A DNA stretch of 59,019 nt from positions 1 through 59,019 of IMG/VR virus record IMGVR_UViG_3300031716_000008; one strand, written 5' to 3'. The notes under the pieces are model-generated. The model was not told the origin of the DNA. It made no database searches and saw only the letters and a program-made list of their open reading frames with translations. Of the stretch, positions 1 to 59,019 are shown one piece after another. The first letter of the stretch is position 1, and every line of letters begins with the position of its first letter. Origin of the DNA: a virus (Duplodnaviria > Caudoviricetes). The translations under genes and the position numbers were made by a program.

Positions 1-26
1 CCAAAAAATCGAACCACTCCATTGGC

Positions 27-215
27 TTACCGTCCTTGTCGTCTCCGTGTCTCCTGGCGACTGGCGCGCTCTAACCGATTGCTGTAGTACAGCAAAAAGT
101 AGAGGGCTACGCCGACCGGGATGAACATCCAAAAACCGATGTAGGGGACCACGAGCAGGGCTACGATGCATAGCACTGCCGCGACCTTCCCAAAAACCTT
201 GGCGCCATCAAACAT
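27..215 (-). CDS. small two-TM membrane protein
   Basis: 3' part of ORF 27..560; from ATG 215: MFDGAKVFGKVAAVLCIVALLVVPYIGFWMFIPVGVALYFLLYY followed by a basic tail. Confidence 0.5.
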   Translation of the reverse strand: MFDGAKVFGKVAAVLCIVALLVVPYIGFWMFIPVGVALYFLLYYSNRLERASRQETRRRQGR

Positions 216-566
216 GCTCAGGTGATCTCCAATGAGCCGTGTGGCCAAGGCGCTGTCAGACCAGCGTCGGGGGGTTGATTGCCTTCTGCTTGCAAGACCT
301 CCGGCGTCGGTAGCGGGGGTACCAGTGGGATCGCCCGCGTCGAGTTCGCCGCAAAATCGCTGCGTGGCCCGGGGGCCCGCAACGTGGTGCGACCTTCGGG
401 TAGACGGCGCTCTTGGTAGAGCTTCGCGCTCTGTGACAAACGTGGCATGGCTGAACTCCGCTGGCGAAAGTACCAGATCGGAGCGTATATTAGCCGCCAC
501 GTCACAGTAAGACAATTCAGACATGTTCGACACACAGCCCGTCGAGGAACGGTCGAACACTTGCGA

Positions 567-701
567 TCACCGGAGTAAACCCAGTACGAGCTGGCCCGCT
601 TGACGGAACAGCTCACAGATCGCACCTAGAATCATCTCGACTACGTTCTCCAGCCATTGGAGCTGAGGTTCGCAGTCATCTTCTTCGGAGTAATAGGACA
701 T
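567..701 (-). CDS. small hypothetical protein (MSYYSEEDDCEPQ...)
   Basis: In-frame ATG at 701 within ORF 567..761; amphipathic-looking sequence; start uncertain. Confidence 0.35.
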   Translation of the reverse strand: MSYYSEEDDCEPQLQWLENVVEMILGAICELFRQAGQLVLGLLR

Positions 702-2652
702 GGATTCGTCCCCTTCTTCTGCGATTGCCCTGCCCACCGCGGCACAAACCAAGGCGATCACGGCCGTTAAGAACCAGGCCGAGATTCAGCGGCTGCTGGC
801 CAGTCTCGCCAACAAGCAAGCCGACGGGCGAACAATTACGCAGACAGACCAGTTGTATACGATGCGCAAGCTGGCGGAGCTGGGAGCGATTCAAACGCTT
901 GAGCTACTCCTCCCGCTGGCGCTAACGCTGAACGGTCATCCTTATACGTTAAAGGACCACTTCCCGTTCTCACCTATCTACCGCACGCGGATGGCGACGA
1001 CGACGCTGCTCAAGACGGGTCGTCAAACATCCAAATCCACTAACCTTGCTTCACACGGCACGCTCCTTTCGAATTGCATTCCCTATTTCCGCACGCTGTA
1101 TGTGACGCCGCTCTACGAGCAGATTCGCCGCTTCAGCAACAACTACGTCCGACCCTTCATCGAGCAATCGCCGATCAAGTCGTTGTGGTCGGGCACGAGC
1201 ACGGAGAACTCCGTGCTGCAGCGCTCGTTCAAAAACTTGAGCATGATGCTCTTCTCATTCGCGTTGCTCGACGCCGACCGCATCCGCGGTGTCAGCGCTG
1301 ACTGCGTGTGCATCGACGAAGTGCAAGACTTCGATCCGGCGCACATCCCGATCATTCGCGAATGCATGAGCCATAGTAAATTTAAGCTCATGAAATTGAC
1401 CGGGACCCCGAAATCGCTTTCGGGCACGGTCGAGGGAGTGTGGAGGCGCTCGTCACAAGCCGAGTGGGTGATACCTTGCTACAGTTGCTCGACGTGGAAC
1501 ATTCCGTCGCTGGAGTTCCACATCGACGCGATGATCGGACCGCTGCACGATTTCATCAGCGAAAAAATTCCCGCTGTCGTATGTTGGAAATGCCGCAAGC
1601 CGATCAACCCGCGACACGGCCATTGGCTGCATCGCTATCCGGAACGGCGTTGGGATTTGGCCGGCTATCACATCCCGCAAATTATTCTGCCGCTGCATTA
1701 CGCGAATCGTAAAGCGTGGGCGGAACTCTTGGCGAAGCGCGAAGGCTGGGGCAACACGCCGATCCACGTGTTCTACAACGAAGTGCTCGGCGAGTCGGTC
1801 GACACCGGTCAGAAGCTGGTCAGCGAATCGGAACTCCGCGTCGCCTCCAAGCTGCCATGGCGGAACCGACCCAACAATCCAGACCCCGAAGTGATTCGGC
1901 GTCTGGGCATGTATCGCTATCGCGTGCTGACCACCGACTGGGGCGGCGGCGGTAAGGACGGCGTGAGCTTCACGACGTTGGCCTTGCTCGGGCTCACACC
2001 CGACGGCCGTATCGATTGCCTGTGGGGCAAACGACTCGTCGCTTCGCAAGAGCATCTCCGCGAGGCGATGGAGTGCTTGCACTGGCTACGGGCGTTCCGC
2101 TGCCACATGTTCGTCCACGACTACACCGGCGCCGGCACCGTGCGAGAAACGGTTCTCGCCCAGGCCGGCTTCGATCTGAATCGTGTCTTCCCCGTGCAGT
2201 ACGTGCGCTCGGCGTCGCGGAGCTTGCTCCACTTCGAGCCCGCCACCGAACTCCACAACCGGAATCGGTACACGCTCGACAAGACGCGCTCGCTGCTCTA
2301 CACCTTCACGGCGATCAAGCTCGATCACCTGCGGTTCTTCGAGTACGACTTCGTCAATGAAGACGACACCGGCCTGATCGCCGACTTTCTGGCCCTCATT
2401 GAAGAGAAGGCCGAGAGTCGGCTCGCCGGCGACATCTACACGATCATCCGCAACGAGTCGCTGACCGACGACTTCGCCCAGGCCGTCAACATCGGCACCC
2501 ATGCCCTGTGGCACATGGGCCAGGCGACGCCCGACTTTGCTCAGGCCGCCGCCATTGCTCGTATTTCGACGTCCCAGATCATGGCTGCAGGCTCACGGGA
2601 CTACGGCTGGGATGAAGATCGGACGATGGCGGGTTTTCTGGGACAGCCGTAA
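700..2652 (+). CDS. terL: phage terminase large subunit (GpA-like ATPase + nuclease)
   Basis: Walker A-like KTGRQTSKST, RIRGVSAD..IDEVQD Walker B, TGTPK motif III, CxxC pairs, FYNEVLG, nuclease DWGGG and C-terminal DDFAQA. Confidence 0.9.
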   Translation: MDSSPSSAIALPTAAQTKAITAVKNQAEIQRLLASLANKQADGRTITQTDQLYTMRKLAELGAIQTLELLLPLALTLNGHPYTLKDHFPFSPIYRTRMATTTLLKTGRQTSKSTNLASHGTLLSNCIPYFRTLYVTPLYEQIRRFSNNYVRPFIEQSPIKSLWSGTSTENSVLQRSFKNLSMMLFSFALLDADRIRGVSADCVCIDEVQDFDPAHIPIIRECMSHSKFKLMKLTGTPKSLSGTVEGVWRRSSQAEWVIPCYSCSTWNIPSLEFHIDAMIGPLHDFISEKIPAVVCWKCRKPINPRHGHWLHRYPERRWDLAGYHIPQIILPLHYANRKAWAELLAKREGWGNTPIHVFYNEVLGESVDTGQKLVSESELRVASKLPWRNRPNNPDPEVIRRLGMYRYRVLTTDWGGGGKDGVSFTTLALLGLTPDGRIDCLWGKRLVASQEHLREAMECLHWLRAFRCHMFVHDYTGAGTVRETVLAQAGFDLNRVFPVQYVRSASRSLLHFEPATELHNRNRYTLDKTRSLLYTFTAIKLDHLRFFEYDFVNEDDTGLIADFLALIEEKAESRLAGDIYTIIRNESLTDDFAQAVNIGTHALWHMGQATPDFAQAAAIARISTSQIMAAGSRDYGWDEDRTMAGFLGQP

Positions 2653-2847
2653 TTATTTCTTCGCCGGCGGTTGTGACTTCGCCCGCTTCTTTCGTGTGCG
2701 GATGATGCCGGCGGAGATACCGAGCTTGCGGATCGCTCTCTCGCAGTGGTGCAACTCGGTCTTCGACAGGTTCTGCCGGGTACCGCCGGCACGCGCTGCC
2801 GCGACAAGCGCCAGCGACTCCTGGGGAGTCAATGAGACATTAGGCAT
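2653..2847 (-). CDS. small basic hypothetical protein
   Basis: In-frame ATG at 2847; packs tightly between neighbours. Confidence 0.5.
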   Translation of the reverse strand: MPNVSLTPQESLALVAAARAGGTRQNLSKTELHHCERAIRKLGISAGIIRTRKKRAKSQPPAKK

Positions 2848-2855
2848 GTGGTTGC

Positions 2856-3101
2856 TCAATTGAGGATGAGGTGGTTGTGCTCGTCGCCGGCTTGGAAGTA
2901 ATCCGGCCAGCCATTCGTCAAATACGGTATGAACTCGCTGTCGCAATCGGGCTCAGTTTGTTGGAACACTGCCCACGCGTTGCGGATCAGTAGGCCGATG
3001 AATTCGAGGTCGCGGGCCTGGTTGGATAATCGGACTGTACCTACGAACAACGGCCCGGCGCCCGGGTCTTTATTCCAGATGTCGAGCTGATCACTTTTCA
3101 T
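2856..3101 (-). CDS. hypothetical protein
   Basis: ATG 3101 overlaps stop of upstream ORF (ATGA coupling). Confidence 0.55.
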   Translation of the reverse strand: MKSDQLDIWNKDPGAGPLFVGTVRLSNQARDLEFIGLLIRNAWAVFQQTEPDCDSEFIPYLTNGWPDYFQAGDEHNHLILN

Positions 3102-3436
3102 ACGTGTAATTCTCCGCGCTCCTGCCAGGGGCCCGTGCAGACTATCAAGTTGTAACAACCGCGACGGGTGCCGCTTGGCAACGGCATATAGTCATCCACG
3201 CGGAACGTGATCGACCACTCAGATGTCTGAATCGACCAAGTGCCGGCGGCCGGCAAACTACCGAACTGACGATGTTGCGTCACGGTCAGGTTCGGCACAG
3301 TAACCAGATACGCCAGCAGGTCGGCGAGCGTGCCCTTGGCGTCGCTGCAGATCGCTGACCAATTGCGTAGAAAGTAGCGGCACTTGCCGAGCAAGGCATC
3401 GGTTTTGATGTAGTCGAACCATTCTTGGAAAGTCAT
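3098..3436 (-). CDS. hypothetical protein
   Basis: 112 aa ORF, translationally coupled chain. Confidence 0.6.
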   Translation of the reverse strand: MTFQEWFDYIKTDALLGKCRYFLRNWSAICSDAKGTLADLLAYLVTVPNLTVTQHRQFGSLPAAGTWSIQTSEWSITFRVDDYMPLPSGTRRGCYNLIVCTGPWQERGELHV

Positions 3437-3552
3437 TTTCTTTGTCCGTGCGCTATCGCGAAGGCGATCTCCGCGGCGGTCTCATCGTCGTAGCCGGCTT
3501 GTTGCGCGGCGTGATACAGATTGAGCCAGAGTCGGTAGGCGTAGTCGATCAT
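3433..3552 (-). CDS. 39-aa hypothetical protein (MIDYAYRLWLNLYHAAQQAGYDDETAAEIAFAIAHGQRK)
   Basis: Read by hand; exactly fills the gap with ATGA overlaps at both ends. Confidence 0.5.
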   Translation of the reverse strand: MIDYAYRLWLNLYHAAQQAGYDDETAAEIAFAIAHGQRK

Positions 3553-3704
3553 CGGTACGGCCACGCCCGCAGCCAGCGACGGATCGTGCTCTCGGTACGA
3601 CGAGCCGACTTGGCAATTTGTTTTACGGATTGCTTGCCGAGGTAGTGGCAGCGGCAGGCTGCCAAGATCATTGACATGCGCTGAAATGTTATACGCTTAC
3701 CCAT
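3549..3704 (-). CDS. small helix-turn-helix protein
   Basis: SVKQIAKSARRTESTIRRWL HTH pattern; TAATG coupling at 3704. Confidence 0.55.
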   Translation of the reverse strand: MGKRITFQRMSMILAACRCHYLGKQSVKQIAKSARRTESTIRRWLRAWPYR

Positions 3705-4066
3705 TAGTAGTGCTTCTTTCGCGGCCGTTGCAGCTCGTCTTCCGTGGGCTCGGCTTCTGTGCCGACACCGCACTCAGCCACATGACAGACGACCTCGCCG
3801 AGTTGAGCGCGCGTCAGGTCGTGGCGATGGTACGCGATGTAGTGGATACACAGCGAGTTTGTCAGGACGTGCCCCGGTAAGAAGTGATCGTGGTTGTCGC
3901 TGCAAGCTCCGCACTTGCAGACATGGAAGCCGCGATACCCACCATGTGCATCGGTCACACTAGCGCGGTACAGCGCCGTGACCTGTCGCGTCAACGCGTC
4001 GATGATCGGCTCAGCCGCTGGCGGCGACTGGGGCTCGATCATCAGGAAGCCTTTGGGATCAATCAT
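3704..4066 (-). CDS. hypothetical protein with Cys/His motif
   Basis: YRGFHVCKCGACS...NSLCIHYIAYH possible metal-binding motif. Confidence 0.6.
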   Translation of the reverse strand: MIDPKGFLMIEPQSPPAAEPIIDALTRQVTALYRASVTDAHGGYRGFHVCKCGACSDNHDHFLPGHVLTNSLCIHYIAYHRHDLTRAQLGEVVCHVAECGVGTEAEPTEDELQRPRKKHY

Positions 4067-4239
4067 CGTTTTGGTCGGAACATCCGCAGTTTCTGGGCTA
4101 CGAATTTTCGGTAGGGGTCGTGTTTGGGCAGCGTGCGGACATACACGCCGCCGGCGAACTCGTTGACGGCCATGTTGACCTTGTTTACGAGTACCCAGAT
4201 CGCACCTTTACGACCCTGGACTGACGGTGGTTTGATCAT
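4063..4239 (-). CDS. small hypothetical protein
   Basis: ATG 4239 coupled to upstream stop. Confidence 0.45.
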   Translation of the reverse strand: MIKPPSVQGRKGAIWVLVNKVNMAVNEFAGGVYVRTLPKHDPYRKFVAQKLRMFRPKR

Positions 4240-4481
4240 GCGCGGAAGTGAAACCTCGAACATCGGGGACACATTCCAAATAAGCCGCGGCGCTCGGCGT
4301 AGTAGTTGCGATCGCAGTTGCTGCATTCTTTAGGGTTGTCCTTCCACGCGTCGGGACAGCCAGCTTCGTGGCAGATGACGCCGTCGACGCGGGACGGGCT
4401 GCAGCTATTGCAACCGCAGAGTAGATCGATCGAGTCGCCGTTACAATACCGCGACCGGGGCCGCTGCTTGGTTTCCGGCAT
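4236..4481 (-). CDS. Cys-rich zinc-finger-like protein
   Basis: CGCNSC..DGVICHEAGCP..CSNC..CPRC. Confidence 0.55.
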   Translation of the reverse strand: MPETKQRPRSRYCNGDSIDLLCGCNSCSPSRVDGVICHEAGCPDAWKDNPKECSNCDRNYYAERRGLFGMCPRCSRFHFRA

Positions 4482-5223
4482 TAGCTTCCTCCGCGAACAT
4501 GGTCTGCCTGATCTCCCACGGAGCACCGAGGTCTTCGGTGAGGTGTTCGGAGATCAGCCAAGTGAGGTAGCCGCGAGACTCCTTCTCGCTCTTGTGCCGG
4601 TTACTCGGCCGGGCGTAGTCGCGGATCGCCGCGTCGATGATCTGCCGTTCGGCATCCGACACGTTGTCGGGGATCAGGAACTTCGGGTCGGCGACGCCAA
4701 TGAACAGCAACGCCCGCCCCTTGATGTCGGTGATCGTGTTGCCGTAGCAAATGGCCGACGCCATGTAGTAATCGCTGCGGGTGCGGGGGTAGGCAATCAT
4801 CGACTCCTCCGTGTTGTACGAGTAGGCTCGCACACCCGGGTGGAAGTCGATCTGATTACTCCACTGCTCGCGCAGCAGGTCCTCAGCTTTGCGCCGCGCC
4901 AGGTCGGCGTACTCGATGACCAGCTCATCCTGCCTGCGTCGATCGATATAAGTGCCCCCGTTGTCGACGAAGAGCAGATCGTAGTAGCGGCGCAGCTCCT
5001 GGCTGAGCTTGATCTGGCCGGACTGTGTGGCGAAGCATTTGTTGCACTGCGGATACGCAACTTCGACGTAATACGAGTACCGACCGAGGTGCGGATGCAC
5101 CTCGACGTAATACTTCTCCTTGGCCTCGCACGGGCAGGAACCAAACGTGCTGCGGATGGTTTCGCTGACACCCTGCCGCTGCCAGTAGATCATTTCCGGC
5201 GTGTAGATGTTCACGATCGTCAT
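4441..5223 (-). CDS. hypothetical protein
   Basis: Long ORF; ATG 5223 coupled to upstream stop; CPC and CNKC motifs. Confidence 0.6.
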   Translation of the reverse strand: MTIVNIYTPEMIYWQRQGVSETIRSTFGSCPCEAKEKYYVEVHPHLGRYSYYVEVAYPQCNKCFATQSGQIKLSQELRRYYDLLFVDNGGTYIDRRRQDELVIEYADLARRKAEDLLREQWSNQIDFHPGVRAYSYNTEESMIAYPRTRSDYYMASAICYGNTITDIKGRALLFIGVADPKFLIPDNVSDAERQIIDAAIRDYARPSNRHKSEKESRGYLTWLISEHLTEDLGAPWEIRQTMFAEEANAGNQAAAPVAVL

Positions 5224-5420
5224 GGAGGCCCGCCTAGTGCCTGCAGAGCTTTGGTAGATTCTCGGATCACGGCACCCAAGTTCAGCCGGATCGTTCCTCG
5301 GAGGTCGTAATCCTGATTGCACTCAGCGACTTTTTGCTGAAGTGTCTTGGCGGCCTTCGTCGCCTGGATAATGCGTTCTTCTAGCTCTTCCAACTCGTTG
5401 CGTTGTGAGGGGGTCAACAT
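5220..5420 (-). CDS. small coiled-coil protein
   Basis: 66 aa, heptad-like ELEELEERIIQATKAAKTLQQKV. Confidence 0.55.
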   Translation of the reverse strand: MLTPSQRNELEELEERIIQATKAAKTLQQKVAECNQDYDLRGTIRLNLGAVIRESTKALQALGGPP

Positions 5421-5422
5421 GA

Positions 5423-5725
5423 TTAAAGCCGGTCTTCGCCGGAATCTTCTTCGTCCTCGTCCTCGAACTCCTCGTCCTCCTCCGTGTCGAAGTCCTCGTC
5501 GTCCTCATCCTCCCAGTCGTCCGCTTCGTCGTCCTCGACCTCCTCCCAGTCTTCGTCCTCGTCGTCACCTTCGAGGGCCGGGTCTTTGTCGGGATCGATC
5601 TCCGCTTCCTCCGCACTCGCACCCCACGGCCAATCCTGCTCCTCCGGCCCGGGCTCGAACACATCATTGTCGAACTCCGGATCGAATTCCCCGGCTACGA
5701 GCGGATAAAGGCAGTGCAAACCCAT
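5423..5725 (-). CDS. highly acidic small protein
   Basis: AGGAG upstream of ATG 5725; long D/E tract with interspersed W/F. Confidence 0.65.
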   Translation of the reverse strand: MGLHCLYPLVAGEFDPEFDNDVFEPGPEEQDWPWGASAEEAEIDPDKDPALEGDDEDEDWEEVEDDEADDWEDEDDEDFDTEEDEEFEDEDEEDSGEDRL

Positions 5726-5730
5726 GATGC

Positions 5731-8415
5731 TCACTCCTGTTTGGCAAGTGTCTTCCAGCAGGTATCCCACCATTCGCGGTCGATTTGCCAGCCGAGCACG
5801 CCTCGGCGGCGGTTCTCCTCACGTAAAGCCCCAGCACCCGCCAGCAGCTTGGTGACTAACAGCACATCCAATGGTAGGCCGCCATACTGGGCAGCGGTAT
5901 CGCTCAAGGGAGTTTGCGCCATCCAGACGCTTTGCTGATCAGCGAGGTACATCACCTCGCCCTCGAACCCATTCTCTTCCCGGCCCAGGCGGACCGTGCC
6001 CAGGTTCAAGGCGTAGGCCACTAAGTTTACGAGAAAGCGTGACAGGTCGGTGCGGCCGGCCGGCTCCAGCACGGCGCCGGCGGAACGTACGCGAGCCTTG
6101 TCGCCACTCTGTCGATCGAACCAGTCGGCCAGGTCCTCCAGCAGCTCCGGCAGCTCAGCCGGTGCGTCCGGCCGGCGACGAAGCCAATCCTGCAAATAGT
6201 ACGGCACCAGGTACGGCACCGCTTCGTTCGTTAGTTGCAGCGATCCGAGGGGTCGAGCCCCGCGAATGACATGCCATGTCTGTCGCAGACCGAGCACCTG
6301 GTTGGCGATCGGCGGCAGCGACACGACCAGGCGACCCGCATCTTCGATCTCCAGCCAGCGGCCGGGCTCCAGCGTCTTGCCGGGAGCAGCCCGCAGGACA
6401 GCGGGCCAGGTATGCGAGGTCAGCTTCTCTTGGACGAACGTCACGAGGTTCTCGCTGCTACGGACCAGCTCTGGGCACCCCAGGAGCACGGCCGCCGCTT
6501 CACCGATCGTAGTCGCCCCTTCGCCATCGAGCAGCACGCCGCGGGGCTTGCGGTTCGCGATCGGCGACAGTAACCCCGCCAAGACGGCCGCAGTAGTTGC
6601 CCACACTAGGCGGACTTCTTCGTTGTCGGCCGAGAGTAGCTCTGACAGCCGCCGGGGAAAGAACATCTCCGGTGCGACCAGGTGCGACCCTGGCAACTGC
6701 GTCGTACGGACCAGGCACTGACTCTTGGGGTCCACGTCGCCCTTGGCTGTCAGGGCGAAATCCGGAAACTGCACCACCTGGCGTTCGATGTCCCAGCCGA
6801 CGCCATCGGCTCCGCGAACCTGCTCCGGCTCATGGAAGATGATTGATAAGCCAACCAGGTGCTTCCGCCAGATCGGCGAGTAGGAAATTGTCCCTGCGTT
6901 GGCCACGTCGCGGACGTAATCGAACATCCAAGCGAAGCCGCGGTTCTCCAGCGTCTTGGCCTGCTCCAGGAACGGTATTTCATGCTCCCGGAAATAAATC
7001 TTGCCCTGGTAGTAGGTCCGACCCGGCTGCGAGGTGATGACGCGTTCGATCTGCAGCGTGGCGTTACACAGCAGCTCGCCCTTGTTGTAGGTCCAGGTAT
7101 TATTTTGCTGACTGACCGTCCGACCGTTGAAACGAAGCCGGCGGACCGTGGCGCTATCTTCGTAGGCTGTCTCCAGCCGGCTGCGGAGGGCCTTGTTGCA
7201 ACCGAGCGCGAACTCCGCCATTTGCTCGTTGCTCAGCTCGACACGCACCAGCACTGATTCGACGTCGTCGTGCGACTTGCCGTCCAGATAGTGCCGCAGT
7301 CCTAACTCCCACGGCACAGCGCGGCGGGCAGCCCGCTGCAACATCCCGCCGCTGGTATGCGAATAGAGGTCGTGGACGATCGTGCCGATCGAGCTATCCA
7401 GTTCGGCGATCTCACCACCGGCGTAACGGGCCTGAGCCAAGCCGGCGAGACGATCTTCCGGAGCCCAGCAGACCACGCGATCGCGGCGGATCGTTTGCCA
7501 GGTTGTTTCCGTCCGTTCGCGCGGCGTGTCGTACGTCGCTACGATCGGCAGTGGATTGTAATTCATCTGCAGGTGCAGGAGCTGCATCCGCAGAGCCAAT
7601 AGCGGGTCGGTGATCGCGAACAGCGTACGGCCGAACTGAGGATGTTCCGGCAGCGTCGTATTTTCGATGAACGCCAGGCCGGCTTCGACGCGCTTGGCCG
7701 GCTTGTTGAGCTTCTCGATGCGTAGGTAGGCCAGTTGCCGCTCGCCCTCCTCGTCGTGGCCGGCGAGGAGCATGCCGCAGATACGGCCAGGCAAGTCGTG
7801 GTAGGGGATGACCAGGCAATGGTCCCAGCCGTCGCCACTCATGATTCCCTTGGGGAACCCGTTGCGACGTCGGAATTTGAGCAACCAGTTGGGTGTCTCG
7901 GCGCCGATCAGGTGCGTCAGCAGCACCTCTCGCGATACCACGCCGAAGTATTGCCCGCCGCGACTGTCCCAGGGGACGCCGACCTCCGGCAGCCGGAGTC
8001 GTTGCAGCACGCCGGCGGCGATCCGCTGATTATTGGCGGCCCAGCGTCGCGTTTCCTGCCAGAATTGCAAGGCTCGCTTCCGCCAGCGGACGTGCTCGCG
8101 GTGGTAAGTCGTGAAGACATCGGGCACTAAGGCCTGGGCTGTGACCACGCCGTAGCCGTGTAGTTTTTGCAGCGTTTGCGCGAGATCGAGCTTCCAAGCC
8201 GCCGCGGCAAGCTCTATCATGTCACCACAGGCATGACAGCCGCCGCAAGAGAACCAATCTTGCTGCTCTGTGGTGTCGCGGTAAATGTAGAGACTGCCCG
8301 TCTGGCAACAGGGACAAGTCACACAGACGGGAAGCACAGTCGACTTGATCGAGATGCCCAGAACGGGCAGTATCTGCGAAAATCGAACTTCTTGACCCAG
8401 GGAGGCGGTCCTCAT
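5731..8415 (-). CDS. primase-related protein (N-terminal DnaG-type zinc ribbon, degenerate TOPRIM-like region)
   Basis: CPCC...WFSCGGCHACGDMIELA resembles CHC2 zinc finger; LVIPYHDLPGRICG resembles DnaG core; 894 aa. Confidence 0.6.
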   Translation of the reverse strand: MRTASLGQEVRFSQILPVLGISIKSTVLPVCVTCPCCQTGSLYIYRDTTEQQDWFSCGGCHACGDMIELAAAAWKLDLAQTLQKLHGYGVVTAQALVPDVFTTYHREHVRWRKRALQFWQETRRWAANNQRIAAGVLQRLRLPEVGVPWDSRGGQYFGVVSREVLLTHLIGAETPNWLLKFRRRNGFPKGIMSGDGWDHCLVIPYHDLPGRICGMLLAGHDEEGERQLAYLRIEKLNKPAKRVEAGLAFIENTTLPEHPQFGRTLFAITDPLLALRMQLLHLQMNYNPLPIVATYDTPRERTETTWQTIRRDRVVCWAPEDRLAGLAQARYAGGEIAELDSSIGTIVHDLYSHTSGGMLQRAARRAVPWELGLRHYLDGKSHDDVESVLVRVELSNEQMAEFALGCNKALRSRLETAYEDSATVRRLRFNGRTVSQQNNTWTYNKGELLCNATLQIERVITSQPGRTYYQGKIYFREHEIPFLEQAKTLENRGFAWMFDYVRDVANAGTISYSPIWRKHLVGLSIIFHEPEQVRGADGVGWDIERQVVQFPDFALTAKGDVDPKSQCLVRTTQLPGSHLVAPEMFFPRRLSELLSADNEEVRLVWATTAAVLAGLLSPIANRKPRGVLLDGEGATTIGEAAAVLLGCPELVRSSENLVTFVQEKLTSHTWPAVLRAAPGKTLEPGRWLEIEDAGRLVVSLPPIANQVLGLRQTWHVIRGARPLGSLQLTNEAVPYLVPYYLQDWLRRRPDAPAELPELLEDLADWFDRQSGDKARVRSAGAVLEPAGRTDLSRFLVNLVAYALNLGTVRLGREENGFEGEVMYLADQQSVWMAQTPLSDTAAQYGGLPLDVLLVTKLLAGAGALREENRRRGVLGWQIDREWWDTCWKTLAKQE
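8395..8410 (+). promoter_or_regulatory. SD in AGGGAG hairpin loop, putative CsrA site
   Basis: GACCC-AGGGAG-GCGGTC upstream of 8414. Confidence 0.5.
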
Positions 8416-9625
8416 GACGGCTAACGTCCTCGATCACACTCAGGATTTGTCGGGCTCGGAACAGCATCGGCTGACGAATATCTACGCCCCGCCGGCCTTT
8501 GTTAAGGCGGCCAACCACGAACAGCTTTACGGCGACGCCGAAAAACTGCCGCATCACGTCTACGCCGATCCAACCAAGCGGTTGTACCCGCTGCACACGG
8601 CGGCGGCTACCTGGATGAGTGCCCTCTTCCTATTCGACAAGAAGGCCAACTTCGAGCCCCACCGCCTGGCGGCGTACGAAGCCAAGCTCAATGAGACGGC
8701 CCGGCACTTCGGGATCGCCGGCGATATCGCCCAGCTCAAGGTAGCCATGGCCCGCGACGAGAACAACGACGTCGCCCGTCTGCCGGATACTCAGTTCGCC
8801 CTGGTCTGGGAGGCTGAGGGCAAGAAGGAACGCCATTATCCGCTGCGGAACCGTATCGAGGTGAAGACTGCCTCCGAATGGTTTGGCAAGCACCGCGACA
8901 TGTTCGCCTTCGACGATCGCCGGCAGATCGCCAGCAAAATCCTCGCCCGGGCTGACGAATTGGCGGCCCCGGTGGCGGACATCGGTTTGCTCGTCAAAGC
9001 CGCCGGCCACGGCACGTGCGGCACCGAGCAGGCGATCGAGATGTTCGAGAAGCGGGCCGGCCTGGTCAACAGCCGCTACCCCGACCTCGCGGTCGAGATG
9101 CAGAAGCTGGCTAACAGCCTGCGGGCCTCCCCGTTGGCGGTGGCCGACAACGCCACCCGCCTGAAGATGGCGGCGACGGTCGATCAGTTCGACCGCCATA
9201 CTCACCTCAACCGGCTGTACGACGACGGCGGCCTGGAGCGGCCGGAAGAAATCCTCTTCCGCGTCACCCAGAAAGCCGCGTCCGAGTTCCTGCAGGATCA
9301 TATCTCCACGACCACCGGCTCGATCTACGAGAAGGCGGCCCTGGCCAAACTGACGCTCGGACACATCCAGCAGTGGATGGGTCGCGAAGTCGCCGAGGCA
9401 GTTAGCGCCGGCGGCTTGTACGTCGATATGGAGAAGCTGGCCGACGTCGTCACCACGTTGCCGCGTGGCGACGCGCAGATGTTCGACAAGATGGCCGAGT
9501 CCGTCGGCATCCAGCCGTATGCGGTTGAGAAAGCCGCGGAAGCCATCGGCCCCGATCGCGATGAGATCAAGGGCCTGGCGTCGCTTTATCAGCAGATGGC
9601 CAGCGAGGCTGTTCCGCTCAGTTAA
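8414..9625 (+). CDS. hypothetical protein, possibly head-associated
   Basis: 403 aa; GGAGG SD at 8401-8405; many KxA motifs. Confidence 0.75.
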   Translation: MTANVLDHTQDLSGSEQHRLTNIYAPPAFVKAANHEQLYGDAEKLPHHVYADPTKRLYPLHTAAATWMSALFLFDKKANFEPHRLAAYEAKLNETARHFGIAGDIAQLKVAMARDENNDVARLPDTQFALVWEAEGKKERHYPLRNRIEVKTASEWFGKHRDMFAFDDRRQIASKILARADELAAPVADIGLLVKAAGHGTCGTEQAIEMFEKRAGLVNSRYPDLAVEMQKLANSLRASPLAVADNATRLKMAATVDQFDRHTHLNRLYDDGGLERPEEILFRVTQKAASEFLQDHISTTTGSIYEKAALAKLTLGHIQQWMGREVAEAVSAGGLYVDMEKLADVVTTLPRGDAQMFDKMAESVGIQPYAVEKAAEAIGPDRDEIKGLASLYQQMASEAVPLS

Positions 9626-9968
9626 AGAGCTGATTCATCTTGTCGTCGTCGGACAGCTTCTGGCCGGCGACGCGGAGCGGCTTGGGATTGCGTGTCCAAC
9701 CCGGTACCAGGGCGTCTACTTCCTCGGCCGACCGCGACAGATCGGTGAAGCCCTGCACCTTGACGAAGACTTCGTCCGAGCCTTCTTTCACGACCACGGC
9801 CTGTACGACGTTGTCGAAGGTAGAGTTCGGCCCCGTGACGTTTGGGGCGTAGCCGGTGAGCAGCAGGTTGGGGAATGGCGGGCATGGTAGCTCCACCTTC
9901 CTCTCGTACAGCCAGAACGTCTGCTTATTGTCCAGAACGGCGAATTGGAGGGTGACTGGGTACTTCAT
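9618..9968 (-). CDS. hypothetical protein
   Basis: In-frame ATG 9968 (MKYPVTLQF...) of ORF 9618..10154. Confidence 0.6.
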   Translation of the reverse strand: MKYPVTLQFAVLDNKQTFWLYERKVELPCPPFPNLLLTGYAPNVTGPNSTFDNVVQAVVVKEGSDEVFVKVQGFTDLSRSAEEVDALVPGWTRNPKPLRVAGQKLSDDDKMNQLFN

Positions 9969-10209
9969 TTTTGCGGGGCAAGTGGGCGGTGGCGTTGGTA
10001 AGGCTACCCGTCTGCGGCACGGCCGCAGTTGTGGTGCCGGCAGCGACAGCAGCACGCTCGCGATCGGCGATCTCCTGCCGCTTGATCGGCACGTCGGACG
10101 GGGCTTCGAATCCCAGGCGAACTTTGTCGCCCATGACCTCGACGACGGTGACAACGATGTTGTCGCCGATTAGGACACGTTCATCACGCTTGCGGCTCAG
10201 TACTAGCAT
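9925..10209 (-). CDS. csrA: carbon storage regulator CsrA/RsmA family RNA-binding protein
   Basis: MLVLSRKRDERVLIGDNIVVTVVEVMGDKVRLGFEAPSDVPIKRQEI is the canonical CsrA pattern; GGAGG SD upstream. Confidence 0.93.
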   Translation of the reverse strand: MLVLSRKRDERVLIGDNIVVTVVEVMGDKVRLGFEAPSDVPIKRQEIADRERAAVAAGTTTAAVPQTGSLTNATAHLPRKNEVPSHPPIRRSGQ

Positions 10210-10239
10210 AGCAATGTTCCTCCCTGAGTAGGGTAAAGG

Positions 10240-11124
10240 TTAGGGGGCGAGATCGATCGAGCGGGTGCGGCCCGACTCGTCTTCGGCAGCCTCTATGGCG
10301 GCCTCGTGTAAGTCAATTTCTTCGTACTCGGCGACGACACCGATCAGCCAGTCGCCCAGCGCCTGCTCGTCGTTGGTCCGGAGATCGAATTTCGTAATCG
10401 GTACGCCACGATCGGCGACGTAGCCGTGCCAGCCGACGTGGGATGGCGTAATGGTGAGCGACAGCTCCCCCTGGTCTCCTCCGAACACAAACGTGATGCG
10501 GGGAGAATTCGTCATCGGGTCGACGTTTTGCAAGTCCTCATCCGGCGGTACAGCGATAAGCTGCCCGCAACGACGGAAGCGAACACCGGCGTCACGCAGG
10601 TGGTGAAACAGCGACAGCGCTATAGCCAGGCGGGCGGCCCGGGAGTTTACGATCGTCTGCGCTGTCTCGGCAGCGACCTCGGCCTGCTGAATCTTCGCCG
10701 CCCGCGATCGTTGCAGACGCTCGGCGAACGGCACCGCCGTCTGCTGGGCCGTCAGCTCGAAGTTATCGCCGATGTAGACCCAGGCGGCAATTTCTTTCGC
10801 GGTCTCGCGATCGATGCCGCGGGCCACGCAGAACTCCGTCACACCGCGGCCGATCATTTCCTTCAGGCAGTCCTTGTTGTACTCGACGTTGTCCCCGTCT
10901 GGCACTTCATTGATCAGTCGCACTAGCCCCCCGAACAGCCGCGTGAGCGCCTCCGGAGCGTAGTACGTCCGTGCGAGGTAGTTCAGGTGCAGACCCATTG
11001 CCGCACACAGCGAGTAGAACGTGTCGTAGTCGTCCGCATTGCTGCAGCCGATGCGCTTCGCCTCTTCGCGCATGCCGTGGAACACGTCGTTGCGAACGGC
11101 GACTTGGGGCCAGTGCTCGCTCAT
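10240..11124 (-). CDS. hypothetical protein with shared C-terminal tag (SGRTRSIDLAP)
   Basis: ATG 11124 coupled to upstream stop; C-terminal motif shared with neighbours. Confidence 0.65.
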   Translation of the reverse strand: MSEHWPQVAVRNDVFHGMREEAKRIGCSNADDYDTFYSLCAAMGLHLNYLARTYYAPEALTRLFGGLVRLINEVPDGDNVEYNKDCLKEMIGRGVTEFCVARGIDRETAKEIAAWVYIGDNFELTAQQTAVPFAERLQRSRAAKIQQAEVAAETAQTIVNSRAARLAIALSLFHHLRDAGVRFRRCGQLIAVPPDEDLQNVDPMTNSPRITFVFGGDQGELSLTITPSHVGWHGYVADRGVPITKFDLRTNDEQALGDWLIGVVAEYEEIDLHEAAIEAAEDESGRTRSIDLAP

Positions 11125-11873
11125 GCTGCCAGGTCCTTGTGGATTCTGCCGAGCAAGGCTGCCTCCCATACGGGGCGGCGCGCCTGCCAGCAGATGCCGC
11201 ATTTCGTACAGGTGATCTCCGGGTCCCGGTTGACGCCTTGCTCGGGCGGACAGACCTGAACCCCGTTTGCCTTTTTGAGTATAGTCTTCGTGCTCGCCCG
11301 GAACACGAGGTCACAGTCATCCGGCGCCGTTTGGGCGTCGGCGTCGTCGATCGCCATGTAAGCGCGACGCACGCCCTGCACTAATGGTGCCGGACCGGTC
11401 TCGCGGTCGAGCGACCACCAGAGCTGCACGTTCGGCAACCGGGCCAATCTTAACAACTCGGGGAAGATGTCATCGCACCGCCAGGAGCGGGTGTAGCAAA
11501 AAATTTGCACTTGCGGGACAAGGCCGGCTATCCGCACCCATTTCTTGGTGTATCCCACGTCGTAAAAGTCGCCAGCGCAGTGTACTCGCAATACGCGAAC
11601 GAACTGCCCGCGTAGAGCGCAGGTCATCCATTCGACGAAGCGATCGGTTTGTGAAAATTGGAAATTGCGCTCGTGTGACCTCCTAACGGACGGCATCACA
11701 AATAAGCCGCCCGTAGCGTAACACTCCCCGGCGCACAGATGCGATCTCCCTGGGCATGTGGTTATTGCCGGTATGGACCATGTGTGTATCAACGGCCCGA
11801 GTTTTTCGTTACCCAGCGGCAGTTGCTTGGGTACGTCTTGGTAAACCGGTAATGTGATTCCAGCTCCAGCCAT
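11121..11873 (-). CDS. Gp88-like phage protein (Cys-rich)
   Basis: GNEKLG..TWSIPAITTCPGRSHLCAGECYA..RVHCAGDFY..CYTRSW..CTKCGICW pattern. Confidence 0.7.
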   Translation of the reverse strand: MAGAGITLPVYQDVPKQLPLGNEKLGPLIHTWSIPAITTCPGRSHLCAGECYATGGLFVMPSVRRSHERNFQFSQTDRFVEWMTCALRGQFVRVLRVHCAGDFYDVGYTKKWVRIAGLVPQVQIFCYTRSWRCDDIFPELLRLARLPNVQLWWSLDRETGPAPLVQGVRRAYMAIDDADAQTAPDDCDLVFRASTKTILKKANGVQVCPPEQGVNRDPEITCTKCGICWQARRPVWEAALLGRIHKDLAA

Positions 11874-12423
11874 GAATAATGTTGCTTAGTTGAGTACGTC
11901 CGATCTCGCGGTAGTCCTTTCGAATTGAGGACATTTTTTCGCCATCGTTGTGGCGTTGTACTATGTCTCGCACGGCTGCTTCGGTAAGTGCCGCGTTGTA
12001 GTGTGCTTCACCAATAACCATGCCGCCGTTGCGTCTTTGATCTTCATGATTATCGTGCGGCGTACCCCAGTAAACATTGTCGAGCCGGCAATCGCCGGGG
12101 ATGTCATTTTCGTGACACGCTTGCCGCCCGGGCGGTCGCGGCCCGACGAAAGTCAGCAGCACTAGGTGATGCACCTTCCGTTGGTACTTCTTTCCGTCTT
12201 TGTACAGCGTTAGCTGGAGATAGCCGCTGCGCACCAGCGTGGCCGGTTGCATCTGTCGCCACACACCGCCTTGGGTGAACTTGCAGCCGCGACCACCTCC
12301 GACTGGCCAGATACGTTTCCAGCACGTCCACACTGAGCCATCGGTGCCGACGCGGTAGCCCGGGAACCCTGGAATCGATGCATAGATCGTTTCACAAGTC
12401 GATTGCGCGGGCCTCTTTGCCAT
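11809..12423 (-). CDS. NUMOD4/HNH homing endonuclease
   Basis: IPGFPGYRVGTDGSVW (NUMOD4), VHHLVLLTFVGPRP..CHEND..NVYWGT..N (HNH), C-terminal HTH; ATG at 12423. Confidence 0.85.
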   Translation of the reverse strand: MAKRPAQSTCETIYASIPGFPGYRVGTDGSVWTCWKRIWPVGGGRGCKFTQGGVWRQMQPATLVRSGYLQLTLYKDGKKYQRKVHHLVLLTFVGPRPPGRQACHENDIPGDCRLDNVYWGTPHDNHEDQRRNGGMVIGEAHYNAALTEAAVRDIVQRHNDGEKMSSIRKDYREIGRTQLSNIIHGWSWNHITGLPRRTQATAAG

Positions 12424-13105
12424 AGTCTTCCTCTTGATTGACCACCGTCGGCTTGAGCAGGAACTCTTGGAGTTCCAGTTGTTCAGCCTTGACCGCTGGG
12501 TCGTTCCAAGGTTCGTAGCTGACCAGCTCGTCAGCCTTGTTGAGCAAGTACCGCTTGATGTAGTCACACACATCAGGCGGGAAGGTGAGCGACCGCCGGA
12601 GGCTCTCCTGCAGCAGAGCGCGGAAGGCGGTCTGCTGTCGCAGCCACCGCCGGGCGGAGAGGGCGAGGACGGCCTCCAGCGGCACCTGGTCGTACATTTG
12701 GTAGAGCGACTCCACATTGCGCACGCACCAGATGACGGTCTGCCAGAGATGCTGGTCGACCATATCGTGAATACGATATACGCCTTGCGGCGTGGACCAG
12801 GTGTCGGACTGGAACCAGTCGATCAGGAACTCCGGCCGCGGGCGTTGTGGGGCGACCGCGACTTCGGACGGGGCGATGGCGTTCCGGGCTGCCTCGGCCC
12901 GGCGTTCCGCCGCCTCCCGCATCCGTCGCGTTACCATGCCGCCGAAGAGCCGATCGTTCTCGCGGCTCTGCTCGTAAGAGGCGCTCCGCTGGTTGTCCCG
13001 GCCGGGACCAGGGCCAAACGCCGCCCGCAGCCGTGCGTCGGCCGCACGTTCCTCCGGTGTGGGGAACAGGCTTTGGAGATCGTCGGCGTTGATTTCGTCA
13101 GACAT
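12392..13105 (-). CDS. hypothetical protein with shared C-terminal tag (YGKEARAIDL)
   Basis: 237 aa ORF in coupled chain. Confidence 0.7.
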   Translation of the reverse strand: MSDEINADDLQSLFPTPEERAADARLRAAFGPGPGRDNQRSASYEQSRENDRLFGGMVTRRMREAAERRAEAARNAIAPSEVAVAPQRPRPEFLIDWFQSDTWSTPQGVYRIHDMVDQHLWQTVIWCVRNVESLYQMYDQVPLEAVLALSARRWLRQQTAFRALLQESLRRSLTFPPDVCDYIKRYLLNKADELVSYEPWNDPAVKAEQLELQEFLLKPTVVNQEEDYGKEARAIDL

Positions 13106-13107
13106 GG

Positions 13108-13524
13108 TTAATCCAGCATGATCGCCCGTAGCTCGCGGGTGCCTTCCACCGTCGGTATGTGCTTCTGCACATCACGGACCGTGCGGATCGGAATAGGTTC
13201 GTTCTCGACCTTCTCCTTATCGAAGCAAGGCCGAGTGCCCTCCATGTCCTGCGTATGGCAGCAAGTCCGCTTGGGGCTGCCCTTCTTCTTGATCGTCCAG
13301 CCGGGGCAATTACAGCTCGTTCGCCGCTCGCCCGTGGTCGGATCAATCCAAGTGATAGTAGTATATTGCGTCAATCCGTTGGACGACAGCCAATGCTGCA
13401 CGTCCGTGGGCACCTGCGGGCGGTCGTTCACGTGAGCGACGCCGCCGATGAAAGGAACTCCAACGTCCGACTGGATGAACGGTTGGAGTTCCTCGGTTGC
13501 CTGTTGTTGTCGTAAGCGTGCCAT
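13108..13524 (-). CDS. SWIM-type zinc-finger protein with shared C-terminal tag (GTRELRAIMLD)
   Basis: SCNCPGW...RTCCH SWIM pattern; TAATG coupling at 13524. Confidence 0.7.
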   Translation of the reverse strand: MARLRQQQATEELQPFIQSDVGVPFIGGVAHVNDRPQVPTDVQHWLSSNGLTQYTTITWIDPTTGERRTSCNCPGWTIKKKGSPKRTCCHTQDMEGTRPCFDKEKVENEPIPIRTVRDVQKHIPTVEGTRELRAIMLD

Positions 13525-14591
13525 TAGATGTCGATGCCGCGTAGCTCGCGGCCGAACTCCTGGATATCCGACGCAGCGCTGGCTGCGTTGTTGATCTCGT
13601 TCTGGACGGACTGTAGGGCCGCTGAGAAACCGTTGTTTGCGGCCGTCACGTGGTCGAGCGTGGTGGGCGTGGTAATGTTCAGCCGCCGCTCCAACGACTT
13701 GATCTGCGTCATCAGGTCCTCGTTGGCGACGAAGTCGAACAGGCGGATCTTGGCGATCGCTGCGTGGACCGGCTTGAAACTCTTGGCCGTGACGTTGCCG
13801 TCGCGGGCAATCAGCTCCTGCAGGTTCGCCAGGGCTTCCGCCAGCTCCTCGCGGGGGCCGGCGACCATCGACTCGATCGCCTCTTCCACCTTGCGATGGA
13901 CGGCGTCGCGAACGATGACGTTGTGGTTGGCCAGCTCGTCCATGTTGACGTCCTGGCCAGCGCCGCCGGCCAATTCGATAGGCACGGCGTCGACGTAGAA
14001 CTTCTTCCGCATCTCGCTGGCGTCGTGCGGCACCTTGCTGTAGACCGCCTCCCACACGTCCGGATTATCGGCGGCGATCTGGCGATAGATGTCCGCCAGG
14101 TCACTGCAAAACTCATCGGCCATGCGGGCGAGCTGGTAGGCGACCGACTGCTGCTCCAACGGGAGCAACTGCCCGTCGCCACCACGTTGACCCAGCGGGG
14201 CGCCGTTCTCGTTCACAGGACCGAGCAACGCGGCGAAGTAGGTAGCTCCGACGCTTCTCGGGATTATTCGAACGCCATGTATAGGAAAGGGAACGGACCA
14301 AAGCTCCCCCAGCCGTTTTTGCTTCCGCTCGATCTCCTGGAAGCGTTTCTTCCAGGCCTTGCCGGCGCTGTCGCGCGGGCAATCGTCTTTGAGTAAGATC
14401 GATCGCGGCGTCGTGGTGTCCCCGTCTTTGACTGCCTTGCCTTCGAGGGCGACGCCGATCTTTTCTTTGGAGATTTGATAGTAGCCCCGCCAGCATCCGA
14501 ACGTGGGGGACAAGAGCAGCACGCGTTGCTGCAGCGCCTGTTGACGGGCATGAAGCGTGTCAACGGGCTCGTCGGCGAGCATGGTTGTCAT
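13524..14591 (-). CDS. DUF3150-like helical protein with shared C-terminal tag (FGRELRGIDI)
   Basis: 355 aa; N-terminal CWRG, SVPFPIHGVRIIP, helical C-terminal half; neighbourhood of Ycf46-like ATPase. Confidence 0.6.
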   Translation of the reverse strand: MTTMLADEPVDTLHARQQALQQRVLLLSPTFGCWRGYYQISKEKIGVALEGKAVKDGDTTTPRSILLKDDCPRDSAGKAWKKRFQEIERKQKRLGELWSVPFPIHGVRIIPRSVGATYFAALLGPVNENGAPLGQRGGDGQLLPLEQQSVAYQLARMADEFCSDLADIYRQIAADNPDVWEAVYSKVPHDASEMRKKFYVDAVPIELAGGAGQDVNMDELANHNVIVRDAVHRKVEEAIESMVAGPREELAEALANLQELIARDGNVTAKSFKPVHAAIAKIRLFDFVANEDLMTQIKSLERRLNITTPTTLDHVTAANNGFSAALQSVQNEINNAASAASDIQEFGRELRGIDI

Positions 14592-14812
14592 TTCAAATAG
14601 CGAAGAACAATCGGTGACAGTAGCTTAACCAGCGTGTGGACGGCCAGGTAGATCGGCCACAGTGTTGTAATCGCATAGCACGTGAACAACACTCGCTGAA
14701 AACAGTAATGCCGCTGCTGGTGATATACCGGCGAGGCATCCAAGACGCGGGACGTCATGATAGTCCCGACAATGAGATAGGCCCACAGTCCGACGAAGTA
14801 GGTTGCTGTCAT
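14588..14812 (-). CDS. small two-TM membrane protein
   Basis: Two hydrophobic stretches, LWPIYL motif. Confidence 0.55.
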   Translation of the reverse strand: MTATYFVGLWAYLIVGTIMTSRVLDASPVYHQQRHYCFQRVLFTCYAITTLWPIYLAVHTLVKLLSPIVLRYLK

Positions 14813-14818
14813 CGGTTT

Positions 14819-15496
14819 CTAAGTACCAGGTTTGGGAGCTTCTTTTGGCGGCAGCGTGTCGTGACTGGCCAGCTCCGGTACGACGTCTTCTAGCTTTTCA
14901 TTGATCTCGATCAGCCTGAAGCCCTCGTCCTCGTCGTCGGCCCAGTACTCCTTGTCGAAGAAGGTGCGGCCGTCATCAAGAATGTAAAAGTAGCCGACTG
15001 CGTCGTAACCGCCGATCGGATGAATGAATATCGCCCAGCCGGCAGGCTGCCTCTCGATCTGCACGTCGGGCACATCGTAGTCGTCTATGTCCTTGGAGCC
15101 AAGAACGATTCGTACGCCATCGGACTCCAGGAGCAGGATGGACTTTTCGGGCTCCCCCCATTCGGGCTTCGTGTCGTTGGCGACCTCGTTGGGGTACAAC
15201 CGGCCGTTGTACGTTGGTACGTCTAGGGTTAGCTCACGGAGAGCCTTGCCGAAGGTAGGGATATCGCCGACGGCGATCGGCCCGGTCAGGGCGAAGTCGT
15301 CGAAGTCGGTCGGGTCGGCCGGCGGCTCATCGCCGGGCAGCAATTCGATCCCCAGCGACTTGGCCAGCTCCTTGTAGAACGCGTCCCGCTCGTCGGTAAA
15401 GGCTTCGGGGACGTTCTTCGGGTCGATGAGGACCGGGTACTGCTCGTACGCCGATCCCTGACCGTGGGTGAGGATATACAGCTTGGCAATGCTCAT
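14819..15496 (-). CDS. acidic hypothetical protein
   Basis: 225 aa ORF in coupled chain. Confidence 0.65.
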   Translation of the reverse strand: MSIAKLYILTHGQGSAYEQYPVLIDPKNVPEAFTDERDAFYKELAKSLGIELLPGDEPPADPTDFDDFALTGPIAVGDIPTFGKALRELTLDVPTYNGRLYPNEVANDTKPEWGEPEKSILLLESDGVRIVLGSKDIDDYDVPDVQIERQPAGWAIFIHPIGGYDAVGYFYILDDGRTFFDKEYWADDEDEGFRLIEINEKLEDVVPELASHDTLPPKEAPKPGT

Positions 15497-15765
15497 GGCG
15501 GGTTTGGTGAAGTGTCCCAGCCCAATAGCCGGCGGATCTTCGGATGGTCGCGATCGAGCTTGTTGTTCTGCTCGGCCGCGGTGATGATGTCCGTCGACAT
15601 CGTACGAAGTAGCTCGCCCATCAAACGCAGGGCGTCGCGATCACTGGTTTGCAGGGCCGTCTCCGCCATCAACGTCCAGCCGTTGAATAACCGGCCCTGT
15701 ACTTGCCCCTCGCCCACGTCCTGTAGGTGGATGTTCAGATTGCGTAGGGGTTGGATGGTTTGCAT
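15493..15765 (-). CDS. hypothetical protein
   Basis: 90 aa ORF; stop overlaps next start. Confidence 0.55.
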   Translation of the reverse strand: MQTIQPLRNLNIHLQDVGEGQVQGRLFNGWTLMAETALQTSDRDALRLMGELLRTMSTDIITAAEQNNKLDRDHPKIRRLLGWDTSPNPP

Positions 15766-15919
15766 CTTCAGGATGGCTTAGGAGGTGCTCCGCCAATTTG
15801 ATCTCAAATGCGGCGAAGTCGAAGTCGGTAAAGACCCGCTCAGTCTGCGGCAGGAACCGCACGATCTGCGGATTCACCGGATGCCTCGCGTACAGGTCCG
15901 TGATTTTGGGCAGGGGCAT
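15641..15919 (-). CDS. hypothetical protein (overlaps both neighbours)
   Basis: GGAG upstream of ATG; 3' half overlaps 15493..15765, so the call is uncertain. Confidence 0.35.
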   Translation of the reverse strand: MPLPKITDLYARHPVNPQIVRFLPQTERVFTDFDFAAFEIKLAEHLLSHPEDANHPTPTQSEHPPTGRGRGASTGPVIQRLDVDGGDGPANQ

Positions 15920-16355
15920 TGGTAGTCTCCGATTGGATACAGGGTTCGCAGAAGGGGATACCGTGGGCTTTGAGCCACACTACCTCTTCCGCCAGGGCAG
16001 TTTCTTTGTCGTCGTAAGGGCCGAGGACGGGGCCGTTGACGGGCAGCATGTCCGCGTACCACCGATCCTTCGGTAGCAGCTTCCGCAATTGACCGCTCTG
16101 CTCGGTCGTATTACGGGCAAGCAGTATTTTCCGCTCGGTGTCGAACGGTAGCTTCTCGTCTTTGTAGGGGCCGTGTTCGAAGAGCCAAGCAACCGCGGCG
16201 TCGGACAGATTGAAATTCGTTTCGACGTGCGACGCTCGCCGTGTCTCAATGTCGCCCTTGCTCGCAGTAGCAACCGCCCGTAGCACCTTCCTGGTTTTCG
16301 GGCTGTCAATGGCCCGTATCTCCCCAGTCGGCCCGACCACTATGTTCTCAGCCAC
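15840..16355 (-). CDS. 'RRASHVE...WxADxxPVxGPVLGP' family protein that accompanies DUF1257/DUF2997/AAA clusters
   Basis: RRASHVE and WYADMLPVNGPVLGPYDDKETALAEEVVWL motifs, recalled from Planctomycetota mobile clusters; about 45-aa insertion between them. Confidence 0.7.
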   Translation of the reverse strand: MAENIVVGPTGEIRAIDSPKTRKVLRAVATASKGDIETRRASHVETNFNLSDAAVAWLFEHGPYKDEKLPFDTERKILLARNTTEQSGQLRKLLPKDRWYADMLPVNGPVLGPYDDKETALAEEVVWLKAHGIPFCEPCIQSETTNAPAQNHGPVREASGESADRAVPAAD

Positions 16356-16359
16356 GCAT

Positions 16360-16545
16360 TTACTCCCTGGTTAATTCTCCGGTAAGCAACGCCCGTTCGA
16401 TACGGGCATCGTCCCAACAGACACGCTCTTTAATTCGTTTAATCTGCCGTCTGTGTACACCGAACTGCGCGCCGAGTCTGGTGAGCGTACCCTCGGCGTC
16501 GCGTATGTCTAGTATCTGTCGCAATGTGAGTTTGATATTGCCGTC
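16360..16545 (-). pseudogene. remnant C-terminal HTH of an HNH endonuclease
   Basis: Frame without a clear start: GNIKLTLRQILDIRDAEGTLTRLGAQFGVHRRQIKRIKERVCW, similar to the tail of the 11809..12423 HNH. Confidence 0.45.
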
Positions 16546-16670
16546 CGCATGATCTCTTCGATGTCGTGCGTCTCAGCGACGGTGCAACCCGTCGCCTCCA
16601 TAATGATATCACCATACGGCGATCGCCGGCTCGCTTTGTAGGCGGCGACTTGCTCGGAGCTAAAGTCCAT
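16509..16670 (-). CDS. 53-aa hypothetical protein, possibly truncated
   Basis: Read by hand: MDFSSEQVAAYKASRRSPYGDIIMEATGCTVAETHDIEEIMRT... Confidence 0.45.
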   Translation of the reverse strand: MDFSSEQVAAYKASRRSPYGDIIMEATGCTVAETHDIEEIMRTAISNSHCDRY

Positions 16671-16980
16671 CTTTCAAAAACTTGTCGCAGGCCAGCGACG
16701 CGTCGCCGCGGTTGGTAATACGGTAGTATCGCCGAAATATCGATTGGTCGTCGACGGCGATCAAACGGTCGAAAGCAGCCACGTACTGATCTTCGACCGC
16801 CAATTCTCGCATCAGCACGTACAGCTCGACTTGACTCATGCCGAGCCCTTTAACCTGCAGTACCTGGCCTAGCGTGTAGCCGCTGACAGGTTGATTTTTG
16901 CGTAGATCATCCAGGATCGCGTATACGCGATCCTCCCGAAGCTGTTTCCGATCAAACCATTCGCGGAGAAACAGATACAT
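16660..16980 (-). CDS. winged-helix (PadR-like) protein
   Basis: SGYTLGQVL..ELYVLMREL..RRYYRITNRG resembles PadR wHTH. Confidence 0.55.
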   Translation of the reverse strand: MYLFLREWFDRKQLREDRVYAILDDLRKNQPVSGYTLGQVLQVKGLGMSQVELYVLMRELAVEDQYVAAFDRLIAVDDQSIFRRYYRITNRGDASLACDKFLKDGL

Positions 16981-16982
16981 GG

Positions 16983-17666
16983 CTAACCCAGATCAATGGC
17001 CCGGCACTCGCGGCCGTAATCGGCCAGTTGCACCAGGGCGGCTTGTACGGCTTTCGCCCGCTTGGACTCCTCCTGTTGATGGTACGGCGAGTTGACCTTC
17101 TCCAGGTCTCGCAACATACCCTCGGCGACATCGCGGTGGCTCCAGGCCGGGCCGACGGTGATGCCGCTATTCTCCCGATCGCAGATGACGAACACCTGCC
17201 GGCCGCCTAGTTCCCGGAGGACGATATAGAACCGTGGCAACAACATAGCGCAGTCCCAGATTTCCTCGACGTCGCGGATCACCAGTCGCTGGCAATCCTC
17301 CGGCAGATCGGCGAACTCGATCCGCCGGCCGCAGAGACATAGCCGGCCGACGGCCGGGGGCCAATGCCAGCCCGGCTTCTTCCGATGGACCGTGTCGATC
17401 GGCTGGTACTTGCTGGTGCCGTGCATCCCGATCCCTTGCGGGTGGAAGGGCTCGGCCGACATCGTGACGTAGGGATATTCGGGAGCACCGCCCTCAGCGC
17501 GCAGTACTGATGATCGACCGGTGTAGACCACCGTGTAGCGATCCGCCGATTCGGTCGGCGTGCCGTGGTTGTCGTAGCAGCGGATGTACCGCGGCACGCC
17601 GCCGGGAATAAAGCGATCCCGGCGGCGCTGGATTTCTTCTGGGCTGCGTTTTTTGGCCTTGGCCAT
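16983..17666 (-). CDS. hypothetical phage protein with shared C-terminal tag (YGRECRAIDLG)
   Basis: RCYDN..ADRYTVVY..PFHPQGIGMHG..DLPEDCQ domain plus C-terminal extension. Confidence 0.7.
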   Translation of the reverse strand: MAKAKKRSPEEIQRRRDRFIPGGVPRYIRCYDNHGTPTESADRYTVVYTGRSSVLRAEGGAPEYPYVTMSAEPFHPQGIGMHGTSKYQPIDTVHRKKPGWHWPPAVGRLCLCGRRIEFADLPEDCQRLVIRDVEEIWDCAMLLPRFYIVLRELGGRQVFVICDRENSGITVGPAWSHRDVAEGMLRDLEKVNSPYHQQEESKRAKAVQAALVQLADYGRECRAIDLG

Positions 17667-17893
17667 TAGCCGCCGGTGTGACCGCCGCCGTCGTGAATAC
17701 GTTCGACACCTTGCTCGGTCTCGAAGAATTCTTGCTTGAGCTGTTCATCGCGTTCGCCGCCGATGTTTTGCATCAAGGCGTCGGTCACCGTCTTGCAGGT
17801 GCCGCCTATGTAACCGGAAGCCTCAACCCTGATCTGGCTTTGTCCGGTGGAAATGCCTTTGCGCGGAACAACAATCTCAATTCGTCGTGACAT
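17666..17893 (-). CDS. DUF2997 family protein
   Basis: IEIVV..IRVEASGYIGGTCKTVTDALMQNIG..LKQEFF; adjacent to DUF1257. Confidence 0.75.
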   Translation of the reverse strand: MSRRIEIVVPRKGISTGQSQIRVEASGYIGGTCKTVTDALMQNIGGERDEQLKQEFFETEQGVERIHDGGGHTGG

Positions 17894-17903
17894 AATTGGG
17901 GGC

Positions 17904-17937
17904 AAAAGAAAACTGCCCGCCGAAGACCGGCGGGCAG
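17904..17937 (-). terminator. intrinsic terminator
   Basis: 10-bp stem CTGCCCGCCG/CGGCGGGCAG, 5-nt loop, followed by TTTTCTTTT on minus strand. Confidence 0.75.
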
Positions 17938-17973
17938 GGTGATGTGAAAGGTAAGCGACGCTCCGTTACCGGC

Positions 17974-18348
17974 TTAGCCGGAGTAGTCGACGAGCGCCAG
18001 TTTCACCGAGCCGTCTTCGAGTTCCTGCTCCTGATCGACGGACAGGCCCTGGGCCTGGGCTTGCAACCGCAGCTCCTCGATCGAGTAACGCTGCATCAGC
18101 TTGTCCAGCTCGATCTGGTCACCCCAAGTCCCGCCGTAGTTGTCGTAGCTGCACATGCCCGTTTCGGTGTTGATCACCACCGGCTGGTGCCAGTTGGGCA
18201 ACTTCAGCGAGCGACCCTCGGCGTGGCTGCCATCGAACATACGGTGCCGACCCTTGGCCGACAGTTCGAGCCCCAAGCGATCGCAGGCGATCTCCAGGGC
18301 GGCCTCGTTCGTGCACTTGATGTTCTTGACCTGCACTGTGTGCGACAT
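17974..18348 (-). CDS. DUF1257 (Ycf35-like) protein
   Basis: MSHTVQVK..ALEIACDRLGL..LPNWHQPVVIN..YDNYGGTWG..LMQRYS..EQELEDGSVKL. Confidence 0.8.
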   Translation of the reverse strand: MSHTVQVKNIKCTNEAALEIACDRLGLELSAKGRHRMFDGSHAEGRSLKLPNWHQPVVINTETGMCSYDNYGGTWGDQIELDKLMQRYSIEELRLQAQAQGLSVDQEQELEDGSVKLALVDYSG

Positions 18349-18444
18349 GATTTCCTTCTCCAAATTCAGAATCGGTCACAAGTAAGCCGCCAACGGCGGC
18401 TGCCGGGTTCGGGCAACGCCCTTAAATCATACCCCGTGTAATGA

Positions 18445-20115
18445 TCAGTTGTCGAGATCGACTGCCCGTTCGCGACCCCGACGACCGGCTGGGGCCTCGG
18501 GGCTGCTGACCGGGCGAGCCCGGTCCTTGCAGAACGTGCGAATCGCCGAGACGCTGTCGGCGTCCCGCTGGGCCATAGGCGTAACGGAGCCAGCGGCCTG
18601 GTACAGCTCATCCCACGTCGGCGTACCGCTCTCGCGAGTCTCGTACGCTTGGTAGCGAGCTTCGACCACGACGGCCTCGATCTCGGAGCCGACGAAGTCC
18701 TGCATCTTCTTCAGCAGCTCGTCCCAGTCCTCCTTGCCGAATTCGAGCTTGGCTGGGTCCACGCCGCGCTTCCGCAGGTGGATGTCCAGGATTTGCTTAC
18801 GCTCCGCCATCGTCGGCAGATCGGTGTACCAGACCGCGTCGAAGCGACCAGCGCGGAGGAACTCCGGCGGGATGCCATGGGTCCGGTTCATGGTCATGAT
18901 CACGAAGGTGCGATCCTGCTTTTCCGACAACCAGGTCAGGAACTTGCCGAACACGCGACGGGTGACGCCGCTGTCGCCCTGCGAGTCCACGGCGCCGCCG
19001 AAGGCCTTGTCAGCCTCATCGACGAGCAGCACGCAGCCCCGTTGAGCTTCGATCTGGTTGAGCGCGTCACGCATCCGCTGCTCGGACTCGCCCACCAGGT
19101 GACCAAACACGGCACCGACGTCGAGGATGTAGCCCGGCAGGCCGAGCAGCTTGGCGCAGGCCTTGGCGAGATACGACTTGCCGGTCCCCGGCACACCCAG
19201 GAGCACGATGCCCTTGGGATTGTCGATGTTCAGCTCGCGAGCCTTTCGCTCGTAAGCCCGTCGCCGGCGATCGAGCCACGGGAACAAGAGATCGAAGCCG
19301 CCGATCTCCTCGCGGCTGGCCATGCCCGCTTCGGGGATGTAGGTCAGCACTTCGCTCTTCTTGATGATCGCGGCCTTCTCGTCCTTGATCGTGCTGAGCA
19401 TTTCGCGGCAGAAGCCGCTGTGCTGCACGAGGCATCGCGACAGGGCATTCTCGGCCTCGGTGGAGGTCAGGCCCATCAAGCAGGCGACGATCTCGTCCTT
19501 CAGCTCGTCGCTGCAGATGGCTTTGCCCTTGCCCTTGGCGCTGTTCTCGATCGACTGCTGGACGAAGTCAACGGTCTTATGGAGCTTCGTCTCGTTGGGC
19601 AAGGCGAAGTCCAGGATCGAGATGCACGTCTTCAGCTTGTCGGGGATATTCAGCTTCGGGCTGATGATGATCAACGGCCGTTTATGCCGTTTGTTGACGA
19701 GCTTGTTCTCCTCGGTCAGGGTCTTGATCGCCCGCACGTTGGCCGGCTCGCGGAAGAAATCATCCAGGTCACGAAAGACGAAGATAAAGTTCTCGCGGAG
19801 GGCGGTCATCGCGTTGTCGTCGAGTAGGAAGCGGAGGGCCTCGTTGGGCGAGAAGAACCGCTTCGGATTGGCTAGCTCGCTAGGCAGGTCGGTGCCGGTG
19901 AAGCCCTGCACGAAGTCCCACAGCACCACGCGGTGATTCATTTTGCGGCCGACCCGCGAAATCTCCGCTTGGACCCGGGCCTCTTCGGACGTCGGGATGA
20001 ATAAGCACTGATAGCCAGCGCGAATATGCTCTTCCAGATTGATCTCAAACTCGCTGGCAGGTTGCTGGGTGTCCGGACCCTGGGGCGCAGCGACAGCGAC
20101 AGACGTTCTCGACAT
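18445..20115 (-). CDS. Ycf46-like AAA+ ATPase (inactive N-terminal AAA-like domain + active AAA domain)
   Basis: SEEARV N-domain, GIVLLGVPGTGKS Walker A, VLLVDEADK Walker B, PPEFLRAGRFD SRH; ends RGRERAVDLDN; GAGGA before ATG 20115 (alternative start 20127). Confidence 0.9.
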   Translation of the reverse strand: MSRTSVAVAAPQGPDTQQPASEFEINLEEHIRAGYQCLFIPTSEEARVQAEISRVGRKMNHRVVLWDFVQGFTGTDLPSELANPKRFFSPNEALRFLLDDNAMTALRENFIFVFRDLDDFFREPANVRAIKTLTEENKLVNKRHKRPLIIISPKLNIPDKLKTCISILDFALPNETKLHKTVDFVQQSIENSAKGKGKAICSDELKDEIVACLMGLTSTEAENALSRCLVQHSGFCREMLSTIKDEKAAIIKKSEVLTYIPEAGMASREEIGGFDLLFPWLDRRRRAYERKARELNIDNPKGIVLLGVPGTGKSYLAKACAKLLGLPGYILDVGAVFGHLVGESEQRMRDALNQIEAQRGCVLLVDEADKAFGGAVDSQGDSGVTRRVFGKFLTWLSEKQDRTFVIMTMNRTHGIPPEFLRAGRFDAVWYTDLPTMAERKQILDIHLRKRGVDPAKLEFGKEDWDELLKKMQDFVGSEIEAVVVEARYQAYETRESGTPTWDELYQAAGSVTPMAQRDADSVSAIRTFCKDRARPVSSPEAPAGRRGRERAVDLDN

Positions 20116-20143
20116 TGGGTTCCTCATTAAAAAAGACAGGCGA

Positions 20144-20812
20144 CTACGTGACGGCGCCTAGCAGACGTTGTACAGCCTGGCTCGTATCGCCGCCACGGAG
20201 GGGCAACTTATCGAGCTGGGCGCTGAGTGCTTGGAGGGATTGACGGACGTCGTCATTGATGTCGTCCGTTTTACCCTGTTCAAACTGGTAGACCATGTTG
20301 AACATCTCCGGATCGTCGGAGAAGTCGGTCGAGACGGTAGCGACGGGATCACTATCCCGCATGGCGATCCGCAGCACGTCTGGCGGCTGCATGATGCCTT
20401 CGGCGTCTAACGCCTTACCGATATAAGCCCTGATCTCATCCGTGAAGGGCTCGTCCTCCTCGGGCGGCGACAGAAGCAAAGCCTCCGTCACGCCCCAGGC
20501 GATCTCGCCGGCGTCGGCCGGGTTCCATTGGTTGGGTTCGAGGATATCGCCGCACAGCACGTTGCAGAAATTGATGAAGTCGGGCAGCGATTTGTAAAAG
20601 TCTTCGCCGGTGACGATCTTGATGGCCGTCTCCAGGCGGTCGAAGTTAGCTTGCGGGAGGGCGACGTTGAAGTCGGCCTCGATCTCCGCCAGCCGGGTCT
20701 CGGGGAGCCAGTCGAAACCTGCGGTGCCGTAGGTATCGACGAACAGGACTAACAGCGTCGTGCCGAAGCTGCCAGGGTCAATCCAGAGGGTTTTGGCATC
20801 CGGTGCTGGCAC
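20144..20812 (-). CDS. hypothetical protein (acidic, helical)
   Basis: 222 aa ORF with coding-like composition. Confidence 0.7.
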   Translation of the reverse strand: MPAPDAKTLWIDPGSFGTTLLVLFVDTYGTAGFDWLPETRLAEIEADFNVALPQANFDRLETAIKIVTGEDFYKSLPDFINFCNVLCGDILEPNQWNPADAGEIAWGVTEALLLSPPEEDEPFTDEIRAYIGKALDAEGIMQPPDVLRIAMRDSDPVATVSTDFSDDPEMFNMVYQFEQGKTDDINDDVRQSLQALSAQLDKLPLRGGDTSQAVQRLLGAVT

Positions 20813-21284
20813 TGTCTTCCCTGACGCAGCGGGAATAATTCCGACGGAACAGCTCCGCCAGATTATAACCGATCGTCTCCAGTGGAGTCACCGGCAGCTT
20901 TTGGTGCTCGCCGGTTTCCAGATTCAGCCAACCTACGGCGTCGGTGCAAGTCACGAAATGCGTATCCGCAAATGCGAGTGTTAATTGACTTTCGGGCGGA
21001 TGGCCAACCCGCAATTCAGGTTCGAGCGTATTGGCTTGCCAGTACCAGCCGCCATAATGCCGCAGTGTGCCGCGGTAGCTGTTTATAATGAGCTGCACGG
21101 CCTCGACGGAGAGCCACGGCAGCTTATTCAGCAGGACGTAGGTCCAGGCTATTAAACAACTGCCGCCGTCGAACTCGCCGCACGGGTGTAGCCTGAGCAA
21201 GTCCAGTAGCCATACGCGCTTTAGGCCAGATAGCTCTGTGACCGGTATTACTACCTGTCTGGGAAATGGTTGTCTACCGCTCAT
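20778..21284 (-). CDS. hypothetical protein
   Basis: ATG 21284 coupled to upstream stop; 3' part of ORF 20778..21761. Confidence 0.6.
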   Translation of the reverse strand: MSGRQPFPRQVVIPVTELSGLKRVWLLDLLRLHPCGEFDGGSCLIAWTYVLLNKLPWLSVEAVQLIINSYRGTLRHYGGWYWQANTLEPELRVGHPPESQLTLAFADTHFVTCTDAVGWLNLETGEHQKLPVTPLETIGYNLAELFRRNYSRCVREDSASTGCQNPLD

Positions 21285-21550
21285 AAACCTCCGGTGACTT
21301 TGTAATCGACTCGGTAGGCGGCCACGGTGCCGCCACGACCCATCATCAGGTCTTCGCTGGTGTTGCCCTCGGCGTCCACCGGATAAGCGGAGCCGTTGCC
21401 CGAGATGCCCGGCCGCGAGATACGCGCGCCGGCGGCCTGCAGGGCGTGTCGCTTGGCGTCCGCGGACATGACTTCCGACATGGTTTCGCCTTGAACGATG
21501 ATCGTACCTTCGCGATCGCTGCAGTTGTTTCCTACGACGGTGAGAGCCAC
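21281..21550 (-). CDS. hypothetical protein
   Basis: 89 aa; AAGGAG SD upstream of GTG. Confidence 0.7.
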   Translation of the reverse strand: MALTVVGNNCSDREGTIIVQGETMSEVMSADAKRHALQAAGARISRPGISGNGSAYPVDAEGNTSEDLMMGRGGTVAAYRVDYKVTGGL

Positions 21551-21641
21551 GGTCCAACTCCTTTAAGTGAGCAGTCTTCTTGATACGTGGCCCATCGTAA
21601 TCGAGCGGCTCGCCGATCAGCAAGGCAGGACCGCCAATACT

Positions 21642-21673
21642 AAAAGAAAATTGGGCCGCTGATAGCAGCCCAA
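21642..21673 (-). terminator. intrinsic terminator
   Basis: TTGGGCTGCT-ATC-AGCGGCCCAA stem followed by TTTTCTTTT. Confidence 0.7.
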
Positions 21674-21679
21674 AAGGCA

Positions 21680-21775
21680 CCCGCAGACAACACGATGGAA
21701 GACCTAGATGATCGTAGTGCGCTGCATGAACAGCGCGGTACGAACATCCCTGGTCAACCATCGGTTGCCTGCGGG
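21680..21775 (-). ncRNA. candidate structured RNA: 96-nt rod-like hairpin
   Basis: Six stacked helices separated by small internal loops, intergenic, directly before a terminator. Confidence 0.45.
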
Positions 21776-21789
21776 CTTGTCACCGCGGT

Positions 21790-22158
21790 TTAGCGGTGGA
21801 TTTCGAGTTGGCCGTCAGACCCAAAAATGAACGCCGGATAACGCACGGCGAATCGGCGCGGTACTCGCACGGTCCGTTCTTCGTGACGAGCCGCGGTCTC
21901 TTCCGCCTGTCGCCAGCTCAGAAACGGCTTGCAGAGCGTACGATCTTCGCAACCGAGCAAATCGTAGACGCGGTCGACCCAGCGGGGGTTGAACTGCGCC
22001 GTGTCGTGGTCGTCGTGCAAGCACATATCCGCGAGAATGTTGTCCCGGAGGACAATCCTACAGACTGCCTCTTCCATGCGGACGTTGATGGCTGTAGCGG
22101 GCGAATCAGCCGTCGCGACAACAGCAGGTCGCGGCGGGGCGGCGAGTGTAACTGACAT
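21790..22158 (-). CDS. hypothetical protein
   Basis: ATG 22158 lies downstream of the 22.2 kb terminator. Confidence 0.5.
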   Translation of the reverse strand: MSVTLAAPPRPAVVATADSPATAINVRMEEAVCRIVLRDNILADMCLHDDHDTAQFNPRWVDRVYDLLGCEDRTLCKPFLSWRQAEETAARHEERTVRVPRRFAVRYPAFIFGSDGQLEIHR

Positions 22159-22198
22159 GGGGAAAGAACCTCTTGTTCGAAGTACGAGTGGTCTGGGG

Positions 22199-22238
22199 AA
22201 AAACAACGGCGGCGGGCCCCAGAAGAAACCCGCCGCCG
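22199..22238 (-). terminator. intrinsic terminator
   Basis: 10-bp stem CGGCGGCGGG/CCCGCCGCCG followed by TTGTTTTT. Confidence 0.65.
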
Positions 22239-22283
22239 CTTACAAACTGGAACTTGCCTCTAACTCTTCTCTCGGCCTCGCGC

Positions 22284-22820
22284 TTAGCTGCTGTGGGCTG
22301 GCTCGCGCGGGGTGTCGGTGGGCTCGGCGCGGTAGCCGGTGACAATGTCGTCGACGGGCTCGAACCGCGTATCGTCTGGGGGCTCGCTGAACTCGGCTAG
22401 GCCGGCGAATACACGCCGGGTAATCTCCGCCAGCATGCCGGCGCTGATGTTGCCGAAGTTCTCGATAGCGATGAACACGTTGTATTTGCCGACCCGCAGT
22501 TCAGCGGTTCTGTTGGCTTTGACGTGCTCCGTGTAATTGAATTTTGCCAGTAGCTCCGGGCAGAGTTTTCTCGCGCCCATCGTACATAGCTGGCTTATGT
22601 TATAGGCCAACTCGGCGACGCTGCCGAACAACGTGCCGAGGGCGATCAGCCCGCAGGAGCTGACTTCCAGCGGAGCCGCAGCCAAGGCGGCGATAGTAAG
22701 CGAGACACCGATGGCAACCGGGATGGCGCCGCCGAAGCTCATAGTGATGCCGGCCGCGACAACGGCGGCAACCACAAGGATGAAACGGACGATGTTGCGA
22801 ACACTGATTCTGGGGATCAT
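22284..22820 (-). CDS. membrane protein
   Basis: 2-3 N-terminal hydrophobic helices. Confidence 0.65.
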   Translation of the reverse strand: MIPRISVRNIVRFILVVAAVVAAGITMSFGGAIPVAIGVSLTIAALAAAPLEVSSCGLIALGTLFGSVAELAYNISQLCTMGARKLCPELLAKFNYTEHVKANRTAELRVGKYNVFIAIENFGNISAGMLAEITRRVFAGLAEFSEPPDDTRFEPVDDIVTGYRAEPTDTPREPAHSS

Positions 22821-23000
22821 GGGATTGGTTCCTGAGTACCGGTTCTGGGAAACAGAGCTGTCGCGGCCAACCGGTAAGGCCGCCGTAGCTCTTTCAAACG
22901 AACAAACAGTTGGCCCCGTTTTAGATCGTGGGCCGGGATCGCATATCGCTAACCCTCCTTCCTGAAATGGATTGGCTCAATCTGCGATTGATAACAGACG

Positions 23001-23039
23001 GTCCTTATTACATGACGCAAAACAGACGAGTTTTAAGCT
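23001..23039 (-). promoter_or_regulatory. repeat copy 1, putative promoter (AGCTTAAAACTCG..TTGCGTCATGTAATAAGGAC)
   Basis: Near-identical to 23367..23404; both lie upstream of minus-strand genes. Confidence 0.5.
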
Positions 23040-23330
23040 CGCTGCAGGACGCGGCGGACGAAGTCGGCCATGGTGGGACGAGGTCCAACCGACGGCGTAG
23101 GTTCGTTCGACCATTTGAATCGTGGCCGCGGATGGTCGTTCGCCTCTTCGAGATCGACCATGCCAGCGCTGATGTGCTGCCGGGTATGACGCCGGCCGCG
23201 ACGAGAGAATATCCGCTTGGCGGTGCGGCGAGACTTCGCCGAGAACGGGCGGACGGTCAGGAACTCTTGCAAGTAACGATTGCGTGTCGACGGATGCTTC
23301 ATACCCACGGCGATGCTCCTTTAGCGCATG

Positions 23331-23356
23331 AAAAAACCCACACCGATCGGTGAGGG
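23331..23356 (-). terminator. intrinsic terminator
   Basis: CCCTCACC-GATC-GGTGTGGG followed by TTTTTT; lies after the structural operon. Confidence 0.6.
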
Positions 23357-23366
23357 CTAAGAGGGG

Positions 23367-23404
23367 GTCCTATTACCTGACGCAACGGAGCGAGTTTTTA
23401 AGCT
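23367..23404 (-). promoter_or_regulatory. repeat copy 2, putative promoter (AGCTTAAAAACTCG..TTGCGTCAGGTAATAGGAC)
   Basis: Near-identical to 23001..23039. Confidence 0.5.
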
Positions 23405-23708
23405 AGAACGTGATTTGCACCCGTTGGCCTTTTGCGTTGACCCGTACCGCCCGGAGCTGGCGGGCATTGAGCAGTTGCTTCAGCTCGTTACGCTGGGCCG
23501 TCGGCAGCCGCGTCAGGCAATTCGTGAACGCCTGCAGAGCGTTGTTGGTGGCCGTCTGTATCTTCTTCTTGCAGCGGCCGCACTTGGCCTTGGCGGAGGT
23601 GATCGCGCCGCGGTGGCTGGATACGCAGCCGAGGTGGGCGAACCGGGGATCGCGGAGGATCTCCCGGGCGGCGCTGTCGTCGATCGTGAATAAGTTGACC
23701 TGACCCAT
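23403..23708 (-). CDS. small basic Cys-containing protein
   Basis: TAATG coupling at 23708; KCGRC motif. Confidence 0.7.
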   Translation of the reverse strand: MGQVNLFTIDDSAAREILRDPRFAHLGCVSSHRGAITSAKAKCGRCKKKIQTATNNALQAFTNCLTRLPTAQRNELKQLLNARQLRAVRVNAKGQRVQITF

Positions 23709-24718
23709 TAGCGGTAGTGGAGCGTGATCTCGGCTCCGTCGACTTGGATAGTAGCCAGATCGATCTCCGTGCTGGCTTCGATCGGCAGATGGACAATGAC
23801 GGCCAGACCGAAATCGCCTTGCTTGAGCAGAGCCGGCGACCAGGTCTCGTCCCATAGGTCGTCAGCGCCGCCGGCGTCGACGCTGGTAAAGCCGGGGCCG
23901 GGTACGCAGTCGTCGACCGCTTCGCTCTCAATCAGGCCGATCTCCGGGTGGTGGAGGGCCATGAAGGTGAGCTGCGGGCAGAAGCTGAGATCGCCATCCT
24001 GCTCGACCCAGCGAATCGCCAGGCGGGTGCTGATGCCAACGATATCGGCGTCGTCAGGCAGCTCGCTGAAGTCGAAACCCTTGATCACCAGGAGCTGGCT
24101 GGAGAAGGCCGGGTAGAGCGTATTGAACGAATAGTTGCCGTCGGACAGCGGCGAGCCCGCCCCTGTACCGTGCTGCAGCCAAGGTGAGCCTACGCCGGCG
24201 ACGCTCTGTTCGTTGGTGCCGGAGGCCGTGATGGTCTGGACAGGCCCCTCGGGCTCCGACGGTGCGGATGATTCGGAGGGAGCGGAGCTAGTGGATGAGA
24301 CCGAGGATGCTGGCGGGCAGATGTCGCCGATGTCTTCCTGGCCGGATGGAATAACGGTGTCCATGACGTCCAGCGTGCGCTTGAGCCGACGGACGTCGTC
24401 CACGACGGCCTCGATTAGCTCCTCGACCTCGCTGACCGAGCGGATTAGCAGATCGACATAGGGCAGCCGAAACCATTCCGGCCGCTGACCGCTGACGGGC
24501 TCGGCGGCCGGGTACTCTTCCAGATCGACCGGCGAGCAAATGTGGCTGAAGAAGCCGGCCTGCTCGCCCGTCTCTGGATTGATGGGCCGCATACGGTAGG
24601 CAAAGACTTCGTTTGCCATCTCGCAAGCGTCCGATGCCGTGATCCGTAGCCGAATACCGTCGTGCTTACCGAAGACGTACCGGCTGGCCGCCCAATTCAA
24701 GCGAATGCCTCTGGCCAT
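23708..24718 (-). CDS. two-domain putative virion protein with Ser/Pro linker
   Basis: 336 aa; PPASSVSSTSSAPSESSAPSEP linker; beta-rich C-terminal domain. Confidence 0.7.
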   Translation of the reverse strand: MARGIRLNWAASRYVFGKHDGIRLRITASDACEMANEVFAYRMRPINPETGEQAGFFSHICSPVDLEEYPAAEPVSGQRPEWFRLPYVDLLIRSVSEVEELIEAVVDDVRRLKRTLDVMDTVIPSGQEDIGDICPPASSVSSTSSAPSESSAPSEPEGPVQTITASGTNEQSVAGVGSPWLQHGTGAGSPLSDGNYSFNTLYPAFSSQLLVIKGFDFSELPDDADIVGISTRLAIRWVEQDGDLSFCPQLTFMALHHPEIGLIESEAVDDCVPGPGFTSVDAGGADDLWDETWSPALLKQGDFGLAVIVHLPIEASTEIDLATIQVDGAEITLHYR

Positions 24719-24737
24719 CCCTGCCGCCCTCCCTGGC

Positions 24738-25088
24738 TCAAAACGAAAAACGTCTCGGCTTAGTGCTCTTAGACGGTCTGTAGAATATCACGCACCGGCC
24801 GACGGGCCAACCTTTCTTTCCGGCGAGGAACTCCCGCAGGCATTTAACGCTGTCAGGATTGGCCCTATGGGCAGCCTTTACGGCGTCATAAAACGCATTT
24901 ACCACTTCAACGACGAGCGACCAGGTGCCGCCGCAACAGTTCTTGGCCTCGCTAGCTGTATACGCTGCCGTCTGTAGAAGCCCCTGCTCCCGCAGACCGG
25001 CGAACAGCGGGCACGCCTCGTAGAACTCCGGATTCCGGAGGAGCTGCACCAGGTGCTGGCGGTCGAGGATCAGCGTGCGGCTTTTCAT
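24738..25088 (-). CDS. small basic Cys-containing protein
   Basis: 116 aa; KNCCGG; resembles 23403..23708. Confidence 0.7.
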   Translation of the reverse strand: MKSRTLILDRQHLVQLLRNPEFYEACPLFAGLREQGLLQTAAYTASEAKNCCGGTWSLVVEVVNAFYDAVKAAHRANPDSVKCLREFLAGKKGWPVGRCVIFYRPSKSTKPRRFSF

Positions 25089-26113
25089 CGCTGGGCTACG
25101 AAGTTGGCTGTGCCGGGGTGCGGCATGGACAAGCCGCGTCGCTTGATGGAGGACGTGTTGATGATGGTCTTACGGCCGTTGAACATCTTCAGCTCGTAGC
25201 CGCCCTGATAGAGCTGCTCCCCAATGCAGACGTCCCCGCCGTTGTGTCCGATGTCGCGATCGGGGATGTCGCAGCGCATGATGGCTTCGTGGGTGATCGC
25301 CCACCAGCCGCCGGTGGCGAAGATGATCGAGTTGCCGTTGGGAGCGGGCTTGCCGCCCTGGGCACGCCACGGCCGCTTGCGGAACCACGGCCGGCTCTCG
25401 TACCAGGCCCGCTGATTGTCTTTCAGATTCCAGACGAACTTCGTCCCGAACATGTGGCAGTTGCCCTGCCGGTGGTGCTGGACGATGCTCTGCGAGAGCA
25501 GGTTCAACCAGTCCGGCGTCCGATCGGCGATCGAGTCGTCATCGAACCAGATCACCCACTTGGTGTTGATCGGGCAGATCGGGTCGTAGAACATCTCCCG
25601 CATCACCGGGTACTTCATCGCGTTGTTGTCGTGCCGATAGTGCTTGGTGATGATTCCACGATCGACGTGGTCGCGGATCATCGCCAGGCTTTTTTGGTTC
25701 AGCTCGTTGCTCGCGACCCGCAGGTCCATTCGCGGCCCTGGCACCGTGCGAACGATTGACTCCAGGCAGCGACGGTGGAGGTCGTAGTACTGCTCCGGCC
25801 CCCAGAACAGCACGCAAATCGTGAAGCGACCGCCGACGTCGGGATGGTCGAAGATAGTGGCGCCGGGTTTGTTCTGGGCGTACTGCCCGGGCTGCGTGGC
25901 GACAACGCGATTCTGGTGACCAGGGCCACGCCCCTCCATTCTGGCGGACGGGTTGCGGGCAATCACGGGAGCCGTCAACGGAGCCCCTGGCACGATTGGC
26001 CGCGGAATACCATCGGGCGGAGCACAGGTAGCCAGCGCGACGACATCGGGCAGCACGGTGTGTACGGAGTCGAGACGAATGGAGGGGCAACGGGTGTCGG
26101 TATAGTCGGCCAT
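25085..26113 (-). CDS. GT-A fold (GT2-like) glycosyltransferase
   Basis: RRCLESI, KWVIWFDDDS (DxD), FATGGWWAI, HNGGDVCIGEQL. Confidence 0.75.
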   Translation of the reverse strand: MADYTDTRCPSIRLDSVHTVLPDVVALATCAPPDGIPRPIVPGAPLTAPVIARNPSARMEGRGPGHQNRVVATQPGQYAQNKPGATIFDHPDVGGRFTICVLFWGPEQYYDLHRRCLESIVRTVPGPRMDLRVASNELNQKSLAMIRDHVDRGIITKHYRHDNNAMKYPVMREMFYDPICPINTKWVIWFDDDSIADRTPDWLNLLSQSIVQHHRQGNCHMFGTKFVWNLKDNQRAWYESRPWFRKRPWRAQGGKPAPNGNSIIFATGGWWAITHEAIMRCDIPDRDIGHNGGDVCIGEQLYQGGYELKMFNGRKTIINTSSIKRRGLSMPHPGTANFVAQR

Positions 26114-26114
26114 G

Positions 26115-27194
26115 TTACAGATCGAGTTGGAGGGCTGGTCGGCGTGTCACCGGCGCCGGCTTCTTGGCGAACGTAGAAACCTCACCCGCGTCGGTCAGCG
26201 ACGGGTGGAATACGGAGCTAGGCTGGAGCGACGGCAGCGTGCCATCGTCGTAATACGACTGTGCGGCCGCGACGACCATGTCGGGTGTGATCATCTCCAA
26301 GCACAGCGGCACGGCCTGGCCTGGTGTCAGCACTGGATGTTTGCAGAGCGAGTCGTCGTCGCTGATCTTGACGACCTTGTTCTTCCAGCAGCCGTGGGCC
26401 GCGCAGCAATCGAGCAAGCCGATCGTATGCAGACAGCGGTGCGGGACCTTGAGTTGGCCGGAGGCGAGCGGGCCGAAGCCGGAGTTCTCGTTGACGTAGG
26501 CCTCCCACCACCAGGCTTCGCGACCACCACTGAGCATGACGCAGGGTCGCTGGAGAGCTGCCGCCATGTGCATCGCGGCCGTGACGCCGCAGATCACGCC
26601 GTCGGCGTGCTTGATTAGCCGCAGCATGTCCCGCAGGTTTGACTCGCCAACCAGGTTGAGCGTGTTGTCCAGCGGCGGATGCCAATGCCCGCTGTCGGTG
26701 CTGCCGATCTGAACGACGCCGAGACCTTTCTCGACGAGACGATTGACCGTCTCCTGCATCTTGGTGATCCGCCAGACCTTGGCGGTGAAATCGCTCTTAC
26801 CGCCCGAGATCACGACCCAGTACCGCCCACTGACCAATGGCACCGTGGCTTCGTCGTGGGACAAGTGGATATCACCATACGGATAACGCAGCGGTACTTG
26901 AATACCGACCCGTTTATGGAAGTCGCGATGGAACCAGGCTAGGAAGTGGACCGTCTCGGTCTTCTGGGCTCTGATTCCGTCGCCGTACTGGCAGTCGACG
27001 TACTGGATGCCGTGCTGATCCTTGCGGTTCTTCAGCGGCGTCAGGTAGGGGTTGTTCCGCCAGATATCCGGGGCCGACGTATCGACGTCGATCTCCAACT
27101 CCGGATAGGTCAGCTTCAAATCACGAGCCAGGGCTGTCAGAACAGTGACGTCACCCGGAGCCCGGTTGTGACGCAATACAAAGCGACGAGACAT
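26115..27194 (-). CDS. GT9 family (heptosyltransferase-like) glycosyltransferase
   Basis: APGDVTVLTALARDLK, NNPYL, NLVGESNLRDMLRLIKHADGVICGVTAAMHMAAALQRPCV, CLEMITPDMV. Confidence 0.85.
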   Translation of the reverse strand: MSRRFVLRHNRAPGDVTVLTALARDLKLTYPELEIDVDTSAPDIWRNNPYLTPLKNRKDQHGIQYVDCQYGDGIRAQKTETVHFLAWFHRDFHKRVGIQVPLRYPYGDIHLSHDEATVPLVSGRYWVVISGGKSDFTAKVWRITKMQETVNRLVEKGLGVVQIGSTDSGHWHPPLDNTLNLVGESNLRDMLRLIKHADGVICGVTAAMHMAAALQRPCVMLSGGREAWWWEAYVNENSGFGPLASGQLKVPHRCLHTIGLLDCCAAHGCWKNKVVKISDDDSLCKHPVLTPGQAVPLCLEMITPDMVVAAAQSYYDDGTLPSLQPSSVFHPSLTDAGEVSTFAKKPAPVTRRPALQLDL

Positions 27195-27231
27195 TACACC
27201 CTCCCTGGCAATCTCTCAATCCTGCACGCTA

Positions 27232-27519
27232 TTACGGTACGATCTTAGCCGGTACGTCGCACAGCGTGCAACAGGCGGCGGTCGGTAAGACGGTCACCAT
27301 GGAACAGGCCTTAAATATAGCGCAGCTGAAGATTTTAATGTGCACGTTGCCGGGGCACATCTCGCATTTGGTCTGGTCAATCTCTTCGCCGCGATGGGGG
27401 CAGGATTCCCAGCTGAATGTCTTACCGGGGCAGTCCCGCATGATGATATCCAGCGAGCGAAATCGACACTCGCTGCACTCGTACCCGCCGACGGCGCTGA
27501 TGACGAAGTTACAGGTCAT
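27232..27519 (-). CDS. small Cys-rich protein
   Basis: ATG 27519 coupled to upstream stop; many CxxC motifs. Confidence 0.6.
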   Translation of the reverse strand: MTCNFVISAVGGYECSECRFRSLDIIMRDCPGKTFSWESCPHRGEEIDQTKCEMCPGNVHIKIFSCAIFKACSMVTVLPTAACCTLCDVPAKIVP

Positions 27520-28154
27520 ATTATGTCGTCGTCTGCATAATTCAGCAGTCGTTGTAGGAATGGGCAATTATTGTATGCACAGCCATCGGTGATGTTCGAA
27601 TCGCCAGACAGAAAGAAAAATCCGCTGCCTATTTGCTCTACGGCGACAACGACATTGCCAGCGTCGGAGATCCACACACTGGTGCCTCCGTCAATTCTGG
27701 ATGCCCGCGCTATTTTGAGCGTAGTTCCCTGCGCAATGTTGGCTGCCCCGGGTGTACAGGTGTTAGTAGCGCTGTCGCATAAAGTTCCCGATTCGTCGAC
27801 CGTACCGCCCCAGGAAAGTGAGCTGCCAATAGCGGCTAAGAAGCTGGCCAGATTCGCAGCGTCCGCCAGACATCCGAAGAACTCCGCCTGCATCCACATG
27901 CGGCCGCCATTTTGCAGGTATGTCTGAATTGCAGGCCACTGCCCGGACGGAAAGCGCACGGCATTACCGCAACTGTTACGATTGCCGGCGAAAACCAGAC
28001 TGCATTGCGAGATATTACTAATATCAAGTTTGAGATTGACGACGATGTCGTTATTCGGGAAGCAGCTCTCTGAAACGGCCCATACTCCCTCGTCATAGCC
28101 GATCACGCCGCAGCAAGCATTGCCCCCGCTATCCACTGCCGGCCAACCAAGCAT
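27516..28154 (-). CDS. Cys-rich protein with GATase-like/DUF4350-like domain, putative distal tail component
   Basis: YLQNGGRMWMQAE, IGSGFFFLSGDSNI, NNCPFLQRLL pattern. Confidence 0.55.
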   Translation of the reverse strand: MLGWPAVDSGGNACCGVIGYDEGVWAVSESCFPNNDIVVNLKLDISNISQCSLVFAGNRNSCGNAVRFPSGQWPAIQTYLQNGGRMWMQAEFFGCLADAANLASFLAAIGSSLSWGGTVDESGTLCDSATNTCTPGAANIAQGTTLKIARASRIDGGTSVWISDAGNVVVAVEQIGSGFFFLSGDSNITDGCAYNNCPFLQRLLNYADDDII

Positions 28155-28167
28155 GTTGCGATCCTAC

Positions 28168-29004
28168 CTATGAAGAAGACGGACACTTGTTGGCTGTGAC
28201 CATTTTGTACGTAAAATTGCCGCTGTTGTCGCATTCGCGATAGGCCCAGCCCGATGCACCTGACGCGATCGATTTTCCGGTCGGGATTTGACCCGGGTCT
28301 GTGATTGTAATCGCACCGTCCGTGCTCGTAGCCGAGGCCGAGCCGCCGCTGGCCAAATTACTGGTTAGCGTAAAGAAAATCAGCTGCGGCATGCACGGGA
28401 TGTTGCCGGTGTCCAACAGCAAATTGAAATTCGTCAAAATCAAATCGCTCAGTCCGCCAAAATCGAAGTCAAAATTATAAGCGCATGGTGAGTAAACATT
28501 GTCCGGGCTAGTTCGTGTAACCGTGATTGGCACATCAAGCAGTGCCTCAGATGCGCTGACGCTGCTGCCGCTACTGAAGATTATTTCGTTGAAAAGCATT
28601 GTGCCGGTGGCAGTGATCTCGGCACAATGAATCCGCGGTCGTGGTACCCGTAGGTGAAAATCAAACTGATAAGCACAGCTCGGCGATGAATCGCAGGAGC
28701 CGGCGTCAGCCAACTGCGTGATAATGACGTCCGCACCTTCGCTACTGTCGCTGGTTACCTCGATCGTGGCCGTCGCAGCGAGCGTCGGGCAGGGGATACA
28801 TACCGGGAACGGCGGCAGTGGCTCGGGAATTTCGATCGGCGGAATGATCACCGGTTGCGGCGGGAAATCGATCGGAATTTCGATGTCTGGCTGATCGAAG
28901 ATAGGGGGCGGTGACGGGAGCACCTCGCACGCGCTGTTGAACTCGAAGTCAAGCGTTGCGATCGACGATAACGAGCAGCCAGTGGTCGGGAAGAGTGGCC
29001 TCAT
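28168..29004 (-). CDS. putative tail fibre-associated protein
   Basis: Pro-rich N-terminus, two C-AY[QN]FDF repeats, Ser-rich patches. Confidence 0.6.
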   Translation of the reverse strand: MRPLFPTTGCSLSSIATLDFEFNSACEVLPSPPPIFDQPDIEIPIDFPPQPVIIPPIEIPEPLPPFPVCIPCPTLAATATIEVTSDSSEGADVIITQLADAGSCDSSPSCAYQFDFHLRVPRPRIHCAEITATGTMLFNEIIFSSGSSVSASEALLDVPITVTRTSPDNVYSPCAYNFDFDFGGLSDLILTNFNLLLDTGNIPCMPQLIFFTLTSNLASGGSASATSTDGAITITDPGQIPTGKSIASGASGWAYRECDNSGNFTYKMVTANKCPSSS

Positions 29005-29927
29005 GCTCCCTCCGACGATTCTGAGCTGCCGCAGAAGGCCGCGAAGTCATGCAGGCTGCGGTCCACGACCAGCGTATGGGCTTGCTGGGGATCGGTATAA
29101 ATACGAATACCCCGACCAGCGCGAATTTGCAGATGTTTGCCACCTTTGCCGTTGATAGATTTGAGAATTTGTTTGCAGGATGGACCGCCGGTATAGAACG
29201 GACTGTCGTCTGGCTTTTGCTCGTTCTCGAAGATTGGTATCTCCTCGCACTGGCGGCCCTTGCCGGCACCGAGGTTGGCACTGACCGTCAGCCGATTGTT
29301 CTGCTCATCCTGGCGGATAGCGCAGTTGTAGCCTTCGACCAGCGCGATATGTCCTTGGAGACAGCGAGCGATCACAACCAGGTCAGTACTGTCCTCGTCC
29401 GGATCGCACATGCTGGGAAGCGCGGCATGCCGTCGCGGAGAGTTTACGACATTGAACGACTGCACCCGCGAGCCGTTTAAGCTCTGGATACGGCCGGGTT
29501 CAATGAGCCATAGAGCCGGAAAGACAATAGAGTCACCGCTGGCAATCGCCGTCAGCAAGGCATCGAAGCGGCCGGTGACCAGGAAGCCACGCCATGACGG
29601 AAGCGTGCAGTCATGCGCGGCGGAGCCCTCCCAAGGCGTGCCGGCGTCGGCCCATTCAGTCGCGAACTCGCCGGCGGTGGCGGAGTCGCGCGTAAACGTC
29701 AGCGTGTCGTCGGAGGCCGTAGTACGGAATTGGTAGGTGAAGACTGTACCCGTACGTGAAATCGAATACAGGTAGACGTTGTCCTGCGTGTCGTCGTACG
29801 CAATGTCGGGACCCATAATGGCCCCGAAGTCGACGATGGCCTCTTGCGGCAGCGCATTGGAGTTCAACACCGTCTGGAACGGGTAGTCTCTATACTCTGA
29901 TTCGTCGTACCAGCCAGCGCGTGCCAT
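29001..29927 (-). CDS. tail/baseplate protein (paralog 5 of 5)
   Basis: N-terminal W..ESEYRDYPF; SING motif. Confidence 0.7.
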   Translation of the reverse strand: MARAGWYDESEYRDYPFQTVLNSNALPQEAIVDFGAIMGPDIAYDDTQDNVYLYSISRTGTVFTYQFRTTASDDTLTFTRDSATAGEFATEWADAGTPWEGSAAHDCTLPSWRGFLVTGRFDALLTAIASGDSIVFPALWLIEPGRIQSLNGSRVQSFNVVNSPRRHAALPSMCDPDEDSTDLVVIARCLQGHIALVEGYNCAIRQDEQNNRLTVSANLGAGKGRQCEEIPIFENEQKPDDSPFYTGGPSCKQILKSINGKGGKHLQIRAGRGIRIYTDPQQAHTLVVDRSLHDFAAFCGSSESSEGA

Positions 29928-29934
29928 TTGGTTT

Positions 29935-30708
29935 CTAAGTACCGGCTTGAGTGTTGACTTGACCGACGGCCTCGATCACCAAACCGGCGTCTTCGCCGTA
30001 GATGCGGAGGATCGTCTGGTCGTTAAAATGATCGCCGACGGTGAGCTGATAGTTCCCGTGGTCGTCCGGACGGCAATTATTGATCGTGAGAATGAAATTC
30101 GGAACATCAAAGTCATTGACCTCGACGCAGTCCTTGCGAATGAACAGCGGATCGCCGACGACGTTGAGCACGATGTTCTCCGAATCTTCGTTGGCCTCGA
30201 ACACTAGGCCGTCGTCCGCTACCAGCCATACATCGCCAGCGAGGATGCTGCCGTCGGCGAGCTGCACGCCGCGGAGGCCGATCTCCGGCGTGGGAATTAC
30301 AACCGAGGCCACGAACTCGGCGTCACCGATCGCGAAGTTGTGCGTGCCGACGGCCCAGGCGCCGAAGCGGGCCAGGCGGAGCGCGTCGGAGACTAGAATA
30401 CCGGCTGGCCGGCCCAGGATGTCCTCGAAGCGAATGATGCTCGGGATCGTTAGTAGGTCGATCGTGCCGGTGGCCAGCACCGTCCGCGACGAATCGCTGA
30501 TCGAGATAATAACCTGGTCGCTGGTGACTTCTACTCTGGAGATGCCAATTCGACTACCGCCGCCGATCGGATAGAAGCAAGCGTCGAGGAACGTATCGAC
30601 GTCGATCGCCTGGGTCGTGTCCGCCGTCAGCGTCGCCGTGTCGGCGAACGGGTAGCGCGTGGTCTCAAACTCATCGCGGAACTCGGGGAAGATGATGCGG
30701 TCGGGCAT
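29935..30708 (-). CDS. tail/baseplate protein (paralog 4 of 5)
   Basis: TAATG start at 30708; RYPFADTAT; TINNCRPDDHGNY. Confidence 0.7.
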   Translation of the reverse strand: MPDRIIFPEFRDEFETTRYPFADTATLTADTTQAIDVDTFLDACFYPIGGGSRIGISRVEVTSDQVIISISDSSRTVLATGTIDLLTIPSIIRFEDILGRPAGILVSDALRLARFGAWAVGTHNFAIGDAEFVASVVIPTPEIGLRGVQLADGSILAGDVWLVADDGLVFEANEDSENIVLNVVGDPLFIRKDCVEVNDFDVPNFILTINNCRPDDHGNYQLTVGDHFNDQTILRIYGEDAGLVIEAVGQVNTQAGT

Positions 30709-32300
30709 TAGTCGATTGGCTCCAGGCTGACGGAGTAATAGCGGACCACGGAACGATCGGAGCCCAGGCCGAATCGCCCCTCGGCCGGCAGGTAGCGATT
30801 GGTGGTGGTCGAGAAGCGGACGCCCCGCCAATCCGGCTGCGTGACGCCGGCGACGCTGACCCGCAGCGACGTCTGGTCGTTGAAGCCGCGAACCTCGGCG
30901 GTCAGCCGGTAGATGTGATCGTATTGGATTGGATCTTTGACGGTGACGCTATGCACGTCGGCTAAGGCCACGCCGTTCCACCGCATCAGTCGCAACCGCC
31001 CGTTCAGACGATCGAGAACGACGATGAAGTAACTATCGCGACCCGTGCCGGTCTGCCAGGGCTCCCGGTAGTTGAGCACCAGGCCGCCGTTGGCCGCCGA
31101 GCCTGAGCGACCAATACCTAGATCGGTGCTAATCCGCACGCCATAGCGCTGGGCCAAGACCGTATCGTCGAGCACGGCCACGTTGCGACGCGAACTGTTC
31201 TGACATAGGCAGGCAGTGCCGTCGGGGGAAGTCTCCAAGACATAATCGCCGACGATCTGCACGAGCGGCGGGGCAACGTCAGGCATGAAATGAATCAAGC
31301 TGGGGAGGTTTACCATGACGTCATCCAGCGGAAGCGAGGAGCCAGCAGGCTCGTCTTCTCCGACGAACGGCATGGCGAACGCTTGGAACATCATCATGTC
31401 GTCGCCGGCGGACATGGATGACGATTCGAGATCAACGCACAGGTCTTCGCCCACGAAGCGGCCGGGTTTGTTGGTGTCCACGCAAACGTCCTCCAGGCCG
31501 AGTGATTGTTCGAGGGTAACGCCGCCGAGGCTGTCCATTTCGTCCGCACAGTCGCCATACGGCCGGGCGGTCAGGTGTTTGAACCGGATGCGGATGTTGC
31601 CATGGCAGTCAGGAGCGACGCCGTTGATCGTCTCGATACCCTCGCGATCGCAGTTCCGGCTCTCCGGTCGTTGATCGCAGGGTCCGAGATACTCGGACAG
31701 GACGTTGCGGCCGGGCGTGGCTGACGCTAGGCGGAAGACGATTGCCGGCCGGTCGACGAAGTCGAGTGTGCGGATTTCGCGGGCGATGGTGATATCGCTG
31801 CCGCCCTGGAGCTGTACGATCCCGCCGAGTCGTACGTCGCGACCGCCTTTGCTAAAGGACTTCACCGGCATCTCGTCATAGGGCGAGGCACAGCGGGGCA
31901 GGATCAAACTCTGCTGTGGGGTTGAGAAGCGGCCAACAAAGGGCTCTTCGACATTGCCGAAGACGATGAACCCACCCACCCCGCGGTACATGGGCGTAAT
32001 CGGGTAGTTGACAAAACGGAGCACTGGTTTGACCAGGCTGACCACACCCAGTGGTACGAAGTCGCTCATGGCCGTCGGCGACGTCGCCGCCAGGATGACG
32101 ACGTTGACCAAGTTATCCGTCACCGTAATACCGCCGACGTAAGCGTACTTACCGACCGATCGCGGGAAACTGAGGTGGAGATCGACGAGGATGTCGTCAC
32201 GCAGCCGCGCGCCGTCGTCGCCCGTACCGGTAGCGGTGTCGGCCAGCGGATAACGCCGGGTCGATTGTTCGCTATACCAATTTGCGTTGCGGATGGGCAT
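30708..32300 (-). CDS. tail/baseplate protein (paralog 3 of 5) with C-terminal beta-sandwich (lectin-like) domain
   Basis: RRYPLADTAT; TINGVAPDCHGNI; C-terminal NGGLVLNYR..GRFGL. Confidence 0.7.
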   Translation of the reverse strand: MPIRNANWYSEQSTRRYPLADTATGTGDDGARLRDDILVDLHLSFPRSVGKYAYVGGITVTDNLVNVVILAATSPTAMSDFVPLGVVSLVKPVLRFVNYPITPMYRGVGGFIVFGNVEEPFVGRFSTPQQSLILPRCASPYDEMPVKSFSKGGRDVRLGGIVQLQGGSDITIAREIRTLDFVDRPAIVFRLASATPGRNVLSEYLGPCDQRPESRNCDREGIETINGVAPDCHGNIRIRFKHLTARPYGDCADEMDSLGGVTLEQSLGLEDVCVDTNKPGRFVGEDLCVDLESSSMSAGDDMMMFQAFAMPFVGEDEPAGSSLPLDDVMVNLPSLIHFMPDVAPPLVQIVGDYVLETSPDGTACLCQNSSRRNVAVLDDTVLAQRYGVRISTDLGIGRSGSAANGGLVLNYREPWQTGTGRDSYFIVVLDRLNGRLRLMRWNGVALADVHSVTVKDPIQYDHIYRLTAEVRGFNDQTSLRVSVAGVTQPDWRGVRFSTTTNRYLPAEGRFGLGSDRSVVRYYSVSLEPID

Positions 32301-34063
32301 TACGGGAATTCGCTAGACGAGGAGAGCATGGCGATGTAGCAGCGGAGCAGGTCCTGCGCGTCGTCGGGCACGGCTGGGCAGTTGAGAATCTTGGTGTCGC
32401 TGGTGGGCGAACCGCCACCGCCGGAGCTGGAGCTGCTATCGCCGCTGTCGCCGATGTCGATCGGCGCGCCGTCCAACTCGCCGGTGATCCGGGCGGTGAC
32501 GACGTAGGGCACAAAGCACTCCGGAAACTCCAGCCGGAATCGGACCGACACGGAGGCGAAGGGTTCGACCGAGTCCCAGTGGGCTGTGAACGTCGGCCAG
32601 GCGCCTTGCAGCGTGTAGCGTTCAGTGAGCCCGCTGCGACGGCCTGGTTTGCGACTCGCACCGGTGATCAGCGTATAACCCGGTACGACGGTCGCCATGT
32701 CGTCTGGGCTGGCTGACAGTTGGAACGTAATCGTCAAGTCGCTCAGACATTCTTCTGTGTGGTTGCTGTATTGCCCGGCGATGTCGATGAACGGGCAAAT
32801 CTGCGGCTGCATGAAGATACGCAGCGGACGACTATTGATGCAGGCCGCGTGCTTGAGGAACCGCTGGCGGTTCTCGTGATAGATGCCGCGACTGGCCATA
32901 ATCGAGTTGCCGATTTGCTTGTAGTCGCCGGCGACGCGGTTCATATACCTGGCAACTGCGATATAGTCGTCGCAGTCACAGCACGCTTTGCAGTCGTTGG
33001 TGAGTTGGAGATGTCCGTATTGTTTTGACTCTGGCCAGCCGCGAGCGGCGGTCGTTGTGCCGGCGCGGCTATCTGGTAGCGGCTCCTCGGAGAGCGTATC
33101 GTTGCCGGGCGACAGCATCGTCACCGGCCGCGCAAAGACGAGACTGTCGTCCCTGATAATCTGCGTCGGCCGGCGAAGTCCGAAGCAATCGGCGGCGGCC
33201 AGGTGGAAATCGCCCGCAGCGGTCGGAGCGATGCTATTGATCTTCGTGATTGCCAACGGCGGTGGGTCGCAGTCGGGGAAGACGCCGTCGCCGGCGCCGG
33301 GCATCGCGTCGAAGCGAATCTGATGTTTCACGCGACCGCCGTCTGCGATCTTCACGGCCTGGTGCGTAACCACCATGTTGTAGCCGGCCTGCAAGTCCAC
33401 GCGCTTGGCAGTGATCGAGTCTAGCACCGCGTTGATGGAGCTTACGCGGCTGGGGATGACATGGATCGCCCGGCTGTCGATCACCGCACTTTGTGGGATG
33501 ATGTGGTGGCCGTACTGCCGCGGCTCGGGGTCGTTATCCGGCGACCAGGCTGTATGGATAACTGCCCGTAACGTGCGACCCTGCAGGTGCCACTCGTAGA
33601 TACGATTGCGGGGTCCCCAGTCTCGGATCTTGATGTCGTTAGCGTCGCGGGTGTCGTAGACGACGTGGTTGGTAGCGTCGACGATCACGATGTTGTAGGG
33701 CATCAGCACGACGGGATGCGGCGGGATTCCGGCGGGAATTCCGGGCAAGCAGCCGAAGCCGTGCATGTACCGGATATGGAAGGGTGGTCTGTAGACGCCG
33801 ACGTGCTCTAAGTACAAGTCCGCCAACAAGTAGCGAATATCTTCGGAGGGATCGATGAGCGGGTAATCGACGCCGCTTTGCGGCTGCACCACGCCGATAC
33901 CCTCGCGGCCGCGAGGGTCGGTCTGGAAGTCGTCGCAGGCGAATGGCGCGCTGGAGAGACTGGAGCCACTGGAAACCGAGCTGACGAACTCTGAGCTGTA
34001 GGTGGCGAGCATCTCGCTCGACATCTCGGACGAATAACCATAGCTGGCGGAGCTGCTGCGCAT
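32300..34063 (-). CDS. tail/baseplate protein (paralog 2 of 5)
   Basis: Ser-rich termini; DYPL; KINSIAPTAAGDF; NDCKACCDCDDY. Confidence 0.7.
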   Translation of the reverse strand: MRSSSASYGYSSEMSSEMLATYSSEFVSSVSSGSSLSSAPFACDDFQTDPRGREGIGVVQPQSGVDYPLIDPSEDIRYLLADLYLEHVGVYRPPFHIRYMHGFGCLPGIPAGIPPHPVVLMPYNIVIVDATNHVVYDTRDANDIKIRDWGPRNRIYEWHLQGRTLRAVIHTAWSPDNDPEPRQYGHHIIPQSAVIDSRAIHVIPSRVSSINAVLDSITAKRVDLQAGYNMVVTHQAVKIADGGRVKHQIRFDAMPGAGDGVFPDCDPPPLAITKINSIAPTAAGDFHLAAADCFGLRRPTQIIRDDSLVFARPVTMLSPGNDTLSEEPLPDSRAGTTTAARGWPESKQYGHLQLTNDCKACCDCDDYIAVARYMNRVAGDYKQIGNSIMASRGIYHENRQRFLKHAACINSRPLRIFMQPQICPFIDIAGQYSNHTEECLSDLTITFQLSASPDDMATVVPGYTLITGASRKPGRRSGLTERYTLQGAWPTFTAHWDSVEPFASVSVRFRLEFPECFVPYVVTARITGELDGAPIDIGDSGDSSSSSGGGGSPTSDTKILNCPAVPDDAQDLLRCYIAMLSSSSEFP

Positions 34064-34069
34064 AGGTTT

Positions 34070-35020
34070 CTAACAGTCGATACATCCTTGATCAGCCAGG
34101 CGGCTGCCCAGTACGACGTTCCGCATCTGAACCACTTCGGCTTGCAGAGTGTTGGCCAGGCCGCGGAGCGTCGCCGCCCCGTCGGCGAACCGATCGATTT
34201 GCCGGGTGAGCGGGTCGAGCAGATCGCAGCCGCAGCACGGCTTCGAGCAGCTATCGGTGAACTTGATCCCGTTGGCTATGGGCACAAGCTCGATACAGTC
34301 GTCGCCGACGATGCGGAAGTTGCCGTCCTGTAGTGGTGGAATACCGTTGATGAACCGGATGGGGTCGCCCGTGATGTTCTCGTCGCAGGCGCAGGTCGCA
34401 TTAAGTCCCTCCCCGCTAATCGCCGAGAAACTGATCTGGGCGCTGTCAGCATCGCTCGACACGACCGCGATACGCATGTTGCTACCGGCGATGAGTTCAA
34501 TGTCGCCGTAGTAGGTCGGGCTTCGATCGGTGCCATTGACAACGGCCACGCCGGCGACGCCGCGAATTATCGGACGGATCGTATCGACTTCTAGCGGCGT
34601 GGCGGCCGGGGCGAACGTGTAGAGCCCCGGCGGGAGTTGGTCGATCTCGTCGAGTGCTCCAATCGTGATGTGGCCGACCGTATCGTTGAAGCTGTCGACG
34701 CCGCCGACGGCATAGCTCCGGTTCTCGGTGTGCGTAGCCTTGGGGATATTGGCCGTGGCGATTAGCGGCGGGCTGAGCGTATTGTTGTCATAGCCAATGC
34801 CGATGTTGTAGCCGGTTGGGAAGATCCCCAGGTCCCGCAGGAAGAACCGTTCCGGCTGTACGCTCAGCCCGGAGTGGATCGGTAGATAGAACTCCACGAT
34901 GAAGCTGTCGGGCAAAATGATCGTGTTGGTCTTGTCGCGCTTCGTGCCCCAATCAGCGATCGGATAGGCGCGCTGGGAGTTCTGCCCCAACCATTGAAGA
35001 TTCCAATTACCCAGCGGCAT
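34070..35020 (-). CDS. tail/baseplate protein (paralog 1 of 5)
   Basis: NSQRAYPIAD; FINGIPPLQDGNF; DSCSKPCCGCD then coiled coil. Confidence 0.7.
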   Translation of the reverse strand: MPLGNWNLQWLGQNSQRAYPIADWGTKRDKTNTIILPDSFIVEFYLPIHSGLSVQPERFFLRDLGIFPTGYNIGIGYDNNTLSPPLIATANIPKATHTENRSYAVGGVDSFNDTVGHITIGALDEIDQLPPGLYTFAPAATPLEVDTIRPIIRGVAGVAVVNGTDRSPTYYGDIELIAGSNMRIAVVSSDADSAQISFSAISGEGLNATCACDENITGDPIRFINGIPPLQDGNFRIVGDDCIELVPIANGIKFTDSCSKPCCGCDLLDPLTRQIDRFADGAATLRGLANTLQAEVVQMRNVVLGSRLADQGCIDC

Positions 35021-35022
35021 GC

Positions 35023-36897
35023 TTAGCCTCCGGAGACAATAACACCGACGGCCCGTACGATGCCGATGTCGTTGTCATAGGATGGCGAAGCATCATCAGC
35101 GCGGGAGAGCTGGATGTAGATTGTGTCCCCGGGGGCGATCGTGAACTCGTTGGACTCCACCACAATGACATGATCAGCGGCGACGCCGTCGGACGGGTCG
35201 ACGACGTCAAAGGTGAGTGCTGTGTCACCTTCGGTGATAGCCGTCGGCGAACCGTCAGTAGGCAAAGCCAGTCGGTAATAACCGGCCGTCACCTCCGACC
35301 AGGGCCCCACGATTCCGCGACCGAACAACCAGGTACGTAGGACGAGCTTTGGGTTGGACGGCAAGCCGGTGACCGGCACCTCAAACCGCATGCGTACGGC
35401 GCTGTCGCGATCCGTCGGCAGGCCGAGATAGGCCACGCCGCGGAACGTCCGCTCCAGGGCATCCTGCAACTTCGTCAGGACCGGCGACAGCTCACGCTCC
35501 CCGGGCTCCAGGTTCACGTCGAGCGTGATGATGCCCTGGTGGACGACGTCGGTCTCCGGATCGCCGGGCGTCTCGTAGCGCTGTTGATCGCTGGTGATTA
35601 CGATGTTGTCGTTGCCGGCGATGATGCCTTCGACGACGTAGCCTTCGTCGAACTTGAAGCCGGGGCCGACGATCTGCTTGAGCACCTGGGAACCGACGGC
35701 GTCGGTCTCGCCGATGCTGGTGGATAGATCGAGGCGGGCTTTGAGGGCTCCCGTCTTGGCTTCCGCGCTGTCGCAGTTGACGAAGCTGATCGGCTGGTCG
35801 GTGTCCGGCTCCAAGCTCGTTACGACGCTCTTGTCCGTGGCGAAGAGCATGGAGGCATAGGCCAGAATCAACCGCATGTGGTCTGTGGGCGGGCAAATCT
35901 CTTGACCCGACGACAGCGATTGCGAGGACAGCGACGCCGAGGCCTCGGTGAAGGTGTCCAGCTCGGGCGGCCACGGCACTTCGCCGGTGCAGTCCGTCAT
36001 CCACCAGATGCCGTAACGGTCGATGATCACGCGGGGCTCGAAGCCCCGGGTCGGAATTTCCGTCGCCCCGCGGAGCGAGCCGTCGCCGCGATCCCAGAAG
36101 ACCACCACGGCTTCCAGCGGAATCGGTGGCCATAGTTTGGCCAACTCAGGATGGGCCGCCAGGTTGTAGCCGAAGTTCGCGCCGGTCGGTGCGTGGCCAT
36201 TGAAGCTGGCGTCGTCGGCCGGCAGCCAGCCAGCCAGGCCAGCGTCGGCGTTAGTGATCGTGTGATGGCCGTCGGTAGGCGGCACCGTGTCGCCGGCCGG
36301 ATGACAGACGAGATCGAAGCGGTAGTGGATGTGTGATTCGAGGAAGTCGCGGGTCTGGGGATGGACAACCGCCCAGACGTTCTGGTCGCAGTCGTCCTGC
36401 GGGCCGATAACGTGGCAGACCGGGACGCTCACCGCCGGCCGTTGCCGCGTGAGCTTGCCGGCCTCGGCCGACGACAGGTAGTACCGACCCGGAATCAAGT
36501 CGCCGTCGATCGCTGCTGCGAGCGTGCTGAACTTGGCCACACCGATCGTAGCGATGTCGGCCAGCGTGGCGTGCAGCTTGCGGAGCACGAGCCCCAGACA
36601 GTCCGACGATTCCAACGGCACCAGCGTACCGCTCTCGGGATCGGGCTCGACGCCGGCGAGGGCCAGCTCGAACTGCTGCGTGGTCTTGTTCCAGTACACC
36701 GGCTGGCCGACTTCGGCCTCGGCAATGATAGTTTGCTCGGGGTAGACGAGGAGCTGTTGCGCCTCGATACCATCGAGCCGCTCCTCCAAATAATTTTCGC
36801 GGGCTTCGAGCTGCCGCGTCGGACGACTGGTGTTACCAGACGACACCGGGCTCCCGGGAGCCACGTGCCGGACGCGTGAAACGAAAGCTCTGCTCAC
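35023..36897 (-). CDS. baseplate/tail fibre attachment protein
   Basis: N-terminal SRPTRQLEARENYL typical of fibre N-termini; GRYYLSSAEAGKLT; position in operon. Confidence 0.65.
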   Translation of the reverse strand: MSRAFVSRVRHVAPGSPVSSGNTSRPTRQLEARENYLEERLDGIEAQQLLVYPEQTIIAEAEVGQPVYWNKTTQQFELALAGVEPDPESGTLVPLESSDCLGLVLRKLHATLADIATIGVAKFSTLAAAIDGDLIPGRYYLSSAEAGKLTRQRPAVSVPVCHVIGPQDDCDQNVWAVVHPQTRDFLESHIHYRFDLVCHPAGDTVPPTDGHHTITNADAGLAGWLPADDASFNGHAPTGANFGYNLAAHPELAKLWPPIPLEAVVVFWDRGDGSLRGATEIPTRGFEPRVIIDRYGIWWMTDCTGEVPWPPELDTFTEASASLSSQSLSSGQEICPPTDHMRLILAYASMLFATDKSVVTSLEPDTDQPISFVNCDSAEAKTGALKARLDLSTSIGETDAVGSQVLKQIVGPGFKFDEGYVVEGIIAGNDNIVITSDQQRYETPGDPETDVVHQGIITLDVNLEPGERELSPVLTKLQDALERTFRGVAYLGLPTDRDSAVRMRFEVPVTGLPSNPKLVLRTWLFGRGIVGPWSEVTAGYYRLALPTDGSPTAITEGDTALTFDVVDPSDGVAADHVIVVESNEFTIAPGDTIYIQLSRADDASPSYDNDIGIVRAVGVIVSGG

Positions 36898-36898
36898 C

Positions 36899-36914
36899 GA
36901 TCACTCCCTTGATC
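36899..36914 (-). promoter_or_regulatory. SD in AGGGAG hairpin loop, putative CsrA site
   Basis: GATCA-AGGGAG-TGATC upstream of 36897. Confidence 0.55.
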
Positions 36915-36917
36915 TGT

Positions 36918-37547
36918 TTAAGCGACGAGTTTGTCGCCTTTACTTAAATTACAAAAAGCATGGGCCGTTTTCACGTTGTCATAGGTGTGTGTACCACCTC
37001 GTGAAATCGGTATGACGTGATCCATGTGCATTTTGTCAAAAAGCACTGGCTTGTGACAAATATGGCAAATCCCGTCGTCGCGGGTGAATACGGTTCGTTT
37101 TACAATGCGTTCGACTCGCGGAGCATTGGCTAGACGAGCGCTTCGGATTGCGCGGCGTTGCTTAAAGCTATCTGGGTTTCTCCTATAAGCGCGACGACCG
37201 GCAGCACGCACGACCTCGCGATTGCGACGTCTTTGGCGAGCATTATGCTTCCTACGATTCTGGTCGATATTACTGCGGTACCAGCGCTTACGGTCGCGTT
37301 TGACTTTTGCTGGGTCGGCGGCGCGAATTCGGCGCTGACGCAGTCGATTCCAGCGACGAAGTCGAGCCTGATGTCGTTTTCGATAAGTCCGGCCGCGGGT
37401 ATTTTGCGATCGCCGCGCTTGCGGCGTTTTTGACTTCTTACTGCGACAGACCTTGCAATAGCAATTACGGCCATCCGCACGACGCTTGGCAATGCCGAAT
37501 GCGTCGAGCGGTTTCCCGCGTTTGCAGGCCGAGCAGATTTTCAACAT
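36918..37547 (-). CDS. HNH homing endonuclease
   Basis: KICSACK..CYCKVC N-terminal finger; CHICH..HMDHVIPISRGGTHTYDNVKTAHAFCNLSKG. Confidence 0.9.
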   Translation of the reverse strand: MLKICSACKRGKPLDAFGIAKRRADGRNCYCKVCRSKKSKTPQARRSQNTRGRTYRKRHQARLRRWNRLRQRRIRAADPAKVKRDRKRWYRSNIDQNRRKHNARQRRRNREVVRAAGRRAYRRNPDSFKQRRAIRSARLANAPRVERIVKRTVFTRDDGICHICHKPVLFDKMHMDHVIPISRGGTHTYDNVKTAHAFCNLSKGDKLVA

Positions 37548-37565
37548 TGCCCCTGCTCCCTCGGT

Positions 37566-38186
37566 TTACGGCCGCAGAAATACGATATCCCAGGTGACGC
37601 CCACTTGATGCGAAACCTCCTTGACCACCTGCTCGTCAGCCGGGAAGTAGGTCCGCGAAAAGACAATGTCTTGCGTATGGTCAGAAAACTCCGGCGTCGC
37701 CACCAGGGCCACGCCGAAGACTTTCGAGTTGACGGCGTCGCTGTACTCTTTGCCGTGGGTGCCGACGGCACCGACGGAGAGGGCGAAGAAGGTGAGCTTG
37801 TTGCCCTGGCCGGCGGCGAAGACTTGCTCGTAGCCGTCTTCCACGCCGAGCAGCGGACGCTGGTTGAGAGCGACCCGCAGGTAGTCACGGCTGGGGCTGA
37901 AGGCCAGCTCGTCGTAGTATTCGATGCCTTCGGTGGTATCGAATGCTGGGACCGTGACAGGATCGTCCGGATCGCCGACGTTCTCGAACTCGATGTACAT
38001 CGCCGACGGATGGTAGCCAGGGACCCCGCCCAGAGCTTGCGCGGCGGCGAACATCCAACCGTCTTGAATCTGGTTGAACTTAGGCGGCTTGGGCAGATAC
38101 AGCCCGGTACGGACGTCGTAACGTCCGAGGCCCACGCGGCCGTAAACGCCACGCCGGCCGACACTCTCAACTACTCGCAACGTCAT
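37566..38186 (-). CDS. baseplate/tail collar-type protein
   Basis: 206 aa; position after wedge genes; C-terminal VGVTWDIVF. Confidence 0.6.
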   Translation of the reverse strand: MTLRVVESVGRRGVYGRVGLGRYDVRTGLYLPKPPKFNQIQDGWMFAAAQALGGVPGYHPSAMYIEFENVGDPDDPVTVPAFDTTEGIEYYDELAFSPSRDYLRVALNQRPLLGVEDGYEQVFAAGQGNKLTFFALSVGAVGTHGKEYSDAVNSKVFGVALVATPEFSDHTQDIVFSRTYFPADEQVVKEVSHQVGVTWDIVFLRP

Positions 38187-38205
38187 GTCGCTTCGCCTCC
38201 TGCGA

Positions 38206-39801
38206 TTATTGGCAGACTCCTGACACCAGCCGCAGTTGGGGGCGGTGTTCGCTCACTGCTGCGATCTCGTCCCGCCGGGGCTCCATCGCCGCAAACGTCC
38301 CGACGGTCTCACCGACGGCATTGGTTGTAACAGAATCCGCCGCCGGAGTCAGTTCCACTATGACAATTAAGGCGGTCTGGGGCGGCACTATCTTCCGGAG
38401 GAGTCGGGAGTTACGCAGCCCGACGCCCTGGCCAAGCGTGCTCGCCTTGATCTGAACGACGACGCAGTTGGATCGCAGGATGTTCTGTGCGAGGAAAAGG
38501 AGCGGATTGATGGTCGTGGGAAGGGCAGCCGCGGTAGGCTCTCCGTCTCGGACTGGTCGCTGATCCAAGAGGTGGGCCAGTGTGCCTCGCCGGTAGTGCT
38601 GGTCCTCGGTGTCGCAGCCGTCTCCGGGGATACGGAGTGTGCTGACGTCTTCGCAGTTATCGATAGGGCGGAGGGCTTCAGCCACACCGTTAGCATGTAG
38701 ATCGTCAAAGAAACGATCGACGTCCAGAGGAAAACCTCCAAGAGGAAATCGCAGCTTCGTAAAACCAGACGGATCATCGGTAATGACCTCCAGCGGGAAC
38801 TCTTTGTTCTCGAAGACTAGATCACCATAGTAGCAGCTCGCCAGGAACCCGGGACCCATGGCCAGGGCTTGCAGGCGGTCGTCGAGCTGCCCGCGGTTGA
38901 ACTCGAAGAAGAGGAAGCTGTCGACGAGCGGATCACCGGCGTGGACTGTGTCACCCACGCTGACGATCGGGTTAGCGTCCGGGTGGAACTTATAGACATG
39001 CTGGTCGGTGATGATCAGGCGGTGGGATTTATCCAGTTCGATAAACTCTACCGTCTCGGTGGCTTCTTCGACTAGCGGTACGCCGGTCATGGCGGAGAAG
39101 GCTGCCTCGACTTGCCGCTTGGCCGTACCGCCGACGATCGAATCGAAGACGGCGTTCATGATCTCGCGGTAGCCTTGGCTGGACTTCAACCGCAGATCGA
39201 GCACATAGCCGAACTGGCGGTAGATCGTCTCCCAATCGAAGTCGCCTTTGAACACCCATAGCAGGGCTTCGCGGTCGACGATGGTGCCGTCCTCATAGAC
39301 CGGGCGGACCGTCACACGGGGATCGGTGAAGGGGTTCTGTCGGAAGGTGATCGCCCCGATTGTCGTGTCGATTGTGAAATCGACATTCTTGGTCCACGTC
39401 AGCGAGGCCGAGAGGAAGCGGTTGAGGACCAACGGCGCGTCGACCAAGTCTTTTGGCAGCGGGAATGCGTGCGCGTCGCTGATCAGCGGCACGTCATAGC
39501 TGTCGATGCCATCATAGACAAGTCCAGTGTCATACCGCGGCAGCGACGTCGCGGCACTGTTGCGCTGGCTCTCCCGCACGACGAGCAGGTACCAATTGTC
39601 GCGGTGGAAGATCGGTACTTCATAGCGACTCAGGGCGGCGATCGTCTGGGCGGCATCCAGCATCGACTGTAGTTCGAGGTTGGCCTTGGCCTGCACGTAC
39701 GCCGAGACCTGGTCTTTCCGATCGTAGATGTCGGCCCAGAAAGTCCCCATGGTGCTGAGCAACACCTTGGGCTGGTCGTAAATAGTGGCGGGGTATTTCA
39801 C
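38206..39801 (-). CDS. baseplate wedge protein (putative)
   Basis: Follows baseplate J; FGYVL..YREIMNAVF; LRKIVPPQT (gpI-like). Confidence 0.6.
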   Translation of the reverse strand: MKYPATIYDQPKVLLSTMGTFWADIYDRKDQVSAYVQAKANLELQSMLDAAQTIAALSRYEVPIFHRDNWYLLVVRESQRNSAATSLPRYDTGLVYDGIDSYDVPLISDAHAFPLPKDLVDAPLVLNRFLSASLTWTKNVDFTIDTTIGAITFRQNPFTDPRVTVRPVYEDGTIVDREALLWVFKGDFDWETIYRQFGYVLDLRLKSSQGYREIMNAVFDSIVGGTAKRQVEAAFSAMTGVPLVEEATETVEFIELDKSHRLIITDQHVYKFHPDANPIVSVGDTVHAGDPLVDSFLFFEFNRGQLDDRLQALAMGPGFLASCYYGDLVFENKEFPLEVITDDPSGFTKLRFPLGGFPLDVDRFFDDLHANGVAEALRPIDNCEDVSTLRIPGDGCDTEDQHYRRGTLAHLLDQRPVRDGEPTAAALPTTINPLLFLAQNILRSNCVVVQIKASTLGQGVGLRNSRLLRKIVPPQTALIVIVELTPAADSVTTNAVGETVGTFAAMEPRRDEIAAVSEHRPQLRLVSGVCQ

Positions 39802-41453
39802 AGGGATTGCTTGAAGCCTTTGGCGACAACGCTAATACCAATATCGTCAGCACTGAGGAGCAGTGCTGTCGTGCGACCGGTCGTCATGATGCTGGCCTTG
39901 TTAGGCAGCTCCAGCACCGTCTTGCTGCGGACGATGACGTTCTGCCCGTCTGGCTGGCGGATACGGCCATGCAGGTCGATCGCGCCGACGGCCTGGCGTT
40001 TCGTGAGGTAGTTGTGGACCACGTCGGCAATGACCGAGGCATGCAACTGGCCGGGGAAGTCGAAGGAGTTGACGCGGGCGGCGATGTCGTTCTTGATCGA
40101 CCCGAGGTCCGGTGCCGTCTCGTTCGACCCTTGCTCGATGTTGAAGTTGATCGACAGGAAACAGGGGACCGCGGCTTTGACGAGCACGTCGCCGCCCGGG
40201 TCCCGCACGTCGCGGCCGCCGATGAAGGTTTGCAGCTCGGAAATCAACGGCATCGTCGCGACGACGATGTCGTAGTCTTTCGTCTGGCCCAGGGCCATGG
40301 CCGAGACATCGGTCTCGGTATCGAGGAACTGAATCACGGCGGTCTGGTAGGGGCTATAAGCCGCCTCGACGGCCGTGACGATATCCGGCAGGAAGCCCGC
40401 GCCCGAGAGGTCGAAGCCGCGGACGTCGGAAGTCACGGCAAACCCGGAGTCAATCGTCGGATCGGCTCCCGCCGGCAGGACCTGCGTGATCTCGTAGAAG
40501 CCGGGGGCGTCTTCCTTCGCCATCGCGAATTGCCAGGTGCTCCCGCCGCCCAGCTTGGCGACCAGCACGGCCGTCTTGTGGAGCGTGATCTCCTTGGCGA
40601 TGTCGGCGGTGCGAGAATAGATATCACAGCGCCCGAGCAGGGCGATGGGGACGATGGAGTGAAACGCCCGCTGCATCTCCGGGTTGCCAGAGCCGATGAT
40701 CGAGTAGTGCAGCGTCTGGGCGAACGTCGGTTGCTCTTTGATCAAGGCGACAATGTTCGTGCGGTTGCTCCAGGCCTTGGCGGCGATCCCCAGGTTGAGC
40801 CGAGTGATGACGTCTTCGTTGGTCTCGGTGTCGGTGCCGCCGTTGAAGTCGGTGGCGGAGTACGACGTCACGAAGCGGTCGAGCGGTCGGTCGGGGATGA
40901 GCTGCGTGTTGCGGCGGATGTTGCCGGCCGTGCCGACGGTCTCGGCAGTGGCATTGATCGAGAAGACGTACTGGTCGCCGCTGACGGGCTCCAGGACCCG
41001 TTCATTGTCGTCGGAGATTACGCTGCCCGGCGGCCGGGCGATGTATGGGGCGTCGGCGATGAAGACGATGCCCTCGGCCGCGAAGCGGGCGCCGGCGCTG
41101 AGTACGACGGTGGCAGTGCCGGTAACAACGATCGCGATCTCGCCCGTCGCTGGCGTGCCCGTGTTGCGGGTAATGCGATGGTTCGAGAAGACCTTGTCGG
41201 CCAGTTCGTCATCGGCCAGCGCCGGGTTCTGGGTGATGCCGAGCAGGCTGTTCGACTCCAGCACCCGATTCATCTCGGTCTGGTTGATGCCGCCGCCCAC
41301 GCCGCCGGCGAAGTAAGCCACGATGTCATGGATCACGCCGCCCGTCAGCTCCACCTGGGGATACTTCTCCTGGATGAGCTGCGTCAGCTCGGCCTGGGCC
41401 TGCGATACGACGTCAGGGTCGAGATCATCCAGCGTTTGTACTTTGAGACTCAT
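39798..41453 (-). CDS. baseplate J-like wedge protein
   Basis: ITRNTGTPATGEI, ATAETVGTAGNI, FNGGTDTETNEDVITRL hallmarks. Confidence 0.85.
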   Translation of the reverse strand: MSLKVQTLDDLDPDVVSQAQAELTQLIQEKYPQVELTGGVIHDIVAYFAGGVGGGINQTEMNRVLESNSLLGITQNPALADDELADKVFSNHRITRNTGTPATGEIAIVVTGTATVVLSAGARFAAEGIVFIADAPYIARPPGSVISDDNERVLEPVSGDQYVFSINATAETVGTAGNIRRNTQLIPDRPLDRFVTSYSATDFNGGTDTETNEDVITRLNLGIAAKAWSNRTNIVALIKEQPTFAQTLHYSIIGSGNPEMQRAFHSIVPIALLGRCDIYSRTADIAKEITLHKTAVLVAKLGGGSTWQFAMAKEDAPGFYEITQVLPAGADPTIDSGFAVTSDVRGFDLSGAGFLPDIVTAVEAAYSPYQTAVIQFLDTETDVSAMALGQTKDYDIVVATMPLISELQTFIGGRDVRDPGGDVLVKAAVPCFLSINFNIEQGSNETAPDLGSIKNDIAARVNSFDFPGQLHASVIADVVHNYLTKRQAVGAIDLHGRIRQPDGQNVIVRSKTVLELPNKASIMTTGRTTALLLSADDIGISVVAKGFKQSL

Positions 41454-41461
41454 CGTTGCTC

Positions 41462-41941
41462 CTAAGCACCGATCTTGATCGGCAGCAATGGGATCGGCAG
41501 GATCGGCTCGCGGCTGGTGCCGGCTTTACTGGTCAGACGGATGTTGAGCACTAGCAGGTCCGCGCTGAGCGCGATGCCCAGCAACTCGTCCGTGTCGAGG
41601 CGTTCGTCGTCCTCCATTTCGGGGACTTCTTCGTTGGCCATGTTCTGCTTGATTCGCATCGCCGCGAAGTTGTACTCGGCGATGACGTCGATCTCGTTTC
41701 GCAGCCGGCCGGTGCGGGCGTGCTGGACGAAGTCGACGCCGCGGGTGGGCTCGAACCGCATCGAACCGGTCGGCGTACAGAACTCCAGCACCCAGCGTTG
41801 GGCCATCTTCTGGACGCCCGTGCAAATCTGCCCGCTGTTGCCGTTGAAGAGCTGCTGCTTGAGCAAGGCTTCGCGCAGCAAGGTCTGACCTTGCAGGGCC
41901 AACAAGTCGAACCGACGGCCGATATAGTCCAGTGCTGACAT
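41462..41941 (-). CDS. gp25/GpW-like baseplate protein
   Basis: TGVQKMAQRWVLEFCTPTGSMRFEPTRG..DDERL; upstream of baseplate J. Confidence 0.75.
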   Translation of the reverse strand: MSALDYIGRRFDLLALQGQTLLREALLKQQLFNGNSGQICTGVQKMAQRWVLEFCTPTGSMRFEPTRGVDFVQHARTGRLRNEIDVIAEYNFAAMRIKQNMANEEVPEMEDDERLDTDELLGIALSADLLVLNIRLTSKAGTSREPILPIPLLPIKIGA

Positions 41942-42381
41942 TAGGCTCCGCCCTTGGCGATGATATTACTGACCTGTCGCTCAATCGCAGGTAGGACACT
42001 GCTTATTGCTAAACCGTGTCGCCGCGCGGCGCCGTGCACAACACAACGGCACAACGAAGCATGTCGCAATCGAAAGGCTCGTTCTGCGGTTGCCAGGTAG
42101 TCAACCTGTTGTTTAAGCGCGATCACATCCCCGGTTGTCCCCGGAGCAGCAACATTCTGCATGCATTCTTGATAGACGCTGTTAATCTCGTCGCGGTCAA
42201 AGGCTGGTTGGTGTAGCTTGGCGATATTCAGTAAATCCACATCATCAAGCACCTGCCATGGCCGCAACCCAGACGTTTTCAGCGCGTCTGCTTGTTTGCC
42301 CGCGTCAGCGCGGAGTGTCTGCAGAAAGTCATTGAAGACTGGCGATATGTTCGCTTTCTGGGTTCCGGTTTTGCCTGTCAC
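41941..42381 (-). CDS. hypothetical protein
   Basis: 146 aa in coupled chain. Confidence 0.6.
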   Translation of the reverse strand: MTGKTGTQKANISPVFNDFLQTLRADAGKQADALKTSGLRPWQVLDDVDLLNIAKLHQPAFDRDEINSVYQECMQNVAAPGTTGDVIALKQQVDYLATAERAFRLRHASLCRCVVHGAARRHGLAISSVLPAIERQVSNIIAKGGA

Positions 42382-42383
42382 CC

Positions 42384-43166
42384 TTAGCCTCCAAATAAAC
42401 GTCGCTCGTCGAGTATTTGTTGAATCCGTGCCGCCCGCTGGCTAACCGCTGCGCCGGTCATGCCCAGCCGCTGGGCGATCTCGCCCTGCGGTAACCGCGG
42501 GGCTCCGTTGCGGCCGAGGGTATAGTCGAGGATCGATTGATCGACGGGGCTGAGATCGTAGTACACGAAATCGACCCACGGATCGGCCGTCGGCTGGCCG
42601 AACGGTGTCCCGCCCGGCATGTGCATGTTGCCTTCGTCGTCCTCGTGCGTCATCGTACCTTCTGCCGTTGCCGGCCGGGCCTGACGGATGTAGGCCAATC
42701 GCTTCAGGGACATGCCGGTCTCGTCGGCGATCTCGGCGTCACTGGGGTCGCGACCGATCTGGTCGCGGAGGTTGTTCTCCGTCGCAGCCAGATGGTGCCG
42801 CTCGATCGCTACCCGCTCCGGCAGCGAGATGATCTGCTGTTGCTGGCCGGAGAGTCGCTGCAGGCCGCGGAGGTGCGACATTAAGTGATTTTTTAAGGAC
42901 CCTTTTTGTGGATCGAATGACTGTAACGCCTGTAACGAGATTAGTTTCGCGCGTGAGCGTAGGACGGGGCTGCCGGGGTTGCCCATTCCATACGATGTCA
43001 CGGCGGAGTCGATGATCGGCGAGACCTTCTTGAGGAGGGCCGTCCGCGTTGCTGGCGTGGGGTCTTGTCTCCAAGCGTGGAACTCCTCCGGCACCTCGGC
43101 ACCGAGCTTTTGCTCGCGCGCCTGGCTGGAAAAGGACATATCGGGATCAAGGATGGATTTGGGCAT
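42384..43166 (-). CDS. phage-encoded sigma-70 family (FliA/SigB-like) RNA polymerase sigma factor
   Basis: ALQSFDPQKGSL (region 2), ISLPER, IGRDPSDAEIADETGMS (region 3), QGEIAQRLGMTGAAVSQ (region 4 HTH). Confidence 0.85.
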   Translation of the reverse strand: MPKSILDPDMSFSSQAREQKLGAEVPEEFHAWRQDPTPATRTALLKKVSPIIDSAVTSYGMGNPGSPVLRSRAKLISLQALQSFDPQKGSLKNHLMSHLRGLQRLSGQQQQIISLPERVAIERHHLAATENNLRDQIGRDPSDAEIADETGMSLKRLAYIRQARPATAEGTMTHEDDEGNMHMPGGTPFGQPTADPWVDFVYYDLSPVDQSILDYTLGRNGAPRLPQGEIAQRLGMTGAAVSQRAARIQQILDERRLFGG

Positions 43167-44827
43167 CAATTAACAAGCCGAGCGCCGTACCACGCTTTCT
43201 GGTAGAGCGGCGGTTTGGGGATGGATGTTAGCAGGCTCTGATTTTCAGCGGCTGTGCGAATGTGGGCAATACTGAATGCCGTGCCGGCCTTGCCGTTTTC
43301 GGCGTTGATTGCCATAGACACACGTGTGACGGTGGCATAAATGCTCTCGGTTAGCGCGTCCTCATGGGGTAGGACATTTTTTGCGACACCTGCCTCAATT
43401 AGTACGTTTGAGCCCGGCGCAATATCAAACCGGAGCTTGCCGGACAATTCACCGATTCGACCCTTGAGCATTTCGACGGTGTACCACTGTTGCGCGTAGC
43501 GATCGGCAAACTTACGGCCCTGGTCCCAGGCTTTTTTGGGGTTGCCGACCGGTTTAACCGCCTTATTGGGCTTACCGGTACCGGCGGGATCTAGCGGCGA
43601 CTCGATTGGTTTTGCGTTGACTTCGCCGGTGCTTGCCTCGACGCCCGAGAATACGAGATTGTTGTTACAGAGCCAGCGTGGCGGATTCTTCACCAGGACC
43701 AATCCGTCGGGCGACGCTGGCGGCGCGAACAGGCCATAAAATCCGGTTAGGTCAGTGCCTGCACCGTCGGCCTCGCCGTTGAAGTTGGTGGCACTCGTTG
43801 CCGGAAATACGATGCCAACTGCGCGAAGTACCTGCGGTAGGTGGGCATTGGCCTCGCAGTATGCATAATCGGTGTCGCGGATAGTTGCCCAGGGCCGCCC
43901 CTGCAGCGGGCCGGCAAACGGTACCACGAGGCTGTCCGAGACGCGCGGGATCATCGCGAACCAGAAATTCTGACTCCACTCCCCGACGACTTTCCCCCAG
44001 AGCGTAGTGTTGAGCCAGGAATGGCCGCTGGAATACGCGATATCGTCGCAGATGCCAGCGGCGATTGTCAGACCGTCGCCACCGGTTAGATCGACTGCTA
44101 ACGGTACGCCGTCTTTGTTTGGCCCGATACGTTGGAGCAAGTTCAGCACGCGCTGTTGTCGTGCTTTGCTGGTTTCGATGCCGGCCTCTTGCAAACGAAT
44201 ATCAAACGGCGGATCGAGTGCAATACGACGCAGCCAGGGATGCAGAATTTTGCCCCAGATATCGGACAAGTGCTCGGCGGCGGCGAAGTCTTCGCCCATG
44301 CCAGGCACCCACGATGGTTGTTTTACGCCGGCGCCGCCATCCTCCTCCTCGCCAGAGCCGACGGCTTCGAAAATACTCGGATATTGCCAGTCGCCCGGGT
44401 TGCCGGGGTGGGCTGTTGGATTAAGCGCCGAGGCATAATGAAGCTGGGACAACCAGTGCGACAGGTGCAGCGTAAAATTGGCGCTCTCATTGCTACGTTG
44501 CCAGCCGGTACCTACGGCGTAACCCTCGAAGATCAATTTTCCGCCAGATACTGCGAACCCGAGGATACCCGGATCGGCCCGGTCGCGATCCGTAACAATG
44601 GCTGTCAGATAAACAGCGGCCGGCACCTGTACTTTGAGATCGCGAATAGCGGCGTGGATGGTGGCCGCCTGCTGCGTGTCCACACGACGACCTACAGAGA
44701 CAGTCAACGATGCCTCGGGAATCGTGTTCATTTCGAAGCTGGCGTTGAACTGCACAACATCATTGAACACGTGTCCGCCGATAACGGCACGCATTGCAAA
44801 TCGGACTACGGCATACGGTTCAGACAT
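43166..44827 (-). CDS. baseplate hub protein (gp27/GpD-like, putative)
   Basis: N-terminal ASFEMNTIPEASLTV..LIFEGY; C-terminal GELSGKLRFDIAPGS..ATVTRVS. Confidence 0.65.
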   Translation of the reverse strand: MSEPYAVVRFAMRAVIGGHVFNDVVQFNASFEMNTIPEASLTVSVGRRVDTQQAATIHAAIRDLKVQVPAAVYLTAIVTDRDRADPGILGFAVSGGKLIFEGYAVGTGWQRSNESANFTLHLSHWLSQLHYASALNPTAHPGNPGDWQYPSIFEAVGSGEEEDGGAGVKQPSWVPGMGEDFAAAEHLSDIWGKILHPWLRRIALDPPFDIRLQEAGIETSKARQQRVLNLLQRIGPNKDGVPLAVDLTGGDGLTIAAGICDDIAYSSGHSWLNTTLWGKVVGEWSQNFWFAMIPRVSDSLVVPFAGPLQGRPWATIRDTDYAYCEANAHLPQVLRAVGIVFPATSATNFNGEADGAGTDLTGFYGLFAPPASPDGLVLVKNPPRWLCNNNLVFSGVEASTGEVNAKPIESPLDPAGTGKPNKAVKPVGNPKKAWDQGRKFADRYAQQWYTVEMLKGRIGELSGKLRFDIAPGSNVLIEAGVAKNVLPHEDALTESIYATVTRVSMAINAENGKAGTAFSIAHIRTAAENQSLLTSIPKPPLYQKAWYGARLVN

Positions 44828-45615
44828 TAACGAACCTGGGGTGCTTGTTCGACCTGCGCAGCGATCGCCAGCAGGAGGGCGGAGAAACGATACACGAATA
44901 ACGGGTGCTTGTTCCAGATATTCAGGTAAGTGGCGACTGGCTCGGGCGGCAGCGGCGGAAAGACCTGCGAGACGCCGGCATCGCCGAGCGACGTTTCCAG
45001 GCGGCTGATAACAACGCCGATGTCTGTCTGCGGGCGGCCGGCGGCTTCCACACGCCAGGCGGTGCCATCCGGCACAGCATTGAAACGAATCGTGAGGTCG
45101 GTGCCCGGCAGGATGATCGGTGCGCTCAATCCATTCGCGTGGCCGTAGTGGATATCAAACGTGGCGACCGACGGCCGCTGTCGTTCGATACGGAGCGAGT
45201 CCGGGCTGATCGCCTCGATGCGCCAGACCTGTTGTGCTATGCCTCTGCCCTCGTCGGCCTCGAATGTGCCCGCCAGATAGAGCGGGTAACTGTGGCCAAT
45301 CTGAATCGCATCCACCGTGAACGCCGCATCGAATAGCGTCGTATCTTCCAGCGGTAGATATGTCAGCCGGGGATCATCAGCGACGATGAAATCGGCCAGC
45401 TCAGTGCTATGCAGGAACGTCATCAACTGCCGCACGCGGTAGTTGAGAAACAACCGATCGGGCTCGCGGCCGAACAGCGTCTGGTGAGCCCGCAGCAGGT
45501 GCGGCGGCAACGATCGTTGTTTGAACGCCGGATCGACGAACTCCTCGCCCGGGAAGTCGTGTGCGTAGCCATCCCGGCCGCGATTCATCAGCAATGTACG
45601 CACTGCGTTGATCAC
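44827..45615 (-). CDS. tail-associated hypothetical protein
   Basis: GTG 45615 just after upstream stop; 3' part of ORF 44827..45681. Confidence 0.6.
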   Translation of the reverse strand: MINAVRTLLMNRGRDGYAHDFPGEEFVDPAFKQRSLPPHLLRAHQTLFGREPDRLFLNYRVRQLMTFLHSTELADFIVADDPRLTYLPLEDTTLFDAAFTVDAIQIGHSYPLYLAGTFEADEGRGIAQQVWRIEAISPDSLRIERQRPSVATFDIHYGHANGLSAPIILPGTDLTIRFNAVPDGTAWRVEAAGRPQTDIGVVISRLETSLGDAGVSQVFPPLPPEPVATYLNIWNKHPLFVYRFSALLLAIAAQVEQAPQVR

Positions 45616-45616
45616 G

Positions 45617-46093
45617 TTAGCGCCCCGGGAAGGTGTTGAAACGGAAAGCCCACTGCCCAATGTTGGTTTCAGCATCGGCAACTTCGAGCTGCATGCCGGT
45701 TAGAAATCCGCGAAATGGCACATCGCCAAAGTTTACAAAAACCGGGCTGGCCAGCGCCGACAGCTTCGATCGTTCGTATTCGAGGAGTACTTGCTGCATG
45801 CCGGTGCCCTGAGCGCCGGAACGGCCGCAGGATTGCATAAACGCCACGCCGGACACACGCAATTCGCCGATTTTGTCGCCAAAAATATAGACGTAAATCG
45901 TCTCACCGATCGTATGTAGAAACTGGTAATTACCGCTCTGCTGAATTGCGGCTTGGGTAATGATAGCGCGCGCGCTGGCGAGGTCGCTGCCGATGCCCAT
46001 GCCCTGTAAGCGAATTTGGAACGGCAACGCGGCGTTGTGCTGGCCGGTAGCGCGGTACACGTACCCGCGGCGGTTTGTGATATACGACGGCAT
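45617..46093 (-). CDS. tail tube initiator-like protein (putative)
   Basis: Tube-fold-like YQFLHTIGETIYVYIFGDKIGELRVSG; follows tape measure. Confidence 0.55.
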   Translation of the reverse strand: MPSYITNRRGYVYRATGQHNAALPFQIRLQGMGIGSDLASARAIITQAAIQQSGNYQFLHTIGETIYVYIFGDKIGELRVSGVAFMQSCGRSGAQGTGMQQVLLEYERSKLSALASPVFVNFGDVPFRGFLTGMQLEVADAETNIGQWAFRFNTFPGR

Positions 46094-46096
46094 AAG

Positions 46097-46110
46097 CAGC
46101 CTCCCTGCTG
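46097..46110 (-). promoter_or_regulatory. SD in AGGGAG hairpin loop, putative CsrA site
   Basis: CAGC-AGGGAG-GCTG upstream of 46093. Confidence 0.55.
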
Positions 46111-46118
46111 TACTTCAC

Positions 46119-48995
46119 TCAGTTGCCGTACACCGGCGTATGGTTCGGTTGCCCTGTTAGTCCACTGGCTGCAATACGCACTCGATTGTCGCCGACGATT
46201 TCCAGTGTGCCGGTCATTTGCATACGCTGGGTGCCGCCGCTATCGCCAGCCCCGGTATCTGCGGGTTTTTCCCGGCTGGCAGTCGCGGTTTGCTCGGTTG
46301 TCTGCCCAGCGCGTTCAACGACTTTCGGATCGGTAGAACTATAGCCCCCGGTACTACCGCCGGGCATGTCTCCTTGCGAAGCAAAGAACTCTGCCTCATC
46401 TACCGACGTACCGGCATAAGATCCTTCGCTGGTAGTTCGGTCACGATTCTGGCTATATCGCTCGTCTGCACCTTTGTCGATCGCCTGCAATAATGCGTTG
46501 CGTGTCTTTGGGTCCAGATTACCCTTCGCTTCTCGCAACGTAAGCTCGTCGGCCGCGGCTTTGCCGCCGAGTCGCAATGCGCGGATCAGTCGTGCTTGAT
46601 CATCGCGGTCAGCCTGCCCTTGTTTGGTGATCTTGCCACTCTTATCTCGGTCGACAGCGTCCGCGCGTTTGGAGGCATCTCGGATCTCCGCGAACACCAC
46701 ATCCCGCTCCGCCAGCTCATCGACATTGACGCCGCCGAGCATTTTACCGAGCACCTCTTGCCAACTAGAATCAGCCGCCGCCCCGGCAATAGCATCCGCA
46801 GCCCGCCCTAGCAAGCTCGTCCCACCCAGCCCGGCGAAGGCACTCGCCATTGCGGCATTTGATTCCGACTCAGCGATACGTCGCTTGGCCGCCTCTTGCT
46901 TCTCGAAATTCATGCGCATATCGAGCGGGTTTTTGAATTTACCGGCCGTGCGCGGGTGGGTAGACACTTTGCGACCGAGGCCGGCATAACCCGTAGAGCC
47001 GAGTTGATTTTGACCACCGTAGGCTTGTAACGCTTTCTGCGTGGCGGCTTCGATCTCAGCCTCGCTGGCACCGGGCATTTTTTGCCGCAGTGTTTGCCTA
47101 ATCGCGTTAGCGCCGGCTTCACCAAGTGTTGCATTGCGTTCTTCCGGGCTCTCGAACTTGCTGAGGTCCATATTCATAAAGGCATCGCTCATCGCGGCGC
47201 CGATACCGCGATTGAGTGCGGCCATCTCTTCTTCGTTACCGACGACGCCGGCACGCCGCAACGCGTCGAGCTTACCCTGGCTGCGGCTGGAGGCGTTTCG
47301 CTGAAATGCCTCGGCGCTATAGTTGTTGATCTCTACGCGCTGTAGTTCGCGGGTGATCTGTTGCGTGTTGTATTTAGCTCCGTATTCCTGATTACCATAA
47401 GTGTCGAGGAAGTAGGTCATCGCCGTATTGTTGTCTACGCCCGCGTCGCGAGAGATAATCTCGCCGAGAGCGTTACGGCTCATCAACATGCTTTTGGTTT
47501 TGCCGTTAAACGTGTACGACGCTTGACCGCTACGAAGGGCTTCGACGATCGCGGCGGCCTCCGTGCCGGTTGCTGGTTTGAGAATACCCTCGTCAGCCAT
47601 ACGCAGCACGGCGTTTACTTGATTACCGGCCGGCGACGCAGCGCCGGCCATTCGCAGTTGCTGGTCCATGAGCGTGAGCCCTTCTGTGGTCGGTGCTCCC
47701 CAAGCTCTCGGTATACCGCGATCGCCAATCGCCGCGCCGTAGGCCGCGGCGCTCATCGTAGCGCCGACGGCTAACTGTCGATCGAGACCGAGGCGATCGG
47801 CGAGCGCTCCACCCTGGGCCAGCATACCGGTCATTCTTTGCATACCGATTCCGGTTGTGCGGGCCAGGTCGTGCATCGTACGCACAGTCTTCTCGATTTG
47901 TGCCGGCGGCATTGTGGCCAGTCCGCCCTGTGTAAGCGCATGCAGACCATTCATGATCTGCTCCATGGATGAGTTCGGCCCGAGCATCTCTTTCATTGCC
48001 GCTACGGACCCGGCTAGTCCCTTCAGCCGATCGGCGGTACGGCCGGCGTCTGAGACGCGTAAGATGTCGTCACCGCCAGCGAGCTTGCCGATGTCTTCGT
48101 GCGACATGGCGCCGCCTGACGTCATCATCTGTTGATGCGAATCGCGAATACGTTGCTTGGCTCGCTCCAACCGCCCCGTACGCCCGACCGTGTTGGTCGA
48201 GATACCTTGCATTTCTGGCAAGCGTTCTGCCAGACGTGTCACCGTGCCTTCGTCTAAACTGCCCGGCAACGCTCGCAATCGCTCCGCCAGGCCTTGCGGA
48301 GCACCGAGCAACCCGCGCATCTGCAGTTGCTCCATCATCGCGCCGGCTTCGCCAGCACTTACGCCGTGCATGCCGGCCAAGGGAGCGCCGCGGCCGTAGA
48401 GCCGCTCAAACAGCTCATTGCTCATGGTTGCGGCTGACTCAGCCGACATACCGACGCTACCCGTCACCGGATCGACCCGCGTACGGCCGGCCGAGTGCAG
48501 CCGCTGCGACATGATAATGGCGCTACCGCGCGAGCCGTGCATTTGGTCGATGATATCCGGCCCTAGTAGCATGCTCGCCATTGGCATCATCTGCGAAAAC
48601 TGCTGCGCCATCTGGAAGTTGCGCTGTCGCTCGCCAGCCGTCGGATTCCGGCCGGTAAACATACGCGTCAGGCCGCCAGCAAAGTCCTCGGCAAACGACG
48701 TATCGCGGTTCGCGGCTAACGCCATCGAGCGTTGCTGCCCGGCAAAGAATTGCTGGGCGACCATCTGGTCGAACATATTCTGGGACGGGAAGAGCTGCCC
48801 GGGCCGCATGTTCGCCGGCATGAACGACTGCATCAGCATCGGCAGCCCGAGCTGCATCATCGCCCCGGTGGCATTGCCTTGGACGTTGATATTCACCGGA
48901 CCAGTGAATCTCGGCACCGAGTCCGGTGACCCGAACATCGGCGTACCGCCGAATTGTTGAGCCAGCTGACTAGGGCCGCCGAAAATACGCGACAT
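46119..48995 (-). CDS. tail tape measure protein
   Basis: 958 aa Ala/Gly/Met/Gln-rich helical protein directly after the chaperone pair. Confidence 0.75.
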   Translation of the reverse strand: MSRIFGGPSQLAQQFGGTPMFGSPDSVPRFTGPVNINVQGNATGAMMQLGLPMLMQSFMPANMRPGQLFPSQNMFDQMVAQQFFAGQQRSMALAANRDTSFAEDFAGGLTRMFTGRNPTAGERQRNFQMAQQFSQMMPMASMLLGPDIIDQMHGSRGSAIIMSQRLHSAGRTRVDPVTGSVGMSAESAATMSNELFERLYGRGAPLAGMHGVSAGEAGAMMEQLQMRGLLGAPQGLAERLRALPGSLDEGTVTRLAERLPEMQGISTNTVGRTGRLERAKQRIRDSHQQMMTSGGAMSHEDIGKLAGGDDILRVSDAGRTADRLKGLAGSVAAMKEMLGPNSSMEQIMNGLHALTQGGLATMPPAQIEKTVRTMHDLARTTGIGMQRMTGMLAQGGALADRLGLDRQLAVGATMSAAAYGAAIGDRGIPRAWGAPTTEGLTLMDQQLRMAGAASPAGNQVNAVLRMADEGILKPATGTEAAAIVEALRSGQASYTFNGKTKSMLMSRNALGEIISRDAGVDNNTAMTYFLDTYGNQEYGAKYNTQQITRELQRVEINNYSAEAFQRNASSRSQGKLDALRRAGVVGNEEEMAALNRGIGAAMSDAFMNMDLSKFESPEERNATLGEAGANAIRQTLRQKMPGASEAEIEAATQKALQAYGGQNQLGSTGYAGLGRKVSTHPRTAGKFKNPLDMRMNFEKQEAAKRRIAESESNAAMASAFAGLGGTSLLGRAADAIAGAAADSSWQEVLGKMLGGVNVDELAERDVVFAEIRDASKRADAVDRDKSGKITKQGQADRDDQARLIRALRLGGKAAADELTLREAKGNLDPKTRNALLQAIDKGADERYSQNRDRTTSEGSYAGTSVDEAEFFASQGDMPGGSTGGYSSTDPKVVERAGQTTEQTATASREKPADTGAGDSGGTQRMQMTGTLEIVGDNRVRIAASGLTGQPNHTPVYGN

Positions 48996-48999
48996 CGTA

Positions 49000-49464
49000 T
49001 TAACCTGTTGCTTGTTGTTTCGCGCGACGTTTTTGGCGTTCCAGCTCTTTTTCGTGCTGTGACAACTTGCCTTTAGCGAAGTAGCTCGCTAGCTCGGCCA
49101 CCATTTGGTCATACTGCGGCTCCCCGGGCTTACCGAAGATTTCATGGAACTGCGATACGGCATGGTCGCGACTGGACTTGGTACCGACTTCTCCGATCTC
49201 TTTAGCACGCCACGGGTATAGGCTCTGTAACAGATTAGTCAGCGACTCGTTCGCTGCCGCTTTGCTGTTTTCCCAGCTCTCTTCCGAGAGCCGGGAATGC
49301 GACACTAAGGCTAGGTGATGTCGGTGGTGGGCTCCGTACGCGACTTGGTTATTCTGATTTGCCAGTTCGTCGATAATTAAATGCAATCTTTGCCACGACC
49401 AGCTGTCCCAGGGATCGAACTGGGAGAAATCTATAGCCCCCAGCGTGGCTGCCCGCAGCATCAA
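49000..49464 (-). CDS. tail assembly chaperone, gpT-like (probably expressed by -1 frameshift)
   Basis: In the -1 frame relative to the upstream gene and open from the slippery T TTT TTC. Confidence 0.6.
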   Translation of the reverse strand: MMLRAATLGAIDFSQFDPWDSWSWQRLHLIIDELANQNNQVAYGAHHRHHLALVSHSRLSEESWENSKAAANESLTNLLQSLYPWRAKEIGEVGTKSSRDHAVSQFHEIFGKPGEPQYDQMVAELASYFAKGKLSQHEKELERQKRRAKQQATG

Positions 49465-50720
49465 CGCCGCGGTGCGATCCCTGCGAAAAAATCCGGTTCT
49501 TGTGACATTGTCTCCAGGTATTCTTCCAGCCGACTGAACTGTTGATGCTTCTCTCGAACCAAGCGGGCTAAGGTTTCAGTGGGAATCACTTCCTCGTAAA
49601 CCCAGGTCCGCAGCGGAATAAGCAGCGTCTCCTTCGACCCGGGCTCAGGATCATCGTGCGGTATTTGGTCGATGGGCGGAATGTCAATAATGGCCTCGCC
49701 TCGCCGGAGCTGGGAGATGCCCAGCAACATACGATACTCCCACATCTCGGCCATTAGTTCGCCGTCGCCCATGATTTTGCCGGCGGCAATGTCGTAGCGA
49801 ATCTGCTCCCGGATGAGTCGAGTCTCTGCGACAGTGATTGAGCGAAAACGAATCGCCAACGCTCCGTCCATGGCTGTTAGTTCTTTGGTGAATCGGGTGC
49901 CTCCGAGCAGGGCGGCACGGTAGACCAACTTGTCATCGTCCGTGGGCTCAATCCGGAAAGCGACACGTAGGTCCCATGCGCACCGCGGGCAGTGTGTGAT
50001 CTCCGGCAGGGACCCGGCTGACGCGGCCGGCTCGGCTGGTTGCGGTTGTGGCGGCGGAGCTGCCGCGGCTTGCTGGGCGGCCTCCATGGTCCGGAAAACT
50101 GGGCTAAGGCCGCTGACGGCGCCAACCGTTTTGCCCTCCGGCGTGGGCATCTGCTGGGCGAGCCCGGCAGGCATTTGCGATCCAGCCGGATCGACCATGT
50201 CGTTGACGAAGCCGAACTGACTGCTAGCAGCCTGCATAGCGACCCGCTGGGCCTCGATCACGCTGGGAGGGGCTTCCGGGTTGATTGTGGCCTCCTGCTG
50301 AGCCCGCTGGGCCGCCCAGACCTCTTCCTGGGCCACGTGGGTCTTGTGCTGTGCCAGGTACTCCCGCAGCTCCGCCTGGCGTTCTGCGGGCAAGTCGTCG
50401 ATCTGGATGAGCTTCACCTTGGGCGGGGTCCAACCCTCCGGCACGTCGTGCTTGGCGGTCGCCCGCTCCTGGCTGATCTCGTCCTGGATAACCTTCAGCC
50501 GCTGGGCGAAGTCGCCGGGAATCGGATCGCCATCCTTCCAGCCGAGCTTGGAGAGCTGCTGCCGTGTGTAATCCGTCGGCACCGGGGCGCCTTTGGGGAG
50601 CACGGTGGTAGGACTCAGCGGCTGCATCTGGGCGGCGACCTTGGGTGGCAACACCGGCTCCATCTGCGGCATCGCAGGAGTGCGGCGGACGGTACGACTG
50701 AAATTAGGAGTCTTGGCCAT
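49461..50720 (-). CDS. tail assembly chaperone, gpG-like, with long Pro/Gln-rich N-terminus
   Basis: C-terminal RFTKEL..IRFRSITVAE..EPDFF domain; ATG 50720. Confidence 0.6.
   Translation of the reverse strand: MAKTPNFSRTVRRTPAMPQMEPVLPPKVAAQMQPLSPTTVLPKGAPVPTDYTRQQLSKLGWKDGDPIPGDFAQRLKVIQDEISQERATAKHDVPEGWTPPKVKLIQIDDLPAERQAELREYLAQHKTHVAQEEVWAAQRAQQEATINPEAPPSVIEAQRVAMQAASSQFGFVNDMVDPAGSQMPAGLAQQMPTPEGKTVGAVSGLSPVFRTMEAAQQAAAAPPPQPQPAEPAASAGSLPEITHCPRCAWDLRVAFRIEPTDDDKLVYRAALLGGTRFTKELTAMDGALAIRFRSITVAETRLIREQIRYDIAAGKIMGDGELMAEMWEYRMLLGISQLRRGEAIIDIPPIDQIPHDDPEPGSKETLLIPLRTWVYEEVIPTETLARLVREKHQQFSRLEEYLETMSQEPDFFAGIAPRR
49485..49491 (-). other. -1 programmed ribosomal frameshift heptamer T TTT TTC
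   Basis: X XXY YYZ in the correct phase (GAT TTT TTC) near the end of the chaperone gene. Confidence 0.65.
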
Positions 50721-53391
50721 TGGGTTTCCTGATGACGGTGTATTGCTGCAAGCTGACGGCCTTGGGCACGCCATACTTGGGTTCCTTGTAAGCATCGACC
50801 AGCTCACCGTCTTTGCCGCGGTCTTTGCTGTGTCCTTCTTTGACCTCGAAGAGCGTCAGCTCTTGTTGGAAAAATTTATCGTCAGTGAAGGCGTCCTTGC
50901 CAGGGTACGGATAGAACTGCTGCCCCAGCGTTGCGACCGGCTTCTCCTCCCACGTCGGGAGCGTCTGCCCAGCGAGCCGCGACATCTGCTGCCAGCGGGC
51001 CTCGTAGAGCTTGAAGTCTTCGCTGCTGTATTGTTTGGGATCGCGGAAGCTGAACGTGCCCTTCCGGATCGTCGTGTCCTCGCCCGGCCGATTGGTGTCG
51101 TACCAGGTCGGCTGTAGCTCGGCATTGAAGAATGTCTTACCGAGCTGTGGAATTTCGTTGTTGGCGATCGTCTGCTCGTCGGCGATGGTCTCATTGGCTT
51201 GCCGTAAAGACTCGCCCTCCAGCGTGCCGACAAGATTGCTGGCCGACTTGGCTTGCTCGGTCGCGATATGGCCATTGGTGACGGCAATGCTACCTTGTGT
51301 CAGAAGACTGCCGGCAACGACGGCCGCGCCGCCGATAAACGTCGGCGAGCAAATCGTGCAGAATCCCTCCAGGAAGGAGTTGGCTTTCGTGACGTCACCC
51401 TCGTTGCCGAAATAATGGAAGACGCCGTTAGAGACGTAGTTGTTGATCATGCTGCCGTGGAGCGAGATGTTGGCCTGGCCTTTGTTGGCGTCGATCGTGA
51501 TCACGCCGGCGTCGACGTCGCCACCGCCGGTGCGGACGTAGACGTTCTTGGCCCAGTTGATGACCTCGCTGTGGGCGGCCCGCAGGATGATGCCTTGATA
51601 GACGGCGTCTTCGCCGAACTTCTCGAAGTTGAATTCGTCTTCGGTTGCCCGCGACTCGATCAGCACCCCGCCACTACCGCTATTTCCAGCAACCACTTGT
51701 ACATTTCTCTCCGCCTTGATGCGGACATCGCGTTCAGTCGCGCTGAGATCGATGGAGTTCTTAGCCCGCGTGATCGCATCATATCCAGCCCAGGTGTTGA
51801 CGTTACGGCCGGCCTGGTGCCAGATGTCGCCGGCGGCGCGGGAAGATATGCTGCCTCCGGACATGACGATCTCGCTGCCCCACCCGTCGAAGATGACGAC
51901 CGACCCGTCCGGGAGGAAGTCGATGCCCGATTCGGTTTGATAGTAGTCTTGCTCGCCATAGCGATGGTCCACCTTGATCCGCAGCGGCTTGGGCGGCGGC
52001 AGGATCATCTTACTGGCGAGCTTCGAGTAATCGAAGGCATCGCCATGCAGCGACTTGCCCTCCGTCCACTCCAGGGCACTCTCCTCGGCGAGCCCCCAGT
52101 CCTTGCCGTGCCAGAAGAAAGGGTGAGTGCCGGCATAGTTGAAGAGGTAGGCGTGGAGATCGAGGAGGCCGGCTACGCGCTGCAATGACGCATCATCATC
52201 TTGGGTAGCGGGCTCCGTCGTAATCTTAGGCGCTGGACCATCCCCAGTCTGACCCCCGAACTTGTAGTTAGTGCTCGTATCAGCGTCTGGTTGCTCCGGG
52301 CGCGCCTTCTGCAGAGGAGAGACCATCCCAATCCGCTTATGAATGGAAATTCCGGCCGCGCTGGCAAGGGCGTGATAACCGTTAAGCCCAGTGAACGAAT
52401 CAAATAGGAGGGGATGCTCTGTAGCAGTGCCGAACTTATTAGGACCCTCAGCTCCTCGGGGAGGTCCCTGGATACTCTGCTTAGCTCCTTGGCCCAAGTA
52501 ACCTTGGAATTGCCGGTACCGGTGCCAGGGCATCTGCTTGTCATCTTTCGGTTCCCACTTGCTGTAATGCGGCTCTTTGACTTGCCAGTCTTCGGCCTCC
52601 AATTCTCGCCTGGGATCGCCGGGCTCGAACAGCCCCAGTTGCTCCCACGGATAGGGCGTGATGCCGGTGATGTGGTTGTACTCGTTACCGTCGAGGATGC
52701 CCTCCTGCACCATGCCGGCGGTCCAGAGCTGCAGATTCTGGCCGGCGATCCGCAGGAGCTGATCGTGCAGAAAGGCGAAGATCCCGCAGCTCTCGTCGAC
52801 CGCCAGTTGGACGAGAAACGAGTCGATGCAGATACGGAGCCCGGTCTCGGTGATCCAGCCTTTCTCGCCGCCGGTGGTGAGATCGAACGGCCGGCCGGCG
52901 AGCCAATTGACCGGCCCGGCTAAACCAGTCATCCGCAACGGCAGCTTGTGCGACTCATCTACACGACTACGCGTAGCCAACAGTAGCAGCGATGGAATCG
53001 TTTTGCCGGGGTCCAAGTCCGCTGGAGGTAACACGCCAAGAATAATCGCCGAGGGCCAATGCTCGTGGATTACGGTGAGCACGACTTGGCCAGGCTGTAG
53101 TGTCGTTAGATCGCGTGGTCCGAAGGCCGAGATCGAAGTATCGGCCAACCACACGCCCGTCATGGGCTTATGGCCTTTCTCAAACTGCAGCCGGTAGCAA
53201 TTGGCTACGGCCGTAGCATCGGTAATGGTCGCGATCGCTAATCTTGCCGCCGAGTTAAAACTATGCGTCGTTGCAGCGCCTTGCTGCTGCGGATCGCTGG
53301 TCGGCCTAGATTGCGTCGCTACGCCGGGGGCTGCCGACTGATTCTCTTGAATCGTACGGTATAGACGCCGCGCAGACGCGCCGGCACTCAT
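50704..53391 (-). CDS. gp5/VgrG-like baseplate spike protein
   Basis: N-terminal OB-fold-like LQPGQVVL..AIILGVLP; beta-helix repeats AAGDIWHQAGRNVNTWAGYDAITRAKNSIDLSATERDVRIKAERNV. Confidence 0.65.
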   Translation of the reverse strand: MSAGASARRLYRTIQENQSAAPGVATQSRPTSDPQQQGAATTHSFNSAARLAIATITDATAVANCYRLQFEKGHKPMTGVWLADTSISAFGPRDLTTLQPGQVVLTVIHEHWPSAIILGVLPPADLDPGKTIPSLLLLATRSRVDESHKLPLRMTGLAGPVNWLAGRPFDLTTGGEKGWITETGLRICIDSFLVQLAVDESCGIFAFLHDQLLRIAGQNLQLWTAGMVQEGILDGNEYNHITGITPYPWEQLGLFEPGDPRRELEAEDWQVKEPHYSKWEPKDDKQMPWHRYRQFQGYLGQGAKQSIQGPPRGAEGPNKFGTATEHPLLFDSFTGLNGYHALASAAGISIHKRIGMVSPLQKARPEQPDADTSTNYKFGGQTGDGPAPKITTEPATQDDDASLQRVAGLLDLHAYLFNYAGTHPFFWHGKDWGLAEESALEWTEGKSLHGDAFDYSKLASKMILPPPKPLRIKVDHRYGEQDYYQTESGIDFLPDGSVVIFDGWGSEIVMSGGSISSRAAGDIWHQAGRNVNTWAGYDAITRAKNSIDLSATERDVRIKAERNVQVVAGNSGSGGVLIESRATEDEFNFEKFGEDAVYQGIILRAAHSEVINWAKNVYVRTGGGDVDAGVITIDANKGQANISLHGSMINNYVSNGVFHYFGNEGDVTKANSFLEGFCTICSPTFIGGAAVVAGSLLTQGSIAVTNGHIATEQAKSASNLVGTLEGESLRQANETIADEQTIANNEIPQLGKTFFNAELQPTWYDTNRPGEDTTIRKGTFSFRDPKQYSSEDFKLYEARWQQMSRLAGQTLPTWEEKPVATLGQQFYPYPGKDAFTDDKFFQQELTLFEVKEGHSKDRGKDGELVDAYKEPKYGVPKAVSLQQYTVIRKPNGQDS

Positions 53392-53505
53392 GCCGGCCGT
53401 GAAGCCTTGATCACCTAACACTAATCTACTCCCGCGACAATCGTCGCGACAAACTTGGGCAATCGCCCCGACCGCCGGGCCAGCGGCCAAATTAGCCCTG
53501 CTGCG

Positions 53506-53946
53506 TTACTGCGCGACTTCGAGATCGATATACATGAACTGAAGCTGCTCGCTGATCACCGTGTCCTGTGCGGCCAAGGAGACAGCGATCGACGTGAGTA
53601 CAGCGTCCTGCAAGACATAGCTCAGACCGCCCGGCTGGCAGCCCGCGATCGCCGAGAAGCCGATGTCCTGCGGATTGCAGATGTCGTTGAATTTCGTGAT
53701 CAGGCCAACGGTGAGCGGGGCCGGGCCGATAATGCGGCCGAGCGAAGCGGTGCCCTGGGCACGGCCGCCTACGTAGTACACGTAGTTGGAGCCGACTTCG
53801 TACAGCAGCGTAACTTGCTGTGCGAAATTGAACTGGACGTTCTGCACCAAGAACCCGCGTACGTCCGTACCGGCGAACGTCAGGTTTACCTGGTCGAAAC
53901 GAAACCCACCGCGGTGGATTTGGCCGCCGGCAAAAACGGAACTCAT
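53506..53946 (-). CDS. tail tube protein
   Basis: 146 aa directly after sheath; LVQNVQFNFAQQVTLLYEVGS..ISEQLQF. Confidence 0.8.
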   Translation of the reverse strand: MSSVFAGGQIHRGGFRFDQVNLTFAGTDVRGFLVQNVQFNFAQQVTLLYEVGSNYVYYVGGRAQGTASLGRIIGPAPLTVGLITKFNDICNPQDIGFSAIAGCQPGGLSYVLQDAVLTSIAVSLAAQDTVISEQLQFMYIDLEVAQ

Positions 53947-53952
53947 TTCCGG

Positions 53953-53964
53953 ACCTCCCTGTAT
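53953..53964 (-). promoter_or_regulatory. SD matching CsrA consensus, tail tube
   Basis: ATACAGGGAGGT versus SELEX consensus RUACARGGAUGU (one mismatch). Confidence 0.55.
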
Positions 53965-54031
53965 GTCAGCGGCCCCTCAGTGGGCCAATAGTTGGTTGAA
54001 CTAACCCGACTGCATTCGCAGCCAAAGACTC

Positions 54032-56914
54032 CTAAACAACTAAGTGCAATTCGATGTTGTTAAGCGGCGCTGGCAAAACTAGGTCGACCACGATCACGAC
54101 CCGGTCCGCCAGCAAGTCGTGAATCTTCGGATAACCGTCGCGGATCGAGCCGTCGATGATCTGAGCCCCCAGCTCCTCGGTGAAACCGTTGACCATCAGG
54201 AACTTGATCACCTGGTCGCACTCGTACTTCAGCTTGCGGAGCATCACGGGCGTGACGTTCGCACGGCCGATGAACGGACGCAGCCGGTTGAGGAACAAGT
54301 AGGAGATCGAGTCCAAGTTGCGGCGGATCGATTCCTCCCAATGCTTCAGATCGGTCGTGTCAGTCGTCAGGGCGTGTCGTGTGTGCGGGGTGCCATCGCG
54401 ATCTTCAGTCGCGATCCAGACGCCGCCGTCATCGAGATTGTCGAGCTGCGTGCCGCTGAAGAAGTCGGTCGTGCGAGATGCCAAATCGTCAAAGCCGGCA
54501 ATCTCGACATTGGTCAGCGGCTGGTGCGGTAGGACGCCCGAAGCGAGGCCCGCCAGGGCAGCGCAAAGGAAGTAGCCGTCTTGAGTGTTGCCACCAGTAC
54601 CGACGAGGTCCGGCCAGACGGCACAGACGCGGCGATCGGCAAAGGCCTGGGCTTGGTCCTTGAGATCGTCGACGATTTCATTCTTGGTGTTCGTGTGCCA
54701 GATTTCGACCTTCTGGGCGACGGTGACCGGCTCGCTGTTGCCGGCCAGGAGGAGCAGCGTGTTCTCGGACAGCACGCGATCCACCACGAACTCGGTGTAG
54801 CTCGTGTTGCCGAAGGCGTCGATCGTGTACAGGAAGCGGACGATGTCGCCGGCCTGCACGCCGTAGGTCAGGAAGCCGCCGTTGGCAGCGGGCACACGCA
54901 GCCGCGTGTACTGCGTGCCGGAGGCCTGCGGATTGTCGTCGAGGGTGGCCAGGACGACGTTGCCGTCGGTGGACGTCGGGTGGAGGAGCTGGGTATCGGC
55001 GTCGCTCTGACCTACGACCATTTTGGCGGAGGTTGCTTGGAGGCCGATGAACATCGCCTTCCAGTTGCCCGCCTCGGGCGAGGACTCGCTCGTGACGTGG
55101 GCGTGGAAGAGATTGAGGACTTCGGCGTCGTGGGTCAGCGGCGCGAAGTTGTAAACGTCGTTGCGACCGTCGACGCGGTCGATGACGTTCTGCCAACTGT
55201 CGAGGCTCGACGGATCGGCGACGGCCGTGTAGGCCACGTCGGTGCCGTTGCTGTTGAGCAGCGCACGGAACACGCCCCACTTGAGCGGATTGGCTTCGTC
55301 GAGCTGGCCCGGGATTTCATCCAGGTTGGCCGTGTCGTTGATGAAGCCGATGGTGCCGGTGAGGGCCGTTAGCCATTCGCGGTATTCGATGTACTGGGTG
55401 CCGCCAAAGACAGGCATGGCCTGCTCGACGCCGTTGAGCGTCCAGGTGGCATCGTAGGCAGTGATGCCGTCGGCAACGCAGAGCTGGGTCTCTTCGATTG
55501 TGTAGTTGGTCAGCGGCGGATCGCTCAGACGATTCTCGGTGACCTCGATGTTCTTCACGATGAACAGCCGCAGATCGAGATCGGAGGCGGCCAGCAGCTC
55601 GTCCGGCAGATCGTCACGGAGGACGAGCGTGTGGATGGCACCGTTGGAGCCGGAGACGACGGTGATGTAAAACTTGTCGCCCTTGCGGAGGCCGGCGATG
55701 GTGCTGTCGCCGCCGAAGTCATCACCCTCGAAGGCAGCCTCGGACGAGTTGCTACCGAAGCAATCGACAAACTTGGCGGTCACGCCCCACGAGCCGATCG
55801 GGAACTCAGTGTTCGCGTCGGTGATGGTGGTCGGACCGGATTGATCGAGACCTTTGGCGGTGGTCACGGAGATTTGGGGCAGCTCGGCCCACGATCCGCC
55901 TTTGACCACCGTGAGCACGTAGGTGTCGTCGAAGGGACCGTCGTAGGTGCCGCCAGACTGAATACAGGCCCGCTCGAAGTCCTGGCAGACGCTGACTTCC
56001 CATTTCTGGCCGATCGCCAGCTCGGCGGACGGCACACCCTCGGACGAGGCACTGAGCGAGCAGTTGCCCGGCGTGTTGTCGAAGGTCACCGTCAGGCCGC
56101 GACTGCCGATGTCCGTCGGCTCGCCGAAGTCGGCGACTTCGACTTCCGTAGCATTGTCGGTGCCACTGGCTGAAGTGACGCGGAGCCGGGCCGCATTGCA
56201 ACCAGCTACGCTCGATTTGACCACTTCAATTGTGTACGTCTCGCAAACGTAACCGTCTGCGAGGCCATCGTAGGCAGCGGCATTGGCGGTCGCGCCGATG
56301 CAATTGACCGGTCCGTCAATGAACTCGATCGTCGCGCTGGCCGCGGTGGTCGGGGTGTTGTTGGCATCCTCGGAGGTAGCGGTGATCTGTCCGTCCGACT
56401 CGTCGGCGACGAAGTCTTTGACGTACGTCCACAACTCGATCTCTTCGCAGGCGGCCTCGTCGTCGTTGACGCCGCGGATATAGACGCGATCGCCGACGGC
56501 TACGTCGCGGTCGTTGAACAGACCGCTGCGAGAGAACTCCCCGTTGGTCTTGTATGACAGAGTGCTCGACTTGATTTGGTTGGTATGGCCTTCTACCGGC
56601 GTGACCGTGCCGCGGCCATGGCTGGTGTCGCCGATCAGGTCCTCGTGGTAGAGGAGCAGGGCGTCGTCGATGAACAATCGCACGGAGTCGTTGTCGACGA
56701 GCGAGCCGGCTGTGCGGCCTGGCCATGTGAAGCAGTTCTCCGTCAGGCGATCATACTCGCCGACGTTGATCAGCGCCTTCTCATCTGCCACGGCATAGCG
56801 ATGCAGCATCGCGTTTGGGCCGGAGATGTGGGCTCGCAGCGGATTGGTGACTTCCGAAGGAGTGAGCGTGAACTCTTGGAAGACGAGAACTTGTGGCTTG
56901 ACGATGGTGGGCAC
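54032..56914 (-). CDS. tail sheath protein with large inserted domains
   Basis: C-terminal AALAGLAS..PHQPLTN..RHALTT..EESIRRNLD..PAPLNNIELHL sheath pattern; 960 aa. Confidence 0.88.
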   Translation of the reverse strand: MPTIVKPQVLVFQEFTLTPSEVTNPLRAHISGPNAMLHRYAVADEKALINVGEYDRLTENCFTWPGRTAGSLVDNDSVRLFIDDALLLYHEDLIGDTSHGRGTVTPVEGHTNQIKSSTLSYKTNGEFSRSGLFNDRDVAVGDRVYIRGVNDDEAACEEIELWTYVKDFVADESDGQITATSEDANNTPTTAASATIEFIDGPVNCIGATANAAAYDGLADGYVCETYTIEVVKSSVAGCNAARLRVTSASGTDNATEVEVADFGEPTDIGSRGLTVTFDNTPGNCSLSASSEGVPSAELAIGQKWEVSVCQDFERACIQSGGTYDGPFDDTYVLTVVKGGSWAELPQISVTTAKGLDQSGPTTITDANTEFPIGSWGVTAKFVDCFGSNSSEAAFEGDDFGGDSTIAGLRKGDKFYITVVSGSNGAIHTLVLRDDLPDELLAASDLDLRLFIVKNIEVTENRLSDPPLTNYTIEETQLCVADGITAYDATWTLNGVEQAMPVFGGTQYIEYREWLTALTGTIGFINDTANLDEIPGQLDEANPLKWGVFRALLNSNGTDVAYTAVADPSSLDSWQNVIDRVDGRNDVYNFAPLTHDAEVLNLFHAHVTSESSPEAGNWKAMFIGLQATSAKMVVGQSDADTQLLHPTSTDGNVVLATLDDNPQASGTQYTRLRVPAANGGFLTYGVQAGDIVRFLYTIDAFGNTSYTEFVVDRVLSENTLLLLAGNSEPVTVAQKVEIWHTNTKNEIVDDLKDQAQAFADRRVCAVWPDLVGTGGNTQDGYFLCAALAGLASGVLPHQPLTNVEIAGFDDLASRTTDFFSGTQLDNLDDGGVWIATEDRDGTPHTRHALTTDTTDLKHWEESIRRNLDSISYLFLNRLRPFIGRANVTPVMLRKLKYECDQVIKFLMVNGFTEELGAQIIDGSIRDGYPKIHDLLADRVVIVVDLVLPAPLNNIELHLVV

Positions 56915-56934
56915 GTCGTAACCTCCCTGTTGGA
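56915..56934 (-). promoter_or_regulatory. SD in AGGGAG hairpin loop, putative CsrA site, tail sheath
   Basis: AAC-AGGGAG-GTT with outer GTC/GAC pairing. Confidence 0.55.
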
Positions 56935-56951
56935 CTTGCGATGTGTTTTAT

Positions 56952-57650
56952 TCAGCCGCCGTAGCCAATGAAATCGGATGCTCGGAAGACAATGCGTTTC
57001 AACCTCGGAGCTTCTTGTTCCAGGTACCAGGACTCCGGCACCAGGTAGGCGACGTCAACGGGGACGACATAGTGTTCAGTCGACTCCTTTAACGCTGCCA
57101 GGGCTCCAATACCGACAACCGTAAAAAACTGCAGATCGAATGCCGTGGTTATTTCTCTTCCGTACCACAACAACGTCTTGGCTACTTCCGTCGCTAAGCC
57201 CTGCGTCTCCGCGCCTTGCTTAGCAACGCAAAACAGGGTATGGGTTCCAGACCACTGACCAGAAAATTCTTCCCGGCCCGTGACCCAATCGGCGCTCCAA
57301 ACATTGCCGATCCCCATCCGCTTCCACTGCCACGCGCCTTCTTTAATGACGATGGCTGGTCGCGCTTCCATCAGCTCCGGTCGCCATCGAGCAATCGCTT
57401 CGATGTACACCCCGGAGGTTACTCCCTGATTCCAGGCTCCGTTGGTTTCTAAGTACCGGCGGAGATTGGGCAGGATGATCTGTGTCGGATCGACAAAGTG
57501 CTGGAGAAGAATCTGGCGGAGCATCCCCGAGATGACAGTCTGGTTGTGCCCGTAAGAGCACAGCGAGCTGAGGACCTTAAATCGATCCTCCGGGCTACTG
57601 CCCGGCGGATACGGCTCAGCGAGACTGCCCCTGGGGACATTCGGGGCCAT
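56952..57650 (-). CDS. tail terminator/neck protein (putative)
   Basis: RPAIVIK motif; directly upstream of sheath; GGAGG before ATG 57650. Confidence 0.6.
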   Translation of the reverse strand: MAPNVPRGSLAEPYPPGSSPEDRFKVLSSLCSYGHNQTVISGMLRQILLQHFVDPTQIILPNLRRYLETNGAWNQGVTSGVYIEAIARWRPELMEARPAIVIKEGAWQWKRMGIGNVWSADWVTGREEFSGQWSGTHTLFCVAKQGAETQGLATEVAKTLLWYGREITTAFDLQFFTVVGIGALAALKESTEHYVVPVDVAYLVPESWYLEQEAPRLKRIVFRASDFIGYGG

Positions 57651-57816
57651 TGATCGCCTCCCTGCTTGTAGCCCGGTTGAGACCGAGCGCTCCATCGACC
57701 ACTCTTTGGTTCGGTTCGTAAGTCGAGATATCGAGTGTCTTGATCAAACCTCGCTTGGCTAATTCGCCGGGCGTTAGCGGCGGCAATTTGGCCTGTGCTT
57801 GGTTGTCTCCGGACAC
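57616..57816 (-). CDS. small hypothetical protein
   Basis: GAGGAG upstream of GTG; fills the gap. Confidence 0.45.
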   Translation of the reverse strand: MSGDNQAQAKLPPLTPGELAKRGLIKTLDISTYEPNQRVVDGALGLNRATSREAINGPECPQGQSR

Positions 57817-57877
57817 TCGCTCTCTCCTCGCCCATAGAATAGGGGAAGCCCCCAGCGGTTACAACGGCAACTGCTGG

Positions 57878-59019
57878 CTAGAAGTCCCCGAAGTTGTTGA
57901 TAAAGCCCTGCACGCTGCAGTCAGAATTCGAGCTGCTGAGGCTGTTGGAAGCCCCTGGCGGCAATACGATTAGCTCCGTCGCATCGGGGCCAAATTCGCC
58001 TACTTTTTCGGCGTACATGATGTAATCGCCGGGGTCCAGGTTGACTGTGTTGACCCAGCGGCCGTTGGCCGTCGTGAACGTCGACGCGAGGGCAAAGGCG
58101 GCCGTGCGGTAACCAGCCTGGTAGTCCGCCTTCCGGAAAAACAGGATCGTCGCCCCTTCGATCCCGCAGCCGTCGGCCACCTGGTAGGCGTAGTTGTCGG
58201 GGCCGCCATAGTTGTGGTCCACCGCCACCGAGCCCGTGCCGACGCCGGGCATCTCGTCGTGCGGGTCCGCCTCGCCGCCGACCTGCAGCTTGTAGGCAAT
58301 GTCGGTGAAGGGGAGCTGGTGCATGGTGATGTCGGACAAGAGCGGTACGCCCCGCATGGCGGCCGTGTGCTTGACGACATCGATCGCGAACCGCAGGTCG
58401 GTGTGGTCCATAACCCAGATATCTTCGAGGGCGATCTGCGGGAACGCCGGCAGGTGGGCGATCGTCGTGCTCGGCTGCTGCTGACCTGGTGGCTGGGCGC
58501 CGTTACGTAGCTCCTGGATGGTCTCGGTCTCCAGCTTCAGGCACAGCCGCACCGGCGGGTGATAGCCGATTAAGATCCCGGTGCCCTTACAGAGCGGGCA
58601 ATAGCTGTCGGTGATCTCTTTGGTCAGCGAATCCAGGCAGCGTGTGCAGGCCGGCCCATACCGCCGGCGTTTGAGGAGCCAGCCCTCGGCCGCTACGAAC
58701 TGATCAGTGAGGTTGAACTTCCGGATGATCTCGCGCGCGAGCACCCAGTTACGTTCGTCGAGCATGCCCTCAGTTGGCGCTGGATGCGAGACATGCTTGG
58801 TGCCGGTCGAATCGGTGAGCACGACGCGGTAATGGGTCTCCAGCCGCTTGCCGTAGACTCGCTTGATATCATCTACCGCCAGGAATCCATCAATCACCGG
58901 GCCGCCTACGTTAATCCAGTCGGTGGCGTCGGGGAGTCCTGTCTTGCCGGCTTGCAATTGAAACGTCAGCGGGCCGCCGTCGCGAAAGGTCGGGAAAAGT
59001 TGCCACCAGACTCTACTAC
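57878..59019 (-). CDS. neck/head-completion protein (5' end outside window)
   Basis: Frame open to window edge; LKRRRYGPACTRC..CPLCKGTG..GYHPP motif. Confidence 0.65.
   Translation of the reverse strand, partial: SRVWWQLFPTFRDGGPLTFQLQAGKTGLPDATDWINVGGPVIDGFLAVDDIKRVYGKRLETHYRVVLTDSTGTKHVSHPAPTEGMLDERNWVLAREIIRKFNLTDQFVAAEGWLLKRRRYGPACTRCLDSLTKEITDSYCPLCKGTGILIGYHPPVRLCLKLETETIQELRNGAQPPGQQQPSTTIAHLPAFPQIALEDIWVMDHTDLRFAIDVVKHTAAMRGVPLLSDITMHQLPFTDIAYKLQVGGEADPHDEMPGVGTGSVAVDHNYGGPDNYAYQVADGCGIEGATILFFRKADYQAGYRTAAFALASTFTTANGRWVNTVNLDPGDYIMYAEKVGEFGPDATELIVLPPGASNSLSSSNSDCSVQGFINNFGDF

Follow-up and report, generated by a model that had tools for sequence, protein, structure and literature searches.

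The window analyzed here, a stretch of 59,019 nucleotides (59 kb) that makes up the whole record of a myovirus from soil, carries a csrA-family gene and a recurring Shine–Dalgarno (SD) sequence with flanks that could pair into short hairpins. The question is whether a CsrA-family protein controls the start sites of the phage itself through these hairpins. The csrA gene lies at 9925..10209 on the minus strand and encodes 94 amino acid residues, with a CsrA domain in residues 1–50 and a 45-residue tail rich in Ala, Thr, and Pro. Its product matched Pfam CsrA (PF02599) over residues 1–50 (E 1.4e-21; 76.7 bits vs a curated cut-off of 27). The closest solved chain was RsmE 2JPP (E 1e-10), and L2, L4, R6, and R44 are retained in this alignment, which spans residues 1–57. 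The same four residues and E46 are invariant in an alignment of the phage protein with 12 relatives, and all five also align to RsmE 2JPP and E. coli CsrA 1Y00. We take these five to be the RNA-contact residues at both ends of the CsrA domain. Judged from the alignments, the gene is a true csrA with predicted RNA-binding residues intact, as the sequence-only reading of this DNA had proposed. The nearest named relatives of the protein are CsrA proteins of Pirellulaceae, and this family is the likely host group of the phage. For most proteins encoded in the window, no family match was found.

The SD had been described as a recurring AGGGAG loop. The hexamer AGGGAG itself is not enriched in the window (19 observed vs 24.2 expected). 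The 8-mer CAGGGAGG occurs 8 times, with 1.82 ± 1.23 copies expected, and 0 of 100 shuffles reached this count. All 8 copies sit 5–9 nt upstream of a start codon (GGAGG to start), namely those at 57650, 56914, 53946, 46093, 27194, 24718, and 10209 on the minus strand and 8414 on the plus strand. The window starts hold 8 exact CA-N-GGA-N-G sites, plus CAGGGAAG and CAGGGATG. CAGGGAGG is the window's version of a wider motif, N-C-[A-N-G-G-A-G]-G-N', in which the loop invariably ends in G and the SD therefore reads GGAGG. In the window, CA precedes GGAGG at 7/10 automatically called start sites vs 7/51 internal sites (p 6.5e-4), and a second pair outside the C-G pair forms at 6/7 CA-type start sites vs 8/20 internal ones (p 0.048). 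Over seven related phage records, window included, CA precedes GGAGG at 43/122 start sites vs 39/454 internal sites (Fisher p 7.6e-12), and the motif is present at ribosome-binding sites in six of the seven. With the 8-mer enriched, all its copies at starts, and the controls exceeded, the recurring SD with complementary flanks is a real observation.

The individual sites differ in their stems, which were measured as the pairs directly flanking the hexaloop, counted contiguously. The tail sheath gene (assigned by PHROG 279; GTG start at 56914) has a 3-bp stem, aac-AGGGAG-gtt, at 56920..56931 (minus strand, as are all sites below unless stated). The candidate tail tube gene (ATG at 53946), which was named earlier from its position after the sheath and has no family match, has the hexaloop site at 53953..53962, but its stem is only 2 bp (ac-AGGGAG-gt) and not the 4 + 2 that the earlier notation suggested. 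Stems of 2 bp were also found, as previously noted, for the 232-aa gene upstream of the sheath (p232; gc-AGGGAG-gc at 57656..57665; ATG at 57650) and for csrA itself (tc-AGGGAG-ga at 10218..10227), where GGAGG lies 9 nt from the ATG at 10209. The remaining stems of the sequence-only reading, like that of the sheath, were recovered at full length, with one exception. These are the 4-bp stem of a 158-aa gene (cagc-AGGGAG-gctg at 46097..46110; ATG at 46093; dG −3.6 kcal/mol), the 4-bp stem of a GT9 heptosyltransferase-like gene, of which two pairs are G-U (tgcc-AGGGAG-ggtg at 27197..27210; ATG at 27194), the 5-bp stem of a 624-aa gene (p624), which is a variant with an A-U closing pair (gatca-AGGGAG-tgatc at 36899..36914; GTG at 36897), and the 4-bp stem of a 206-aa gene (p206), a pentaloop variant (tcgc-AGGAG-gcga at 38193..38205; ATG at 38186). 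A 336-aa gene (p336) has a double site at 24716..24737, composed of gcc-AGGGAG-ggc (3 bp) and CAGGGATG, which contains the ATG start codon of the gene (24718). The exception is the gene of a 403-aa all-helical protein (p403; site at 8394..8411, plus strand; ATG at 8414). There CAGGGAGG is present at 8398-8405, but the C-G pair is the sole contiguous one, and the proposed GACC/GGTC stem pairs only with one C bulged. One site, before a 222-aa gene (GTG at 20812), had not been reported: CAGGGAAG at 20814..20825, which has a 3-bp stem (gtc-AGGGAA-gac) and a weak SD. Of the proposed virion targets, sheath and tube do carry the motif, but so do the non-structural GT9 and csrA genes. AGGGAG sites with stems of 0–1 bp precede the starts at 37547, 29004, and 16355. 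At the last of these (a GTG), CAGGGAGT at 16362..16369 has the loop sequence and no closing pair; GAGGGAGC at 37555..37562, before the ATG of an HNH endonuclease gene at 37547, has AGGGAG on a 1-bp stem and was left out of the motif instances.

The flanks differ between sites and stay complementary. The pair outside C-G forms in 40/44 sites (AU 12, CG 9, GC 9, UA 8, GU 2), so that all four Watson-Crick pairs are represented, A-U/U-A in 20/44 and G-C/C-G in 18/44. The same pair forms in 123/327 (38%) of the internal CANGGANG occurrences in genes and, in the same register, in 37/103 non-CA start sites. The covariation score was 0.517 vs 0.155 ± 0.028 for shuffled flanks (0/500 reached it), and slid registers scored 0.08–0.16. 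Pairing is thus well above the permuted, slid, and internal controls, and chance complementarity, which the sequence-only reading had raised against itself, does not account for it.

The element also persists while its letters change. N varies between phages (G, C, T, or A) and is uniform inside each phage. Orthologues of sheath, tube, p232, and p403 retain the element at 34–59% protein identity, with altered N and pairs. The motif is kept by the G1, G2, and G7 orthologues of sheath (in which N and the second pairs differ), by tube orthologues in G2 and G7 (that of G1 has a pentaloop, tcac-AGGAG-gtga), by p232 orthologues in G1 and G6, and by p403 orthologues in G6 (4 bp) and G7 (2 bp). Orthologues of the 206-aa gene have a near-identical cgc-AGGAG-gcg in G6 and CAAGGAGG with 4 bp in G5; those of the 624-aa gene have CA-N-GGAGG in G1 and G5; and those of the 336-aa gene, in G5 and G6, have CA-N-GGATG over the start too. 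The motif of the GT9 gene is not conserved at this gene across six relatives. A csrA-family gene is present in 6/7 related records, and in G0, G5, G6, and G7 it lies in synteny next to p403. The seventh record is a 43% fragment that is also without the neighbouring p403. No csrA-free relative was found for comparison. The suggested autoregulation of csrA agrees with the motif in the csrA leader of the window, but the motif occurs in 0/3 canonical csrA genes of the relatives. Only 5/80 cellular planctomycete csrA leaders have it, and this rarity at csrA leaders counts against CsrA as the reader.

The phage motif closely resembles known CsrA sites. In the cited parts of two reports, the RsmE/CsrA optimum is A/U-CANGGANG-U/A (PMC6849547), and the SELEX consensus is RUACARGGAUGU, with ACA and GGA invariant and GGA in a hairpin loop (PMC4347634). 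The phage motif equals the former and fits the latter, and the tube 12-mer AUACAGGGAGGU matches the SELEX consensus at 11/12 positions. Like RsmE/CsrA sites of the hcnA and glgC type, the phage sites combine an unvarying CA, GGA, and closing G with a covarying flanking pair and overlap the SD, and their GGA would lie in a hexaloop. Unlike those sites, the phage candidates lie on phage genes beside a phage csrA, usually one per leader, with a last loop base that is always G and an N that is uniform per phage. The CsrA consensus does not predict this uniformity, which argues against the CsrA reading.

On balance, we give about even chances that these elements are SD hairpins bound by CsrA, located on virion genes, on csrA itself, and on others. 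The motif would set the SD in a hexaloop closed by C-G and at least one covarying pair, the shape and sequence gripped by CsrA/RsmE dimers. A CsrA-family protein, the phage's own and possibly the host's too, could clamp the weak hairpins and occlude the SD, and in this way the translation of sheath, tube, and ~8 other genes, csrA among them, would be adjusted in rate or timing. CsrA as the reader, repression as the effect, and phage or host CsrA as the actor are what we infer. The earlier proposal of a translational regulon is supported in part: it gains from the match to the RsmE consensus and from csrA in 6/7 records, and neither of the two refutation tests that were run contradicts it, but G8 has two csrA-family genes and CA at only 1/26 GGAGG start sites, which means that csrA does not entail the motif. 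A repressor site is also counter-intuitive on genes whose products are needed in the largest amounts. Somewhat more tentatively, the records may represent a soil myovirus lineage, probably planctomycete-infecting, with a self-contained CsrA regulon, in which a core csrA-family gene is combined with CsrA-optimum SD hairpins on sheath, tube, and other genes and with a phage-specific loop letter. If true, virion protein synthesis would be metered or timed after transcription, and the phage-encoded CsrA would have its first defined function and first defined target set.

Phage-encoded CsrA/RsmA homologues are known (Sobrero and Valverde 2020, PMC7366521; Campa et al. 2021, PMC8450108; Adler et al. 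2025, PMC11879866). In the cited parts of these papers, host manipulation is proposed, with host genes, e.g., CRISPR-Cas, as the targets, and plaques were small when one phage csrA was knocked down. The present phage likewise has a csrA-family gene and a host group that has CsrA too. In contrast to what is described there, the candidate targets here are the phage's own start sites, and the gene is present in 6/7 related records instead of sporadically. CsrA also represses the ColE7 lysis gene cel, with binding shown in the cited part of that study (PMC2896534). This is likewise translational control of a mobile-element gene by CsrA, but there with a host regulator and a single target, whereas here the candidate targets number ~10 and the regulator is encoded by the element itself.

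Most of the hairpins are too weak to form unaided. Among 43 sites, stems were 1 bp in 4, 2 bp in 14, 3 bp in 10, and at least 4 bp in 15; the median dG was +0.7 kcal/mol, with 16 sites below 0 and 27 at 0 or higher. When the window leaders were folded as free RNA (−40..+12), the closing-pair probability exceeded 0.3 only for p336 (0.78), p624 (0.83), p206, and GT9 and was ~0 for sheath, tube, csrA, p232, and p403. For the proposed presentation of the SD in a hairpin loop, the covariation of the flanks (40/44) speaks in favor, but folding of the free RNA does not yield this structure at the majority of sites, with only 16/43 having dG <0 and the window leaders mostly folding otherwise. Pairing that is selected without stability fits a protein-held (clamped) state. 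Tight CsrA binding usually bridges two GGA sites per target. A second GGA within −90..+45 is missing from most window leaders, and the sheath has none; it is clear only at 24718 and weak at the tube, GT9, and 57650 leaders. This too counts against the CsrA reading.

The strongest alternative needs no protein: a short hairpin would display or mildly mask the SD and tune de novo (uncoupled) initiation, with CsrA irrelevant here and acting on host mRNAs. We regard it as unlikely but serious. All window sites lie downstream of intergenic gaps of at least 19 nt, while overlapping or coupled starts are found at many of the other genes, and the element marks abundant virion genes. The 5' C would arise in any hairpin closed by the last G of GGAGG, and in G5 and G6 it also occurs with T or C in place of A; both points weaken the CsrA reading. 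The G7 stems are long and stable (4–7 bp in 7/8 sites, with 2 bp in the remaining site; lowest dG −8.4). G8 and the csrA-bearing Pseudomonas phage phi297 carry csrA without the motif (0/68 genes in phi297), and phi297 too speaks against CsrA. However, the 27/43 hairpins with dG of at least 0, and those of sheath, tube, and csrA with ~0 probability, could alone neither display nor mask an SD. In phages whose N is C or T, SD pairing gives no reason for the invariant A at loop position 1, and stable 6-nt loops such as those of G7 should presumably hinder, not help, a 5-bp SD helix. In two regions around the ribosomal protein L2 gene, with 31 and 39 ORFs taken as listed and not annotated individually, the motif is absent from the first two candidate starts of each ORF, although one separately identified site does fall in the G003 region.

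It is improbable, but less so than the explanations below, that the hairpin has another reader, either some other RNA-binding protein of the phage or an endoribonuclease by which SD sites are marked or cut. T4 offers the model, as its RegB cuts GGAG and its RegA binds AU-rich starts and blocks them. The T4 factors resemble the proposed CsrA system in that they target a set of ribosome-binding sites of the phage that encodes them, but they belong to unrelated protein families, and a hexaloop hairpin with a covarying stem is required by neither. The phage-specific N, as if each phage's factor preferred its own loop, would suit another reader, as would G8, with csrA and a nearly absent motif, and the many window proteins without a family match. 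No candidate protein was identified, and the coincidence of eight fixed positions and a pair with the CsrA/RsmE optimum, as given in the cited part of PMC6849547, would have to be accidental.

A sponge, in which abundant late phage transcripts titrate host CsrA and reprogram the host, would reverse the direction of control and is quite improbable. The sites do lie on transcripts expected to be the most abundant, and no CsrB/RsmZ-type RNA was found in the phage (no Rfam match reached the gathering score; ANGGA did not exceed 4 per 200 nt, and those stretches lay inside genes). However, a phage encoding CsrA would add the very protein it titrates, and one site per mRNA is poor compared with known multi-site sponge RNAs.

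The last alternative concerns the ribosome. Two Pirellulaceae 16S genes end GGATCACCTCCTTTCTAAGG (tail CCTCCTTTCT), and the motif C therefore lies unpaired opposite the tail. The 16S tail CCUCCUUUCU accounts for none of the C, A, and N of the motif, and N = C or T in the relatives is likewise unable to pair with it, so the host anti-SD, named earlier as a possible full explanation, does not explain the motif. An ordinary strong SD with chance flanks is highly improbable: AGGGAGG can form 7 pairs with the anti-SD, one of them G-U, and AGGGAG itself is not enriched, but every enrichment and covariation control was exceeded, which already contradicts it, and the C, and N = C or T, stay unexplained. 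Neither phages nor hosts use the motif as a general rule; in host-type genomes, it makes up 72/744 and 54/600 of the GGAGG-N4-9-ATG sites.

The hexamer AGGGAG by itself was not enriched in the window, with 19 occurrences found and 24 expected. The 8-mer CAGGGAGG was enriched: it occurred 8 times compared to 1.82 expected, and none of 100 shuffles reached 8. Each copy (8/8) was followed by a start codon at a distance of 5–9 nt, and an additional site, CAGGGAAG, was located at 20814–20825. The sequence-only reading had described about ten such ribosome-binding sites as AGGGAG loops closed by complementary flanks. The stems were mostly as described, except that the tube stem has 2 bp. At the 8414 start, the C-G pair stood, but further pairing needs a bulge. 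The AGGGAG sites before the starts 37547, 29004, and 16355 have stems of 0–1 bp.

Six related viral contigs (G1, G2, and G5–G8) were found via the sheath, terminase, and an ATPase, and were then fetched whole. As determined by tblastn, the sheath, tube, GT9, and other genes are common to the window (G0) and these relatives, with 28–59% identity. Every GGAGG located 3–10 nt before a candidate start was taken as a start site, using a codon-usage gene caller made for the analysis; this caller omitted the csrA ORF of the window, where the motif sites counted by hand numbered 8. CA preceded N-GGAGG at 7/10 start sites in the window and at 12/21, 10/25, 2/8, 3/13, 8/19, and 1/26 in the relatives. 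When the seven records were pooled, CA was present at 43/122 start-site GGAGG vs 39/454 intragenic GGAGG (Fisher p = 7.6e-12). The sheath start carries the element, N-C-[A-N-G-G-A-G]-G-N′, in G0, G1, G2, and G7, where the second pair (N-N′, next to the closing C-G) is A-U, C-G, G-C, and G-C, respectively. The tube start has it in G0, G2, and G7, and that of G1 has a pentaloop variant. The element is also found at the start of p232 in G0, G1, and G6, of p403 in G0, G6, and G7, and of p624 in G1 and G5; the p624 start of G0 has a version closed by A-U. At the GT9 and csrA starts, the element occurs in the window only. The window has G as its second loop letter, C predominates in G2, G1 has either G or T, and G7 shows a mixture. 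In the alignment of motif sites from the seven records, this letter is uniform inside one phage and differs among phages, which is predicted neither by Shine-Dalgarno (SD) pairing nor by the CsrA consensus.

The claim that the flanks differ between sites yet stay complementary withstood the shuffled-flank check. The 43 start-site CANGGANG in three phages formed a mean of 1.49 further pairs vs 0.60 with non-cognate flanks, and the observed value was reached in 0/20,000 permutations. The second pair forms in 28/31 CA-N-GGAGG start sites vs 43/113 intragenic copies of this 8-mer (p = 1e-7) and 37/103 start sites that lack CA, taken in the same register; over all seven records, it forms in 39/43 start sites vs 123/327 internal ones. 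In an ungapped alignment of 44 sites, the second position was paired in 40 (AU 12, CG 9, GC 9, UA 8, GU 2) and the next three outward positions in 29, 21, and 23. The covariation score was 0.517 vs 0.155 ± 0.028 after shuffling, with 0/500 shuffles reaching 0.517, and fell to 0.08–0.16 when the partner was slid by 1–3 columns. Shared descent inflates these numbers little because the sites belong to different genes. We conclude that, whoever reads it, the hexaloop hairpin around GGAGG, with its covarying stem of 2–4 bp, is genuine and is conserved as an element of start sites.

The stems are short: among 43 sites, 4 have 1 bp, 14 have 2 bp, 10 have 3 bp, 8 have 4 bp, and 7 have 5–7 bp, and their hairpin energies have a median of +0.7 kcal/mol (below 0 in 16/43). 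When the window leaders (−40 to +12) were folded by partition function, the closing-pair probability was 0.78–0.83 for p336 and p624, 0.37–0.43 for GT9 and p206, and ~0–0.18 for the remaining leaders, including those of sheath, tube, and csrA. At most sites, free RNA is therefore not predicted to present the motif as a hairpin loop. The pairing is nevertheless under selection, and this suggests a state held by a partner.

The proposed regulatory hairpin also held up in the anti-SD check. The 3′ end of the 16S genes of two Pirellulaceae is GGATCACCTCCTTTCTAAGG, so that AAA would be the complementary sequence ahead of GGAGG. The motif C is unpaired with this 16S tail, and C or T as the second loop letter breaks the extension to A. 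Judged from these 16S ends, ribosome pairing does not explain the element. Two further candidates were rejected: a transcription start at C/A, since covariation links the bases upstream of C to downstream ones, and a DNA-level operator, since the arms vary, the centre is fixed, and every site is on the coding strand.

The csrA gene at 9925–10209 (−) proved genuine, with a Pfam CsrA match at E 1.4e-21 over residues 1–50. The closest solved structure is RsmE (2JPP), and alignment with 12 relatives shows no variation at L2, L4, R6, and R44. The protein has an extra C-terminal tail of 45 Ala/Thr/Pro-rich residues (9925–10065); typical cellular CsrA (64–67 aa) is without such a tail, and greater length is likewise seen in a few relatives from databases (111–162 aa). 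The host of the window phage is likely a planctomycete because the nearest named relatives of its CsrA are those of Pirellulaceae and other Planctomycetota. Pfam CsrA matches were found in 6/7 records, with two copies in two of these. Only G1 gave no match; this record is a fragment (43% complete) and is also without p403, the gene adjoining csrA elsewhere. Four records (G0, G5, G6, and G7) have a csrA-family gene immediately downstream of p403 and on the opposite strand (12663–12758 in G5, locus L130; 92645–92734 in G6, L137; 88892–88987 in G7, L145). The G5, G6, and G7 proteins have ~20 extra residues inserted behind the first beta strand and match Pfam weakly (E 1e-8 to 1e-4), with MLVLSR and the late arginine retained. 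A csrA-like gene in synteny beside p403 was looked for in G2 and G8 and was not found.

The phage element equals the consensus derived from RsmE contacts, A/U-CANGGANG-U/A, as given in PMC6849547. It also agrees with the SELEX consensus RUACARGGAUGU, for which PMC4347634 describes ACA and GGA as invariant and GGA as lying in a hairpin loop; the tube leader AUACAGGGAGGU matches 11/12 SELEX positions. In the reading preferred here, CsrA would hold the SD hairpins at phage start sites, and the phage's own CsrA, perhaps also that of the host, would govern the translation of ~10 phage genes. We infer the steps from motif to binding and to repression, and give this reading an even chance of being correct. 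If true, each genome provides ~10 short, defined RNA targets with natural compensatory variants, the matching small protein is available in the same phage group, and the virus's own use of a borrowed global regulator could be tested in a compact system. Phage-borne csrA is already known, and in the sections consulted its role was guessed to be host manipulation or was stated to be previously untested (PMC8450108, PMC7366521, and PMC11879866). In the literature on phage CsrA covered here, supplementary tables aside, no report was found of a phage with the CsrA optimum on its own start sites; as far as this literature goes, phage csrA is known and its targets are not, and supplements might list related contigs.

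Outside the lineage, the csrA-bearing Pseudomonas phage phi297 has the motif at 0/68 annotated starts, with GGA in the ribosome-binding zone of 50. Two complete or near-complete Pirellulaceae genomes served as host-type controls. GGAGG-N4-9-ATG occurred 744 and 600 times (311 and 314 for the reversed-pattern control), and CAN stood in front at 72 and 54 of these sites (CANGGAGG start sites; 16 and 12 in the control), i.e., at ~10% of raw sites or 13–15% of the excess over control. By hand count, the second pair was present at 39/72 and 27/54 of these sites, which is above the ~37% expected (binomial p = 5e-4) and far under the phage level (p = 2e-6). GGAGG start sites were present at only 13/298 genes of a 400-kb host sample, and 4 of these had CA. 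Among the neighbours of one cellular csrA, a sulfatase was the sole match and flagellar context was not seen. In two 20-kb regions around ribosomal protein L2, 31 and 39 ORFs are listed but not annotated singly, and the motif is absent from the first two candidate starts of each ORF; one listed Pirellulaceae motif site falls within the region of one genome, G003. In G003, a 20-nt start region, TCACGGAGG with an identical spacer and ATG, is present three times and is probably part of a repeated gene, for instance a transposase.

Several points count against the CsrA reading. The most distant relative, G8 (192 kb, L151–L160), has two csrA-family genes and CA at only 1/26 sites; its start sites are SDs of the usual kind, e.g., TAAGGAGG and AAGGGAGG. 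The motif was found in 5/80 cellular planctomycete csrA leaders, and conserved autoregulation of csrA is therefore without support. In two host flagellin leaders, the intended positive control, CANGGANG was absent by eye, so that this control was uninformative. In most leaders of the window, GGA occurs a single time, and Rfam and GGA-density scans of the phage found nothing like a sponge RNA. A repressor site on the most-needed proteins calls for a rationale; it might serve timing or dosage balance, or it might protect against decay. A start-site design that works free of protein is possible, albeit on the unlikely side: the motif C could stem from any hairpin closing on the last SD G, and the weak fold of the free leaders points instead to a partner. 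A reader other than CsrA could be that partner. The uniform second loop letter, unexplained by CsrA, counts in its favor and the match to the RsmE and SELEX consensuses against it; we consider it improbable. A sponge variant is more doubtful still, and chance, against which both enrichment and covariation speak, is scarcely credible.

The window (59,019 bases) spans the entire virus record, and nearly all genes are on the minus strand. No near-identical phage DNA was present in the INPHARED collection (50,697 deposited phage records), where the sheath had only four weak matches (28% identity) and no close relative. A viral-contig scan with CsrA as the sole query gave no relative. The four sequencing runs containing the window are soil DNA metagenomes, and no RNA run is listed. 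The large terminase is encoded at 700–2652 (+) and a baseplate wedge protein at 39798–41453. The tail sheath (54032–56914, −) has 960 aa, roughly double what is usual, and its family match (PHROG 279, residues 742–874) is confined to the last third. When ten motif-bearing or neighbouring proteins were compared with PHROG and Pfam, the sole match was an HNH endonuclease (HNH or endonuclease VII-like; 36918–37547, −). Its gene sits between tail and baseplate genes with its own start site, GAGGGAGC, and looks like a homing insertion. The GT9-type, heptosyltransferase-like glycosyltransferase gene (26115–27194, −), an unusual cargo for a phage core, is kept in all six relatives at 47–56% identity. 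The 403-aa protein p403 (8414–9625, +), one of the few plus-strand genes, is tail to tail with csrA and conserved in five relatives; its identification as the major capsid protein was rejected, as the predicted model is all-helical (pLDDT 78.4) with no named BFVD match. Lastly, TTAGAAACC occurs four times (14814–14822, 29930–29938, 34065–34073, and 57444–57452, all −) vs 0.17 expected. Three copies abut the start codons 14812, 29927, and 34063, with the TAG stop of the upstream gene inside the motif; this is a second leader type, free of an SD, that possibly serves coupled re-initiation.

What the first reader, a model, noticed from the sequence alone, without database searches (positions are those of the whole stretch)
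10240..20115. Six unrelated proteins around a Ycf46-like AAA+ ATPase share one C-terminal peptide tag (G-[RK]-E-x-R-[AGS]-[IV]-D-[LI])
Seen in sequence, the extreme C-termini are: 10240..11124 SGRTRSIDLAP*; 12392..13105 YGKEARAIDL*; SWIM protein 13108..13524 EGTRELRAIMLD*; DUF3150-like 13524..14591 FGRELRGIDI*; 16983..17666 YGRECRAIDLG*; and the AAA ATPase RGRERAVDLDN*. The proteins are otherwise dissimilar. The motif always ends 0-2 residues from the stop. Synonymous codons differ between copies (CGC GCA ATC GAC TTG versus CGG GCC ATT GAT CTG), so selection is on the peptide rather than a DNA repeat. All six lie within 10 kb, and the full motif is absent from the other called genes. Established: AAA+ machines and their adaptors often read short terminal tags (ssrA for ClpXP, HbYX). 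Inference: this is a phage-encoded address-label system in which tagged clients and the ATPase dock on a common partner (DUF1257, DUF2997, a host protease or a hub), or the ATPase remodels the tagged clients. I know of no description of it.
Basis: partly seen in the sequence, partly recalled or inferred. Interest (0 to 1): 0.9.

Follow-up and report, generated by a model that had tools for sequence, protein, structure and literature searches.

The report
Shared docking tail, phage AAA+ module
Six otherwise unrelated proteins of this uncultured 59-kb phage, one of them a Cdc48-like ATPase, end in the same short peptide, which is this phage group's version of the conserved tail of a widespread but unstudied ATPase module and most likely addresses them all to one docking site that is still unidentified.

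Summary
Six minus-strand genes between 10240 and 20127 end in G-[RK]-E-x-R-[AGS]-[IV]-[DM]-[LI], 0-2 residues from the stop. The strict core occurs 5 times in the 58 genes I called, always at a C-terminus (0.003 expected). Codons differ between copies, and the proteins share nothing else.

The tag is conserved. It marks 30 of 296 genes in 14 related phage stretches against 2 of 1183 in cellular ATPase loci. The DUF3150-like, ATPase, SWIM-like and 12392 families carry it; DUF1257, DUF2997 and seven other families never do. It is modular: 0 of 92 homologues of the 227-aa protein's N-domain have it.

An R-x-h-x-h tail (h = hydrophobic) is a trait of the whole ATPase family: 55 of 150 representatives against 1-7 in control windows. 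The ATPase folds like Cdc48/p97.

Best reading: a short docking or recognition peptide tied to the ATPase/DUF1257/DUF2997 machine. The receptor is unknown and no binding is shown. Five full-text searches found no description. This scan met the same phenomenon before on other DNA with other tag variants.

The parts
18445..20127 (-). Ycf46-like / Cdc48-like AAA+ ATPase (556 aa from ATG 20115, 560 aa from 20127). It has a degenerate D1-like N-half and an active AAA domain. The disordered C-terminal tail ends RGRERAVDLDN*.
   Evidence: Pfam AAA E 3.5e-25. phrog_8638 E 6.7e-118. AF2 model pLDDT 81.5 with residues 540-556 below 50. Foldseek gives full-length matches to Cdc48/p97/Rix7/AFG2. The N-half has IPTSEE where a P-loop would sit (read from the sequence).
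17974..18363 (-). DUF1257 (Ycf35-like) protein. Never tagged. Candidate receptor or partner.
   Evidence: Pfam DUF1257 E 5.5e-5, 23.8 bits against a cut-off of 22.2. 0 of 11 family members tagged. Alignment A5 includes the cellular neighbours.
17666..17905 (-). DUF2997-like small protein. Never tagged. Candidate receptor or partner.
   Evidence: Pfam DUF2997 E 2.3e-4, 21.4 bits, below the cut-off of 24.1. It aligns with the DUF2997-like genes that lie next to cellular ATPases, with invariant G, G, G and C. 0 of 9 tagged.
16983..17666 (-). 227-aa protein: a phrog_4496-like N-domain plus a C-terminal extension of about 90 aa found only here, ending YGRECRAIDLG*.
   Evidence: phrog_4496 E 5.3e-7 over residues 18-134. 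92 homologues cover only about 41-65% of the query, and 0 of 92 carry the tag.
15840..16355 (-). 'RRASHVE' protein (171 aa from GTG 16355). Conserved module member, never tagged at the C-terminus. It has an internal GEIRAIDSP near the N-terminus.
   Evidence: Family present in 11 stretches, 0 of 11 tagged. N-terminal sequences compared.
13524..14591 (-). DUF3150-like protein (355 aa), the most constant tag carrier. Ends FGRELRGIDI*.
   Evidence: Pfam DUF3150 only E 0.055. BFVD fold search top hit is a 'DUF3150 domain-containing protein', E 4.7e-8. Of 63 homologues, 34 carry the strict tag and 58 carry R-x-h-x-h within 4 residues of the end. AF2 pLDDT 86.6 with tail 349-355 disordered.
13108..13524 (-). 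SWIM-like zinc-finger protein (138 aa). Ends GTRELRAIMLD*.
   Evidence: CNC...CCH pattern read in the sequence. No Pfam SWIM hit. Family tagged in 6 of 7 stretches, mostly as RGIMLD.
12392..13105 (-). 237-aa protein of a family with variable length (177-538 aa). Ends YGKEARAIDL*.
   Evidence: Family present in 8 stretches: 4 with the strict tag, the rest with variants such as RRNISFEE, RDIKID and RALDV. No Pfam, PHROG or NCBIfam hit.
10240..11124 (-). 294-aa ORFan. Ends SGRTRSIDLAP*.
   Evidence: Only itself found among 5.8 billion clustered proteins. No family hit.
20144..20812 (-). 222-aa conserved protein directly upstream of the ATPase. Never tagged.
   Evidence: Family present in 9 stretches, 0 of 9 tagged. 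The Atlas gives only weak leads: DUF6475 on 19% and Phage_lambda_P on 12% of cluster members, with recognition below the mark.
11121..11873 (-). GP88-family protein inside the module. Never tagged.
   Evidence: Pfam GP88 E 2.6e-32. 0 of 8 tagged.

Best explanation
The peptide is a short, disordered, C-terminal docking or recognition motif. Its core, R-x-h-x-h (h = hydrophobic), would put Arg and two hydrophobic side chains on one face of an extended strand. It is this phage group's version of a tail that Ycf46-like (Cdc48-like, type II) AAA+ ATPases carry in general.

In this group the same tail has been added to several unrelated proteins of the module: the DUF3150-like protein, the SWIM-like protein, the 12392 family and lineage-specific proteins. 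The ATPase and these proteins would therefore be addressed to one binding site. That site most likely belongs to the conserved ATPase/DUF1257/DUF2997 machine. The module may work at the start of phage DNA replication.

Shown: the motif, its enrichment, its conservation, its modular gain, and the family-wide ATPase tail.
Inferred: that it docks at all, that one receptor reads all copies, and where that receptor is.
For: 1. Non-random and selected as a peptide: 5 of 5 strict hits lie at C-termini against 0.003 expected, and codons differ between copies.

2. Conserved and specific. The strict tag is on 30 of 296 genes in 14 related stretches against 2 of 1183 genes in 79 cellular AAA loci (Fisher p 1e-19). 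24 of 29 occurrences of the core lie within 6 residues of a C-terminus. The DUF3150-like family carries a tail in 13 of 13 stretches, 10 of them strict, and in 58 of 63 database homologues.

3. The same families are tagged again and again, and others never: DUF1257 0/11, DUF2997 0/9, RRASHVE 0/11, 222-aa 0/9, GP88 0/8.

4. Modular. 0 of 92 homologues of the 227-aa protein's N-domain carry it, and an ORFan carries it.

5. A trait of the ATPase family. R-x-h-x-h lies in the last 10 residues of 55 of 150 cluster representatives against 1-7 of 150 in seven upstream control windows. Mycobacteriophage Dylan's ATPase ends RVLDL*. Cellular homologues end in tails such as FVPLQLE or QVRLELA.

6. Link to the partner genes. 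Among 31 cellular loci, 22 of 26 tail-bearing ATPases have a DUF1257 gene nearby against 1 of 5 tail-less ones (p 0.01). All 6 of 6 stretches found through the DUF3150-like protein that have enough flank also hold the ATPase and DUF1257.

7. Exposed. The tails are disordered in both AF2 models.

8. Weak concerted variation. Tags of different families are more alike within a genome than between genomes (1.87 against 1.57 of 5 positions, permutation p 0.03).

9. The ATPase folds like Cdc48/p97 over its full length. From recall, that class is known to use short terminal motifs for docking.
Against: - There is no direct evidence of binding, and no receptor has been identified.
- The ATPase lacks a clear tag in L001, and its tag is degenerate in L002, L006 and L036.
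- The distant phages SM1 and RcTiptonus have the ATPase, DUF1257 and DUF2997 but 0 of 45 genes with the strict tag.
- 4 of 26 tail-bearing cellular ATPases have no DUF1257 gene in the stretch held. One tail-less ATPase does have one. I classed those tails by eye.
- Family-specific flavours persist: SWIM is almost always RGIMLD; the ATPase has V at the first hydrophobic position, and 59 of 150 ATPase representatives end in Asn. The copies may therefore not be interchangeable.
- The concerted-variation signal is weak (p 0.03).
- The likeness between cellular tails (h-x-L-[QED]-L) and the phage tag is low in information.
Confidence: 0.55

Rival explanations
1. The tag is a substrate or degron signal. 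Tagged proteins are clients whose tails are threaded into the pore of the Cdc48-like ATPase, or recognised by a host protease such as ClpXP, Lon or FtsH. They would be unfolded, remodelled or turned over on a schedule. The ATPase's own tail would then be a pseudo-substrate that gates it.
For: The tails are disordered and terminal. The ATPase has the fold of an unfoldase. The tag has been appended to unrelated proteins. From recall, terminal degrons are a known kind (ssrA, MuA, lambda proteins).
Against: The tag sits on the ATPase itself across the family. The tags end in acidic or polar residues, not in the non-polar ends of ssrA-type degrons (logo). The distance to the carboxylate varies from 0 to 3 residues. 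The pore-loop position reads SLVG/HLVG (aliphatic, like p97 D1 from recall) rather than aromatic. No protease gene was recognised among 54 of the 58 genes tested with Pfam.
Confidence: 0.2
2. The tag docks onto a host hub rather than a phage protein. Candidates are the sliding clamp, SSB, DnaK or RNA polymerase. It would recruit the module's proteins to the replication or transcription machinery.
For: In other phages the ATPase module lies directly upstream of DnaB and Pol I (SM1, RcTiptonus, L338C) or near ParB, Ku and a beta-clamp gene (Dylan). From recall, clamp-binding and SSB-binding peptides are shared by many unrelated proteins. Cellular modules hold an Hsp70 relative.
Against: The tag does not fit the recalled clamp motif QL[SD]LF: it has Arg in place of Gln and no terminal aromatic residue. 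The same kind of tail is on cellular Ycf46-like ATPases from many phyla, and its presence tracks the DUF1257 partner genes. The tag varies between phage groups more than a motif for a conserved host hub should.
Confidence: 0.12
3. The tag is a virion-targeting signal that packs these proteins into the capsid for co-injection. Recalled analogues are the capsid-targeting sequences of T4 internal proteins and encapsulin cargo peptides.
For: The module lies between the tail genes and the terminase region. From recall, shared terminal peptides are how cargo is loaded into HK97-fold shells.
Against: Cellular, non-viral Ycf46-like ATPases carry the same kind of tail. The tagged proteins sit in what is an early or replication module in other phages. 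No structural family carries the tag.
Confidence: 0.05
4. The shared ending is a chance or compositional artefact, or a DNA repeat.
For: None found.
Against: Poisson P about 2e-15. Conserved in orthologues. Codons differ between copies. 2 of 1183 genes in control loci.
Confidence: 0.01

Closest known systems
Proteasome-activator docking tails: HbYX of PAN/Rpt/archaeal Cdc48, and GQYL shared by mycobacterial Mpa and Bpa (recalled, from no call)
   Same: A short, disordered C-terminal peptide shared by an AAA+ ATPase and by non-ATPase proteins, which would plug all of them into one receptor. The ATPase here has the Cdc48-like type II fold.
   Different: There is no penultimate Tyr and no QYL (logo). 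No 20S proteasome or other ring partner was recognised in the phage (54 of 58 genes tested with Pfam). The receptor is unknown. The tag may sit 0-3 residues from the carboxylate.
p97/Cdc48 cofactor motifs (SHP box, VIM, VBM) and the p97 C-terminal tail read by PUB/PUL domains (recalled)
   Same: Unrelated cofactors share short linear motifs that dock on one ATPase. The ATPase's own tail is itself a docking peptide. The fold is the same.
   Different: Those motifs bind the p97 N domain. This ATPase lacks it: the fold starts with the D1-like domain at about residue 22. The sequences differ. No PUB or PUL domain was found.
Ycf46 (AAA+) / Ycf35 (DUF1257) / DUF2997 gene set of cyanobacteria, plastids and other bacteria
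   Same: The same three families lie side by side. Cellular ATPases also end in a conserved hydrophobic/acidic tail, and a second large protein shares a like tail (GEFDIEIE).
   Different: The phage module adds DUF3150-like, SWIM-like, RRASHVE and GP88 proteins and lacks the Hsp70-like gene. In the phage the tail is R-x-I-D-L, and it is on four or more families. I found no function in print for the cellular set either.
Sliding-clamp-binding peptides (bacterial QL[SD]LF; T4 gp45-binding tails of gp43, gp33 and gp55) (recalled)
   Same: Many unrelated proteins end in one short peptide that docks on a hub. The setting is a phage replication module.
   Different: The consensus is not met. No clamp gene was recognised in this phage. 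Cellular Ycf46-like ATPases carry the same kind of tail.

Membership tests
Classical-clade AAA+ ATPase (PF00004), Ycf46-like / Cdc48-like type II architecture | AAA domain with Walker A and Walker B | tested here: met
   Pfam AAA E 3.5e-25. GVPGTGKS and LLVDEADK are visible in the alignment. The best PDB sequence matches are VAT, Cdc48 and p97, E 1e-42.
Classical-clade AAA+ ATPase (PF00004), Ycf46-like / Cdc48-like type II architecture | Two stacked AAA-like domains (D1-D2) | tested here: met
   Foldseek aligns 525-609 columns of the 556-aa model to D1-D2 of Cdc48, p97, Rix7 and AFG2 (E about 1e-16 to 1e-17, TM 0.34-0.52). D1 is degenerate: IPTSEE sits in place of a P-loop (sequence).
HbYX / GQYL proteasome-docking tails | Hydrophobic-Tyr-X (or Gln-Tyr-Leu) at the extreme C-terminus | tested here: not met
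   The six tails end DLAP, IDL, MLD, IDI, DLG and LDN. The most frequent residues in the 63-tag logo include a Tyr only at positions -5 and -2, upstream of the Arg. The motif definitions are recalled.
HbYX / GQYL proteasome-docking tails | A 20S-type ring receptor encoded or present | tested here: inconclusive
   No proteasome or protease family appears among the 54 of 58 genes scanned with Pfam. The host is unknown.
Bacterial beta-clamp-binding motif | Q-L-[SD]-L-F or QLxLxL (recalled) | tested here: not met
   The core is R-[AGS]-[IV]-D-[LI] with an acidic or small residue after it. There is no Gln and no terminal Phe.
ssrA-type C-terminal degron | Non-polar extreme C-terminus such as LAA-COOH (recalled) | tested here: not met
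   In the logo the residue after the core is D in 34 of 63 tags, S in 7 and G in 5, and the core is terminal in 12.
DUF3150 (PF11348) | Pfam model above the gathering score | tested here: not met
   E 0.055, 13.2 bits against a cut-off of 24.9. 6 of the 63 homologues carry a precomputed PF11348 hit.
DUF3150 (PF11348) | Same fold as proteins named DUF3150 | tested here: met
   The BFVD top hit is a 'DUF3150 domain-containing protein', E 4.7e-8, probability 1.00, TM 0.35/0.42. No PDB match reaches E 0.001.
DUF1257 (Ycf35) | Pfam model above the gathering score | tested here: met
   23.8 bits against a cut-off of 22.2, E 5.5e-5. Atlas clusters are named DUF1257, score 0.93-0.94.
DUF2997 | Pfam model above the gathering score | tested here: inconclusive
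   21.4 bits against a cut-off of 24.1. It aligns with the small genes next to cellular ATPases, with invariant G17, G31, G34 and C37.
SWIM zinc finger | CxCxnCxH signature and the Pfam model | tested here: inconclusive
   CNC...CCH is visible in the sequence. There is no Pfam SWIM hit even at E 10.

The most novel reading that the evidence does not exclude
The tags are the client or cofactor list of a phage-borne Cdc48-like segregase. The ATPase's own tail and the tails of the DUF3150-like, SWIM-like and other proteins would compete for one receptor formed by the small DUF1257/DUF2997 partners. Through that receptor the machine would assemble or dismantle a replication-start complex. Because cellular Ycf46-like ATPases carry the same kind of tail and the same partners, the phage tags would give the first experimental handle on what the Ycf46/Ycf35 set of cyanobacteria and plastids does.
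Probability: 0.25. Interest if true: 0.9.

Novelty: new variant of a known kind. Interest (0 to 1): 0.75.

Why it matters
Ycf46-like ATPases with DUF1257 (Ycf35) and DUF2997 occur in phages, many bacterial and archaeal phyla, cyanobacteria and plastids. I found no mechanism for them in print.

A conserved peptide shared by the ATPase and several unrelated neighbours is a ready-made bait. One synthetic peptide could pull out the receptor. One small deletion could test the function. The list of tagged proteins says which proteins the machine works with.

It would also add a new case to the few known systems in which an AAA+ ATPase and non-ATPase proteins use the same terminal peptide.

Tried and rejected
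1. Complex prediction. The chains were ATPase 1-535, DUF1257, DUF2997 and the last 40 residues of the DUF3150-like protein, each with its alignment. Result: no verdict (ipSAE 0.02 and 0.04, mark 0.32, controls not run). It counts neither for nor against binding.

2. Cis-docking of the tail. The AF2 monomers leave both tails disordered, so there is no sign of an intramolecular site.

3. DUF3150-like protein as a hidden Hsp70-type peptide binder. Several DnaK substrate-binding-domain chains appeared among the non-significant PDB fold hits (E 1-4). Profile-profile comparison with the atypical Hsp70s of cellular modules gave probability 2%. Rejected.

4. DNA-pattern scan of IMG/VR for the back-translated tag plus stop. 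One hit, in a non-coding frame opposite a called gene. It gave no information.

5. tblastn of the DUF3150-like protein against plasmids and isolate phages: no match. The profile of the DUF3150-like family (alignment A1, 58 sequences) in 401 genomes of the phylum of G001 (the genome of L038): one weak match. The host stays unknown.

6. BLAST of the genes next to the ATPase in SM1, RcTiptonus, L338C and Dylan against this clade's families: nothing significant.

7. NCBIfam, PHROGs and Pfam gave no family for four of the six tagged proteins.

The co-occurrence test therefore rests on 14 stretches, not on the 63 homologues.

9. Supplementary files of papers were not asked for.

10. Papers seen:
- Search listings only.
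- Single passages of PMC4284462, PMC10954446 and PMC12870095.
- None describes the tag.

Full report
WHAT THE WINDOW IS. The window is the whole record held: one contig of 59,019 bases, flagged as a virus record. It encodes a large terminase (GpA_ATPase, E 2.8e-10), a Baseplate_J protein and a 960-aa protein with a tail-sheath-like region. It also encodes a sigma-70-like protein, CsrA (E 1.4e-21) and a GT9 glycosyltransferase. It is therefore a tailed phage, and a very divergent one. Of the 54 of 58 heuristically called genes that I scanned with Pfam, few matched anything. The gene call is my own codon-usage heuristic, not a standard gene finder. Counts 'per gene' carry that caveat.

THE OBSERVATION.
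- The strict core R[AGS][IV]D[LI] occurs five times in 16,977 residues. Every time it ends 0-2 residues from the stop. Expected are 0.30 anywhere and 0.003 at C-termini, P about 2e-15.
- The SWIM-like protein carries the variant RAIMLD.
- The copies use different synonymous codons.
- An all-against-all BLAST of the six proteins finds only short, weak alignments, the best of them between the tails themselves (best E 0.015 over 14 residues).

CONSERVATION.
- I fetched related stretches through the ATPase (L001, L002 from IMG/VR; L036 from a genome contig).
- I also fetched related stretches independently through the DUF3150-like protein (L005, L006; L087-L100).
- After clustering the called proteins, four families carry the tag again and again:
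  - DUF3150-like: 13 of 13 stretches, 10 strict.
  - ATPase: 6 of 10 strict, with degenerate forms in L002, L006 and L036 and none in L001.
  - SWIM-like: 6 of 7 stretches.
  - The 12392 family: 4 of 8 strict, plus variants.
- Lineage-specific proteins carry it too: window 10240 and 16983, L005 157 aa, L098 167 aa, L036 91 aa.
- Eleven other families present in six or more stretches never carry it. Among them are DUF1257 (0/11), DUF2997 (0/9), RRASHVE (0/11), the 222-aa protein (0/9), the 403-aa protein (0/8) and GP88 (0/8).
- Overall, 30 of 296 genes in these 14 stretches match R.[IVL][DMEN][LIF] within 3 residues of the end. In 79 cellular loci fetched with the same ATPase profile, 2 of 1183 genes do (Fisher p 1e-19).
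- Of 29 occurrences of the core anywhere in the clade's proteins, 24 lie within 6 residues of a C-terminus.
- Among 63 database homologues of the DUF3150-like protein (33-63% identical), 34 have the strict tag. 58 have R-x-h-x-h within 4 residues of the end. 52 have the longer FG...R-x-h-x-h form.
- A logo from 63 distinct tagged sequences reads [E/R]-F-G-R-E-[F/L]-R-[A/G/S]-I-D-L-D.

THE TAG IS A MODULE, NOT PART OF A FOLD.
- The 227-aa protein (16983..17666) has 92 database homologues. They cover only its N-terminal domain of about 130 residues, and most are 125-140 aa long. None of the 92 ends in the tag. The window's protein has its own extension of about 90 residues that ends in it.
- The 294-aa protein (10240..11124) has no homologue at all, yet it carries the tag.
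- In both AF2 models the tail is disordered: ATPase 540-556 and DUF3150-like 349-355, pLDDT below 50.

THE TAIL BELONGS TO THE ATPASE FAMILY.
- The ATPase model matches type II AAA+ proteins (Cdc48, p97, Rix7, AFG2) over its whole length. The N-half is a D1-like domain without a P-loop (sequence).
- Among the 150 best cluster representatives of the family (31-60% identical), 55 have R-x-h-x-h in the last ten residues. Seven control windows further upstream have it in 1-7 each.
- 59 of the 150 end in Asn, as the window's ATPase does.
- Mycobacteriophage Dylan's ATPase ends KVRVLDL*. In Rhizobium phage L338C the protein next to the ATPase ends RRAVKL*.
- Cellular homologues (29-36% identical; Chloroflexota, Planctomycetota, Actinomycetota, methanogens, cyanobacteria) end in tails such as FVPLQLE, FVPIQLE or QVRLELA. 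In the same loci, large proteins of 648-1035 aa end in tails such as GEFDIEIE or GEFDIQL.
- Sharing a tail between the ATPase and another protein is therefore not peculiar to phages.

LINK TO THE PARTNER GENES.
- In 31 cellular loci I classed the ATPase tails by eye and searched the called genes with HMMs built from my alignments.
- 22 of 26 tail-bearing ATPases have a DUF1257 gene in the stretch. 1 of 5 tail-less ones does (p 0.01).
- The exceptions are L007, L010, L014 and L028 (tail, no DUF1257; two of these are short contigs) and L013 (no tail, DUF1257 present).
- All 10 clade stretches with enough flank hold the ATPase, DUF1257 and the DUF3150-like gene. 9 of 10 hold DUF2997; L005's may have been missed by my gene call.
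- Of the six stretches found through the DUF3150-like protein alone, 6 of 6 hold the ATPase.

CONCERTED VARIATION.
- Some genomes shift the tag in all carriers together. L093 has Leu at the first hydrophobic position in all three tags. L091 has LDV* twice. L006 has a non-acidic fourth position in both tags listed, and RAIALED lies near the end of its 12392-family protein.
- A permutation test that shuffles genome labels within families gives mean identity 1.87 against 1.57 of 5 positions, p 0.03. This is weak support.
- Family-specific flavours also persist: SWIM has RGIMLD, and the ATPase has V at the first hydrophobic position and often a final N.

HOW IT MOST LIKELY WORKS.
- The invariant positions are Arg, a hydrophobic residue two places on, and another two places after that. 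In an extended strand these three point the same way. The residue between the first two is small (A/G/S).
- That pattern fits docking by strand addition into a groove. This is an inference.
- Because the same tail sits on the ATPase throughout the family and its presence tracks the DUF1257/DUF2997 partner genes, I place the receptor in that machine. Which protein it is remains open.
- In SM1, RcTiptonus and L338C the ATPase module lies directly upstream of DnaB and Pol I. In Dylan it lies near ParB, Ku and a clamp gene. The 222-aa neighbour has a weak lambda-P-like lead. A role at the start of replication is therefore a reasonable guess, not a result.

COMPARISON WITH WHAT IS KNOWN.
- The nearest analogues are the proteasome-docking tails shared by ATPases and non-ATPase activators, the short cofactor motifs of p97, and clamp-binding peptides. 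All of these are recalled.
- The tag meets none of their sequence definitions (see the membership tests).
- Full-text searches gave only gene lists or annotations. The search terms were DUF1257/DUF2997, Ycf46/Ycf35, DUF3150, Ycf46 with phage, and shared C-terminal docking motif with AAA+ and bacteriophage (passages read). I found no description of the tag or of the module's mechanism.
- Papers outside the held library could exist.

EARLIER NOTES OF THIS SCAN.
- After forming the reading above I looked up the scan's own notes.
- The same phenomenon was reported before on other DNA with other tag variants: e1-5801686, e1-5904973, e1-5729409, e1-6076969, e1-6016521. It was also reported for cellular modules: e1-1186244, e1-2088845, e1-5300509. 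In every case the receptor was unidentified.
- These are unchecked AI notes and are not independent evidence.
- One of them (e1-5300509) gave me the Hsp70 lead. I tested it in part: Hsp70-like genes and GEFDIEIE tails are indeed in the cellular loci, but the phage's DUF3150-like protein is not related to them.

VERDICT. This is a real, conserved, modular C-terminal peptide, specific to a phage version of the Ycf46-like ATPase module. It is most likely a docking or recognition label for one receptor. The receptor and the function are not established.

Noticed in passing
window 15840-16355 and 17666-17905; L087, L093, L098, L099: The RRASHVE family and the phage-type DUF2997 family begin with the same N-terminal pattern (K-x-I-x-x-I-I-P-x-x-G-I-x-x-G). 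The RRASHVE family then carries an internal R-A-I-[YDH]-S that resembles the tag core (window: GEIRAIDSP). This may be a second shared peptide or a shared beta-hairpin.
   Followed up: partly
window 21281-21550: An 89-aa protein is conserved in 8 related stretches. Its nearly fixed C-terminus is ...AAYR-x-DY-x-x-TGGL. It matches no family.
   Followed up: no
proteins P0159, P0161, P0174, P0186 (ATPase relatives of 845-915 aa): An insertion of about 300 residues sits exactly in the Walker A loop. It begins with Cys and ends in HN[ST], which looks like an intein in the ATPase P-loop.
   Followed up: partly
150 ATPase cluster representatives: 59 of 150 end in Asn, as does the window's ATPase (..DLDN). 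The other tagged families do not share this final residue.
   Followed up: no
L015, L017, L019, L025, L026, L028, L029 (cellular loci): Cellular Ycf46-like modules hold an atypical Hsp70 of 524-544 aa and a large protein (648-1035 aa in the loci listed) that ends in GEFDIEIE, GEFDIQL or a related tail, a tail like that of the ATPase beside it.
   Followed up: partly
window 9925-10209: A phage-encoded CsrA homologue (Pfam CsrA E 1.4e-21) lies just beyond the tagged 294-aa gene. L091 and L093 hold a similar small gene in the same place.
   Followed up: no
window 42384-43166: A sigma-70-like protein with region 3 and region 4 hits: a phage sigma factor.
   Followed up: no
window 26115-27176: A GT9 heptosyltransferase-like gene sits among the tail genes (E 3.6e-12). 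Its neighbour 25085-26113 clusters with it by BLAST.
   Followed up: no
L098 11322-11760: The SWIM-like gene appears split into 76-aa and 41-aa pieces. The second piece still ends in the tag. This may be a frameshift or an assembly error.
   Followed up: no
L003 (Pseudomonas phage SM1) 11722-13290: The two proteins after the ATPase both end in a basic R-T-P-R tail (..VRTPRRR*..RGRTPR*). This may be another clade-specific shared ending.
   Followed up: no
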